A stretch of DNA of 51,128 nucleotides from Nemertoderma westbladi (lineage: Eukaryota; Animalia; Xenacoelomorpha). The stretch spans positions 1-51,128 of the forward strand of contig JAUCBJ010000104.1 of the NCBI GenBank assembly GCA_032718475.1, written 5' to 3'. Shown piece after piece: positions 1-51,128 of the stretch (within the stretch, counting starts at the first letter, position 1; every line of letters starts with the position of its first letter). Under the pieces are notes generated by a model. That model did not search any database, had not been told where the DNA came from, and saw only the letters and a program-made list of their open reading frames with translations. The translations under genes were made by a program, and so were the position numbers.

Positions 1-2
1 GA

Positions 3-479
3 CGAATCAGCGGCAGATTTTAATACGAGAATTCGGGATTTGTAGTTTGAATCTGTTAGTTTTACTGAATGGAGGTAGCATAGGGCTTTAGATATAGCAC
101 CCGACAGTAGAGAGTCCGTACCAGAGGGCATGGTATTAGTATGCTGAACTGATTTCGAAATATGTTCAGTTAAATTTTCAGATAAATTGGCGCCGATTCT
201 CGTAAATTCCTCGTATTGACCATGACTGTCTGATAAGGTTTTACTTCCGGTATGGGTTTGTCTTGTTTTTTCACTATAAATAAATTCGACGCATTTGGTT
301 CCGGCAGCAATCACGCATATTTTGTTTCGGTAATGCATCAGCATATGGGCGTTTATAAAGGTCATAACGGCTTCGGCTAATGATGTTAGCGTGAATGAGT
401 TTATGTTGTTCGACCACCAAATATGATTACAGTCGATAATAATGACGACGATATTAGGAGATGAACTCTGCGCATCCAT
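3..479 (-). CDS. GTF2H3: General transcription factor IIH subunit 3 (p34/Tfb4), N-terminal 159 codons; runs off window start
   Basis: Manual translation from ATG at 479: MDAQSSSPNIVVIIIDCNHIWW...FTLTSLAEAVMTFINAHMLMHYRNKICVIAA...GQYEEF...DSLLSGAISKALCYLH...YKSRILVLKSAADS. This matches Tfb4/p34 vWA motifs as I recall them (VIVD.N.IWW, N.HL...NKLAVIA, LL.G...ALCYIH, SRILV.K). No stop in 477 nt. Confidence 0.93.
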   Translation of the reverse strand, partial: MDAQSSSPNIVVIIIDCNHIWWSNNINSFTLTSLAEAVMTFINAHMLMHYRNKICVIAAGTKCVEFIYSEKTRQTHTGSKTLSDSHGQYEEFTRIGANLSENLTEHISKSVQHTNTMPSGTDSLLSGAISKALCYLHSVKLTDSNYKSRILVLKSAADS

Positions 480-858
480 TACAGCATTATATACGCTACT
501 AGTATCGCCATATACTGAGACTGACTGACTGATATATATAGTGCAGTAGTGCTGTAGTGTCAGAGTGTAGCAATATCAGAATATAGCATCGGACGGTCCT
601 AAAGCGATACCGGTACCCCCATTAGCCCATCGAGTAATGGCAGTAAAAATGATTTTATTTTATTGGCGGAATATGCAATTATATTCGCTCGCATTTACCT
701 GTTTACTGATTAATATTTACGACCTTTGGTATATTTTATTATCGGATTTATGGAGATGGGCCATTATACTGTTATAACAATAGGCCTAGTGCTGTAGTGT
801 AATAGCTGAATAGGCCTACTGTAATATGCAATAGGATAGGCTGATATGCCTATACTAC

Positions 859-926
859 GGGTAAATCTTTTCGACCTACGCGTAGGCCTACGCGTAGGCC
901 TACGCGTAGGTCGAAAAGATTTACCC
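859..926. mobile_element. Minimal MITE family A, 68-bp perfect palindrome
   Basis: GGGTAAATCTTTTCGAC-(CTACGCGTAG x3, GC-linked)-GTCGAAAAGATTTACCC flanked by 8-bp direct repeat TATACTAC (851-858, 927-934); same termini as 4439-5542. Confidence 0.9.
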
Positions 927-1027
927 TATACTACCGGTATTGTGATTGTAACTTATGTTAGCTTAAGACCTGAAGACTGAAGAGGCCTAAGACTGTAAGA
1001 TGCGATATTTCGGTACCCCGTGCCCGT

Positions 1028-2051
1028 ACCGGTGTAACAGCGGATTCAGTCTGTCAGTCCCCCGAAGAATCGGTCCCCCCGGACCGGATCTGCTAGCGGA
1101 TTTAGTCCCCCCGGCAGCCCGGACCCAATCCACTAGCAGATTTGGTCTCCCTAGGACAGTAGGACCAAATCTGCTAGCGGATTGGGTCCTCGTTCACGGA
1201 TTTGGTCCCCCCAATGTTATTGCAATAAATTCAAAATACACTGCCAGAATGCTCCGTCTTCCTTATTGTCAATGATACAGTACTGCAGTACTGGCAGACC
1301 GGTTATTCAGTATGTATCGTTTATTGTTCTGGTTAGAAAACCTTGTCTGTGTAACCTGCTCCTCCCCAATTTCGTAGTACTGTAGTACGATACATTTATT
1401 GTAATGAGGTTATATTGTTTTAGCCTTTTTATTATTAGAAAATATCATCCTCCCCACCTGCAAACTAATAATATGAATGAACATGAATGAATATGAATAA
1501 CTGTTACTCAGTTGGGTTTAGGTGTAACAGTTGAACTGAATATACCAACCCCCCCCCCCCCCCCCCCCCCCCCCCCGAAAATACTATCAGTAAAACCATT
1601 TATATTAGGCCTAGGTAATTAATTCATTTAATTATTAATTAAACGAAATGACACCAACTGACCAATGACAAACCCAACCAAAGACACCTGACAACTCGAA
1701 CTACAGTATGATTATTACTGCAGTACTGTAGGGACAGTACAATATCTTCCTCCTCATCATGTAATCATCCCTCATCCATAATGAATCTATAATGTTGAAT
1801 TTTAATCAGTCTGCAGGTCTGACCGATAATTTAATGCATAAGCTACGCCTACGCTGCTATGTCCGTACCAGTACTGCTGCACTCAGCACTGTCTGACTGT
1901 ACTGTAAAATTATAATTTAAGGGGGGGACTCAATCTGCGGAGGGGGGACAGAATCCGCTAGCGGATTCGGTCCCCCCGGACTCAATCCGCTAGCGGATTC
2001 GGTCCCCCCGGACCATATCCGCGGGGGGACAGAATCCGCTGTTACACCGGT
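1028..2051. mobile_element. MITE family B (~1 kb non-autonomous DNA transposon)
   Basis: 20-bp TIR ACCGGTGTAACAGCGGATTC / GAATCCGCTGTTACACCGGT; subterminal repeats of CCGCTAGCGGATTCGGTCCCCCC at both ends; TSD not clean. Confidence 0.82.
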
Positions 2052-2509
2052 GTAGCAGCAAAAGCTGACAAGCCTTCAGAACTTAAATATATACTATATA
2101 CTGTAACGTAATACTGTAAAAATCTGATAATACCTGGTACCCTACCGACAGACATTACAGCATTACAGACAGACCTTACCGGTAATAACAGAATAAGACA
2201 TACCGCAGTACCGGGACGTGGGGACGGTATACAGGTATACCGGAACCGGGAGACCGGCCAGTACCGGTCCGTAACCGGTACTCTAGTCGAGTCAATGTAG
2301 CAAAAACCCATACGTATTTCGCAATCAACCCGAACCACATATTTTGGATTCTATACAGCTATATCTGTCTATGACCTTATAAATGTCCAAAAAAATGTCT
2401 ATAAAATTTTATTTTGCGGATTCTATATGTTTATTCATGGAAGTTCTGTCTGCGTAAATTTGCATAACACAAGCCAAACAAAAGGAACAGTAGGGAAAAG
2501 TAAGTAGCA

Positions 2510-2640
2510 AATTGGTGATGTTCCAGAATAATTTAATTAATTTCACAATAAGCTGTGATTCAATGGGAAATTAGTAATATTTACACTGGCGTGTTCACAT
2601 TAATTGCTATATCTCGGAAACTAGAAGTCGCATCAAATTT
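2510..2640. repeat. Dispersed repeat fragment; inverted homolog at ~26070-26190
   Basis: CAGAATAATTTAATTAATTT...GATTCAATGGGAA...GCTATATCTC...AACTAGAAGT occurs reverse-complemented at 26075-26185. Confidence 0.6.
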
Positions 2641-4438
2641 TTAAATATATCAAAAACTTCACGATATATTAAGCTAACTGTTTGTAAAAAAAATTATACA
2701 ATTCCACTGCAAGGAAATTTCATAAATTCCATTAATGCTAGTGAAGATTTTTCACATAGGCCTACTTCTGTACTTAAATTGGGATTGCTCTATTGATTTT
2801 AGGTGTAATTTATTTATTTGTTTTAGTTTAGAAACCACAATTGTTTATCATATAACAAATACATTTTTTGGGGATACGGGTTTTTGAGGTCGACAAATCC
2901 GATGGGCGAGGTTACATCCACCCGGTTAGTAGAGAAGTTGTGTAAATAAGGTCCTTATCTGTATATTGTACCAGCAAAATTGGTATTAAAAATGGTGAAA
3001 TTATTAGACAATTTTCCGTTGCTCTGGCAGTCTGGAAACTAAATTGGTAACTATATAAAAGTGCATACTTCTGACAATCGATACCGGTAGTCATTAGAGT
3101 AAAGTTTGTCTGTACCAAATTTGGAGAAAATCCCACCAATAGACCCCTTGTTGCTATGTAAAATCCATGTTGCTAAGGAAAGAAACAGGAAATTGAAGGT
3201 GATCCGCATAATATATTTTTATAGACTTTTTTGGGGGTATTAACAAGGTAATGTAGAATAAAAAAAAATTGGTTTGGATGAATTGCGAATTTGTTATGGG
3301 TTGACCCCCTTTTTTGGCTAGATTGACTCGCCTACTAATTAAAATTACTGAAAATTTATCTTTCACAATCCAAACATCTAAGGGCCACTACGATCACCCG
3401 ATCCAAGCTTTATGTTTACTAGAAGCAATGACGTTGTAGAGTACCCTGTAAAGAAACACTACGACCACCCAATCCAGACTTTGTGTCCTCTCAAGGATGA
3501 CCATAAAATAAAGTAAAGGAGTCAATCAAATAAACTGAGTATTCACGTACTATAATATTGATGAAAATAATGGTGATTTAATGACAACAATTATGGACTT
3601 TCTTTGACACCTGTTACCACGCACGTGATTTGGAATTCACTTTCCTCGTGTGATGTATGAAAAGTCCGGCGTCACCCTGAGGAATGCGTCCGCGCAGACT
3701 GCAGGGTGGTTTATGTTGATGATGCACGGTTGGATTTAATTGAAATTTGTTGAATGGATATGTTAACCTCCTAAAAGATTTATTATGGATTTCATTGTAA
3801 TCATCGCATTGGTTTTCACTCGAGCCCGCTGCTCTCATCGAATTTGTCTTCATTCCTTCATGTTGTTTGTTCCTGTTGGTTTTCACTCTAGGCGGGGGCC
3901 CTGGAGCGGTGTAACGAGCCCGCTGCCATTTCCAACTTGATTTCCCAGCAACCTATCTACAATATGTATTTCCCGAGGATGAAATATTCATACAGCTGAT
4001 GAAAGTTAAAGATAACTGAACATCGTTGATACTATTCCTGAATGGAACTTTGGTTCACCCAACATGGATCTTTGCGACTGATGTGTTAAAGCTGTGAGGG
4101 GTTTACACTCATATATGTTATGGTAGCCTGGGGGCTTTAAATCCTATGATAGCCTGGGGGCTTAAAAACCCAATAATAGCCGCGGGGGCTTAAAAACCAA
4201 AATACCTAAAAAAATACGAAAAATGTTTATAATGAGATAAAAAAGAATATAAAAAGGAGAAAATGATTGGAAAAAGAGAAAAAAAAGGTGTATAATGCGA
4301 TGGAAAATAATATAAAAAGGAAAATAATGAAGTGAAAAAGATAATGATAAAAAAGATAAAGAAATAAAGAATTACTAAAGAACGGACAAAATAAGTCATA
4401 AATAAAAGGACATAAAAAGTCATTTTGAATGTTAATTG

Positions 4439-5542
4439 GGGTAAATCTTTTCGACCTACGCGTAGGCCTACGCGTAGCTACGCGTAGTTTGTAACTTCCA
4501 TTCCTATCATTTACCGGTAGGGCCAGACTTACTGCCTATTTAACAACTACGCGTAGGTGTTTTAAAACTACGCGTAGTTATTTTGGAACTACGCGTAGGT
4601 ATTTTGAAACTACGCGTAGGTGCTACGCGTAGCTACGCGTAGCAGTCCTGATAACAATGATTTTTCATTTCAGGTCCGGTAGGGTTGAGTTGTTAGGCAA
4701 GTATCGGTATATTTCAGGTATCTGATTATCAGACAAGACAAATGTAATAACAGAATCGGAAACTCATATCCCTTCCTTGCCTTTATTAATCCTGTAATTA
4801 CAAACAAACACAGGATGAATAAAAAGTAAACTTAAAATTCACGTCTCATGATTCAAGTATCTTTGTTTCCATTGGATTATTTAAATATTGAACAGTAGTA
4901 AGCTACCAGTCTACCGGTGAAGAGGTTAAGCGAAAGCTGATAAATACTATTATTATATAAATATTGCATAAATATTGATAAATACTGCATATAATCAAAT
5001 TGTTTGGTCAAATAACAAGTGCAACCAATCATGGTAGACAATTTAGTCTCCCCCTGCAATAAAAAGCATAGAGAATCGATAAGAACCATCGGCCTATTTC
5101 CTTTGTAAACTATTTTTGAACTATAAACATTAATTATTAACACATTTTACCGCCCGCAACGCATGAAGTGAAGAATATGTAGTCTTCGCGTATTCCTCTA
5201 TATAGAGTATACAGGTATACAGTAGGATGCATTAATGTTGAAAGCATTTGATGGTTGTGGGTTGTTTATTGAACATACCGAATTGTGTCTTATTTTAGTA
5301 CTGACTCGCTTGGAATACGTAAGCCTACTAATGATAAACGACGTATAGGCATAGTTATGGGTAGCACCTATGCGTAGCTCGCGTAGGACCTACGCGTAGG
5401 ACCTACGCGTAGCTACGCGTAGCACCTACGCGTAGTTATTGTTAAAACTCTGAAACCGGTGATATATGACCCAATGTTGCGAACTACGCGTAGCTACGCA
5501 TAGCTACGCGTAGGCCTACGCGTAGGTCGAAAAGATTTACCC
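4439..5542. mobile_element. MITE family A, long copy (GG..CC ends, 8-9-bp TSD; Merlin- or MULE-like)
   Basis: Long TIR GGGTAAATCTTTTCGACCTACGCGTAGGCCTACGCGTAG; 9-bp TSD TGTTAATTG (4430-4438, 5543-5551); many CTACGCGTAG subterminal repeats. Confidence 0.9.
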
Positions 5543-5807
5543 TGTTAATTGAAAGCTTATGAATTAACGTGGAAAGTACTACTGGCCTACAAATCAGCAA
5601 TATACCTAATTCAGCAATGCATAACAGGAAAGACAGTTGCTGTGGAATCAGTATTTTCCAGACCTTTGATTTCTGGATTTTGTAACTTTCCTATTTTCAC
5701 CTGCAACAAATTAACAGAATTAATTACTGAATTACGTAACTATGACAGAAACATTACTGCACGAAATAGAATGGTATATTAAACTATTATGATATCACCA
5801 GCCCAGA

Positions 5808-6788
5808 GTGGAGGACTTTAAACAACATTGGAAAGAGCAACTAGTGGAGAATGTTCGAGTATTAAAGATCACCGGTCGAGAGGATGTCGATAGGAGGAAC
5901 TTGCATGCCCTGAAACTTTCTGGAGCTAGTACGAGCCTGAAAAGGACTCGGAAAGTAACGGAGGTGGATGGGCAGTGCTCGTTCTGGGAGGCCTTTAAAG
6001 GAGCCGTTGATGAGACAAGTTGCATTATCGACCGCGGTTTCGAAGGAACTCGAACTTAGGCGCTGCCAGGAGTTTATCGACAGTCACCCGACACTACTTG
6101 ACTACTACGGCGATCTTCGACAGTCGGAGGTGTTGTGTTCTACGCGGGTAGAAGATATAAAGTCTATGGAAGCCTACCAGGCGGAATACAACTCACAGAA
6201 CACCAGTCGATCAATGGTTGTAATCTTCGGCAAGTTTTAATCTGCCGAATTCCTCCACAATCCGAAGATAGACTGGTCGGAGCGTTATGGATCATACCCT
6301 CTGATATAAGAAACCTAATACTGCACAATGGGATCATCAAGATTGGCTCTGATATTAAGAGCGATCTACGTAGCGACTTTATCAGTGCGCTGAAAGATCG
6401 CAAACGGAAACTGGATGTCCTCACCCTAAACAACTTTGTCGATATGCAAGTGTTGCTTGCCTGGATGAGACACAGTAACTGTATGCAACCGTTCCGAGAC
6501 ATTAAGAAGAATAAGACCAGCTTAGGGTATCTAGCTGTACTGAATGGTGGTATCGATTTCAAACCCTACCGGTTCCAGGATTACCTTAAACTCTATCTCG
6601 GCCATGATGACCTATACGTTTCATCCAGGAAAGACCCGCATTGGTGCGATGTAGAGCGGGACTGTGCAATGTACTACCAATGGGAAAACCCCAGCGAACG
6701 ACACTACATATACGTCACCATGGAGTCGTTCACTTTCGGGACCTTCTGCTGTCGAGCGTTGAAAGCCTTAATCCAGTTACAACCCTGA
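5808..6788 (+). pseudogene. Frameshifted DEDDy-type 3'-5' exonuclease gene (copy 1, divergent)
   Basis: ORF 6135-6788 has IPSDIRNLILHNGIIKIGSDIKSD (ExoII region), FVDMQ, KTSLGYLA, and YQWENPSERHYIYVTME (ExoIII-like), collinear with 10367 and 40414 ORFs. Upstream part is split over three frames, so the 5' boundary and ExoI are uncertain. Confidence 0.72.
5903..5978 (+). ncRNA. Solitary copy of structured RNA motif found in the 7.7-8.5 kb array
   Basis: Core AGTA-CGAGCCTGAAAAGGACTCG-GAA (core 5932-5950) closed by ACTTTC/GGAGGT and GCATGCCC/GGGCAGTGC. Expression is not shown. Confidence 0.55.
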
Positions 6789-7712
6789 TCGTTCGACAAA
6801 TGCAGCCTGAAACAGGTTGCCGATCACGCCTTCCAAGCGGTTATCGACATCACGCTGGGAGAAACCCAGTCAAATAAACCCCAGGAAGTGGCGAAAGACA
6901 TGCCAACAGGATATTTCACCTTCCCGGAGGTGTTGGTAAAGAAGAAGAACCTCGCTTTAGCCACCAGGATCTCATTCTTTCCGCCATATTATTCGGACCG
7001 ACGGAAGTTATACGGCGTCTCTATTCGTACCGAGAGGAACTGGGATATGACCAATGGTTCCTTATCGCCCAAAAAGGAGAACTCGATAGACACATCGATC
7101 AGACACCATTGCCTCCCGCAAGCCCAGACAGGAGACAAGTGATGATGGTTTCCACAGTTTCCGATGAGCCTCCACCGGCAGCAGCACTCGATGAGGGGAG
7201 ATGGGCTAAGAAGAGGAAAACCTATAGAGAGAAGCACTCCAAATAGAACTCCCAAGGAACATTGTACCGTATATTTTAGGATTTCATATATAATAAATAA
7301 ACTCTAGGACTAAATAATAACTAAATAAAAACTGATAAAATTATGGAAAATGCCCCCCCCCCCCCCCCCCCCCCCCCCCCGCAGCTCCAGGAACGACGCT
7401 GCAAAGGGTCATTTGGGTGGAGTGTTCGCGTTATTTTCAACCTGGCCCCGGGTACCCACCGAATCACAAACTCATTCCAAATGAAAATTCCAAATATACC
7501 CGGGGATGGTGGGCAAAAAACTAGAAGTCTATAAAACCCAAAATTATTCGATTATGGGCTGTTTTCCGGGAAGGCTGACTATCAAATTGTCAGCTTTCCA
7601 AGGTTAAAAGGTGGCCCTGATATTCAAGGAATCAAGTACTTGGCTTCAGGTAGAGATCCTGACAGCCTAGCCTAGGCCGTGCGTCCGAGCCTAGAGCGAA
7701 GGGACAACCTAT

Positions 7713-8500
7713 TCCCCAGTGGGTTCTTTTACTGTGAGTAGTACTAGCCTGAAAAGGACTTGGAAACAAGCAGACCAGGAGGCCACGCAGCGGGAATTTG
7801 GTTTGAACTTCTCGGATTTCCCCAGTGGGTTCTTTTACTGTGAGTAGTACGAGCCTGGAAAGGACTCGGAAACAAGCAGACCAGGAGGCCACGGGGAAGG
7901 GAGGAGGGGTCAGTGGGAAGGGAACCGGACTTTGGACCGCCTGCGCGGTGCGCTAGTTCGCTGTGCGTAGTACGAGCCTGAAAAGGACTCGGAACCAATT
8001 GGCATAGCGCTCCGCAAAGGACCGACACTGACGGAGCGGGGTTTGTGATCTACGGAGTTATTACGAGCCTGAAAAGGACTCGGAACGCAACGGAAATCGC
8101 TCTCCTCTGCTCGCACGACCATGTGACTTACAGAGAGGATTATGGTCTACGGAGCTATTACGAGCCTGAAAAGGACTCAGAACGTGACGGAAAACCATAT
8201 TTCCTCCCTCGACCGACAGACATCGACGGACGGAGTGGTTTGCAGTCTACGGAGCTATTACGAGCCTGAAAAGGACTCGGAACGTAACGGAAAACTGCAT
8301 CCTCTCACCAGACACTACGGATATTAACGGACGGAGTCGACAGGTAGCTGACGGAGCTATTACGAGCCTGAAAAGGACTCGGAACGTAACGGAAGCTGTC
8401 TATCCTCACCCGACACCGACGGACAGAGCAGACTGCAGTCGACGGAGCTATTACGAGCCTGAAAAGGACTCGGAACGTAACGGAAGCTGTAGCCCCTCGC
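7713..8500 (+). repeat. Array of eight ~91-123-nt units with conserved hairpin core and variable but self-complementary flanks
   Basis: Core CGAGCCTGAAAAGGACTCG (or single/double variants) starts at 7744, 7850, 7973, 8064, 8161, 8261, 8363, 8454; flanks differ between units but pair across each core. Confidence 0.9.
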
Positions 8501-9566
8501 CAGACATGACAGACACCGACTAGACATGGGTATCAAACGTAGTTGGGGTGGTTAAAATCATATAAAGTAAGTCTGTCGTCCTATAAAGTAAATACTAAAT
8601 AAATTGTTTGTACTGTAGGTTTATTACTGATGTATGTGTTTATTCTAATTATTTGGTGTATGGGAGCCCCAAATTATTCAGAATCAGATTGTGAAGAATT
8701 AGTTGATGCAACAGTTCGTCTAAGGAATCAGTTAGCAGTGAATAAATTAACATTCAATCCAAACTATTCTTTTCTCACGATCTGCATTACAAATCCTAAG
8801 TTTCCCCAACACCAATAATTCCGGTGAATAGTATTTTGGGATCTAGCGCAACCCCTGGGAACTTACATCGGCGTCCATTCCCTTGATTCAGGAACTGACG
8901 GCAACAGTTCGCTATACCTTATTATGCAGGATGGCCCTCTTCGTGTTCAATAAGTTCGAACACATGTGATAAACAGAATATCACCTGTCGTAGGAGTGAT
9001 AGACGATATATCACTAAGAACAGGTGATATTCTCTGTGTATAATAAATAGGTAGGCATAAGGCATATGCCAGGCCTACGCCCTACCGATATTATTATTAA
9101 TTAATAAGTAAAACTAATATTAAATTAAATCAAATACCTGGTTAAAGTAGCCGTCCGTAGGCTCTAAATTAATTATTGGGTAAATAAAATTATGAACTTA
9201 TATTTCAGAATTGTTACTTTGTCTTTATGTTTAAAACTTTACTTTATGTTTAAAACCTAATAAATCATCGCCCTGCTGCTGGTTTAGGTTTTAACTTCAT
9301 CCTGTTTTGCGGTCTCACTGAAACAGACCGCGTAGAAGCAAGAGTCGACATATCCACGGCGGCATCAAAACTCCACTATAAGAGCCGCGACATGTCCAAC
9401 ATGAGACAGACACACCTCTCGAAACCAACCACTCCACGTGCAACGCGCCACCCACCATTCCCACCCACCCTTGTTTGTTGGCGCAACCCCAAATCCTCCC
9501 AGAAACCGCCGCCCACCAAGTGAAAAGGTGACTAGACGAGTACTATAGTCACCGACACCCACCAAT

Positions 9567-10109
9567 GGATCTAGGACACTTCCCCCCCGGACAGTTCACC
9601 CTGGACACTTCCCCCTCACCCAAGTAGGACACTTCCCCCCCGAACACTTCTTGCAACAATTTGAAGCAGTTTTTGGCACAATTTGAAGAAGACTATTATA
9701 ATACCTATATTTAAAACAATTAATTATTATAATTCTATAGTTAATAAAAACAGTATATCATTCGGGGGGTGGAATTTATAGGTCATCTAATTAATTGTTT
9801 AAAGATTAGCAAACAATACGATGTAATTGCATTGATAAAACCCATAAATAAAACTTGGATACAAAATGTAAAATCCGGATGCCAAAGATCACTTTCTGAG
9901 CTAAGAAAGGAAAATTGGATACGACTTGTCTGGATACAAGCGGTCCGTTTACCCTACAAAATTAAAAATAAGAATGTGCGAAGTTAAGAACAGTTGGGGG
10001 TGTGGAAGTGTACAGGGGGAAGTGTCTGGGGGGGGGGGGAAGTGTCTGGGGAGGAAGTGTCCTACTTGAACGGGGGGGAACTGTCCGGTGGGGGAAGTGT
10101 CCGCACACC
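9567..10109. mobile_element. MITE family C, copy 1
   Basis: GGATCTAGGACACTTCCCCC.../...GGGGAAGTGTCCGCACACC ends, subterminal GGACACTTCCCCCC repeats, TSD CCACCAAT (9559-9566, 10110-10117); interior homologous to 24900-25545. Confidence 0.88.
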
Positions 10110-10366
10110 CCACCAATCTCAAGGAAACGACACCCGGCCCATACAAAACGCAACCCCCCACCACATCACCGATTCACTATCCCACCCTACACCGACACAC
10201 CCCTTGTAACTTCCCACTTACATAACAATACAGTACTAATTTCCAAACCTCCATTACCGACATCCAATCAGACAACCCCAACCACAGACAGAACATCGAT
10301 CTGCACCCATTCTGGACCTTACAGGTTCACCCCCCTAATACCCCCCACAATACAATTACAATCGAT

Positions 10367-12607
10367 TTGAAGTATAGAGATCTACCTAATGCTAGCGAAT
10401 GCGCCACCTTGTGGCATCCAGTGGGAATGACTCTAGAAAACGCCACTAAAGAATGGAACGAAACTCTTAACGTTATCGAGATGTATAGAGTTGTCACTTA
10501 CGATAACGAAGGTAGCGTTCCGGGTGGAGAACTGGGAACTACTCGCATGATACATATACGAGGACTAGCTGGTTCTACCCACGTATTTACTCGAGCGTGT
10601 TCCGATGTGATTGATTATTCTTTTGAGACCCTCACCGAGATACAAAAGAAACTCCGACATGGACAATTCGAACTCGCGCAGCGTTACGTCACTGACACCG
10701 AGCGCAAACCGGCCATGGGTATCGATGGATCGATGTTACCCCAGCCCGTGCTCGAGATGTTGTTTAATGAAAGAATCCTTAAAATCGGCTCAGCTGTTTA
10801 TGGAGATCTCCAAAACGACTTTAGGAACATGGAGAATATCCCATATCCTTTTGTAGATACTCAGCTGATTGCTCCCTGGGCAGAAGGCCGAGGTTTCTTC
10901 CGCACTATGTATGCCAATACACCCAGCGGCATTACTAAAGTACAACGAACCTCCATCGGACATCTTGCCTTTCAAGAATACGGATGGAATTTCAAGGTCG
11001 GAAATCCTATCAACTATCAACAAGTATATGGAGATCATTATTCTCGATTATACTTTGACGGACCATTGACCGCACCTGGCGTCATGTATAGCTTTATGAG
11101 TATTCCACTTCGTCCCTCCTTAGCTATATACACGATCTTTGAAAACGCCGCACTTGCCGGTTGGCTAGCCGATGTGTGCAGTCGTACTATACGTGCCCAT
11201 CCCTTAATACTTGGAACCAAACTCGCCAAGCTAGATGAACACAATAAATTCATCCGCTTCGAATGTTTCAGGCACTTTCTGACTCCGTTCCGTAACGTTG
11301 ATAGTCAGTTCAAGGACCGCGCTCTGACTAAGCTCAGCCTAAGAGACTCAGCAGCTGAGAAGTTAGACAGCGCCGGATTCGCCATTTTCAAAGACGTTTG
11401 TATACAGAACTTACATTCCTCTGTTATACAAAGACCTCGAATACCCACGGGTTATTCTATCGTGGAAGTTCAGACAGTGGGTTCGCTTGAGGAGACAGCC
11501 GCACCTACCTCAGCTATGCAATTGGGAGACGAACCAATATGTTTAGAATCCGAGGAGATTCAGCCTACAGCGCCCCGGAGCAGCGACAACGACTACGTCT
11601 TAGAATGGTATCAAGGTCCACAATGTCTCACCGCATACGATTATCGGCACGCCAACTATGTTTCTCGAAAACGTTGCCGATTATACGCATCGAGAGATCA
11701 TCTCACCCCCATGGACTCAGACGTACCCTGCTCCTATTTCCACGAACAACCGGCGATGGAAATCTATTGTGCGTATTGCAGACTCAATAACTTGCACATT
11801 TTCGCAGTCTGCCCCCAATTTATGACTTAATGTCATCATTGTCAACTTAAAGGACATGCCAGTTTTGATTGCCCTTTTAACCGCGATCTGGAAAGCGTAG
11901 ATGAGATGATTACCCTGCGCTACATCCGAGCTTGGGAAGCGAATGCGGATTTACATTGTGAGTCACGCCATCGCTATTACCCTGGACGCGCCTACGAAGG
12001 AGTTTATGCGTTCCATCCTTATCTATTCGCGTCTGTTGAACAAAAATCACGCACACCGAGTTACGAACTAATGAAGCGTGTTGGTGAGTGTATTTCCACG
12101 AAATTTGTTCGTAAATATCTCAGGAACATCAATCCTAACGATATTAATTCATACAACTTGATCAACTTCATTCGTCAAGACCCGGAGTATGGTGATTTGT
12201 TCATCAACTCGCATCCAGAGTTGCAGGAAGTACATCGACGGCCCTACGAATATCGAGCCCGAACTGAACGTGAGTTGGAAAGAACCATTAAACCGAGGAA
12301 GTTTCTCACCACTCACGGTCCACCTACCGCTATCGTTCAGACGACTCGTCAGGGACCAGTAGGAGCTGCTGTCCTAAAATGCGCTCTAAAAGCCATTAGA
12401 CCTCGCTCCACTGAGGTTGATATCGATCAACCAGGTACCTCGACCGGCGGATACACCGACCGTAATCCTAAACCTTCCGATGCAATTGTATTGCACCCTT
12501 CACCCAGGAGTTATAGCCCCCCTAGTAAAGTGGCTCGCCCCAAAGAGAAAAGGACTCTTGCTAGCCTCAAAAAACTGCGTAAACGCCGTCCGCGCAAGAA
12601 AGACTAA
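10367..12607 (+). pseudogene. DEDDy-type 3'-5' exonuclease + CCHC zinc knuckle gene (copy 2), ~746 codons with one in-frame stop
   Basis: VVTYDNEG (ExoI), LPQPVLEMLFNERILKIGSAVYGD (ExoII), FVDTQ, PLRPSLAIYTIFE (ExoIII-like); CAYCRLNNLHIFAVC-PQFMT*-CHHCQLKGHASFDC continues in frame past TAA 11828-11830 into ORF 11906-12607; basic C-terminus KKLRKRRPRKK. True start unclear. Confidence 0.85.
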
Positions 12608-12685
12608 CTGTTTAGAGTATTTTTATATTTTAGAAACTGTGATTATTTATATTTTATAGAATTAAATCCCATTTTCTGGGAGCGG

Positions 12686-13871
12686 TGTAAAGGCTTTTGC
12701 GGTTCTAGCTAGTCATTTTCCCCGCTAAGTACTCTGTAGGTGTTTTAGCGGACATAAAAAGCCGTTTTCTTACTGTGTAGGTGTTTTAGTGGACATAAAA
12801 AGCCATTTTTCTGTATGTGTACTTTAGCGGACATAACAAGCCATTTTATGCCACAATACTCCAAAATACTCTTAATACAGTGTAGTTCAGATGACGACAT
12901 CTATCAGCTGATATGTCCACGTAGAGCTTTTCTTTGTTCTTTGTTCGGCTCGACCAATCAGAGCGATTTTCATTTTATTTGTACAGAAGCCTCCGGGAAA
13001 TCGCGCAATGCATTATGGTCTTTGTTTACCTTTTTTCCTGAGCCCAGAACATCGGCTGTGGAATTACTCTGTGTTTCAGACTTTAGCCAAACATTAGAAC
13101 GGCTTTGATCATAGAAACGTATAACTGTTATCATATCAAGTCACACATTAACTCATCATATTATATTATACATACCTTTCACCGCATTATTTTACTGCTA
13201 TTTACTGTCGGTTATTAATTGTTATCAGGATGTTTGATGGAATGTTGTTATATTTGGAGAATATCGATAAATAATCATAAAACCCCAATCTTCTTGATAT
13301 ACTAAAGGTTAGAGAGACCGATTACATATAGCAATTGCGACTTACATTATAGTGGTTTTGGAGTGAATTGAATGCTATTTCATAGGCCCTACATGTGTCA
13401 ATTGCTGTTCTCTTTATATATGACTAAAATTAGTGAAGGTCGGCAGATCAGTGTACAGCAGTGTGCGGTAGTGTGCATGAGTGTGATAGATAACAAAGCA
13501 TTTCCTAAAGAATGCGCTTTATACGTGAATCATTAGCCATCCCGTTGTGTTTAGTGTAAGTCATAACTCTGTTTACATACTTAGAGCGCCACGTCCTAAA
13601 GGAACTGTTAATATTTCCCGAAAGTGAATAATATTTGTCAGAGATTATATATTAACGATCAATCGAATAGTACAGTAGGCCTACACCGCAATAAGGTCAG
13701 AGCATCCGAATCCAGTCTCCCTTAACCGTGGGTGAATGATCGCGCATAGGCTGGCTTCGGCTAATGTAGCTTTATGTGTATCAAATACTTGTTATAGGCT
13801 AAAGTCGATTTATAACCTAGAAGACACCTAAATTTGGCAGGTTAAACTGCTAAAGGTCTAAAAGCGCGAAC
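12686..13871 (+). repeat. Possible LTR following exonuclease copy 2
   Basis: Short purine tract GGGAGCGG then TGTAAAGG ~80 nt after the ORF stop; non-coding until the junction with the truncated BEL element at ~13870 (…GAACA). No second copy in the window. Confidence 0.25.
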
Positions 13872-13977
13872 AATCACCACGATAGCGCAGGCACTGCCAA
13901 TCTGGCTAAGAAACAAGTGGAGGAAGATCGCCTTCTCCACCCAGGAGAAGAAAGGTGCGGAACCGGGCCTAGAAGAA

Positions 13978-15804
13978 ATGTCGAACTTCCTCAATTATGA
14001 GGCAGAGTTGATTACAGACCCAGTCTACAGTGAGGATAGTTTGGGGAAGGCACCAAAAGCTGAATACAACAGGCCTAAACCCGAACACAGTCCGGCGGAT
14101 CCATTCCCGAGAGTGAGACAGTCGCTACCACATGCGGCCATGCAGGGGACTGCTAGTCCACAGTTAGTTGGGAGTAGGGCCACACAGTGGCAGGGACAGA
14201 AACAAAATAACAACGCAAACAAATATAATCCCAACACACCCTGTAGGCCGAGTCCAAATAACCAAAACACTAAACCGGTAGATATGAATCTACGCGCAAT
14301 ACGTGAAGGGTTATACAGGGAGCGCTACAATCCAGGATACGAATGTCAATTGCATAGGGATGGAACCCATAAGACCATGAGTTGTAAGCAATGGCAAGCG
14401 TTGCCTAAACAAGATCATGTAGCCTACGCGGATACAAATGGACTATGTCATCGATGCGTGGTAGAAGGACACAGATTCGGAGAGTGTAGAGAAACACCGA
14501 TAGGAGACGATGAGACTGGAGGCCAAACCATGGCTACGAGCACAACGGGAGCAAGGAGAAAGAGGAAAGTACTACTTGGGGTAGTACCAGTGAGGATAAC
14601 AGGAAAGGGCGGCCGATCAGTCACAACATTGATGTTGGTCGACAGCGGAGCAGCCTTCACACTGGTGGAGAATTGGCTGGCCGAGGAGATAGAGTTACAG
14701 ACGAGGCCGAGTAGGATGGCAGTAACTACTATCTCGAGCAAGGATGAGGTCCTGGAGATGAGGACGGGAAGGTGCGAGATATCAGCAATAGCACCAGGAT
14801 GTGATTATGGGGCGGCCATTGACTCCATACAGATAATAGAATCGATTAACATAAATGCCAGGCGACCCACTAAAATCAAGGTCGAGCAATTCCTGGACGA
14901 TATCGATTTCTCAATACCGGAAGTGGATGTCTCGAAGGTATCCATCATAGTCAGAATGGATTGTCCGACGGCCCACGAGAGAGTAAGGACCATATTCGGA
15001 GAGAATAAGCAGCGGGATCCGATGGCGATTCTCACGCCGTTCGGATGGACGCTTAGCGGCCCAATTAAAACCAAGATTCCACTCAGGGTGTCGGAGACAT
15101 CAGGGTGCATGCTATCAGGCACTGTTAAGGATGAAGAGGAGAAAGCAGAGACGGGCGATGGGAAGGTCCCATGTGACAAGCGGCCCGGGGAAGGATACCA
15201 GGAGTTGGGTATGGATCTGGAACCACGCATAGTGGAGCTTGGTGAAAGGATAGAGGATCGTTCCAGAGAAATACCATCGGTAGATGAAATAGGAGGGGAA
15301 GCTACAGCAAGAGTGTGGGTGGAGGAGAATGGATTCGACGCGGAAGACTTAGAGACGATGGGATGGGACAAGGATGTTCCCGGCAACTATTGGTATGAGG
15401 ATGGAGAAGAGTGGATGGTGAGATGTCCGGAAAAGTGTCCGGAGGAGATGCCGGTCCGGTTGAGAAGCATACCGAAATGGGGAAGGTCAAATAAGAAGAC
15501 AGGGTGGAAAGGGATAGGATTACTATTATCCATTCTGTTTTATCTATTCTTTCTATTTCTTTTCATTCTACCGCCAGGTGACGACAAGATGAAGGGTGGC
15601 ATTTTGCTGCCAGGGGACCATGAGGAAATCAAGAAGGCGACCGAAAGACCCGATTTTAGGGTGGTAGAGGAGGGAGAATCAATTCCTAGAGAGTTGGATT
15701 TGACGAGGAGAGTGGGGCGAAGGATAAGAGGACCTACAGGCGGGCAGTGGGAGAGTGCCTGCTGGAAGAATCGATGGAAGATCAAGGAATACCTTAGAGT
15801 TTAG
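13978..15804 (+). CDS. Truncated Gag C-terminus + aspartic protease fused to an unrelated acidic/hydrophobic tail
   Basis: CQLHRDGTHKTMSC and CHRCVVEGHRFGEC knuckles, LMLVDSGA protease site, AILTPFGWTLSGP; homology to the full element stops at ~15120, then ~225 aa including GIGLLLSILFYLFFLFLFIL. Confidence 0.8.
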   Translation: MSNFLNYEAELITDPVYSEDSLGKAPKAEYNRPKPEHSPADPFPRVRQSLPHAAMQGTASPQLVGSRATQWQGQKQNNNANKYNPNTPCRPSPNNQNTKPVDMNLRAIREGLYRERYNPGYECQLHRDGTHKTMSCKQWQALPKQDHVAYADTNGLCHRCVVEGHRFGECRETPIGDDETGGQTMATSTTGARRKRKVLLGVVPVRITGKGGRSVTTLMLVDSGAAFTLVENWLAEEIELQTRPSRMAVTTISSKDEVLEMRTGRCEISAIAPGCDYGAAIDSIQIIESININARRPTKIKVEQFLDDIDFSIPEVDVSKVSIIVRMDCPTAHERVRTIFGENKQRDPMAILTPFGWTLSGPIKTKIPLRVSETSGCMLSGTVKDEEEKAETGDGKVPCDKRPGEGYQELGMDLEPRIVELGERIEDRSREIPSVDEIGGEATARVWVEENGFDAEDLETMGWDKDVPGNYWYEDGEEWMVRCPEKCPEEMPVRLRSIPKWGRSNKKTGWKGIGLLLSILFYLFFLFLFILPPGDDKMKGGILLPGDHEEIKKATERPDFRVVEEGESIPRELDLTRRVGRRIRGPTGGQWESACWKNRWKIKEYLRV

Positions 15805-15899
15805 TCATCCAATACGTTGGACTCAGATGGGTGGGAATGAGGGCGAGACGCCCTTCCCACACAAAATATAAAATAAATAATAAAAATAATAATAAGAAG

Positions 15900-16620
15900 T
15901 GAGATAGTAGAAAGTTAGAAAGTAACAGTAGTAGAAAGTTAGATAGTAGGTAGCACTAGTTAAGAGTTAGTAAGAGTTAGTAAGAAGTTAGAAGTTAGGG
16001 AATGTGGTATATAGACATACCACGAGAGTAGTAGCATGGTACATAGTACCGGAGTAGCAGGGTACATAGTACCGTAAGAGTTAGAAGTTGAGGGCACTGA
16101 GGCTTTCCAGGCACCACGTAGTAAGAAAAAAGGGAGTATGGTATGTAGGTATACCATAGAAGTAGCAGTAGAGGGGTTGTGGGCACCGAAAGCGCCACGT
16201 AGAAAGAGAGTAGAGGGTATGGTATGTAGGTATACCATAGAAGTAGCAGTAGAGGGGTTGTGGGCACCGTAAGCGCCACGTAGAAAGAGAGTAGAGGGTA
16301 TGGTATGTAGGTATACCATAGAAGTAGCAGTAGAGGGGTTGTGGGCACCGAAAGCGCCACGTAGAAAGAGAGTAGAGGGTATGGTATGTAGGTATACCAT
16401 AGAGGTAGTAGCAGAGGGGTTGTGGGCACCAAAAGCGCCATGTAGAAAGAGAGTGAAGGGTATGGTATGTAGGTATACCATAGTAGCAGTATTAGGGTAC
16501 ATAGTACCATAGAAGTTAGAGGTTGTGGGCACCAAAAGCGCCACGTAGTAAGAAAGTAAAGGGTATGTAGGCATAGTATAGTAGTAGTAGGGTACATAGT
16601 AAGAAGGAAGAAAGGTAGAT
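15900..16620 (+). repeat. Internal tandem array of element 2 (five 81-bp units plus GAAGTTAG / GGTACATAGTACC flanking repeats)
   Basis: ATGGTATGTAGGTATACCAT recurs at 16138, 16219, 16300, 16381, 16462; each unit has inverted repeat TATGGTAT..ATACCATA. Confidence 0.92.
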
Positions 16621-16686
16621 AGGATAATAGCACAGACAGGGGGGAACATAAGAAAAATAAATTAAAACTAAAGAAAAATTGGCACT

Positions 16687-18647
16687 TTGGGGGTGGTAGA
16701 GAACACAGGACATTGTGGAGCAGTGGGGATGGGCCAGCTCATGGGCCTTGTCTGCCACAAGCCGATGGACTGGGGCAAGTTCTGGGAGGAGCATGGAGCG
16801 GGCAGGGGACATTGTGGAGCAGTGGCGATGGGCCAGCTCATGGGGCTTGTCTGCCACAAGCCGATGGACTGGAGTATGTTGCGAGAGGAGTACGGAGCGG
16901 AGCTGGCGAACTCGCTGAAATGGGGAGCGAGGCCAGGGAAACAGGAGGTGTATCAGTTCCGGAGAGGAGCGATAAAGATATATCAGAAGAGATATATCCT
17001 ACAGGATGACTGGATAATGATAGGTTTACTAAACCTATTCATGGCCGTGGTTATCGGAAGAGAGCCGACAGCGTTTCTGCTATCAGGAGCACCTCTAAAC
17101 TACAGAAGAGCCTTTAAGGTGGCCTTCGAAGGTCTTGTAGACCACCCGGAGCTGAAGGGCAAGTCGGTGTACTACAACAGCCAGCACCTAGTAGACAGGG
17201 AGGTGGATACACCATACAAGAGATGGGAGAAGCTGGAAGCGGATAGACTTGAGGAGAAGCGACTGGAAGAAGTCGCCAGGCGAGAAAGGAGGGAGGCAGA
17301 TGAGAGAGAGGCGGAGATTAGGGGAGAGGACTACGGGTTCGAGGCCCAGACCTTGGACGAGCTGAGGTGGGTATCAGGGAGCTCGGGCGAGTTTCTGGGG
17401 GAGGACCTAGGATGGACGGAAGAATCGCCAAAACAGTTGACATCGGGATTGCAAGCGATGCCCATGCCAGCGGGCTCTGAGGGCGATTCCGTAAGAAAGA
17501 GACCGAGGGAACAGGAGGGATGGAAAGTTACGGGTAGAAGCCAAGGCAGAAAGGGACACAGTGGGTCTACCGGGATACTGGGTCTGGATCCACTCCCGGT
17601 GATGGAGGGGGATGACGACGGGTTCGGGGAGATGCCGCCCATCGGGGGGATCGGCCGCTGAGATATGGACTGGGTGGGCGGGAGAGTGGTGACGGCCAGC
17701 GGGGCGAGGGCCTTCTGGGATAAACCCGGCAAGCGAACCTGGGTGCACGAGGAGCCAGCGATGGATTTCGCGGGGAGCATCATCAGGTTGGGCGAGCAAC
17801 TGTGAACAGCACCACGGGTAGTGTTTGGGGAGACAATGCCAAGGCGGGAGGAGGACGTAGATATGGATAGAGACGTTAATGTCCAGAAGTTTGCTTACCA
17901 ACGGCTCCACAGACCTAGGAGACCGCTCGGGGCAAAAGACGACTTGGGGCGGGATGCGTTGATACACGGCTGTGATTACTGTGGGAGTCTGACTCACCAG
18001 GAAAAGAGCTGTTTGTATCGATTTCAGAAGGGGATGAGTTGCCTCTACTGCCGCGAGTCGAGCCATAGGATGGGAGCATGTCCGAGGCTGCACAACTGCT
18101 GATCAAAGTGTAACTTCCGAGGGCACTATGGGCGCCAGTGCGAATAGATGGACGATGAGGAGAAGTTTAAGATCTTCGAGGAGTGGGCCGACGTTGGCGT
18201 TATGATGCGACAGAGGATGAAGGCCCAGGAGTTCCGGTGGGGTTTCTTCAACATCAATCAGGAAGCCCCACATACCAGGAGGAAGCGACAGCGGCATCGT
18301 ATGGAGGAGTCATCAACACGCAGAGGTATTTGGATCGATGGACGCCAGAAAACAGAGGAGAGTTTAGGGATTTTCTGGCGGAGCACGTGCCGCGAACGAT
18401 GAAAATGATATTGTGGAACGCTACCAGGGGGAAGCAGGAGGGGCATTCGGAAGGGCCACCTGCAAAGCGTTACCGGGAGTTGATAACACCAGCGCCCAAA
18501 GAATCGACCACGGGAATTAGCAAGGCGGTAATGGCGAGAATGAGGAGTCTCAGGGAGGACAAGCCAGAGGGAAGGAAGCGACCCAGACAAGACGATGACA
18601 GGGGGAAAGAACTAAGATGGTTCCTGAAGACGGGAGGAGCGAACTAG
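16687..18647 (+). pseudogene. Decayed exonuclease-Zn knuckle ORF (copy 3), close paralog of 40414-42948
   Basis: Near-identical peptides (GAVAMGQLMGLVCHKPMDW, KRYILQDDW, CDYCGSLTHQEKSC, CLYCRESSHRMGAC); lacks first ~220 codons, has a 99-bp tandem duplication at the start, in-frame stops (17661, ~17805, 18102, ~18147) and a frameshifting deletion near 18265. Confidence 0.93.
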
Positions 18648-19292
18648 GACTCAAAGGGGAAATGTGGGCGTGCCTGGAAGGCACCACATAGGGGAGTATA
18701 TATACGAACTCCTAAGTGCAAAATATAACTAAGTGCAATTAGTATGTATGTATGTAAATAATCAATATAATCAGAATGAATATAATCAAAGTAAGTACTA
18801 TAGTCATATACAACCTTTTCCAATTAGCTACTGGGATTGGGGACCACTTGACTACAATCGGACGAGACTTAGACGGATCCCACTAACATGATGCACACAT
18901 GTGTGGGACCCAATAAGTGCATGAAGGATGAGAACCAAAATGGGTTGAGTACGAGGGAAGTATGGAGAGGAGGTGTTGGCGTGTGTGGAAGTGAGAGGAG
19001 TGCAATTCAAGTGTGGGGAGCGAGCAGTAAGAGAGAGAGTAAGGGACGAAGAGGTCCGAGAGTAAGATTAGAGAGAGGATCTAGAAAATTGTGCGAAGAG
19101 AGTCCACAATTGTCTCGAACAGAGACCCCAGATACCTTGGTGCAACATAGCTCGCGATTGCACCAAGGAGGGGTAGCAATAACATACCCAGGAGGAGCGG
19201 CCTGGAAAGCCAACCCCGAGAAAAGAACTCCACTCCACACCCGATAGTAGATTGGGTTCTATCTTCTCACCGGGAAGATAGCATGGGGGGAG

Positions 19293-19735
19293 TGCAAGCA
19301 GATTCAATTCCACTTCATTACCCACCAGAAAATGGGACTTGTGGCATTTTAGCAATATGTTGGGGATACGAGATTACCAATATTAATCTCGTATCACAAC
19401 CAACATTGGGGGGAGGGGGGGGGGGGCGACACAAGCCCCAAAGCCACAGAGAAAGGTGAGAGGTCAAAACCACCTCGGAGGGAAGGCAGCTAGTAGAGGC
19501 TAGCAGCACCGGTCATAGTTAATGACCGCCACCACCATACCGGTAATAATTAACTTGTATTTTCTGCTTATTATCTACTGGCGTGCTATTATCGTCCATA
19601 TTAATCAATATCGAGAGACAACAGAAACTCTTACTGTTTTTCCCCAACGGCCTCGGCCAAAGCTACTAGCACGATCCCCAGCAGAACGGTGATGCGTACA
19701 TTTCTAACCCGGTCGGGATCTCTGATCCCGTCACA
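19293..19735 (+). repeat. 3' LTR of element 2 (443 bp)
   Basis: Begins TG immediately after GATAGCATGGGGGGAG (same PPT context as 43641-43657) and ends GATCCCGTCACA exactly like the full element's LTR. Confidence 0.85.
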
Positions 19736-20087
19736 CCAATCCTCACACCCTTGACTCTTCCACATAATATGACCGGCATACCGACCGTGCCAACCACCAC
19801 AACAGGTCATTATTAAAGAACTACACAGCAAAATGCCGCGCCCTTCTAGATAAAGTAGCACTAAAAAATTCTGAACTCAGAACTTACCCGTTCCCAAACA
19901 CCTTCACCGTTTTGCATATTATCTTCATCACCAGAAAGATCATAAACCCCAATGGATCTGACCCATCCCAATGGTAAAACTATCCCCAAAGTCCGACCAA
20001 TCATTGCTAACAGTAAGGCGTTCTTAACCCCAAAATCTAATTTGAAGCACCACTATTTCAGCCCGCTAGTCACCAATGCTAGTCACC

Positions 20088-20544
20088 ATTGTCGCGAAAT
20101 TAAATATTAATTTCTTATCAGATCAGGCCAAGCCGAAGCCGACAACTAATAAATGAACCTACAGTTGTAGTAGGCCTAAGTTAAGTGTGGTTAGCAGCAG
20201 GGCAAAGATCCCTACCTACCAGCTCTTTATATTCCAGTGAAGCAGTAGGCAGGTAGGTATCGGTACCTACTGTATGTTGTACCGATAATGTACGCCATGT
20301 ACGTACGGTAACGGGCCTAACTTCCTAATTCATATCCTCAGCAATCAGTCCCAGCCCAAGCTATTCTAGTCCAGTACACAGCCCTATTAGCTAACCCGCT
20401 ATTACTATATATGTGACAGGTACGGCAGTCGTACCCGGCAGGATTCCCAACATAGTTTGTTATACAGTACAGCAGTAGGCCTACACAACAAATAATAGGT
20501 ACGGTACCTGATGAACCTGAATGAATATTTAATTTCGCGACAAT
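20088..20544. mobile_element. Small MITE-like element
   Basis: Perfect 21-bp inverted repeats ATTGTCGCGAAATTAAATATT / AATATTTAATTTCGCGACAAT; no clear TSD. Confidence 0.65.
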
Positions 20545-21091
20545 CAATAATTTCGGGGATTTACTTATAGAAAAGCAACGCGTTTTTAATTTTATCTAAA
20601 AGTTGGTACCCGGTGTTATTTGTTTGTGCTCTTTCTATTTCTGAATGTGTTCGATTGTGTTCGGCAGTTTTTAGAATGTGTTTGGGTGTGTTCCACTGTT
20701 TTCGTTCGTGTTACTCTTTAAGCACCCTCCATTTCCCTTAATATGAAGTTATTTTTTACAATTCATGGTGTCCCACTGTTTCTAATTAAACTATTTTATT
20801 TTTACTAAAATATAATATAGCATGGAATAATTACAGCCACGTAATCGCATTAGATTTAATCTTATTCAGTCACCTGCAACAACAATATCAGTAAGCTATC
20901 TTTTAAACATAGTTATCAAATTGTGTACTGTAGAAGGTGTGTAGAAAGGTCAATAAAAATAGAATTACCTCTAACGCACATAAAGACGTTGTTACCCAAT
21001 CCAACATTAAAGTTATAAAAGTCGATTTTGTGAATATTTAAATACAAAAGTTTTGTTCTAATGAACTGGAACAATTCCATTGGTATGGGTG

Positions 21092-24000
21092 TTAGGCGTC
21101 TACCGGGACTCCGTTAGCCTTCTGGTAGACTCTGTGACCTCGGGGGTTGACTTCTGCGAAAGTGTACCCGTGTTTAGGTAGTTCCACTACCGGACACGGT
21201 CCTGTATTCTTAGCAGTGAAATCTGGAAAGAGAAGGAATGAATGAAAAACCAGTTAAACCATTAAACGCAGTTTCATCGAAACCATCACAGTTAAAACTT
21301 GGACCACTTTATTATTACATATCGGCCGCACACAACCAGGATGCATCGCCGGCCGACCCCGCATCGTAACACCTTCGCTATCACCCATATAAATCCACAA
21401 TTACAGTAATCTGAATTATCATGATCATAACTCATTTAGCAAAGACGTTTCAGTTATGTCAGTGGCTGACTACCTCTAGCCAACCGGCGGCTGTCATAGA
21501 ACAAGGTGATGCACGTTCTCTGATCACTTCTGTGACGGACAGTGACGGAAAAGCTCTTCCGAAGTGCCCGTAAGGTGACCCTCGGTAACTACCGATTTTG
21601 TTAAACACGTCGTTTATTTAGTGGGCTACGCAATGATCCATGATCAGAATCCTGTTGTATACACCATTGTATCACCAATGGATCTCGTATAATTTGCAGT
21701 CCAACAAGGACTGCAACAATTAATTGTTCTACAGTAGGCGTACTGCAGCCCAGAAAAATCACCCTTCTAAGAAGATAAGATTCCAGGTAATTTGTATATA
21801 CCCTTAATAGTTACGTCATGCAGACTACTACGTATTCCTTGTACATATTAGAATTCCAGATAGAGGGGGAGAGGGGGGGGGGGGGGGGGGGGGGGGGGGG
21901 TGCTTTCGACCCTATAAAAATTCATCCTTCTCCTGGAGACAATCGGCAAATAACAGATGATTACTCTCAAAAATTAAACTGTAACATGTTCTATAGACTT
22001 TAGTTTATAGTTTTGGTTAGAATAACTTGCAACTGTAACCTAGGCCCCTACTCATTTCCTTAAATGAATGATTTAGCAAAGAGGCGGGGTATTATTTATT
22101 ATCTCCCCCCTCCTTCCTGTCTCTAGAATTCAGATGCCATATAAGTATGTACTACAGTGTATAGTAATAAACAAGTTCACCAACCTATCCTATACAATGT
22201 ATTTCCTTCGAATTGGCCCCCTTCTTGGTAATAGGACTCAGGTTTATAGCTCTTCTGTGGTCCTATTGGCTGAGGGATGTAGTGGGCTCTGTAGGTTGCC
22301 ATACCTCCGAATGGTTCCTTGGGTTCTTGGTAGTCCTTGCGAGAGGGGTCCCCGCGGATCTTGTGACTTGTCGGCCAGCGGACAAAGTCTTGACTGTAAG
22401 AAACAAAGACAGTATAAAGTGTGGTGCAATAGATACAAATACATCCATATTTAACAAATTATACGATGTTACACTTTTGGGTTTGAGTCGTGTCCCCTCC
22501 TTCTGTTTAGGTAAAAAAAAAAACACAAAAAAAACAGCGCGATTTAATTAATTATCGTTTACTTACGTGTAATTAGTTCGTCCTTCAAAAGGTACGTCGA
22601 GTTTACGCGAAGAGTTGTCTGGCTTGAAGGATGTTCTCGAAGGCATGTTATGCTCCACAAAGGCTGTGTGATGGGTAGTTCGGAAATCATGAGTTCCTAA
22701 GGGACCAAGGTTTACGTAAATGAAGGAGAGTGGAGGTTATTAAAGCAAAGTTTTAATAAATCATATTAAATTCAACTTATAGACCTACCCAATGAAGATG
22801 TTATAATTTTTCATATGCATTATAATCTACAAATAAATACCCATGCCGTATAAATAAAATAGTATGAAACTAAACTAACCCTGTGGTTTAACCCACTCCT
22901 GCGGGCCCCTGCCTTGAGGTGGTCTCACATTCCATTGTATGTATTTATCACGTGACTCAGTCATGTCGTCCAATGGTTTGTCTGATTGCATAGCAGAGTG
23001 ACTAGGCTAAAAATAAAATATTAGATATCTGTTTATTGGCATATATTTAAATAAAATTATTTTAAATAGAGCAAATAATTTATGTAATATTTAGACTTTT
23101 CTTGACCAACTCGATTGAATCACTGCAGTATTTTCTTTAACTGTTGCGTCTCCTAGTTAGATAATGCGTTACTGTAGTATGATAACAATCTCCTGCTGGA
23201 TGATTAATATTATGCGGGAGTAAGATCCTATACCCCTGCCATAAATACAATTATAAAAAAAATAAAGTCACGAAAAATTAACCCAACACCATAAGAACCG
23301 CCACCATTGGGTAAGAGGGATTAAATAATTTACCGAAGACTCCAACAAGCCTGTCGATTTCTTAACTTTGATCACCTCAGGTTCAACAGCCAATTTCGGT
23401 CTATTACGGCGGCCCCCGGATATATTCTGCATCAAGAAAATCTTTATTTTAGAAATAATCCGAAAAATATATTAATATAAAATTTAGAAGAATATGATTT
23501 GATAATAATATTGTTTTACAAATAGTAAACTAAATATTATACAATAACACTAACAAAAATAATTATATTTATTATATGCCTTTACAGTAAGTAGGCCTAG
23601 TAATAAAAATTACCAACTTGTATTAGTTGATCAGCCAGAGTTACAGTTATTTTTGGATAACTACATAGGCAATTATTTAATAGAATTGTAGTCATAATAA
23701 GTTACTTTTAGTTAAATTTTTTAATAATAAAACCCTTAAAAAGTAGCATTTATAAAAGATTATAAAATATATATTTAATTATTTTAATCGGTGGTAGGCC
23801 TACATTATTTGTATACTTAATACTTATTAATAATACCAATTAGAACATAGATTATGGATTAGACAATGAATATATGTCCTCTCCCTCAGAAAAGTATATA
23901 TACACAATAGCACAACAATAAATAGACCCTCCAGTAATACATTAAATAAACCTCGCTGTAATATTAAAAAACGCCCGCCACCAAAGAGACATGGGGATTA

Positions 24001-27000
24001 AATAATTTACCGCAGACTCGAGCAACTCTGTTGATTTCTTAACTTCCATAACCTCCGATTCAACTGGTAAAACCGGCATATTTCGGCTCTCAACTAAATT
24101 CTGAATAAAAATATGCAAAGGATTTAATACACGAAATTAATATTACAGTCAGAATTAATAAATATGTAACATTATCGTTTTTTTTCAGAAATGGAAAAAA
24201 TTAATAAATACCTGATAAATAACCGATACCAGCCACCGATACATTAAACCTGCGTCGCCTTAAGCTGCCTTACATTGGATAATTCTTACTGTTAAGGCCC
24301 GGGTTACACATAAACATTCAACTTTCAACATTCAACTTTCAACATTCAACATCCAACATTCAACTTTCAACTATCAACTTCAAATAACTACTGTACATCC
24401 CGGTTCACTTCAAACATTCAACTTTCAGCTCATAAAAATTATTGTATATATTGCTTAGACGAGATATAAAGGGTTAAACAATTTTCAGTTGGCAGTTATA
24501 AAAATCTGTAGGCCTATTGTTTTAGAGATTATATGTGTTTTTTTTATTTTATTTAAAGTAATAATTGTTCATATGGATAACTAAATCGATGACGTAATAT
24601 TAACATAATTATGCCTTACATAGGCGGCGAAATTAACGCCGATATTGGGTTCACCCGATCAATCACGAAAGATTGTTGTACGGCGTTATCAGAAAACTTT
24701 ATCAAGATTTGCAGGCACATGTTATAAAAGAAATAAAGGAATTTTTTATTTATTATACAGTTACGAGAATGTCAATTCCATCCTTTGATGAATTGCTCTC
24801 ATCTATAGAACAGAACCGCATATATAGAGATAGCAAGTGGAGGAAGTCTATACCGGACTATGCAAACCTACTTCTAACTTTAAATATAAAGTATATAACG
24901 GATCTAGGACACTTCCCCCCCGGACACTTCCCCCCCGGACACTTCCCCCCCGCCCAAGTAGGACACTTCCCCCCCGGACACTTCCCCCCCGGACACTTGC
25001 CCCCCGGACACTTCCCCCCCAGTTAAAGTGTTAAAATTAATCTGGGTGCATCAAAGCAATAAACAAAAGTTAAAGATGGTTGGTTACAGGACAAGTTGTA
25101 TCTAGACAAGTTTTTTCAAAATTATAAAAGAAAAATTTTTATAGGCAAATTTTGTTTATTTTTCTTTTAATTCCTTTAATTCTAATTAATTGTTTAAAGA
25201 TTAGCAAACAATATGATGTAATTGAATTGATAAAACCCATAAATAAAACTTGGATATAAAATGTAAAATCGGGATGCAAAAGATCACTTTCTGAGCTACG
25301 AAAGGAAAATTGGATACAACTTATCTGGATACAGGCGGTCCGTTTACCTTACAAAATGAAAAATACGAATGTGCGAAGTTAAGAACAGTCGGGGGGGAAG
25401 TGTCCGCGGGGGGGAAGTGTCCGGGGGGGAAGTGTCCGCGGGGGGGAAGTGTCTGGGGGGGAAGTGTCCGGGGGGGAAGTGTCCTACTTGAGCGGGGGTG
25501 AACTGTCCGGGGGGGAAGTGTCCGGGGGGGAAGTGTCCGAACACCGTATATAACATAAACTTATGTTATACTGTAGCTGCTATAATTTATAAACATTACT
25601 TCTGATTGGCTGTCAATGCTGGAAATGCCAGCTTTCCACTTTCAAGTAAGATAGAACATAGGACTAGTGCACTTTGAAAGTTGAGAGTTGCATGTTGAAG
25701 AAAGTTGACTGTTTATGTGTGAACGTCCCCATAGGCTACAATATGTTCTATCTTTTAATTGAAACTTGTATGTTGAAAGCTCATGTGTTACCCGGGCCTA
25801 AGCAATGAGGAGCTCTAAAATTTGAGTGGCATCCCATTACTGAAACCCAGATTCACCCTGCAATCTCAAGCCTTACAGATAGTGGGTACTATATAACACA
25901 CTAAACTATTACACCTGACACCAATACAAAAAAACAATCCTAATTATTATGTGAAAAATATCCTCTAACATTTGTGGAGATTATTAAATTTCCTAGCAGT
26001 GAAATTGCCTAATTTTTGCATCAGATACTTTAATTTATTGGGTAATTTTTGATGCAATTAAAAAATACATGACACTTCTAGTTACGGAGATATAGCTCAA
26101 TTAATTTGCGACAACTCAGGCTAAATGTATTCCATTCCCATTGAATCAGACCTTATTGCAAAATTAATTAAATTATTCTGAAACTTCACTTTTTTTATCC
26201 TTATCCTCCACTACTCTACCTTACTGTAATGACATTTAATATTATTATATGCCAATTTCTTTAGGATTTCAAGCAACAATGTTCCACTACAAATATTTTT
26301 TGGAGAACGGGATACTAGTCACACATTTGGCACTACTTTCACAATTTTTCAATAAGCCACTCCACACCACAGCATAGTAGTAGATAAACTTTTGGTAAAA
26401 ATAAACCAAAGGGCTAACTCTGAAGCGATAGCAGCCAATGAGTGACGCCGTTGCCATTATGCCAGCCATATATTGGTGAAGGGTCACTTTTTATATGCTG
26501 ATGGGCCACTGCCAAATCTTGGGGAGGGAGGGGCTGTCACCGATCTACAATACTATATCATTATGGTTAGGATTTATTATGATTAGGAATTTATGTTTGG
26601 TTTTACGTTAGATTGATTGTACTATACACATTAATCCATTATTCTAGCTATTAAATTTCAAATTCAAATATTTAATTGGTTATTAGGCCTATTGATATTT
26701 AGATCCTAAAATGGAATCGAAGAAAACCCGTTTCATCATAGTATGGTATGGTATTATTCATTATAATATAGTAATGGTAATGATATATGTGTTATATTCC
26801 TGTTTACCTTCATATATTTTGACAACAACGGCCCTCTAGGGAGGGAATGCGAAACGAAAGTTCAGATGTTGCGAATAACACCCAACGTCGCCAACCAATG
26901 AAACGGAACTCACACAACAGTCCATGATAAGATATAGGGAATCCAAGTGTATGTCAATGTCAAAAGGCAGCGAAAAGATTAGCATACTTATCGTGAATAT

Positions 27001-30000
27001 ATGAAGAACTGTGAGGCCAGTAACCAGCGGGATACTCACAGATAATCTTGGGTGTCTCTGGGGGCAATACATTAAATTAGTGACGGATTTTTGCTGGGTT
27101 ATGAAGATGAGCGATCGATAGACAAATAGATAGAGCAAGACAGTTCCATATTGATTTCGTTTTGGGTGATTTTATTGACACCTACAGTACCAAAATACCC
27201 ACACTGAAGCTAATGGTGTCAAATGATTGGTCAGGAAACTATTTAACTTTCATTGGCTCTGGAGATTTTGCTCAACCCTCCATTCTGGTACGGGATTGAC
27301 CACCATTATGTTTTCTTGCGAAGGATCTTATACCGAGTTCCGTACCATACAATTTTGCATAATGCGTATGAAGCAAACGACACGGGTATGACACTCGGAC
27401 AGAGGTACGACACCTGTAAATGGGATCGATTTATTGTATTGCCATCCATGGCATACAAGAATTACAATTTAGAATGTTCTGGAACGGGGTGTTTGACTAT
27501 CAATACAATGATAGACTATAAAGTGTCATTTTTACATAGTTACTGTGGCATCCATATTCTTAATAATATTAATCTTAACCATCTTTGCTTCTCAAGTCCT
27601 GTCCTTACTGTAGTAGGCCCCTACATTCTATTAAAAGTAATTGACTTATATGCAGTCATACAGTAGCTGATAACAACTGAATAGTGTCTCAAGAAGATTA
27701 TTGCGTAGTTTAGATTTAAATGCCAATTCCGAACGACCAACACAGTAGCCTACACTTTATTTGATCCCAATCTCAGTCAAATTCTGTATTAGGCCCATCT
27801 GTAAATAAACCAATATACCTTAACAATCCCATATTGAGAGATGGAATTTTACTCTAGAATCATATCATTTTTGCATAAGATTTTATTCCGCTACTAAATA
27901 AAGTAACATAATGAATGTAATTACTCAAAAACTCACAGTAAGCGCAACACTCAAGCCAAAACTACTAAACAATAAACATATAGCCTAATTTAACATGAAC
28001 TTGTAATATACCCAACATGAAACCAAAAACACCGATCACACAAAATTTACCGTAGACTCCAGCAAGTCGGTAGTTTTCGTCACTTCAATCACCCCAGTGT
28101 CAACTGGTAAAATATGATTTTTCTGACTAGCATCAAAATTCTATATGAAAAACAATACAATACAGTTAGGCCTACTGTACTGTACTGTAAGGGTGAAAGA
28201 AATTATGGTCGTATTTAACAAAGAGATTGCTTTTAAGACAAAAGGTCGCCTTGAAAATAAGCAATCTATTTTTGGGATAAATTCAAAGTCATTTCTACGT
28301 TATCACGTATGTTTCTTAAGTATAATTTGAAGATAAATTCCATTAAATCTACAGAACTTTCCTGCCGAATCACCTAATTTCTTGTATAATATTTGATATC
28401 GCCAATCAAACAAACAACACATGGGGGGTTAATCAACAAATTAAGTGGAAATATTTAAAATTACAACCAAAGTTACTAAGCAATAATTACAATTTAACAC
28501 ACTTCAAAAATACATACACATATTTAACCAGCACCATGATCACATAAAATTTACCGTGGCCTCTAGCACTTCGGAAGTTTTCGTCACTTCAACTACTTCA
28601 GAATCAACAGGCAAATTTTGTTTTCTTTGAATACCATCAAAATTCTGTATTAAAAATATTAAAATAAAAAAACAATGCAGATTGTTAAGACGAAAGACCC
28701 TATATTATGGAATAATTTTAACAAGTTAAATTTGTTTAATTAGTTTGTTTTGCAAATTTAATTTAAAAATAAATCAATTAAAATCGACATAAGAATATTA
28801 TTATAGAAGTTCGATCTATTCAGTGTCGGTTATTGAGTTTCCTATTTGATTGTTGTGTTGAATACAAATTCCACATTTTGTGCTCTAAAATAATTATATC
28901 AAAACAATATTAATCAATTTATAAATTTAACAATCAACAAAAAAATTATATAATATTCACCAATACAGCATAATAACATTAAAACATAAATATAATAAAT
29001 AATAACAATAAAACAAATATACCGTCTCCAAACAATAAGCTTATTTGGTGTTTTACATAAATTGGTTGCAGAAAGTAAGCCTGTTAATATAATTTAGAAA
29101 TTAAAATTAAAATTCAATTGACCTATTAATTGTATCCATAATAAAGGACCTTCTGTGTCTACTACTGCACTGGTGCAATCTATACACTGTGCTGTATTAT
29201 AATATTAATGTATGTTTGATTGAGACTAAATACTTATGGAGAGATGTCCGACAAAAAATCGACTTAGGGCCTTATGACACTTAAGCTACGATATATTACA
29301 GAATATCAATATACAGTATATACTGTAGGCCTACATTTTACCTATTCATAGGTAATCCATAATCATCCTTTATTAAGCTATTTAATTAAATAATATCAGT
29401 TGTATTTATTTATACCATAGCTGAGGGCGGGGAGGTGGCCGACATTCCTGAAATGCCTGCAAAAAATACTCAAGTCAAGGCAAAAAGTGAGATGTTGCGT
29501 TGTGGAAGCACTCACAATGCATCATAACACAGAGAGGCCATTTATCTGTGTATGTAATGTTATTAAAAAATAGTACATTGTGGGTTCTTCAAGAAATACC
29601 ATTTCCAGAAATAATCGGAAAGAGTCAGGGGGGAAGTTAACAGGTTACAGTATTATTTTTGCGTGTAATCAGCTGTTATTTGTATCTTCCACTGCAGAGG
29701 CAGGCATGCATTTTCATTGCGTCAAATAACCGCCCCAATCTGCCTAAATGACAATTTATCTAAAATTAACATCTATGTTAGCTTATTCAATCCCGCCAAC
29801 ACCCCATAAAGTTATTAGCCGATAAGCAATATTGGGAGCCACGAGATTGGGTAATTAACCAACTCGCGCCATCCCAATAAGAATGGGAAGGAAGCACACA
29901 ATAGAGGGTCAGGGGCCAAACCCCTAACCCAGAGAGAACAAGTGGAGTGAACGGGAATACTCCACGGGGCGCCAACAAGGGTATTAACCAATCAGAGGGG

Positions 30001-33000
30001 GGAATGGCATCGATTGAGTAGCAGTAAGGCCACCGTGCAATATAACCAATAACCTATTAATCAGTGATTCAGTTATCTCAGTGCAGCAGTGCTAGCGTAG
30101 GGTACAGCCAATTAGTTTAGTTAGGGGATCACGGGACTTTAGTTACCGTATCCCGCCTTGTACACATTCACAACATATCTATATCTTATAACCTCTTATT
30201 ATACACCGAACTTCAGAACTCAATTATCTTTACTTCACCCTTACACACGGCGGGGACGCGTGGACTAAATACCACACCGGATAAATCGGGATCCCTCCTG
30301 GATCCCGTCACAGTAACTAAAACCGAGCTGCCGCCCTAGTTAAACTCAAAGAACTCCACCCTAGCTAGTCGAACTCCACCGAGCAGACGAGATGAGTAAA
30401 TCGGGCGAGACACCGCGGACCCCGGACGAAGATCAAACGATCCGCGAGGCCGCGACCAAGCGATACAGGCCCACGACGCCGGAGCCATCGATAACGGGCG
30501 AACCGGAAGTCCAGGACGAGGAGGGCCTGGAACCCGAAGTCGAACCAAGAGAGAAAGAGAGCGAGATGGAGGGAGATGGAGACGAGTCGACACGAGAGGG
30601 AGAACGGCACGCCGATGTCGCCGGCCAGCTACCGGCCGAGGGCGACGAGCGGCCCACCGAAACGGCGACGGTGGGGCCGACGGTGCGACGCCGGACACGA
30701 AGAGACGGAGGAGAGATCGGTACCGATGTCGCCGGCCAGCTACAGGCCGAGGGCGACGGACGGCCCACCGGAACGGCGACGGTGGAGCCGCCGGTACGAC
30801 GTCGAACCCGGAGGGACGAAGGAGAGGTCGGCGACGAGGACGTCGGGGTTTCTGAGCGACTTCGACGGGCCTACAACGCGACCCGGAAGCTGACAAACGA
30901 CGCCAAGAAGGAAGGGGCGAAGGTAGACGAGGTGAGACTGAGAAAGCGACTAGGTGAGTCGGATAAACACTTAAATTACCTAATACGTTTTGAGCAGAGA
31001 GAACTGGCCGGGGAGAGAGCAGAAAGGATAGCCGGCGAACTGTTTGAACTATGGGAGTGTGGGAGTATGGGACCTAGCGTAGCGCCAGTGTACATAGGGC
31101 CATACTTGGTCGATGCCCGGGGAGTGAAACCAGTGGGTTGGAAGGGACCTGAAGAGGGCGAATCCGAGGTTAACACCGAGGATTCGGCCTCGTCGGTCGG
31201 AGAAAGCTCCGAAAAGGGGGAGAAAGCTAGTAGGTCGGGAAGGCGGGGGAAGTCCGTCGTAACCGATAAGTCTGCTACATCCTCCGCGAAAGAAAGAGCG
31301 GTGAGAAAAATAGGAGCCACATACCGTCTCAGCATGGCAGAGCAAGGTCAGAGAGAAATGAAGGAACGGCTAGAGGAGGGAAGAGTGCGGTTAGAGAGGG
31401 AAACGGTATTGCTTAGAGAAACCGGAGAAAGGGCCGAAAGGGCTTTGAAAAGCCTAAGGGAGTATGATGAGATAGAGGAAAGGGAGTGTAGGGAGCGTGA
31501 AGCGAGAGAGGAAAAGGAACGCGAGGAGCGTGAAGCGAGAGAGGAAAAGGAACGCGAGGAGCGTGAGGCGAGAATGGAAAAGGAACGCGAGGAGCGTGAG
31601 GCGAGAATGGAAAAGGAACGCAAGGAGCGTGAGGCGGAACGCAAGGAACGTGAGGCGGGAATGGAAAAGGAACGCAAGGAACGTGAGGCGGGAAAGGAAA
31701 AGGAACGCAAGGAGCGTGAGGCGAGGAAGGAAGAGGAACGTAAAGAGCGTGGGGCGAGACGAAGGGAGAGCATTAAGAGTGCCGCAGACTCGGCCATCAA
31801 GGACACCCAGGAGCGTGAGGGGATAGTGGCAAAGGGTGAAAGGGAGCGTAAGGAATTAAAGGAACGGCAGAGTGAGTATGCAAAAAATATAATTAGAGGG
31901 ACGCACGAGTTGGAATACGTGCAAGTGGGACCGCCGTCTGAAAGAGGGGCCGGCTCGAGTATTTTTGAGGAGCCGAGGGCCGTAGACGTATTTGTTAATA
32001 CTCCACTGACAGGGACCGCACGACAGACTCAAGACTGGTGCGACCGTACGAGCGGGGGGGGGTAATAATAATAATAATGGTACAGTAGACGTTGTCGATA
32101 TTAATAGTACCGTATGGGATAACGCTAATCAAACCTTTATTACAGGAAATACTTTGCCTGGTGGTAGTAATTTAAATTTAAATCAGAACAATCCCAGTGT
32201 TAATGTAGGAAATAATCCTAATATTAATGTAGTTACGCAAAATAATTCAAATAATCAAAATAATAACTCGAATTCGGACCTACAAAATAACTTAAATAAC
32301 GCAATTACACAGAATAATTCAAATAATGATCTTAGCCCGAATTTACAAAATAATTCAGATAACGTAGTCGCGCAGAATAATACAAATGATTTTGTTTCAA
32401 ATGAGCAAATTAATTCCGTTTCCAATATGGGTGCTATTAGTGTAGACACGTCGGGCCTACGTAACCAGGGAGCAGAGGGCCTGGTAGGCCACGTAGTTAG
32501 TAGACAGGGAGCAGAGGGCCTGGTAGGCCGCGTAGTTGGTAGGCAGGGAGTAGAGGGCCTGGAAGGCCACGCAATAGCAGAGGGAGAGGCGGGGGTGAAC
32601 AGACCCGACTGTGGTAGGGTTGATGTGTCGACTAGAGAGATATATAGTAGCGGGACGAGAGGTAGCGAAGTTAAATTTAGCGAGTGGGGGGGGGGCTACG
32701 AGCACCCCACAACAGAAAGTTAGCGGCGAGAGGGGGGGGGGGCAGAGAGTGTCCCACAGCCGTCAGCGGACAATGCGAGGGCCGAACAAGGTAAACCGCA
32801 ACAACCGGCGACGGAGAGTAATAGGGGGACTGCGAGTATCCCCGGCGACGTGCGATCGAGCAGAGAAGGACAGGTTGACGTCGCGGGAGGGCAGACGGAG
32901 CGTCGAGCCCGATTAGAGGAGGAAAGAAGAACAGTGGGGTTTAACCGGGAGGTCGACGAGAGATCTCGTGAGCGGGAATATTCCACTGATAGGAGAAGAG

Positions 33001-36000
33001 AGGAAGACAGTAGTAGAAGTATCGCCGCAAACGATAGAAGAGCGAGGACGGACAGCGAGCCGTCGGTAGTCGAGATGAGAACGGAGAGTCAGTGGGGTCG
33101 GACTCCGGGAGATTGCCGTCGCCCCGGAGGGATACGATCCGGTGAGACGCATTACACGCCGAGAGAGGGGTACGCGATGTACCGGTACGAAGATGAAAAC
33201 AGTGGAGAGGGGGGTCGAAGAGAAACTTTCCGACGGAATATACCTACCGATCGAGAATACGGTAGCCGCGGGGAGGATTATTCGAGAAGAATAAACTTCG
33301 ATCCCGAGCAACACATGCAGACTGTAGGGCATACTGTAGGTCTTACTGCACATACCGTAGGCCATACTGAGAGAGGCAATGTAGGCGATAGGATAGCGCG
33401 GACAACGGGATTAAACCCGGAAGTCGCGGAATACATACCGGCGAGTAGGCCAGAAGCTGATAGGCCTATACCGGTACCAGCACAGCAGTATGACTACAGC
33501 ATGCAGGGACATAACATATACCCAGGGGAGGGGGGAATTATTGCGGATAGGTGTATGGGCCCCAACATATTAACATCAACCCCAGTACCAGACATACCGG
33601 TGGGGGGGGGACAGGGTGACATTCCCCCATCACGATATCAACAATATACCCCGACAGGAACAAGAACAATGAGACCCCTAGATGAAAACAGGTCGTGTGA
33701 TACAGACATATGGAGGGGGCCGCTACCCCCGATGACATATCCGAGTCAGAGAAGATCAAGAAATAGGACGGACGAACCGCACCAGACAAGGGAAACTATA
33801 CAGCACCCGTCGAATCCATTAGAAGCGCAGGCAATGGGGATGGCCACGATGATCGATGCGTTGAAAACGAGGATCGAATTACCACCCGTGGAACCGTTCA
33901 AATTCGATGGGAGCAGGCCGGAAGAATACTTACAGTTTCGGCGAATGTATAGTAACGAAATACTAACAAAAAACTTGACGCAGGCGGAGTGCCTAAAGTA
34001 TCTACAAGTGTACACGGGAGGCCCAGCATACGATATCGTGAGGCAATACCAAGGAATAGAGGGCGGCTTCACGACAGCATGGCGGGCACTGGATAGGGAA
34101 TACGGGCACCCGGCCAAGATCATCAGGCAGACGCTGAGAGGCATAACATCGGGTGGCCTACAGGATAATCCCGTTAGCATTAAGACGTTTGCTAACAAAG
34201 TCGAGAAGGCGCTGATCGTGCTGAAGACGCTAGACGCGCCATACGAACTCAACGCGTCCAATAACATCACCACGATAGCGCAGGCACTACCGAGCTGGCT
34301 GCGCAACAAATGGAGGAAGATCGCTTTCTCCACCCGAGACAAGAAGGGTGCGGAACCAGGTTTAGAAGAAATGTCAAACTTCTTAAATTACGAGGCTGAA
34401 CTAATAACGGACCCAGTTTATAGTGAAGATAGCCTGGGAAATGGACCAAAGACAGATCATTACAGGCCCAAACCAGAGCACAATACATCGAACGCGTTAC
34501 CGAGACTCAGGCAATCATTGCCATATGCAGCGACGCAGGGGACTGCAAGTCCACAGACAAGCGAAGATAAGACAACATCAAGGGACGGACAGGGGAACAA
34601 TAACAACATGAATAAACATAACCCCAGTACGTCCAGTAGGTCAAACCCAGTCAATAAGAATAGTAGGGACTTTGGTACGAATATAACTGCGATACGCAAT
34701 GCATTATATAAAGAGGGCTACGACCCAAAGAGCAAATGCCAGTTACACGCAAATGCGCTTCATAAAACCATGAACTGCAGGTACTGGCAGGCGCTACCGA
34801 GGCAAGACCAGATAGATTACGCGTCGAGCAATAAAATCTGCTCGCGATGTGTGAAGAGTGGACACAAGGCCAGGGAATGCCAAGAGAAACCGGTCAAGTT
34901 TGGCCAAAGGAGAGGCCAGACGATGGCAACGAGCACAGTAGGGGCGAAGAAGAGAGGAACAGTGCTACTTGGAGTAGTACCAGTACGAGTGATCGGGGAA
35001 GGCAATCGATCAGTAACAACACTAATGCTGGTTGATAGTGGAGCTGCCTTCACATTAGTTGAGGAATGGGTAGCCGAAGAAATAGGGTTGAGAACGAGGC
35101 CAAGCAGGATGGCGGTGACAACCATCTCTAGTAAAGACGAGATCCTAGAGATGAGGACAGGACGGTGCGCAATTGCAGCAGTGGCACCAGGATGCGATTA
35201 TGGGGCAACCATCGACCCCATCCAAGTAATAGAGTCAATTAACATCAATGCCAGGCGGCCAACCAACATCGAGGTCGAGCAATACAAATTCCTGGATAAC
35301 ATTGACTTCTCAATCCCAAACGTGGACGTTAGGAAGGTATCCATCATAGTAGGCATGGACTGCCCAACGGCCCACGAGAGAATGCAAACGGTCTTCGGCG
35401 AAGACAAGCAGAGCGACCCGGTGGCCATATTAACGCCATTCGGGTGGACGCTGAGTGGTCCAATTAAGAGCAAGATACCATTCAGGATGTCGGAGACATC
35501 AGGATGCATGTTCGCGGGAACAATGCAGGAAATGGGTGACGAGGGAGCAGAGGAGCAGCTTAAAAGACTGCTCAGACAGGACTTCGAGGGACTGAAAGAG
35601 ACCGGGGTCGGGACCTCGGTAGAAGACAAGCAGGCTCTACAAAGTGTGGAGGAATCGATGACGTGTGATGAGGGGCGGTATACAATAGGAATGGTGTGGA
35701 AACTACCGAAGATACCGCTACCCGATAATAGAGGGATGGTACTCACGAGACTCCGCAAGCTGAAACAAACACTACAACGGAGTCCCGAGAAGAACGAGTA
35801 CATTCACAAAACCATTAAGAAGTACGTCGAGAAAGGATGGGCCGTGGAGTTACCGGTCGACGAACCGAACACGGACAGGACATACTACCTGCCACTCCAC
35901 GTAGCTTTAGACCCAAAGAAAGGTAAACTTAGGATGGTAGTCGATGCATCGGCAAAGACCGACGGAAAGTGCTTAAACGATTACCTACTAGAGGGCCCAA

Positions 36001-39000
36001 ACATATACAATTCGGGCATAGAAGTACTACTTAGATTTAGGAATGGGGAAACACGCCTTCACGTGTGACATAGAAGGCATGTTCAACCAAGTCCGAGTAG
36101 CAGAGGAAGATAGCGATAGTCAACGCTTCTTATGGTATAACGGCGAAGAAGAACCGCCTATAATACCGGCATATAAGATGGTAGTACAAAACATGGGGGC
36201 CAAGTCGTCCTCATTTACGACGACTATGGCAGTGAGAGACACGGTAAAGGGGAAGGAGGATAGATATAGCAGTAGGGCCGTCGACATGATCAGACGCGGT
36301 TTCTACGTAGACGACGGCATGGAGTCTGGAAATACGGTTGAGGAGATACTGGAAACAGGGCGCGAGGTTCGCGACATCCTGAGAGGATCCGGCTTCAACC
36401 TGACCAAATTCCAATCCAGTTCAGAAGAATTTATCAGGGAAATAGAGGACAAGAAACCAGAATCGACCATGGACAACCCTACAACAGCCAAAGGACAGGA
36501 CATGGCGATTAAGAGAACGGAATCCCAGCAGAAGGCGTTGGGAATCGTGTGGGATAGAAAAACAGACGAACTGAAGTATCAGCTGAGCCAGGAGGGCGCA
36601 GACACCCATACGAAGAGGGGTTACGTATCGTATATAGCAAGGATATACGATCCCCTAGGCCTAGCATCCCCATTACTAGTCACGGGGAAACAGATACTCA
36701 AGAGAGTATATAAGTTGAAGGATGAGTGGGACGTAGAGGTACCAGAAGACATTAAGAAACAGTGGAGCAAATGGACAGGAGACTTGGAGAGGATGGGAAC
36801 ATACAACATGCCGCGAGTGTATTTCCCGGACGGCAACATGACGAATCTGGACCTACATATGTTCTCCGACGCGTCGTTAGAGGCATACGGAGCGGCACTC
36901 TATTTAGTACAACGAGAGGGGCCTCACAAGCCCAGACTAGCCTTTAGCAAAGCTAAGTCAACGCCGCCAGATTCAGCATCTGTTCCCAAGTTAGAATTGA
37001 CAGCCGCGAGACTAGGAGTTAGAGCCACAGCCTACCTAGTGGATACAATTCCCAACATAGTGGAGACACACTACTGGACGGACTCCATGGTAGTGCTTGG
37101 TTGGCTACACAACGAAAAGACGAGGTACCCGATATTCGTCGCGAATAGAGTGGACGAAATAAGGGCGAGCACAGAACTAGAAAGGTGGCACTACTGCCCA
37201 ACAGACGAGAACCCAGCGGACTTGCTGTCGAGGGGCGTGGAACGCCGCACTTTCTTAAAGAAAGAAGCATTGTGGCAACACGGGCCACAATTTCTGAGCG
37301 ATAGGGAGGCCTGGCCGCCGATGAGGAAGGTGGACCCGGGCTCGGAAGTAGTATCAGAAGGAGAAGAGGGAGATTCAGAGGGAGAAGAGATATACTCCCA
37401 GATGGTGAGGGAGATCAGGGACGTGCAACCAGGAAGGGAACTGTGCGATAACCCGACGGATAAACTCCTCAGCTACAGTTCTAGTTGGTATAAGACCAAG
37501 AAACTAGTGGCGTACTGGAGAGCCTTTGGGAATTTCCTTGCGGGAGTCGGCAAGGACAAGAAGACCAGGACAACCATAGATCTGGAAGGAGCGGCCAAGG
37601 CAGTGATCCGCTATGAACAACGCAAGAACTACGGCGACGAGGTGGAACGTGTCGGTAACCAACAACATCTCCGACGGGATAGCGAGTTGATCACGCTGTC
37701 GCCACAACTCAACGAGGATGGGATCCTAGTAATGAATTCTAGGGTGGGATATAACAACAGTATAGTCGTACCACCGAAACCCATCATCATTCCCACGGGA
37801 TCGCCTATAGTCCACCAGATCATATGGGACTCCCACAAATCGATACTGCATGGGGGCACCAACCGAACCCTCACGGAGATAAGAAGGACCTATTGGGTCA
37901 AACAATTAAGGAAGAAGGTGAAAGCGGTAGTGGGACAGTGCCAGACCTGCCGACGAGCGAAGAAGGAGCGAGCCGTACAGGAGATGGCGCCACTACCGGC
38001 GAGTAGGGTAAGACAGCACGACCCGCCATTTACGCATTGCGGTGTGGACATGTTCGGGCCGATAAAGATCAAGGTGATGCGACACACGGAGAAACGCTAC
38101 GGTATTATCTTCGTATGCAACAATACGCGGGCGGTAGGGATAGAACTCGCCCAGGATGCAACCGCATCAGCCTTCATTAACGCCTTAGAAAGGTTTAGGG
38201 ACCGCAAAGGTGGGACGATCGCAGTGATATACAGCGACAACGGCACCAACTTTGTGGGCGCAGAGAGTGAGATGGCAGAGGCCTTAGACATCTTGGAGGG
38301 AGAAGAAGTCAGGGCGGCCATGAGAAGACGACAAGTGAAGTGGGAGAGACGGACGCCGTATGCACCACATACACTAGGATGCGTCGAAAGACTGGTGGGC
38401 AGTTCGAAACGTCTAATGACGAAGCTGATGAACACCCACATGGTCACTGAAGACGTCTTACGGACAGTACTTGCAAAGTGCGAGGGGATCATTAATAGCA
38501 GACCGCTATACCCGGAGAATGATGACCCTGAGTCATTAGACGTGTTGACGCCTAGCCATTTCCTGATGGAAAGGCCAGTGACCATAGATATGCGGGGTGT
38601 AGACCCAGATGATATACACTCCCGCCAAAGTTGGAAAGTAGCTAAAGCAATTAGCGCAGAGTATTGGAGGAGGTGGGTAGAAGAATACCTACCAACGCTC
38701 CATAAGCGAAGCAAGTGGAGGAAGCCAAACAGGGAGTTGAGAGAGGGAGATCTCGTAATCGTCACGGATGATACTATCATCAACAACCAATGGCGGTTGG
38801 CGAGAGTTGTAGGCACCTACTCCGACGAGGACGGAAGAGTCCGATCGGTAGAAGTGCGGATAGGTGGAAAGATAGGTGCGAAAGACAGAAAAACCTACAG
38901 GAGAGCAGTAGGTAAATGCTGTCTTCTAGAAGGGGCACCTTAAATTAGAGTTAGTGTGAAGTTTAGTCGTCCAAGTTTTGGACTGAGGGGGGTGGGATTG

Positions 39001-42000
39001 AGGGCGAGACGCCCTTCCCACACAAATAAAATAAAATAAAATAAAAATAAATAAAAGTTAGTTAGTTAGTAGGTACGTAGTACCTAGAGTTAGTTAGTTA
39101 GTAGGTACGTAGTACCTAGAGTTAGTTAGTTAGTAGGTACGTAGTACCTAGTTAAAGTTAGAGTTAGTAGGTACGTAGTACCTAGTTAGAGTTAGAGTTA
39201 GAGGGTACGTAATGCCTAGTTAGGGTTAGAGAGTAGGTAGTACCGATAGAGTTAGAGTTAGTAGGTACGTGGTACCTAGTCAGAGTTAGAGTTAGTAGGT
39301 ACGTAGTACCTAGAGTTAGTTAGTTAGTAGGTACGTAGTACCTAGTTAAAGTTAGAGTTAGTAGGTACGTAGTACCTAGTTAGAGTTAGAGTTAGAGGGT
39401 ACGTAATGCCTAGTTAGGGTTAGAGAGTAGGTAGTACCGATAGAGTTAGAGCTAGCAGGTACGTAGTACCTAGTTAGAGTTAGAGTTAGTAGGTACGTAG
39501 TACCTAGTTAGAGTTAGAGTTAGAGGGTACGTAGTACCGATAGTTAGAGAGTTAGTAGGTACGTAGTACCTAGTTAGAGTTAGAGTTAGAGGGTACGTAA
39601 TGCCTAAGAGTTAGAGTTAGAGGGTAGGTAGTACCGATAGAGTTAGAGCTAGTAGGTACGTAGTACCTAGTTAGAGTTAGAGTTAGTAGGTACGTAGTAC
39701 CTAGTTAGAGTTAGAGTTAGAGGGTACGTAGTACCGATAGTTAGAGAGTTAGTAGGTACGTAGTACCATTAGTTAGAGTTAGAGTTAGAGGGTGCGTAAT
39801 GCCTAGTTAGAGTTAGAGTTAGAGGGTAGGTAGTACCGATAGAGTTAGAGTTAGTAGGTACGTGGTACCTAGTCAGAGTTAGAGTTAGAGGGTACGTAGT
39901 ACCATTAGTTAGAGAGAGAGAGTAAGAGGTAAAAGGGGTAAAATAAGATATAGATATTAGATAGCAGTAAGTAGAGTTAGTAGTGAGAGGGGGGCATATG
40001 AGTGCAGCTGGATAAATCGTGTGGCCACACGACGCATACTGCTGTACTGCATAGGCCCACTGAGTAGGCCAGAATATGGATCAGAGAATAGAATAAATCC
40101 ATAGGCAGTAGTAAGTAGTAGGACAGTAGAATCAAAGCAAAATAAATAAGTAAATAGAATAGGGCTAAAAATCGGAAAATAGTGGTAACACAAGGAAAGT
40201 CGTTCTAGAACATAATAAAAGTAACGGACGGAAATTGTAAATTAGGCTGATTTACTAGCTCCGAAATTAATTAGATTAAATTAAGCTTGAAAGGCGCAGT
40301 TAAGTAGAAAAGTAGGCCATTATCGAACTGTAGGAAACATCTCAATACATCACTCATCTGTATTGCGCCTTGGTAAGGCACCACCCTACAGGTGAGCGAG
40401 TGTAGTGTTCGGAATGGCGAGTAAGCTGATCAGGAAGAGAAAGGCGGAGTCAGGAGGAAAAGAAATATTGGTGGATTTCACCGAAAGACACCCTGAGGAG
40501 AAGACGAGAGGATACTACGAGAGGTTGGAAAGGGGTCACGCGGCACGAGCGCTGCAGGATCACTTCCGGGAGGCGCACGAACAGCGGTTGGTCGGAACCT
40601 ACGGGACGCCGTCGCTGGATAATGCGATCTTCCAACACTTCCACTACGTGGTGAAAGGAGACGAGGCGAAGTTCGGAATTCCGAAGTATCCGAGGGAATC
40701 GCCGAGGAAGGACTGGAAAAGATTCATAGAGTCCGTCAACAGAGGAGGATATATGATCCTAGATGACGAGGGAACCGTGGAAGACGAAGCGGGTTCGAGA
40801 CGAGGAACGGCAGGGTCGGCCAGGACCATACTCTTGCATTTGGCAGCGCCAAATGGGGACATCTTCTTATTCGACTTAGGGACGTATGGGAAGAAGGACG
40901 GGCCGAAATTAGACCGACTGCCGAAAGCGGTACAGGTCTTAGTAAGAGAGAAGTCGACGACGAAAGTGGGATCGGCGATTCGCGAGGACGCGGAGAGGAT
41001 CATCGGTCCGGACGCCACCAACCTCCTGGATATGCAGAAAGTCTTTATGGCTATGACGGCACCGGATGGATTGGGGGTGGTCGAGAACTCAGGCCAATGC
41101 GGGGCGGTGGCGATGGGCCAATTATTGGGGCTCGTATGCCACAAACCAATGGATTGGGGGAAGTTTAGGGAAGAATACGGAGCAGAACTAGCGAACTCGC
41201 TGAAGTGGGGAGCGAGACCGGGAAAGCAGGAGGTATATCAGTTTCGCAGAGGAGCGATAAAGGTATATCAGAAGCGATATATCCTGCAGGAGGACTGGAT
41301 GATGATAAGTTTGCTTAACTTATTCATGACCGTAGTTATCGAAAGGGAACCAGGGGCATTTCTGTTATCGGGATCACCCCTAAGCTACAGGAGAGCCTTT
41401 AAGACGGCCTTTGACGGTCTGGTAGACCACCCGGGGCTGAAGGGCGAGTCGGTGTACTACAACAGCCGACATCTGGTAGATGGGGAGACAGATACACCGT
41501 ATCAGAGATGGGAGCAGCTAGAGATGGATAGACGGGAAGCAAAGCGATTGGAAGAAGTCGCTAGACGGGAGAGGATAGAAGCAGAGGAGAGGGAAGAGGA
41601 GGCCAGGACACAGAGTTATGGCTTCGAGGAACAGGCGGGTCTAGACGAGCTTCATTGGACTTCGTCAGGGAGTTCGGGGGAGTCTCTAGGACGAGAATTG
41701 GGATGGACGGTGGGATCGCCGAAACAGTCGACGTCGGGGTTGCAGACGATACCCATACCAGCGGGCGCCGAGGGCGACCAACCGCCAAGGAAGTTAAGGG
41801 AGCTAGAGGGATGGAGAGCTACGGGCGAGAGCCAAGGCGGGAAGGGACATAGTGGATCCATCGGGATACCGGGATTGGAGACACTGCCAGAAGAGGAGGA
41901 CGACGACGACGAGTTCGGAGAGATACCGCCCATCGAGAGGATAGGCCACTCGGACACGGACTGGGTTGGCGGGAGGGTGGTGACGGCCAGTGGGGCGAGG

Positions 42001-45000
42001 GCCTTCTGGAACAGATCCGGCAAGCGGACCTGGGTGCACGAGGGGCCGGCGATGGATTTCGCGGGGAGCACCATCAGGTTGGGCGAGCAACCGGGGACGG
42101 CACCACGGATAGTATTCGGGGAGACGATGCCCGAGAGGGGCGGAGAGATAGACGTAAACAGGGAGAGCAATGTAGAGAAGTTCGCCTACCAGCGACTCCA
42201 TAGACCGCGGAGATCGCTTGGGACGAAGGACGAGGTGGGACGCGAGACATTGGTACTCGGCTGCGACTACTGTGGGAGACAGACCCATCAGGAAAGCAGC
42301 TGCCTATACCGGTTCCAACGGGGAACCTTTTGTCTCTATTGTAGAGAACCAAGTCACAGGATGGGGGCGTGTCCACGGTTGCATAACCGATGTCCAAAGT
42401 GCCACTTTCGGGGGCACTACGGACGCGAGTGCGACTGGATGAGCGACGAGGAGAAGTTCACGAGGTTCGAGGAGTGGGCCGACGTCGGGGCCATGACGCG
42501 CCAGCGCATGAAGGCCCAAGAGTTCAAGTGGGGTTTCTTCCTCATAAACCAGGAGACCCACATGGAAATCATAAAGCGAAGGTTACCGTTTACCTATCAA
42601 GAGGTAGCTACGGCGGCATCGTTCGCCGGAGTTATGAACACGCAACGGTACCTGGACAGGTGGACACCAGAGAACCGGAGGGAGTTTAGGGATTTCTTGG
42701 CGGAACACGTACCAAAGGCAATGAAGATGATCCTATGGGACGCCACACGAGGGAAACAACCAGGCCATTCTGAGGGGCCACCGGCGAAGCGGTATCGGGC
42801 TTTAATAACACCAGCGCCCAAGGAGCCGACGACCGGGATCAGCAAGGAAGTGGCAGCGAAGGTCCGGAAGCAGAAAGCGGATGATGCCAGAGGAGCGGTG
42901 ATAACCAAGAAACGGGCCAGGGAGGAGGACGTGAGGAGGTACAGATAAGTTCCCGGAGGAGAGGGAATGGGACTGAGACTGGGACGTGGTGCGCCTGGAA
43001 GGCGCCGCATGTAACGTACGAACTATTAAGTATAAATTTAATTAATGCAAATAACTATATAAGTGCAATTCGTATGTACGTACGTAGTGATTAGCAGTAA
43101 AATACATACGTTTGGAGTAAGTACTATAGTCATACAACCTTTCTCAATTAGCTACTGGGACTGGGGGACAATGACTATGGCACTATGGACGAGACAACTG
43201 ACAATTTCACACTTCTTGAGTGCGGCGGCACGAGAGGGGGGGGGAGGTTCGTCAGGAGAGATAAAAACAGTCAAAGTGGACTTGAGAATCGGAATAAGAG
43301 TGTGAAGTGCGGAGAGAGTGCGAACGCAATTCTAGTGTGGGGGGGGGAATGAGAGGCTGAGTAAGGGACGAGGAGGTCCGGGGGTATGAGAGAGAGTTAG
43401 GGTGAGAGTAGAGGGGAGGTAGGGCGAAAGTGTTGGGGAAACAAAAATCGCGTGAAGAGGTGAGCGCGATCGGCCCGACATGAAACGCCAGGCACACAGG
43501 GTAGCGATATCATACCCATAGGGGGCGGCCTGGAAAGCCGGCTCCGAGAGAAAAGAATTCCACCCCACACCCGATGCTAGATCGGGATCCAGCGGGATTG
43601 TAGCGCACTTTTTTGGTTGATGCTATCTTCTTACCGGGAAGATAGCATGGGGGGGAGTGTTAGCTTATTCAATCCCGCCAACACCCCATAAAGTTATTAG
43701 CCGATAAGCAATATTGGGAGCCACGAGATTGGGTAATTAACCAACTCGCGCCATCCCAATAAGAATGGGAAGGAAGCACACAATAGAGGGTCAGGGGCCA
43801 AACCCCTAACCCAGAGAGAACAAGTGGAGTGAACGGGAATACTCCACGGGGCGCCAACAAGGGTATTAACCAATCAGAGGGGGGAATGGCATCGATTGAG
43901 TAGCAGTAAGGCCACCGTGCAATATAACCAATAACCTATTAATCAGTGATTCAGTTATCTCAGTGCAGCAGTGCTAGCGTAGGGTACAGCCAATTAGTTT
44001 AGTTAGGGGATCACGGGACTTTAGTTACCGTATCCCGCCTTGTACACATTCACAACATATCTATATCTTATAACCTCTTATTATACACCGAACTTCAGAA
44101 CTCAATTATCTTTACTTCACCCTTACACACGGCGGGGACGCGTGGACTAAATACCACACCGGATAAATCGGGATCCCTCCTGGATCCCGTCACAATCTAA
44201 GCAATTTCAATGGAATTGTATAGTTAACTGGACGTTCAGTTTTATAAATGAATTCAAACTGTACACTTCATTTAAACATAAATCTCAGAAAAATTTTGTT
44301 TAAAAAACTACAAATAAAAAGTACAGTAAGTTAAGTAAAACTAAAGAACATTGGAATCGGATGGATAAAGAGAAAAAAAAATAAAGACAACATAAAGATG
44401 GAACATAAAGATGGAACGTAAAGATGGAACATAAAGATGGAACATAAAGATGGAACGTAAAGATGGAACATAAAGATGGAACGTAAAGATGGAACATAAA
44501 GATGGAACGTAAAGATGGAACATAAAGATGGAACGTAAAGATGGAACGTAAAGATCGAACATAAAGATTGAACATAAAGATGGAACATAAAGATGGAACG
44601 TAAAGATGGAACATAAAGATGGAACGTAAAGATGGAACATAAAGATGGAACATAAAGATGGAACGTAAAGATGGAACATAAAGATGGAACATAAAGATGG
44701 AACGTAAAGATGGAACATAAAGATGGAACGTAAAGATGGAACATAAAGATGGAACATAAAGATGGAACATAAAGATGGAACATAAAGATTGAACATAAAG
44801 ATGGAACGTAAAGATGGAACATAAAGATGGAACGTAAAGATGGAACATAAAGATGGAACGTAAAGATTGAACATAAAGATTGAACATAAAGATAGAACAT
44901 AAAGATGGAACATAAAGATGGAACGTAAAGATGGAACATAAAGATGGAACATAAAGATGGAACGTAAAGATGGAACATAAAGATGGAACATAAAGATGGA

Positions 45001-47479
45001 ACGTAAAGATGGAACATAAAGATGGAACATAAAGATGGAACGTAAAGATGGAACATAAAGATGGAACGTAAAGATGGAACATAAAGATGGAACATAAAGA
45101 TGGAACATAAAGATGGAACATAAAGATTGAACATAAAGATGGAACGTAAAGATGGAACATAAAGATGGAACGTAAAGATGGAACATAAAGATGGAACGTA
45201 AAGATCGAACATAAAGATTGAACATAAAGATGGAACATAAAGATGGAACGTAAAGATGGAACATAAAGATGGAACGTAAAGATGGAACATAAAGATGGAA
45301 CATAAAGATGGAACGTAAAGATGGAACATAAAGATGGAACATAAAGATGGAACATAAAGATGGAACGTAAAGATGGAACATAAAGATGGAACGTAAAGAT
45401 GGAACATAAAGATGGAACATAAAGATGGAACATAAAGATGGAACATAAAGATTGAACATAAAGATGGAACGTAAAGATGGAACATAAAGATGGAACGTAA
45501 AGATGGAACATAAAGATGGAACGTAAAGATTGAACATAAAGATTGAACATAAAGATAGAACATAAAGATGGAACATAAAGATGGAACATAAAGATGGAAC
45601 ATAAAGATGGAACGTAAAGATGGAACATAAAGATGGAACATAAAGATGGAACATAAAGATGGAACATAAAGATGGAACATAAAGATGGAACGTAAAGATG
45701 GAACATAAAGATGGAACGTAAAGATTGAACATAAAGATGGAACGTAAAGATGGAACATAAAGATGGAACGTAAAGATTGAACATAAAGATTGAACATAAA
45801 GATAGAACATAAAGATGGAACATAAAGATGGAACATAAAGATGGAACATAAAGATGGAACGTAAAGATGGAACATAAAGATGGAACGTAAAGATGGAACA
45901 TAAAGATGGAACATAAAGATGGAACATAAAGATGGAACATAAAGATGGAACATAAAGATGGAACGTAAAGATGGAACATAAAGATGGAACGTAAAGATGG
46001 AATATAAAGATGGAACGTAAAGATGGAACATAAAGATGGAACATAAAGATGGAACATAAAGATTGAACATAAAGATGGAACGTAAAGATGGAACATAAAG
46101 ATGGAACGTAAAGATTGAACATAAAGATTGAACATAAAGATAGAACATAAAGATGGAACATAAAGATGGAACATAAAGATGGAACGTAAAGATGGAACAT
46201 AAAGATGGAACGTAAAGATGGAACATAAAGATGGAACATAAAGATGGAACATAAAGATGGAACATAAAGATGGAACATAAAGATGGAACATAAAGATGGA
46301 ACATAAAGATGGAACATAAAGATGGAACATAAAGATGGAACATAAAGATAGAACATAAAGATGGAACATAAAGATGGAACATAAAGATGGAACATAAAGA
46401 TGGAACATAAAGATGGAACATAAAGATGGAACATAAAGATGGAACATAAAGATGGAACATAAAGATGGAACATTGTTGTAGAATCATATCATTTTTGCAC
46501 TTATATAAATAAAGCCAAAACTACTTAAGAGTAAATATAATTAACATGAAATTAAAATACACCAACATATAACAAAAACAACGATCACACAAAATTTACC
46601 GTAGCCTCGAAAAAGTCGGTTGTTTTCGTCACCTCAAGCACCTCAGATTCAACTGGCAAAATTTGTTTTTTCTGTTTACTATCCAAATTCTAATAAAAAC
46701 AATACTAATATACTGTGTTGGGCCTACCGGGCCTACCGGGTCTTACTGTATTTAATACAAAAATAAATACATTGTTGAAGTCAATGCTGAATGCTGATGA
46801 CAAAAAGCAATCCATTAGGCCTATTCGACTAAATTCGTTTTCATTTCTACGTTATCACATAATACACGTTTCTTAAATTTATCAATTAAATTTATCATCT
46901 ATCAAAATATAATAATATTAAAATTATAATAAAACAGTAGGTCTAATTTCACGACAATAAATCAAACATATAATATGAAAATCAATACATATATATACAA
47001 AAATAAACATGTAATATATTTATATGAAAATAACAATCCAATAAATATAAAATTTAAAAATATAATAACAATAATTAAACACTTACTGTATACCGCCGAC
47101 CACAACCAAAAAATTAGCATAATATTAATTCCATAATAAATAGAAATCGAAATAAATTCAATAATAATAATAATTAATTATATATAATATAAAATACTAA
47201 ACTTTGCATTTGAACCCATCGAACACATTTATTTTAATAAAATTATATTTTGCATTTATCAACAAAAATTGTGGAAATTTTTAATAATAAAGACAACATA
47301 TAACTACGCAATGAATATAATTTAAAAAAACATAAAATACACGAAAACATGTAACCAACACCGTAATGGCGTAATCACAACAACTTTACCGTGTCCTCGA
47401 GATACTCTGTAGTTTTCACAACTTCAATCACATCAGAGTCAACAGGCCAAAATTGTTTTTTACGACTACCATGAAAATT
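21092..47479 (-). CDS. SAXO: Stabilizer of axonemal microtubules (SAXO1/SAXO2, FAM154-like), 3' exons; 5' end not found in window
   Basis: GT-AG exons with consistent phases: 47479-47390, 46689-46600, 28644-28555, 28140-28051, 24100-24011, 23426-23334, 23006-22880, 22696-22567, 22393-22185, 21222-21092. Spliced product has Mn-like repeats (HDFRTTHHTAF, PFEGRTNYTQDFVRWP, PFGGMATYRAHY, QFEGNTLYRIDF) and C-terminal CPVVELPKHGYTFAEVNPRGHRVY, resembling the SAXO1/2 C-terminus. Last four exons are more secure than the linkage to the repeat exons. Confidence 0.82.
24296..25798 (+). mobile_element. Non-autonomous PIF/Harbinger derivative with transposase N-terminal remnant
   Basis: TIR GGCCCGGGT(T/A)ACACAT, TAA TSD both sides; ~24625-24860 translates RRYWVHPINHERLLYG..LYQDL...FFIYY..RMSIPSFDELL...DSKWRKSIP, typical of Harbinger transposase N-termini; subterminal TTCAAC repeats. 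Confidence 0.85.
24900..25545. mobile_element. MITE family C, copy 2, nested in the Harbinger element
   Basis: Same termini as 9567-10109; 9-bp TSD GTATATAAC (24891-24899, 25546-25554). Confidence 0.9.
29776..30312 (+). repeat. 5' LTR
   Basis: TGTTAGCTTATTC...GGATCCCGTCACA; no difference seen by eye from 43658-44194. Confidence 0.97.
30392..36068 (+). CDS. gag-pol: Gag-protease-RT(N) polyprotein, split by frameshifts at three G homopolymers
   Basis: ORFs 30392-32065, 32154-32723 and 32850-36068 join across G runs near 32055, 32690, 32735. E/R/K coiled-coil repeats, Asn-rich tract, BEL gag core (LPPVEPFKFDG..EYLQF), CQLH..H..C and CSRC..GH...C knuckles, LVDSGA protease, YYLPLH..KLRMVVDAS..CLNDYLLEGP RT start. 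Confidence 0.9.
36043..38943 (+). CDS. pol: Pol: RT core, RNase H, integrase
   Basis: CDIEGMFNQV, FYVDD, LHMFSDASLEAYGA, PKLEL, WTDS, NPADLLSRG, H...HGG..CQTC, GVDMFGP, SDNGTNF, VERL, RWVEEYLPTL. One extra base near 36040 separates it from the upstream frame. Confidence 0.96.
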   Translation: MGKHAFTCDIEGMFNQVRVAEEDSDSQRFLWYNGEEEPPIIPAYKMVVQNMGAKSSSFTTTMAVRDTVKGKEDRYSSRAVDMIRRGFYVDDGMESGNTVEEILETGREVRDILRGSGFNLTKFQSSSEEFIREIEDKKPESTMDNPTTAKGQDMAIKRTESQQKALGIVWDRKTDELKYQLSQEGADTHTKRGYVSYIARIYDPLGLASPLLVTGKQILKRVYKLKDEWDVEVPEDIKKQWSKWTGDLERMGTYNMPRVYFPDGNMTNLDLHMFSDASLEAYGAALYLVQREGPHKPRLAFSKAKSTPPDSASVPKLELTAARLGVRATAYLVDTIPNIVETHYWTDSMVVLGWLHNEKTRYPIFVANRVDEIRASTELERWHYCPTDENPADLLSRGVERRTFLKKEALWQHGPQFLSDREAWPPMRKVDPGSEVVSEGEEGDSEGEEIYSQMVREIRDVQPGRELCDNPTDKLLSYSSSWYKTKKLVAYWRAFGNFLAGVGKDKKTRTTIDLEGAAKAVIRYEQRKNYGDEVERVGNQQHLRRDSELITLSPQLNEDGILVMNSRVGYNNSIVVPPKPIIIPTGSPIVHQIIWDSHKSILHGGTNRTLTEIRRTYWVKQLRKKVKAVVGQCQTCRRAKKERAVQEMAPLPASRVRQHDPPFTHCGVDMFGPIKIKVMRHTEKRYGIIFVCNNTRAVGIELAQDATASAFINALERFRDRKGGTIAVIYSDNGTNFVGAESEMAEALDILEGEEVRAAMRRRQVKWERRTPYAPHTLGCVERLVGSSKRLMTKLMNTHMVTEDVLRTVLAKCEGIINSRPLYPENDDPESLDVLTPSHFLMERPVTIDMRGVDPDDIHSRQSWKVAKAISAEYWRRWVEEYLPTLHKRSKWRKPNRELREGDLVIVTDDTIINNQWRLARVVGTYSDEDGRVRSVEVRIGGKIGAKDRKTYRRAVGKCCLLEGAP
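39055..39910 (+). repeat. Internal tandem hairpin array of element 1 (~26 irregular units)
   Basis: (GAGTTA)n-GTAGGTACGTAGTACCTA units; TAGGTAC-GTA-GTACCTA is an inverted repeat. Confidence 0.93.
40414..42948 (+). CDS. ORF3: DEDDy/DnaQ-like 3'-5' exonuclease domain (RNase D/WRN/Mut-7/EXD type) + three CCHC knuckles, 844 aa from first ATG
   Basis: YMILDDEG (ExoI D-x-E), LLHLAAPNGDIFLFDL, LPKAVQVLVREKSTTKVGSAIRED (ExoII), LLDMQ, YQKRYILQED (ExoIII-like); CDYCGRQTHQESSC, CLYCREPSHRMGAC, CPKCHFRGHYGREC; basic termini; uninterrupted frame. Confidence 0.85.
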   Translation: MASKLIRKRKAESGGKEILVDFTERHPEEKTRGYYERLERGHAARALQDHFREAHEQRLVGTYGTPSLDNAIFQHFHYVVKGDEAKFGIPKYPRESPRKDWKRFIESVNRGGYMILDDEGTVEDEAGSRRGTAGSARTILLHLAAPNGDIFLFDLGTYGKKDGPKLDRLPKAVQVLVREKSTTKVGSAIREDAERIIGPDATNLLDMQKVFMAMTAPDGLGVVENSGQCGAVAMGQLLGLVCHKPMDWGKFREEYGAELANSLKWGARPGKQEVYQFRRGAIKVYQKRYILQEDWMMISLLNLFMTVVIEREPGAFLLSGSPLSYRRAFKTAFDGLVDHPGLKGESVYYNSRHLVDGETDTPYQRWEQLEMDRREAKRLEEVARRERIEAEEREEEARTQSYGFEEQAGLDELHWTSSGSSGESLGRELGWTVGSPKQSTSGLQTIPIPAGAEGDQPPRKLRELEGWRATGESQGGKGHSGSIGIPGLETLPEEEDDDDEFGEIPPIERIGHSDTDWVGGRVVTASGARAFWNRSGKRTWVHEGPAMDFAGSTIRLGEQPGTAPRIVFGETMPERGGEIDVNRESNVEKFAYQRLHRPRRSLGTKDEVGRETLVLGCDYCGRQTHQESSCLYRFQRGTFCLYCREPSHRMGACPRLHNRCPKCHFRGHYGRECDWMSDEEKFTRFEEWADVGAMTRQRMKAQEFKWGFFLINQETHMEIIKRRLPFTYQEVATAASFAGVMNTQRYLDRWTPENRREFRDFLAEHVPKAMKMILWDATRGKQPGHSEGPPAKRYRALITPAPKEPTTGISKEVAAKVRKQKADDARGAVITKKRAREEDVRRYR
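43620..43657 (+). promoter_or_regulatory. Hairpin + polypurine tract before 3' LTR
   Basis: ATGCTATCTTC-TTACCGG-GAAGATAGCAT stem-loop then GGGGGGGAG abutting LTR TG; conserved at 19259-19292. Confidence 0.85.
43658..44194 (+). repeat. 3' LTR
   Basis: Direct repeat of 29776-30312 at constant offset 13,882. Confidence 0.97.
44389..46473. repeat. 13-bp minisatellite (AACATAAAGATGG)n, ~160 copies
   Basis: Continuous 13-mer with variants AACGT-, -GATTG, -GATAG, -GATCG recurring in higher-order blocks. Confidence 0.98.
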
Positions 47480-48349
47480 CTGTATGAATAAGAATGCAAT
47501 TACTGTATATGAAACAAAGAGCATAGTTAAAATATAAGACAATATAATTTTGAATTTATTATTCAATATATAAAAATATATATAATTTAAAACGTACCAT
47601 ATACAGTACTTATTTTTTTAGTATCTTTGAAAATCAATTTCGTAAAAGGTCTAAATTTAGCCAGTCTCTGCAATAGTCAAATCTTGTATTATAATATTAT
47701 AATTATTAATATAATATTATATAATATTTAATATTATATAATATTATAATACATTGCATTATTTTCGTTGTAAAAAAATGCTGCAAAAAAATATTAATCC
47801 ATTTATGAATTTAAAATCAACAAAACAAAAGAATATCAACAACAACACAAATTTACCACCACCGAACTATAAGCATACTGTATTTGATGAATTAATTACA
47901 CCATGTCCTGGAATATAGTGTCTTTATTCAGGTACCTGCCTCCCCCCCCCCCCCCCCCCCAAATTTTTCTACAAAATCGTAATGAGATTGCATGAAACTT
48001 GAAACAGAGATAGTTTCACCTCCCACCTCCTTGCTGGGTGAGCCAGAATTTTTATTTTTGCCTTCAATCTTTAGCTACAAGCGTTAAAAAAAAAGTGTCT
48101 CCATTGATATTACACCAGTTACACCGCAGTTATTCCTCTACCTTTAGCTGTGGGGCGAGCTGTGGATCTATATCTAAATGGGAAAGAAGTCGAAATGATG
48201 CCGTTCGTGGCGTATCCATAATTATAACTTCAATGTTATTTTAATTTATTTACTGAAGACGTCCGTGAGGATGAAATGGCCATATAAATAGAAACTGTTT
48301 TCGTTAACCGTGGCATTAGACCCTTTCTACAGTCATTATCCCTGAAGTT

Positions 48350-48711
48350 ATAAATCTCTGGATGGCACATTCACAAGAATGCTACGCCGGTTTCATTGTG
48401 TCAAGTACAATGCACACATCTCCAACCAGACACTATATAACATTGGAGGTATCTCATTGGTTCCCCCAAACTTGACACTATAACAAAATCGCTTTGCAGG
48501 ACATTGCTTTCGCCGTGAGGACCAGCCAGTGCATAATCTTGTACTTTGGCAGCCTCATGGAGTGAATAAGCATGGTGGACAGCCCATGACCTTCTTGAAG
48601 CGCATCTTAAAGGACACTGGCCTTGAAGATGCGGATGATCTAGCAAATGTCATGGGTGATAGGGAGTTGTGGCGGTGCAATTTTGTCGATAAGCCGGCAC
48701 AGCATTCTTAA
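48350..48711 (+). mobile_element. RTE-clade LINE 3' fragment
   Basis: KSLDGTFTRMLR ... FAGHCFRREDQPVHNLVLWQPHG ... KDTGLEDADDLANVMGDRELWR resembles the RTE ORF C-terminus. Confidence 0.75.
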
Positions 48712-48834
48712 AAATGCAGCTGCAATGCAGCATGCCGATCCTAGTAGTACATTTAAAAAATAGCTATGATAGACCCCAGATATATATTTTTCAAATCAAG
48801 AAAATTACCTTCTAAATATGAAAATAAGAAAAAA

Positions 48835-50860
48835 TAAGAAAGCGGAAGTGCATAAATACTGAAACATACCCGTTGCTATGGTAACTATATTGAATGTGCT
48901 AGAGGTTATAGACCTCTACTATGTAATGAGGAACTAAGGTATGTGCATATGATCAAAGTTGAAGTAAACTGAACATGTTATTATCAATTCCAAATTTTCC
49001 AAATTCATTCCACATTCCAAATTTTAACGGTTACCATGGCAACAGAGGCAAACTTGAATGGTCGGAAAGTAATTGTCTGGACTTGGCAACATCTAAGACA
49101 CTAGATCCAAAATTGAATTTTTTTTAGATAGTTCCGAACTATATTAAATTTGGCCGAATATATTTATTGACTTGTGACCATGGTTACAGGACTACCACAG
49201 GTCCATTTAAATTGGTTCACTACACTAGAAATCAAGAGGGTATCAGGGATAATATATTTATAATGTTAGAGGATTTTTACAAATGTGTAGCAATTATTAA
49301 TCAATGGTTTTATATTTTTCGGATATTTACTGAAAATCGGCGTTTGAAAGTCGTTTTTGAAACAGTTGCCAGGTAACCGGGTTTTACAAATGACGTCAAT
49401 GGAATCTCTGATGCTAATATGTGGCGGGTAGGTCAAGGTTAGAAGACTAGCTTTGTTGGAAAGTGGACTTTTGTAAATGACCTCCTGTTGCCATCGATAA
49501 ATAATGTTGCAAAGTTGGTTCCCCTTAAAAAATTAAAGGTATGGCAATTACCTACACAAATGCCAATTATGGGTAGTTTCTGGCAAGCATCAGCCTAAAA
49601 GCATTATAAACATCGAAATGGGAGAGGGTATTCACTTTCAGACATTTCGCCCCCTAGCGGCCGAATTGAGAACTGCAGTTTGTTCGGCGTCCTCCCCAGA
49701 CACACCCTATGGTGTAATACACATCTGCCAAGTGTCAGCCTAAAAGCATATTAATAACGAAATGGGATAAGGTTTTCACTTTCAGACATTGGGCCCCCTA
49801 GCGGTAGACTGGAGAAATGCAGACTGGTTCTAGTTCCACCCCAAACACGCAGTCTTTGTGTAGTAGACCTCTGCCAAGTATCAGCAAAAAAAGCATTATA
49901 AACAACGAAATGGGTGAAGGTTTTCACTTTCAGACATTTGGCCCCCTAGCGGCAGACTGGAGAAATGCAGACTGGTTCTCGCTCCTCCCCAAACACGCAG
50001 TCTTTGTGTGGTAGACCTCTGCCAAGTATCAGCAAAAAAGCATTATAAACAACGAAATGGGTGAAGGTTTTCACTTTCAGACATTGCGCCCCCTAGCGGC
50101 AGACAGAGGAATTGCAGATTGCTCAGAGTTCTCCACAAACACGCAGTCTATGGTGTAGCAGACCTCTGCCAAGTATCAGCAAAAAAGCATTATAAACAAC
50201 GAAATGGGTAAGGTTTTCACTTTCAGATATTTCTTCCCCTAGCGGCAGACTGGGGAATTGCAGATTGGTCAGCATCCTCCGAAAACACACAGCCTATGGT
50301 GTAGTAGACCTCTGCCACGTATCAGCTAAAAGGCGTTAATAATAACGAAATTGGAGAAGGTTTTCAGTTTCTGACATTTCGCCCCCTAGCGGCAGACTGG
50401 AGAACTGCAGATTGATCAGTGTCCTCCCAATCACACAGTCTATGGTCGGGAACATATCTGCAAAGTATCATTTAGAACAGATTGAGTCTGATGGTACAAC
50501 CACTGTTATAGAGTTTCCTGCTGGTTGACCTGTAATTTGGCCGAAAAATGGTTAGGCCTATGGAATAATAGCCCAATTTGACCACAAATACGCATTCACG
50601 CATAAATGATACATAAAATTAGCCTCGATATAACGACGTTTCACGTCCATGTGCTCGGGGCAGTCTGCATCACGTAGATGCGCATCATAAAGTAGCATAA
50701 TAGTCGAGACCCAACGTGTAGAGTGACAGAATGAACTGCTAGGCCTACTGCGCTACCGGTACCAAATTCACGAAATCTGCATTCACGCAAACAAACGCGT
50801 AAACAAACAGACAGACAGACAGACAGACACATGATATTTATATACTGTATATAGATTATC
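48835..50860 (+). mobile_element. Probable non-autonomous Helentron/DINE-like element containing a tandem repeat
   Basis: Internal tandem array, (CAGA)n microsatellite and ...TATATAGATT 3' end at ~50800-50858; boundaries approximate. Confidence 0.4.
49575..50470. repeat. Six ~147-bp tandem units
   Basis: TTCACTTTCAGA(C/T) (last copy TTCAGTTTCTGAC) at 49631, 49775, 49923, 50070, 50216, 50363; each followed by CCCCTAGCGG. Confidence 0.92.
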
Positions 50861-51128
50861 ATGTATGCATTGCATTGTTGCCAAGCTACTTATGCTGTTA
50901 TGAGATAAATAAAATGTTCTAGAACATTGTGCATTCGGAGGCTGGAATTTGCCCTCCTGCGATCAAGCTCCCCCTGTCTTCGAGGTGGACGGCGTTCCTG
51001 GCGCGGACTCGGATTCGTGGACGGCTCCGGATTGAGGGGAACCACGCCGATATGAAGACCCAACCGACTGCGGGATTCGGTCAGGACTGGGCTGGGGACG
51101 AGTGGGCGGCTGCGACACCTTCCGCCAC

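Follow-up and report, generated by a model that had tools for sequence, protein, structure and literature searches.

An intact exonuclease-like third gene in a young BEL/Pao retrotransposon of Nemertoderma westbladi, with three damaged relatives in the same window

The BEL/Pao element and the four exonuclease copies

The window, by which we mean the whole stretch of DNA analysed here, comprises 51,128 nt of contig JAUCBJ010000104.1 of Nemertoderma westbladi (GCA_032718475.1). The original prediction placed four exonuclease copies in it. The sequences and motifs of all four are real, but copy 4 is the only whole one and copies 1–3 are damaged relatives: copy 3 has lost ExoI and ExoII, and copy 1 is decayed. 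All features described below lie on the forward strand.

Copy 4 is carried by a full-length BEL/Pao LTR retrotransposon of 14.4 kb (29776..44194), which was delimited by its LTRs, target duplication, polypurine tract and domains. Comparison of the LTR pair showed that the 5′ LTR (29776..30312) and the 3′ LTR (43658..44194) are 537 bp long and 100% identical, with ends TG...CA. The 5-bp target duplication ATCTA flanks the element on both sides, and a polypurine tract precedes the 3′ LTR. The element is a young, recent insertion. The gag-protease region (30365..36065) was recognized from DUF1759 (E 7e-11) and Asp_protease_2 (E 3e-5), and its reading frame is interrupted close to three poly-G runs (32054, 32686 and 32732). 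The pol region (36022..38940), read from its frames and from Pfam matches to Peptidase_A17 (E 3e-40), DUF5641 (E 5e-24), Integrase_H2C2 (E 1e-12), rve and RVT_1, comprises the reverse transcriptase, the Pao RNase H region and the integrase, with a frame change within the RT near 36045. The order is thus gag-PR-RT-RH-IN with Pao-type domains. No TGG of a tRNA primer site was found in the first 10 nt after the 5′ LTR, and no tRNA genes were found in the window.

Behind pol, a tandem-repeat spacer (39064..39914; 34-bp unit, 25.9 copies) leads to the intact ORF3 of 844 aa (40414..42948), which is copy 4 and was characterized by its reading frame, motifs, alignment and a guided structural model. 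This ORF lies between pol and the 3′ LTR, where retroviruses carry the envelope gene. It encodes a DEDDy-like domain followed by a charged linker, three zinc knuckles and a basic tail. The catalytic residues are the ExoI Asp (40762) and Glu (40768), the ExoII Asp (40987), and the ExoIII Tyr (41278) and Glu (41290). The knuckles are of the form CX2CX4HX4C and occupy 42262-42432 (starts at 42262, 42331 and 42391).

Copy 3 belongs to a deleted sister BEL element (13846..19735), which was traced by tblastn and its LTR ends and shows 72% nucleotide identity to the gag region and 73% to ORF3. The sister retains a gag-protease piece, the integrase end, a repeat spacer, a partial ORF3, a polypurine tract and its own 3′ LTR (19293-19735). 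Its spacer is an 81-bp array (16114-16483) in the same place as the spacer of the copy-4 element. Copy 3 itself (16687..18644), as judged by tblastn, motifs and stops, is an ORF3 remnant without ExoI and ExoII, because its match to copy 4 begins at copy-4 residue 233/850. It has stops at 17659, 17803, 18100 and 18145, a 99-bp internal duplication, knuckles at 17971 and 18040, and a third knuckle that contains a stop.

Copy 2 (10427..12607), identified from its ORF, motifs and cover in public runs, is a distant relative with DNEG at 10502, the ExoII Asp at 10805, YTIFE at 11129, two knuckles (11768 and 11831) and a basic tail; its single in-frame stop is at 11828. In run X3, it was covered by single contigs at a depth of 6,000-7,300, while near-identical flank contigs had a depth of <6, and the repeat containing it continues to about 13860. 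Copy 2 is thus one member of a highly abundant repeat family and is likely TE-borne. A single-copy state is contradicted for copy 2 because its depth in public runs is very high, and for copies 3 and 4 by their position.

Copy 1 (5742..7246) is a decayed distant relative, nearest to copy 2, as indicated by tblastn, motifs and stops. It reads GFEG at 6036, so that the first Asp is missing, has the ExoII Asp at 6363 and YVTME at 6711, and carries in-frame stops at 5790, 6057, 6099 and 6786. Its cover in public runs is shallow. Copies 1 and 2 sit among nested, truncated repeats, and neither gag-pol upstream nor an LTR downstream was seen there. A 41-bp repeat near copy 1 was considered as a hammerhead; Rfam gave one chance match and no ribozyme.

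Relations among the copies and their selection

The four copies had been described as three deeply diverged lineages with only motif-level similarity except between copies 3 and 4. Our data agree on the three lineages. In local alignment, copies 1 and 2 scored 39 and 41 against copy 4, no better than shuffled sequences could do (maxima 50 and 48). Copies 1 and 2, however, are more alike than had been proposed, with 27% identity over 111 aa by tblastn (E 1e-6) and a local score of 95 against a maximum of 42 in 200 shuffles. The differences in strand composition were as described, with A+G contents of 51.5%, 49%, 64% and 63% in copies 1 to 4. CCHC-type knuckles were located in copies 2–4 as proposed, and none was seen in copy 1.

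Copies 2 and 4 share a knuckle doublet in the same order. Their knuckle blocks gave a score of 78 (maximum 55 in 500 shuffles); when Cys and His were masked, the similarity of the tails vanished (27, with a shuffle mean of 27). Blocks of the form K[IV]GSxxxxD and D[MT]Q are present in copies 1, 2 and 4. All three lineages have K[IV]GS at ExoII, Y-x3-E and a pre-ExoIII stretch that is longer by 20-28 aa; the distance from the G-x-L helix to ExoIII is 54-62 aa in the three lineages vs 34 in RNase D.

The view that the gene is old and has been retained by selection is supported. For the pair of copies 3 and 4, dS was ~1.0 and dN/dS was 0.09 over 150 codons, and in the copy-2 family 12 of 16 segregating variants were synonymous (0.29 expected, p 2e-4). 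These values show purifying selection on the gene in two lineages. Among the variants listed (40 of 2720), 19 fall in the copy-2 ORF; 12 of these are segregating, 10 of them synonymous, and the other 7 depart from the window sequence at ≥97% of depth, 5 of them non-synonymous. Within 11040-11190 of the copy-2 family in public runs, no variant of ≥2% occurred at the Tyr codon or at positions 1 and 2 of the Glu codon, whose sole variation was a synonymous one at position 3. Among the relatives of copy 3 in public reads, Glu stood at the ExoIII codon in 99.9% of the summed depth (run X1).

The fold and the ExoIII register

None of the copies gave an exonuclease match in Pfam, and a PDB sequence search with a four-copy profile gave no match. 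In the ESM Atlas, 25 of 30 matches of copy 4 and 24 of 30 of copy 2 fell in the PF01612 set (0.95 and 0.92, respectively). An HMM of 52 bacterial DEDDy domains found only the ExoII blocks of copy 2 (E 0.0087) and copy 4 (E 0.13) in the six-frame window. The hhalign score against the bacterial DEDDy profile was 34.3, and the maximum in 30 column shuffles was 16.1; neither the WRN-like nor the NrnC sub-profile matched significantly. Modelling on the basis of just the four copies did not succeed (pLDDT 33). The guided model reached a pLDDT of 72, and its fold matches are largely circular because it was built on the bacterial DEDDy alignment. Its first Foldseek match was TbRND, the RNase D of Trypanosoma brucei (E 4e-5). 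The VIA fold comparison of this model, which is biased by its alignment, gave Z 10-11 and an rmsd of ~4 with 155-177 aligned residues, and tied TbRND, Egalitarian, EXD1, Nibbler, WRN, RNase D and polymerase exonuclease domains. Taken together, the protein very probably has a DnaQ/DEDDy fold.

At the motif level, the D-x-E of ExoI is found as DxEG in copies 2 (10502) and 4 (40762); copy 1 reads GxEG (6036) instead, and the motif is absent from copy 3. The ExoII Asp of copies 1, 2 and 4 aligned to the conserved Asp column. The four ExoIII strings were confirmed as YVTME, YTIFE, YILQD (16993) and YILQE (41278) in copies 1 to 4; hence Y-x3-E is read in copies 1, 2 and 4 and Y-x3-D in the copy-3 sequence only, while all 52 bacterial reference domains have a Y-x3-D block.

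The proposal that these strings represent a Y-x3-E variant of ExoIII was supported by alignment for copies 3 and 4; for copies 1 and 2, the register is set by motif and spacing only. In a MAFFT alignment with 32 bacterial DEDDy domains, QKRYILQEDW of copy 4 fell on blocks of the QxxYAAxDxW type, and the Y-x3-E of copies 1 and 2 was not placed on ExoIII. With an ExoIII block profile, this register came out top among the 150 windows of copy 4 and among the 140 of copy 3; both fell to second when the acid column was masked. For copy 2, the profile placed the Y-x3-E second among 157 windows, and for copy 1 it was not among the best three of 129. The first choice of the profile in copy 1, YLGHD at 6594, was set aside as a canonical ExoIII because copies 2 and 4 have no Y-x3-acid there and the string follows the G-x-L helix by only 23 aa. 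There is a strong likelihood that Glu replaces the ExoIII Asp in copies 3 and 4, so that the metal site would read D-E-D-E and retain its Tyr, and extending this replacement to all lineages is reasonably probable. Copies 3 and 4 have a further Asp directly behind the motif (YILQDD and YILQED), and this residue, one beyond the Glu, could serve instead.

Comparison with known systems and proposed function

Rodriguez et al. (2017, PMC5408684) described a DEDDy-exonuclease ORF3 in the Juno and Vesta LTR retrotransposons of bdelloid rotifers and in Athena/Terminon elements. As in our element, the DEDDy-like exonuclease of Juno and Vesta is an ORF3 behind pol, with intact catalytic residues, one Asp-to-Glu change and a putative function, and it is shared between unrelated elements (PMC5408684). 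According to that description, the rotifer motif is DEED, whereas here the carrier is BEL/Pao and it is the last acid that has changed (DEDE); the ORF of 844 aa with three CCHC knuckles also differs from the rotifer ORFs, as judged by their description (PMC5408684). In the literature searched, we found no report of an exonuclease ORF in BEL/Pao, of one with CCHC knuckles or of a DEDE DEDDy variant, and PMC3118150 and PMC13524379 had no occurrence of exonuclease; Repbase and Dfam may already contain such families. Word-indexed protein searches, which are weak for proteins this divergent, gave no relatives among 1517, 7253 and 2811 candidates. Viral and metagenome contigs gave none, plasmids gave one chance match (E 6), and an exact look-up of eight proteins found none.

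A DEDDy domain followed by several CCHC knuckles is also described for TbRND, whose C-terminal CCHC domain raises RNA binding and cleavage (excerpts of PMC7797062; structures PDB 7C42-7C4C). TbRND is, by that account, an enzyme of the cell that trims guide RNAs and has four knuckles placed shortly after the domain, whereas here the gene belongs to a transposon and has a long charged linker; copy 4 and TbRND are 19-20% identical. The same design was probably reached separately. Cer19 is a BEL/Pao element. As here, its Cer19-ORF2 in Caenorhabditis is described as an extra zf-CCHC ORF between the LTRs (part of PMC7084138), and the word exonuclease has no occurrence in that paper. Transposon-encoded DnaQ-type exonucleases are also described for Dada (DEDDy) and KolobokD (DEDDh) in portions of PMC3706591 and PMC9587614. 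Unlike the present case, both are DNA transposons and that of KolobokD is DEDDh; Dada retains all four DEDD residues inside its transposase.

Our preferred reading is that copy 4, the third gene of its young BEL/Pao element and still intact, unlike the damaged relatives in copies 1–3, encodes an active RNA-trimming 3′-5′ enzyme whose zinc knuckles would hold the RNA, and we consider this somewhat better than an even chance. The predicted activity, held with the same modest confidence, would be two-metal-ion catalysis on single-stranded RNA, in which the C-terminal knuckles deliver the 3′ end of the RNA to the active site in the manner of trypanosome RNase D. Its most likely job would be an accessory role in the ribonucleoprotein of the element, and the putative substrates are the 3′ ends of the element RNA, its primer, or small silencing RNAs aimed at the element; in the last case, the transposon would encode its own suppressor of silencing. 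A known function can be given for few of the accessory genes that LTR retrotransposons carry. Finding an exonuclease-plus-knuckle gene that is intact and under selection in so young a BEL/Pao element takes the rotifer observation into a further superfamily, and copy 4 offers a protein open to expression and assay. If Glu indeed replaces an otherwise fixed ExoIII Asp across distant lineages, nature has produced a variant two-metal DEDD site that is worth a structure.

It is also conceivable, at about one chance in a few, that the fold was kept with weak or no cutting and that the protein binds RNA as an adaptor in the way of EXD1 or Egalitarian, perhaps routing or shielding the element RNA, with the Glu as a tolerated change in a binding site. 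The replaced ExoIII Asp would suit such a protein, as would the tie of Egalitarian and EXD1 with active enzymes in the fold search. Dead nucleases usually lose catalytic residues. The barely alignable copies 2 and 4, however, have both preserved every catalytic position (Asp-Glu, Asp, Tyr and an acid), and the abundant copy-2 family is fixed for the Glu codon. Inactive DEDD derivatives that retain RNA binding are nevertheless named in a passage of PMC5408684. An exonuclease for single-stranded DNA, which would trim or proofread reverse-transcription products or integration ends, seems improbable to us. WRN and polymerase proofreading domains, which were tied in the fold search, are DEDDy enzymes, and the Dada DEDDy domains were proposed to process DNA 3′ ends (in a part of PMC3706591), but a separately encoded protein with three gag-type CCHC knuckles is better suited to RNA, and the sole solved DEDDy-plus-CCHC protein among the matches is an RNase.

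The claim that the family is TE-borne was confirmed for copies 3 and 4, which lie inside BEL/Pao elements, and is likely for copy 2 with its very deep cover; around copies 1 and 2, the proposed check of flanking element types revealed neither gag-pol nor an LTR. In their flanks, 82 frames of at least 62 aa had no gag/pol or other Pfam domain, with two weak sub-cut-off matches, and no purine run of ≥12 was found behind copy 2. Copies 1 and 2 may derive not from a BEL ORF3 but from cargo of another element class or from separate captures of host DEDDy genes, the shared Glu being convergence or misalignment. This origin, compatible with the RNA-trimming reading of copies 3 and 4, is a minority possibility in our judgement. 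The lack of purine skew in copies 1 and 2 and their exonuclease scores against copy 4 agree with it, and rotifer DEDDy ORFs are common to LTR and Penelope-like elements in the account of PMC5408684. The K[IV]GS, Y-x3-E and longer pre-ExoIII stretch of all three lineages, and the knuckle doublet of copies 2 and 4, speak against it. Another conceivable reading is a single ancient, transposon-only exonuclease subfamily with D-E-D-E and CCHC that has moved between BEL/Pao and further element classes within this animal lineage, has multiplied one family or more to a very high copy number, and serves as an element-encoded counter-defence by trimming or destroying the small RNAs that silence it; we regard this as speculative and of low probability. 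Ordinary host genes (EXD/Mut-7-like) or pseudogenes are a very improbable source of copies 1 and 2. Host EXD/WRN genes give Pfam matches, and copies 1 and 2 gave none. No element ends or transposase were seen beside them and copy 1 is shallow in public runs, as a host gene would allow, but both copies are intronless, broken and placed among nested repeats, and the depth in run X3 disfavours a host gene for copy 2.

A BEL/Pao retrotransposon carrying an exonuclease-like third gene

Copy 4 of the four exonuclease-like sequences (40414-42948) lies within a BEL/Pao LTR retrotransposon at 29776-44194. Self-comparison of the window revealed a perfect 537-bp direct repeat (29776-30312 and 43658-44194), and the element's ends read TG...CA, with a polypurine tract inside and a 5-bp target duplication around it. 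The LTR pair encloses gag-protease, a Pao-type pol (Peptidase_A17, E 3e-40; DUF5641; integrase), an 850-bp tandem-repeat spacer and a third gene, ORF3. Copy 4, an open ORF of 844 aa with its ATG at 40414, is this ORF3; it occupies the place of env, and the BEL/Pao element around it inserted very recently. The frame breaks in gag and pol, three near poly-G runs and one within RT, may be assembly errors or genuine.

At the start of the gag region stands a charged, coiled-coil-like ORF of unusual length (30392-32062); it contains internal repeats of 111 bp and 33 bp and matched nothing in Pfam. No TGG primer site was found directly after the 5' LTR. The 9 nt following this LTR (30313-30321) are complementary to 30138-30146 within it, which was reached in 0.4% of 5000 shuffles and hints at self-priming or a non-tRNA primer; the complementary site is missing from the LTR of the element carrying copy 3.

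Copy 3 (16687-18644) belongs to a deleted sister BEL element (13846-19735), consisting in order of a gag-protease piece (72% nt), an integrase end, a repeat spacer, an ORF3 remnant (73% nt), a polypurine tract and an LTR. This 443-bp LTR is unlike that of the copy-4 element, but its last 12 letters are identical. In both elements a purine-rich tandem array separates pol from ORF3 (39064-39914 and 15905-16600), with a unit of 34 bp in the copy-4 element versus 81 bp in the copy-3 element. Copy 3 begins past ExoII and has four stops. Its comparison with copy 4 gave dS 1.04 and dN 0.096 (150 codons), which indicates that ORF3 was under strong purifying selection during the divergence of the two families. 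The exonuclease-like copies and motifs described in the original prediction are real.

The probable exonuclease fold and its putative ExoIII residue

Pfam and PDB sequence searches gave no exonuclease match. In the ESM Atlas, copy 4 (0.95) and copy 2 (10427-12607; 0.92) adjoin PF01612 clusters, in which 34-41% of members carry PF01612. Searched against all six frames of the window, a reference profile of 52 bacterial domains (RNase D, NrnC, WRN-like and PolA) matched nothing but the ExoII blocks of copies 2 and 4, and the profile-profile alignment score was twice the best of 30 shuffles. The copy-4 model, built on the bacterial DEDDy alignment and thus steered by it, had an overall pLDDT of 72, the ExoI strand and the ExoII helix scoring 84-94 and the ExoIII helix 72-87; without that alignment no usable fold was obtained. 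The top structural matches of the guided model were TbRND (Trypanosoma brucei RNase D), EXD2, Nibbler and RICE1, and among viral models pandoravirus exonucleases. These data suggest that a DEDDy exonuclease fold, leaving the subfamily aside, is likely.

It was predicted that the copies share a Y-x3-E variant of ExoIII, with Glu for the usual Asp except in copy 3. MAFFT alignment with 32 reference domains set the Tyr of copies 3 and 4 on Tyr, and put the acid of the motif (Glu in copy 4, Asp in copy 3) in the column of the catalytic Asp. The Gln three residues ahead of the Tyr was also matched in both copies, and a block profile ranked their Y-x3-E/D register first; a caveat is that both carry an Asp one residue further on. 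Among copy-3 relatives in public runs, Glu occupies the ExoIII codon in 99.9% of summed depth, indicating that the Asp is peculiar to copy 3 and that Glu is the family state.

For copies 1 (5742-7246) and 2, neither MAFFT nor the block profile placed the Y-x3-E on ExoIII, and these tools support the prediction for copies 3 and 4. In each of the three lineages the motif lies at a similar distance past the preceding helix (54-62 aa), and copy 2 FMSIPLRPSLAIYTIFE was matched ungapped to RNase D by eye; a position at ExoIII in copies 1 and 2 would rest on this motif, spacing and match. Over 11040-11190, 601, 146, 3 and 10 contigs were aligned in the public runs, giving 19 variant rows. None of the 19 affected the Tyr codon or positions 1 and 2 of the Glu codon, the third position of the Glu codon varied synonymously in the copy-2 family, and 12 of 16 segregating rows were synonymous (p 2e-4; rows not independent). 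These population data add weight to the copy-2 Y-x3-E as ExoIII. A D-E-D-E site in the BEL/Pao-borne exonuclease is likely from sequence comparison, and a single family spanning all three lineages is plausible.

Copies 1 and 2

Carriage by a transposable element was confirmed for copies 3 and 4 and is likely for copy 2; beside copies 1 and 2 no gag, pol or LTR was found in the window. Motif-level-only similarity outside the pair 3/4 had been claimed. Copies 1 and 2 align with each other better than that (E 1e-6; z 16), and the claim holds for either against copy 4, where alignment beyond the motifs was not above shuffles.

Copy 2 retains every motif and two CCHC zinc knuckles; its single stop, between the knuckles, is absent from the public-run contigs aligned over it. 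In public run X3 of the same organism, single contigs of this region reached depths of 7,329 and 6,179 and near-identical flank contigs stayed below 6, although depth is not copy number and the window itself may derive from X1 or X3. Copy 2 is therefore a member of a very abundant repeat family. Within the region compared, cover is deepest in the non-coding tail after copy 2 (12604-13860), where it forms two peaks; this tail adjoins a BEL gag fragment and carries a 41-bp triple repeat and no polypurine tract. A MITE-like element occurs twice (9565-10112 and 24892-25552), with sub-terminal GGACACTTCCCCCC repeats and what look like target duplications of 7-8 bp; the first of the two splits copy 2's C-rich leader.

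Copy 1 is decayed and has shallow cover in the public runs. A 41-bp hairpin-folding unit without an Rfam match occurs ~9 times, once in frame in its 5' part (5922-5962) and as an array behind it (7712-8506).

Known systems, putative function and surroundings

The available text of the rotifer studies reports DEDDy ORF3s in Juno, Vesta and Terminons that have DEED in place of DEDD, with activity not shown (PMC5408684, PMC6431247, PMC5718144). The present exonuclease differs in its likely D-E-D-E site, its BEL/Pao carrier and its knuckles. Such domains are also reported in Dada and KolobokD DNA transposons (PMC3706591, PMC9587614, in part), and the text available for Cer19 describes an additional CCHC ORF (PMC7084138); the accessory protein in the accessible part of PMC10309623 is unrelated. 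Outside subscription papers, Repbase and Dfam, the literature yielded neither a BEL/Pao element with an exonuclease ORF nor a DEDE form of the DEDDy site. BEL/Pao is a new carrier for such exonuclease cargo, which here has knuckles and is under selection.

We suggest that the ORF3 protein would be an accessory enzyme trimming RNA 3' ends, with catalysis by the retained acids and Tyr, and that the gag-type knuckles past the domain point to RNA as the substrate. An adaptor that only binds is a rather doubtful alternative, because the acids and Tyr are kept in two barely alignable lineages, which favours catalysis. A DNA exonuclease is more improbable still, as several gag-type knuckles follow the DEDDy-like domain of copy 4, as in TbRND. 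The C-terminal knuckles of TbRND are reported to raise RNA binding and cleavage (PMC7797062, in part), while a review, in its accessible part, puts them at the N-terminus (PMC9181182). On the kept catalytic residues and the knuckles, and by analogy with TbRND, RNA 3'-trimming appears the most likely reading, with somewhat better than even confidence.

The DNA of the window is repeat-rich and animal, and PMC3118150 treats BEL/Pao elements as metazoan. The one clear host gene is TFIIH p34/Tfb4 (3-575, minus strand; Pfam E 6e-29), a single long exon running past the window edge, to which human p34 (E 3e-18) is closer than yeast Tfb4 (E 9e-12). Palindromic CTACGCGTAG repeats form inverted clusters (854-927, 4439-4649 and 5346-5543), probably the termini of another MITE family. 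A 13-bp satellite of ~160 copies (44378-46473) sets in 180 bp past the 3' LTR of the copy-4 element, and a tandem repeat with a 147-bp unit in ~6 copies lies at 49579-50446.

Follow-up and report, generated by a model that had tools for sequence, protein, structure and literature searches.

The RcRE of HERV-K lies in U3, is confined to the RNA's 3' end and binds a protein encoded by the element for export (PMC6916052, accessible part of the text). A different kind of module is described, in the portion available of PMC10886601, for the TRIMp3 elements Cassandra, Ajax and Helenus, in which one 5S- or tRNA-derived Pol III promoter resides in the long terminal repeat (LTR) of an element shorter than 1 kb. 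On the protein side, the accessible text of PMC13186709 presents Egalitarian as having a DEDDy-like domain that can help bind RNA stem-loops, two stem-loops raising the efficiency. The bdelloid Vesta and Juno LTR elements and the Terminons carry a DEDDy ORF3 after pol, for which RNA 3'-end processing was proposed, and what DEDDy ORF3s do in retrotransposons was still described as an open question in 2017 (PMC5408684, part of the text). Two further sources mention, in the parts available, DEDDy ORFs or hammerheads and no hairpin array of the kind described below (PMC6431247, PMC6338049). Our literature search found no published description of such an array in main texts and, among chiefly non-subscription papers, none of the barely described cis-acting RNA elements of invertebrate BEL/Pao retrotransposons.

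The window

The window, by which we mean the whole stretch of DNA analysed (51,128 nt of contig JAUCBJ010000104.1, forward strand, from Nemertoderma westbladi), is eukaryotic, as indicated by Tfb4 at its left end and by an intact BEL/Pao element. The Tfb4 (TFIIH p34) frame is divergent (3-575, minus strand, 191 uninterrupted codons) and gave no match among longer proteins. The intact BEL/Pao element (29776-44194) is recent: its two 537-bp LTRs are identical, and it shows a 5-bp duplication. A second BEL copy (13846-19311), about 72% identical to it, is internally deleted and broken. Other repeats include a non-autonomous element (4439-5542) that has inverted termini, shows a 9-bp duplication and is Mutator-like in that respect, another inverted-repeat element in two copies (9564-10103 and 24892-25552), its subterminal repeats being 15 nt long, a 13-nt minisatellite of 160 copies (44389-46473) and a 147-nt tandem repeat (49579-50446).

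A tandem array of hairpin units

The original prediction described eight structured units with a conserved core every 91-123 nt, and this description was borne out at 7744-8454. The array units are predicted imperfect hairpins of 80-98 nt each, arranged in tandem, with core-to-core spacings of 106, 123, 91, 97, 100, 102 and 91 nt, and the stems that had been quoted for them are found in the sequence. A ninth core, at 5932, lies outside the array in what we call the solo unit. The units are as follows, AGUA/GAA and AUUA/GAA denoting the two motif types discussed below:

7744, 7850, 7973, 8064, 8161, 8261, 8363 and 8454, plus strand: starts of the array cores (n = 8)
5896-5985, plus strand: solo unit, AGUA/GAA type, non-coding, 5' of an ORF3-like frame (z -3.47; 64.6 bits)
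7707-7802, plus strand: unit 1, AGUA/GAA, almost a duplicate of unit 2 and carrying a U.U mismatch in its core (z -0.46)
7810-7907, plus strand: unit 2, AGUA/GAA, with a GGAA loop (z -4.69)
7941-8019, plus strand: unit 3, AGUA/GAA (z -1.23)
8034-8112, plus strand: unit 4, AUUA/GAA (fold, arm alignment)
8122-8218, plus strand: unit 5, AUUA/GAA, with a C.A mismatch closing the core (fold, arm alignment)
8228-8309, plus strand: unit 6, AUUA/GAA (fold, arm alignment, DNA contigs)
8328-8418, plus strand: unit 7, AUUA/GAA (fold, arm alignment)
8421-8501, plus strand: unit 8, AUUA/GAA (fold, arm alignment)

The 22-nt core is exact in six of the nine units and departs by a GGAA loop in unit 2, a U.U mismatch in unit 1 and a C.A mismatch in unit 5; GGAA is the sole loop variant, as had been claimed, and keeps the GNRA form. 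A degenerate 26-nt pattern had nine matches in the window and none in 100 shuffles. A covariance model built from the nine units recovered the same nine and no others at 64.6-81.2 bits, these being its own training sequences, and the next match in the window scored 11.9 bits. A coding role was rejected for the array, which has 9-10 stops in each plus-strand frame, and for the solo unit, across which two stops fall in one frame.

The likeness to CRISPR that had been noted resides in the eight copies of a near-identical 26-mer, roughly regular and separated by spacers of 65-97 nt. The spacers are related: spacers 3-7 are 53-68% identical to each other and spacers 1-2 are 56% identical, compared with 43 +/- 4% (maximum 53%) after shuffling. 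No cas genes were found among the ORFs scanned; 13 of the long ORFs of the window yielded Tfb4 and Pao domains only in Pfam, PADLOC returned one weak DrmA match (E 0.008) in six frames, and an Rfam CRISPR-DR28 match of 13.7 bits fell off the core. The array is not CRISPR: it belongs to a eukaryote, its spacers are homologous and can pair with each other on either side of a repeat, and the scanned ORFs include no cas gene. The expectation that the units belong to no known Rfam family held: Rfam 15 gave no match at threshold in the whole window, and chance-level ones alone at E up to 10. For the minus strand, a histone stem-loop was considered and rejected, Histone3 giving no match at E up to 10.

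Predicted anatomy and the loop-E signature

The predicted tip of each unit consists of a GNRA loop on a stem of 3 bp, below which an A bulges from the 3' side and 4 bp follow. Below the tip, AGUA (solo unit and units 1-3) or AUUA (units 4-8) faces GAA. Beneath this segment come 2-3 bp, an internal loop that is small and rich in purines (GA/AA in most units) and finally the basal helix, which is long and variable. The arrangement of AGUA or AUUA against GAA, flanked by helices, is the signature of the sarcin-ricin or loop-E motif; it occurs in nine of nine units (four AGUA, five AUUA) and was missed in the earlier reading of the sequence. According to the part of PMC1865062 available, the sarcin-ricin motif has AGUA/GAA as its seed, and AUUA-GAA, when modelled, agrees with it to 0.9 A. 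We infer that the signature would form this motif in three dimensions, and it is the strongest indication that a particular RNA shape is maintained. The sarcin-ricin/loop-E motif is a recurrent module and not an RNA family, and by Rfam the surroundings of the units are not those of 5S or LSU rRNA. At 8673-8698, near the 3' end of the LTR-like repeat described below, ATTA...GAA recurs at the same distance of 23 nt and with a stem of 4 bp; this second pair is weak and possibly due to chance.

Evidence for selection on pairing

Cognate outer arms had the lowest summed duplex energy among all 362,880 pairings of the nine units, and were also the best of 5040 pairings when the near-duplicates 1 and 8 were left out (seven units); the own 3' arm was the best partner in eight of nine rows, unit 1 preferring the arm of unit 2. 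These figures, and those for the basal helix that follow, lean favourable and are not clean probabilities, because the arm windows and basal-helix registers were chosen after the folds had been seen, the registers by hand, and the nine units, related by duplication, are not independent samples. In the basal helix of units 4-8, 29 of 30 cells hold canonical pairs (5 G-U, 0 A-C), both sides change in all six columns, and two of 120 arm permutations, the identity included, reach 29 canonical cells. The middle helix has double-sided change in two of its four pairs, with a covariation score reached by 2 of 500 shuffles. The apical core is different. Five of its seven pairs are invariant and the other two depart by mismatch only, so that the core is without covariation support, and no compensatory change was seen in it among the nine units of the window. 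The covariation lies in the basal and middle helices, a correction to the co-varying stems originally proposed.

The z-score was better on the plus strand in eight of nine units, and that of the whole array was -3.95 on the plus and -0.9 on the minus strand (40 shuffles); units 1 and 3 fold weakly. RNAalifold, applied to a gapless alignment, found only nine pairs, since between units the register of the basal helix moves by one position. With DNA parameters the units fold as well, the energy being roughly halved. Arm pairing, the G-U pairs and the strand bias support the earlier claim that selection has acted on a plus-strand RNA structure, as opposed to minisatellite drift, and the predicted RNA structure of the units is well supported.

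An LTR-like repeat around the array

The array lies within a repeat with the following features:

7423-8906, plus strand: LTR-like repeat of 1484 bp, TGTT...AACA (termini; boundaries in DNA runs)
7412-7422, plus strand: purine-rich tract at the position of a polypurine tract (sequence; multi-copy contigs span the tract)
7530-7535, plus strand: upstream TATAAA, which if used places the array in R (sequence word)
8561-8653, plus strand: candidate promoter and polyadenylation block, with TATAAA at 8561 and 8582, AATAAA at 8598 followed by a stretch of 74% G+T
8728-8746, plus strand: initiator-like word at 8728 and a second AATAAA at 8741 (sequence words)

The boundaries were traced in four DNA runs, which represent at most three samples and three studies and in which copies are seen through contig summaries. 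The right edge appeared as a boundary at 8906-8908 in all four runs, and the left edge as heterogeneous loose ends before 7423 in three of them. Past 8906-8908, other copies of the next repeat have a different upstream sequence in common. The TG...CA termini and the preceding polypurine tract of BEL/Pao LTRs are present at 7423-8906, and a similar G-rich tract precedes the 3' LTR of the intact BEL element. A complete BEL/Pao element would have paired LTRs and a 5-bp target-site duplication; the flanks of 7423-8906 differ, as they would around the 3' LTR of a 5'-truncated element. Because the window holds no second LTR or gag-pol of the array's family, including upstream of exonuclease copy 1 (see below), the assignment to BEL is indirect, based on the termini, the purine tract and the type of ORF3. 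We take the repeat to be a likely 3' LTR, belonging to an element of BEL/Pao type with exonuclease copy 1 in its internal region, and describe the array as a structured cis-element in this likely LTR. In the three deeper runs, summed depth was about 380-2700 in the non-array LTR bins from 7476 and about 100-1300 in most exonuclease 1 bins; depth is not copy number, and the higher LTR values are consistent with solo LTRs.

The position of the array within the LTR depends on where transcription starts. Use of the words at 8561, 8582 or 8728 would put it in U3, and use of the TATAAA at 7530 would put it in R. Three of the four candidate promoter words and both AATAAA words, which we take to follow the consensus promoter and polyadenylation motifs, are 3' of the array. 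In the intact BEL LTR, TATAA at 30041 is followed by an initiator-like word at 30069, past the midpoint of the LTR. On these words the array probably lies in U3.

Two other aspects of the LTRs were observed. The 5' LTR of the intact BEL element is followed by GTA and not by a TGG primer-binding site (30313-30320), and at a loose end behind 8908 in run X4 a contig of the array LTR family continues in like manner; priming may be unusual. A strong short hairpin at 7569-7598 (window z -3.7 on the plus and -3.4 on the minus strand) lies about 40 nt after the TATAAA at 7530 and would sit at the 5' end of the transcript if that word were used.

Copy variation and other contexts of the core

In three of the four runs, joints within single contigs pass over the array completely (7670 to 8540) or over the greater portion of it, and other joints leave out parts, so unit number varies and LTR copies with zero units exist. 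Genome-wide, DNA contigs revealed four core variants, each below 2% of summed depth and all unpaired changes. The 32 nt of unit 6 that hold the loop-E segment and the tip (8253-8284) reached summed depths of 25,000-49,000 in three runs, compared with 3,000-9,000 just outside, a value inflated by overlapping short contigs. Loose ends revealed at least two other sequences flanking the core. The core clearly occurs in contexts other than the array LTR and is not specific to it, and the loop-E segment and tip are possibly a module common to several repeat families. The other flanks of the core, seen as loose ends, are partly complementary if they come from the same copies.

The exact core pattern had no match in viral, metagenome and prokaryotic collections. 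Relaxed patterns matched 29 viral and 27 metagenome loci, all of them single matches; all four variable pairs were canonical in one of the 56, and the best model scores were 23.6-23.7 bits, compared with 64.6-81.2 for the training units, for which reasons we treated these loci as chance.

Exonuclease-like ORF3s

The window contains exonuclease-like frames on both sides of the array. The one on the 5' side is:

6102-6788, plus strand: exonuclease copy 1, a broken ORF3-like frame with a break near its start and a stop at its end (tblastn, alignments)

Copy 2 (10226-12607) has one stop between its zinc knuckles and a basic, arginine-rich end. The two copies are distant homologues (tblastn E 6e-7, 27% identity over 111 aa). 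The predicted structure of copy 2 has a mean pLDDT of 56.8, the domain blocks lying mostly at 55-90. The model aligned with Nibbler (Z 13.7, rmsd 3.5, 199 residues aligned) and with Egalitarian (Z 12.5, rmsd 3.9, 202 aligned), with Z-scores of 12.9-13.7 across Nibbler, WRN and RNase D. As modelled, copy 2 has a DEDDy (DnaQ-like) fold, and homology suggests the same exonuclease fold for copy 1. The predicted catalytic motifs D-x-E, D and Y...E/D are kept in copy 2 and in the ORF3 of the intact BEL element; the open frame of copy 1 is without the first of them. Copy 2 had no match among 4614 candidate proteins or in PDB sequences. The intact BEL ORF3 (40396-42945, 850 codons) has DEDDy-like motifs and zinc knuckles and is not recognised by Pfam. 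A search of 1.84 billion representatives gave 75 relatives. The matches run mainly over the zinc knuckles, and D-x-E, D and Y...D/E motifs are shared by many of these relatives. Searches with an ORF3 relative and with pol found no related loci in viral contigs. A similar ORF occurs in nematode BEL elements; our literature search retrieved no paper describing it.

The original prediction placed the array upstream of exonuclease copy 2, in an array-then-exonuclease order mirroring that of the BEL elements, and neither point was supported. The array is in the LTR-like repeat that follows copy 1, and another repeat begins at 8907; copy 2 lies beyond that boundary and beyond the separate inverted-repeat element at 9564-10103, and it belongs to a different repeat than the array LTR. 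The pol-ORF3 arrays of the BEL elements (39064-39914 and 16114-16483) are unrelated tandem repeats with periods of 34 and 81 nt and no match to the hairpin model. Co-occurrence with the exonuclease ORF, the proposed check, gave the hairpin at one of the four ORF3 regions of the window by the covariance model, which indicates no general link between hairpin and ORF3 there. The solo unit ends about 120 nt 5' of the open frame of copy 1 and has an ATG (5968) at its base. The frame that this ATG opens contains two in-frame stops, and the upstream frame 5959-6237 had no significant match to an ORF3 profile.

Proposed role and alternatives

The likeliest use of the array is, we infer, multivalent protein binding. 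Our preferred reading is that the tandem, structure-conserving hairpins in the likely BEL/Pao 3' LTR serve as a multivalent protein dock for RNA export, stability or packaging, a proposal that we regard as evenly balanced between right and wrong. Docking fits best because a fixed non-canonical tip is set on a stem that need only pair, eight times over and near the likely 3' end of the RNA. The fixed tip would be the surface read by a protein, and the basal stems would be held to pairing only. If in U3, the array would, like the HERV-K RcRE, be copied into RNA from the 3' LTR alone and come to lie in the 3' UTR, immediately ahead of the poly(A) signal, and tandem duplication of units would add avidity. 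Candidates for the putative binder are host proteins and the DEDDy-fold ORF3 of the element itself, and the solo unit 5' of ORF3 might be bound by the same protein and regulate ORF3 expression. A more specific version seems to us unlikely: the BEL-type family would encode a Rev/Rex-like pair, new to Belpaoviridae, in which ORF3 binds the eight hairpins in the 3' UTR and the genomic RNA is protected, exported or packaged, the solo unit acts as an autoregulatory operator, and several of the host's repeat families exchange the module. Its logic of one copy in front and many behind is that of iron-responsive elements.

The location of the solo unit about 120 nt before the open ORF3 frame, with the ATG at its base, could instead mark a translation element (IRES-like or an enhancer) that drives or represses the ORF3 cistron, the array acting from R and the 5' UTR, where the TATAAA at 7530 could place it, or from the 3' UTR. 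Among viral IRESs, both loop-E and GNRA motifs are found. Against this stand the frame opened by the ATG, with no significant ORF3 profile match, the lack of an IRES family match in Rfam and the promoter words, most of which are 3' of the array; we consider it unlikely, if somewhat less so than any of the other alternatives. Another alternative is an enhancer at the DNA level, made of transcription-factor sites and with hairpins as a by-product of palindromic repeats; tandem enhancer repeats are common in U3. An invariant core suits a site read as sequence, and units 4-8 and the solo unit contain Myb-like (YAACKG) and ETS-like (CGGAA) words, as we take these motifs to be defined. However, the basal arms change on both sides and yet pair, with five G-U and no A-C combinations, units 1-3 keep the fold without a Myb-like word, and both halves of a non-canonical RNA motif are in register in all nine units, which makes an enhancer decidedly unlikely. 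The tandem imperfect hairpins of 80-98 nt also resemble the clusters of Pol III hairpins in foamy virus or BLV, and could be a source of small RNAs or a decoy for Dicer or Drosha, a ribosome-inactivating protein, or factors binding 5S rRNA or the sarcin-ricin loop (SRL). In favour of this, the first eight letters of the units are presumably those of the rRNA sarcin-ricin loop. Conservation is nevertheless opposite to that of a pre-miRNA, the tip being fixed and the stem variable; there is no B box on the plus strand, T4 runs lie inside units 1 and 2, and no 5S, LSU or miRNA match had a meaningful score. We hold this use to be improbable.

The variation in unit number, with some copies lacking the array, the core variants that resemble decay and the folding with DNA parameters at about half the energy would all speak for a neutral minisatellite, or for a structure on which selection acts solely while reverse transcription leaves the DNA single-stranded. 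The pairing of cognate arms, the G-U bias, the retention of GNRA and the loop-E signature speak against both, and leave this explanation quite improbable. Least credible of all is that each unit is an unrecognised self-cleaving ribozyme. Hammerheads can occur in retroelement terminal repeats (PMC6431247, accessible text). AUUA/GAA is also found in loop B of the hairpin ribozyme. Neither strand contains the core word of the hammerhead, and no ribozyme family exceeded 11.1 bits, against a cut-off of 37.6 for the twister model concerned, so that the earlier suggestion of self-cleavage found no support in searches for the hammerhead word and the Rfam ribozyme families. Moreover, the position that we take to be that of the catalytic adenine of the hairpin ribozyme is C, G or T in the nine units, and no conserved junction or pseudoknot was seen.

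The array offers a naturally covarying, multi-copy RNA module of 80-98 nt with a recognisable (predicted) three-dimensional motif beside a DEDDy ORF, usable as bait for the binding protein and for testing whether ORF3 recognises its own RNA. The array is also a candidate for a new Rfam family.

Comparison with known systems

The closest working analogue is the RcRE of HERV-K, which, as far as the accessible text describes it, shares with this locus the presence of a structured RNA element in an LTR. Here, in contrast, there are eight separate tandem hairpins and an internal solo copy, the element is apparently of BEL type, and no Rfam family matches. The RmRE of MMTV is a related retroviral response element, and RxRE and CTE are further ones. 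Cassandra, Ajax and Helenus resemble the locus, in the portion of their description available, in carrying an RNA-gene-like module inside the LTR. They differ from it in that the LTR alone measures 1484 bp here and combines conserved pairing with no 5S or tRNA match and no plus-strand B box, the latter two being the grounds on which a Pol III module of the Cassandra/Ajax type was rejected.

The Egalitarian-BicD signals (K10 TLS, I-factor ILS) are, in the accessible text, bulged stem-loops that work better in pairs and have a DEDDy-like binder. The units described here have a G-C-rich tip, a loop-E motif and segments of 2-3 bp; their predicted anatomy departs from that of an Egl-BicD localisation signal as characterised in the available part of PMC13186709, and this candidate was rejected. 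The ORF3 of the bdelloid Vesta, Juno and Terminon elements shares with the frames of this window the character of an extra exonuclease ORF after pol. The ORF3 described here is on BEL/Pao elements and comes with zinc knuckles. Copy 1 is preceded by a hairpin unit and followed by an LTR-like repeat holding eight more, an array of a kind that the accessible part of the bdelloid text does not mention.

Follow-up and report, generated by a model that had tools for sequence, protein, structure and literature searches.

What does a long, intact gene do behind the pol of a BEL/Pao retrotransposon, in the place where retroviruses keep their envelope gene? The question is raised by a 14.4-kb element in a 51,128-nt stretch of Nemertoderma westbladi DNA (GCA_032718475.1, contig JAUCBJ010000104.1, positions 1-51,128, forward strand), here called the window. 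BEL/Pao elements, or Belpaoviridae, have been described as 4.2-10 kb long, env being the only gene that may accompany gag and pol (PMC8742986; PMC3118150), a picture that changes with a conserved non-env third gene, ORF3, in dozens of divergent members.

The element is a recent insertion. Its 537-nt LTRs (29,776-30,312 and 43,658-44,194; all features described here lie on the + strand) have TG...CA ends and are identical to each other, and the same 5-nt target-site duplication precedes the 5′ LTR and follows the 3′ LTR on its outer flank. Gag-pol (30,365-38,943) is split into four pieces (30,365-32,065, 32,010-32,723, 32,724-36,068 and 36,022-38,943), so this copy is probably non-autonomous. 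An earlier reading made from the letters alone (the sequence-only reading) had called the element BEL/Pao, and the assignment held: DUF1759, an aspartic protease (Asp_protease_2), Peptidase_A17, Integrase_H2C2 and DUF5641 scored above their Pfam cut-offs, RVT_1 and rve scored below theirs, and the Pfam domain search gave no dUTPase match. Pol groups with BEL/Pao, matching 706 BEL-domain polyproteins at E≤1e-60 (the best 120 share 28-36% identity); the pol trees consist of BEL-domain polyproteins, with no gypsy or copia outgroup. In common with Belpaoviridae the element has LTRs (within the 0.2-1.2 kb range, with target-site duplication), the Gag, PR, RT, RH, IN order with BEL-type domains, and a polypurine tract (PPT) before the 3′ LTR (PMC8742986; PMC3118150). 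The PPT mentioned in the earlier reading was located at 43,649-43,657, behind a 13-bp hairpin (hairpin and tract, 43,620-43,657; hairpin folding z −3.1); a comparable hairpin in a sister element of the window has z −0.7. Besides its third gene, the element differs from the family description in being longer and in the absence of a tRNA-type primer-binding site: the place for that site (30,313-30,340) contains no TGG tRNA-type sequence, a deviation of this one copy from the tRNA site of the ICTV description, and the superfamily assignment rests on pol. The family to which this element belongs reaches very high read depth in the host.

ORF3 runs uninterrupted from an ATG at 40,414 to a stop at 42,948 and encodes 844 amino acids. 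As proposed earlier, it is not an env gene: its product has a predicted exonuclease fold and, judged by hydropathy alone, neither a transmembrane segment nor a signal peptide, since the highest 19-residue window reaches 1.3 and the N-terminus is basic. The exonuclease domain, of DEDDy/RNase D type, occupies residues ~60-340 (40,591-41,433). The three Exo motifs lie where the sequence-only reading had placed them (LDDEG at residue 116, KVGSAIRED at 184 and YILQED at 289), but the ExoIII acid had been misassigned; family alignments put the Y+4 position at E293 and not D294, and ORF3 reads D117-E119-D192-E293. Set against the DEDDy motif (ExoI D-x-E, ExoII D, ExoIII Y-x3-D), D117, E119, D192 and Y289 fit, and E293 stands at the final acid position. 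In the sister copy that position is taken by D, as it is in 48 of 96 domains, with E in 26-27. In the structure model the domain is followed by a long charged helix (residues 362-401) and a linker predicted to be disordered (403-611; together 41,497-42,246), and then by the three CCHC knuckles that had been noted before, starting at residues 617, 640 and 660 (617-673), and a conserved helical tail reaching residue ~780 (42,262-42,753).

The DnaQ/DEDDy fold postulated from the motifs was borne out by a family profile, an AlphaFold model and Foldseek alike. The model superposed best on the Nibbler EXO domain, with Z 14.4 and an rmsd of 3.0 across 201 residues; a second Nibbler match had Z 14.3, and Exd1 had Z 12.0. 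Nibbler, WRN, RNase D, Rrp6 and Egalitarian (Egl) all fall inside a Z span of ~2.5. A profile built from 31 homologs matched EXD2 at E 2.5e-9, Egalitarian at 5e-5, WRN-exo at 2e-3, and also the Lin28 knuckles, and the top Foldseek matches were Egalitarian and trypanosome RNase D. Atlas features led to PF01612 clusters at 0.94, and the leads from an Atlas search with the knuckle module all stayed below 0.9. ORF3 itself gave no Pfam match, a single-sequence PDB search was also blank, and its single-sequence fold reached a pLDDT of 32. Among the homologs, L070 passes the PF01612 (DNA_pol_A_exo1) gathering cut-off of 23.6 with 26.1, and P0021, P0060 and L076 fall slightly under it; the gene family as such escapes Pfam detection. 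ORF3 shares the fold (Z 12-14.4) and the ExoI-III motif order with Nibbler/Mut-7, EXD2, WRN-exo and Exd1, but at 8-19% identity, and differs from them in its C-terminal knuckles and its transposon location; none of the partner domains of these enzymes was seen, and Pfam likewise found none of those of Egalitarian. The predicted protein is an RNase D/Nibbler-type exonuclease fold joined to a triple zinc-knuckle module, modelled as two folded domains and a disordered linker.

Three further ORF3 homologs, overlooked in the first reading, lie in the window. The decayed sister element (13,846-19,735) consists of a gag-protease piece, a hairpin array, an ORF3 remnant and a probable 3′ LTR from 19,293, its LTR ends being placed by the PPT and terminal similarity. 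The remnant (16,687-18,602) matches residues 227-841 and has four stops and a frame break. Comparison of ORF3 with this copy gave a dN/dS of 0.092 (bootstrap 0.055-0.128, 593 codons), not near 1, indicating purifying selection; of the ORF3 variants listed among copies, 17 of 23 fall at third positions. A distant homolog at 10,226-12,607 encodes exonuclease and knuckles with one internal stop, and no adjacent pol was found. Its pairwise BLAST comparison with ORF3 was not significant and profiles were needed; when built excluding it, they gave E 1.5e-10 for the exonuclease and 3.1e-7 for the knuckles. At 6,102-6,788 there is a distant, broken exonuclease homolog covering the ExoII and ExoIII part (profile E 2.4e-17), where neither knuckles nor pol were found.

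Word-index protein searches returned no relatives of ORF3; only full HMMER recovered them. Homologs were gathered by a knuckle-motif scan of metagenomes, which makes knuckle conservation partly circular, and amounted to 120 loci, 80 of them with flanks scored for context. An exonuclease domain is encoded in 59 of the 80. Directly upstream of it lies a BEL/Pao pol end in 44 loci (40 by tblastn, 4 by profile), and in 33 of the 40 tblastn cases exonuclease and knuckles share one open frame. The remaining 15 have no upstream pol: 8 offer less than 1.1 kb before the domain and 7 offer 1.3-9 kb (L004, L007, L010, L027, L045, L061 and L079). At L042, L050 and L067 knuckles follow pol and the exonuclease is undetectable. 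One locus, L040, was discarded as a chance knuckle match within an MFS transporter frame. No non-BEL reverse transcriptase occurred among 40 chosen locus ORFs, and the knuckle pattern had 5 matches in prokaryote genomes and none in viral contigs.

Exonuclease distances correlate with integrase distances across 33 elements (Mantel rho 0.71, 0 of 2,000 permutations), and the domains are only ~20% identical among themselves, yet their frames are open. A single clade of carriers on the pol tree was rejected (p-AU 0.018, one model). All four catalytic acids are kept in 20 of the 40 BEL-linked loci scored; at least one is missing in 18, and 2 are incomplete. The 15 degenerate members in the tree form one clade (support 0.994), within which dN/dS was 0.10, 0.19, 0.20, 0.24 and 0.51, with one further pair saturated.

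With roughly even confidence we favour the view that ORF3 is an intact, selected accessory gene carried behind pol by many BEL/Pao elements, whose product is likely an RNA-binding factor acting on the element's own transcript and not an envelope or proofreading protein. That the acids were lost while selection went on speaks for RNA binding as the main task, and against proofreading. A subgenomic message would yield ORF3 as a protein of its own; splice acceptors are not enriched before it (4 of 38 loci at p≤0.05), so this expression mode stays a proposal. The knuckles would bind RNA in its single-stranded state, with the exonuclease fold holding 3′ ends or stems, shielding the genomic RNA or steering it towards particles or germ cells. 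In the family of the 14.4-kb element, a hairpin array between pol and ORF3 could serve as a binding platform. Members with four acids, including the D-E-D-E copy, would additionally shorten RNA from its 3′ end, as a dispensable activity. Egalitarian, with the same exonuclease fold, offers a precedent for binding without catalysis: the catalytic residues of its ExoHD are reported to be dispensable, and the domain binds RNA stem-loops (PMC13186709). ORF3 differs from Egl in that no LOTUS-like domains were detected, and the 4-7 bp stems of its array are shorter than those of Egl signals, described as a pair of helices ≥6 bp in length (PMC13186709). Preservation of the full active site in half of the family over deep divergence suggests that catalysis matters in those branches, which counts against a purely RNA-binding role. 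Two of the window homologs have no adjoining pol and the element's own gag-pol is split, which also tells against the favoured view.

A less probable but substantial alternative is that ORF3 counters silencing of its family in trans, by trimming, degrading or sequestering piRNA or siRNA precursors or, in inactive members, as a decoy for the partners of Nibbler/Mut-7/Exd1. The closest folds, Nibbler and Exd1, act in piRNA pathways and fit this idea too; Nibbler is a reported trimmer of piRNA 3′ ends (PMC13269885). A decoy requires no catalysis, and the high read depth of the family would suit relief from silencing. However, the Z values lie too close together to point to the piRNA branch in particular, the DEDDy ORF3 of rotifer elements was not clearly tied to copy number (PMC5408684), and a trans suppressor could easily be exploited by copies without ORF3, whereas ORF3 tracks its own integrase.

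A catalytic role in replication is unlikely for ORF3, be it the cDNA proofreading suggested by the sequence-only reading or a trimming activity on the minus-strand primer or the ends of the cDNA. The 14.4-kb copy and 20 of 38 scorable relatives keep the four acids and the tyrosine, and the fold is common to the WRN, EXD2 and Pol I exonucleases. Nevertheless, 18 of the 38 fully scorable domains have lost at least one acid and an entire branch without them is still under purifying selection (dN/dS 0.10-0.51), which weakens proofreading as a general function. The missing tRNA-type site would suit self-priming, as would the first 9 nt of the primer-binding place, the reverse complement of LTR positions 30,138-30,146; only 0.4% of LTR shuffles attain 9 nt, for a match noticed post hoc in one copy. 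Self-priming was dropped as the reason for ORF3 because relatives bear ordinary TGG tRNA-type sites, immediately behind the LTR in L018 and L072 and near the contig start in ~10 more; within the element's own family no variation at the primer site was seen.

Equally doubtful is a dedicated pairing of the exonuclease with the hairpin array as its substrate. The array itself, reported earlier, is real: behind an (AAATA)n stretch at 39,024-39,056, positions 39,064-39,914 hold 25.9 copies with a period of ~34 (units of 32-34 nt, higher-order period 194, TRF score 979), short palindromic stems set in C-poor spacers, 24 palindromic cores being matched with 4-7 bp stems each. The sister element has an array at the same place (~15,930-16,620) which, despite its different 81-nt period, shares a 13-nt core (3 copies versus 16 exact copies). 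Folding of the whole array gave z −7.5 on the + and −6.6 on the − strand (20 shuffles), values inflated because shuffling destroys the tandem repeat; one unit alone has z −1.5, a weak hairpin, and an Rfam search gave no match above noise. Short-read contigs may under-sample arrays, but among the 40 relatives contiguous from pol to ORF3 none has a comparable array (best TRF scores 173 and 120, two-copy repeats), and the core motif is absent from all 120 metagenome loci. The paired module proposed earlier is thus unsupported; the array is a family-specific expansion in a non-coding spacer, and the gene family does not require it. That ORF3 is a passenger, captured from the host and of no use to the element, is very improbable, the two pol-less homologs in the window and the lack of a single carrier clade on the pol tree notwithstanding, and is largely refuted by selection (dN/dS near 0.1), fixed placement behind pol at 44 loci, distances that track the integrase, and frames that stay open despite deep divergence.

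Extra DEDDy ORFs in retroelements do have the rotifer precedent that had been pointed out earlier: the bdelloid LTR retrotransposons Juno and Vesta and the Athena/Terminon elements carry a DEDDy ORF3 (PMC5408684; PMC6431247), and whether such ORFs work was left open by the rotifer report (PMC5408684). These rotifer elements share with ours an RNase D-like DEDDy protein in a separate ORF 3′ of pol, without a transmembrane segment. Compared by description and not by sequence, they differ in being rotifer-specific lineages outside BEL/Pao with dUTPase, the motif DEED and recent family-specific gains, and no triple-CCHC module is described for them (PMC5408684; PMC6431247); the present family has BEL/Pao hosts, deep branches, demonstrated selection and a catalytically degenerate clade. 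Our literature search found no report of a DEDDy ORF3 in BEL/Pao or of an exonuclease-knuckle fusion, and judged from these comparisons the hosts and the fusion appear to be what is new.

Tentatively, ORF3 may represent a widespread and hitherto undescribed class of BEL/Pao accessory genes, spread over several deep branches, exchanged between elements and including active and pseudo-enzymes, that counters or reroutes germline RNA control (piRNA trimming, Egl-like transport). It would then do for animal transposons what silencing suppressors and Rev-like factors do for viruses, and action on small RNAs or RNA transport would make it a clear transposon-encoded counter-measure in animals. Selection, long co-inheritance and the natural occurrence of both an active and an inactive form make the function of a DEDDy ORF directly testable here. 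Among other proteins, Trypanosoma brucei RNase D (PDB 7c42/7c45, ‘CCHC-type domain-containing protein’), matched in the profile as well as the fold comparisons, combines a DEDD exonuclease and a CCHC finger in one chain but is a cellular protist enzyme, whereas the three knuckles of ORF3 lie ~270 disordered residues from the exonuclease. Dada DNA transposons (PMC3706591) also carry a DEDDy domain, but inside the DDE transposase and not as a separate retroelement ORF.

The third gene (ORF3) of the BEL/Pao element is real, selected and widespread. It is open from 40414 to 42948 (844 amino acids), with three exonuclease motifs and three CCHC knuckles where the sequence-only reading had placed them and, as that reading had also held, no transmembrane segment (no hydrophobic segment above 1.3). 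The proposed ExoIII-like motif was recovered, but its acid, D294, was one position off, the four acids being D117, E119, D192 and E293.

ORF3 itself had no match in Pfam. A full HMMER search returned 75 proteins, the majority through the knuckles; in 34 of 40 matches of 440–1100 amino acids the N-terminal domain could be aligned to ORF3 residues 85–312, and none of the 20 relatives looked up had an informative name. A profile of 31 relatives matched EXD2 (E 2.5e-9), Egalitarian, WRN-exo and the Lin28 knuckles. The structural model computed on this alignment (mean pLDDT 66, pTM 0.46) was confident at residues 60–340 and 612–780 and disordered at 403–611. Its closest structure was Nibbler EXO (Z 14.4), followed by WRN, RNase D, Rrp6, Egl and Exd1 at 12–13, and both Foldseek and Atlas features agreed with an exonuclease fold. 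With profile, model comparison and Foldseek concordant on the DnaQ/DEDDy assignment expected earlier, we consider the predicted fold settled and the subfamily not.

The decayed sister element in the window (∼13846–19735) retains ORF3 residues 227–841 at 76% identity. The dN/dS between the two copies was 0.092 (bootstrap 0.055–0.128), not near 1, and was higher in the linker (0.19) than in the exonuclease part (0.08); in the knuckle region synonymous sites were saturated. Because the sister lacks both ExoI and ExoII, these motifs lie outside the test. Among 40 of 1513 variant rows, 17 of the 23 ORF3 variants were at third positions.

A metagenome scan for the knuckle core, using a degenerate nucleotide pattern, yielded at least 120 loci, 80 with flanks; there were no matches in viral contigs and five in prokaryote genomes. 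Among the matches listed, 59 of the 80 flanked loci encoded the exonuclease domain, and in 40 of these 59 the end of a BEL pol lay immediately upstream in the same orientation, with four more found by profile. In the 40 BEL-linked loci pol ends before the exonuclease domain, making ORF3 a separate gene, and exonuclease and knuckles share one open frame in 33. Three loci (L037, L044, L004) and the homolog P0072 are variants with N-terminal extensions of ∼400–950 residues before the exonuclease, without a Pfam match. Three others (L042, L050, L067), a single branch on the pol tree, have open frames of ∼920–1060 residues behind pol with the knuckle motif and no detectable exonuclease.

Usable domains came from 32 loci and the window, making 33 elements that fall into 18 groups at 70% integrase identity. 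In this set the distances between integrases correlated with those between exonucleases (rho 0.71). Twelve of 15 supported integrase splits were found again in the exonuclease tree and 6 of 11 in the reverse direction, with one supported conflict. On a pol tree rooted with two pseudoscorpion polyproteins (33 of 58 rows used), the window's pol, on a long branch, was sister (97/93) to polyproteins of cnidarians, echinoderms, a mollusc, a nemertean and a fish, and a single clade of carriers was rejected (p-AU 0.018). The polyproteins grouping with it contained neither exonuclease nor knuckle domain, the comparison covering the polyproteins themselves; loss and exchange of the gene both fit this tree. 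Two pol-less homologs in the window place ORF3-type genes outside the behind-pol setting as well. Both are distant and broken (6102–6788 and 10226–12607), with no pol found nearby, and a 91-nt tandem repeat (8149–8506) lies between them.

All four acids are kept in 20 of the 40 BEL-linked loci, at least one is absent in 18, and two are incomplete. The trees include 15 of the degenerate members, which group there as a single clade (support 0.994 for exonuclease and 0.31 for integrase). Five measurable degenerate pairs gave dN/dS of 0.10–0.51, similar to three pairs with intact sites (0.08–0.50). Judged from these sequences, catalysis appears to be optional in the family, and retention of the fold without its chemistry points to a binding role. 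In Egl the same fold is described as binding stem-loops without needing its catalytic residues (PMC13186709). We give about even chances to ORF3 being an RNA-binding accessory factor that would act on the element's own RNA, with 3′ trimming an extra in active members. Counter-silencing, one of the functions suggested from sequence, fits both the likeness to Nibbler and Exd1 and the degenerate forms, and we regard it as possible though rather unlikely. Proofreading of cDNA, or primer trimming, is improbable, as it fails in half of the members, and the usual tRNA-type primer sites are present in relatives.

ORF3 belongs to an already known kind, the DEDDy ORF3 of LTR retrotransposons. In PMC5408684, rotifer Juno and Vesta are reported to have such ORF3s with a DEED motif and no demonstrated function, a case also cited in PMC6338049. 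What is new is the superfamily, the domain fusion, the depth and the pseudo-enzyme branch. Gene content in PMC8742986 is gag, pol and env-like alone; the word 'exonuclease' is absent from the available text of PMC3118150, PMC12440569, PMC2774666 and PMC7998251, and undescribed environmental BEL clades are reported from plankton in PMC5029228. Searches of the open literature, judged mostly from their listings, brought up no description of a BEL/Pao exonuclease ORF; Repbase, Dfam, GyDB, subscription papers or supplements may hold such a family.

The hairpin array upstream of ORF3 was confirmed at 39064–39914 (∼26 units of 32–34 nt), a palindromic core with a 4–7-bp stem being matched in 24 units. 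The whole array was far more stably folded than its shuffled versions, whichever strand was taken, an excess due in part to pairing among the repeated palindromes; one unit alone was unremarkable (z −1.5). The idea that array and exonuclease form one module found no support: no tandem array like it was present in any of 40 pol-to-exonuclease intervals, and among the matches listed none of the 120 metagenome loci had the core. Position and core are shared only by the sister element, with a different period. The array is not an obligatory partner of the gene and may have a role within the element's own family. The sister's array (15930–16620) has an 81-nt period and a 9-bp hairpin. Another motif repeated in it reads alternately GAAA and GTAA at its centre, and the core of the main array occurs there three times. 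A candidate branch point and 3′ splice site lie at 40340–40413, ∼23 nt upstream of the ATG of ORF3, which would make the array intronic.

Self-comparison of the window revealed two identical 537-nt repeats (29776–30312 and 43658–44194), each of the form TG...CA and bordered on its outer side by an identical 5-nt stretch, indicating a recent insertion of 14.4 kb. DUF1759, aspartyl protease, Peptidase_A17, Integrase_H2C2 and DUF5641 exceeded the Pfam cut-off in BEL/Pao order, with RVT_1 and rve scoring below it in the corresponding places; Rfam gave no match. Gag-pol is split into four frame pieces, and this copy is therefore unlikely to be autonomous. In DNA reads of the same organism (run X1) the whole element was found at summed contig depths of ∼7,000–155,000, flank contigs having 16–27; this points to a large family, summed depth being no copy number. 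The N-terminal part of gag (30365–32723) is very long and of low complexity; it includes charged 33-nt repeats as well as a stretch rich in Asn. No tRNA-type primer-binding site follows the 5′ LTR; its first 9 downstream nt (30313–30321) are the exact complement of LTR stretch 30138–30146, which we take to be a Tf1-like self-priming geometry. Six nt at this site are also splice-donor-like, and a strong U5 hairpin (30280–30312, z −3.1) ends the LTR.

Just outside the 3′ LTR lies a 13-nt satellite of ∼160 copies (44389–46473). Two MITE-like families (9564–10103 and 24892–25552; 859–926 and 4439–5542) have inverted repeats made up of short tandem units, and a host gene fragment encoding TFIIH subunit Tfb4 occupies 3–575 on the minus strand (Pfam E 6e-29).
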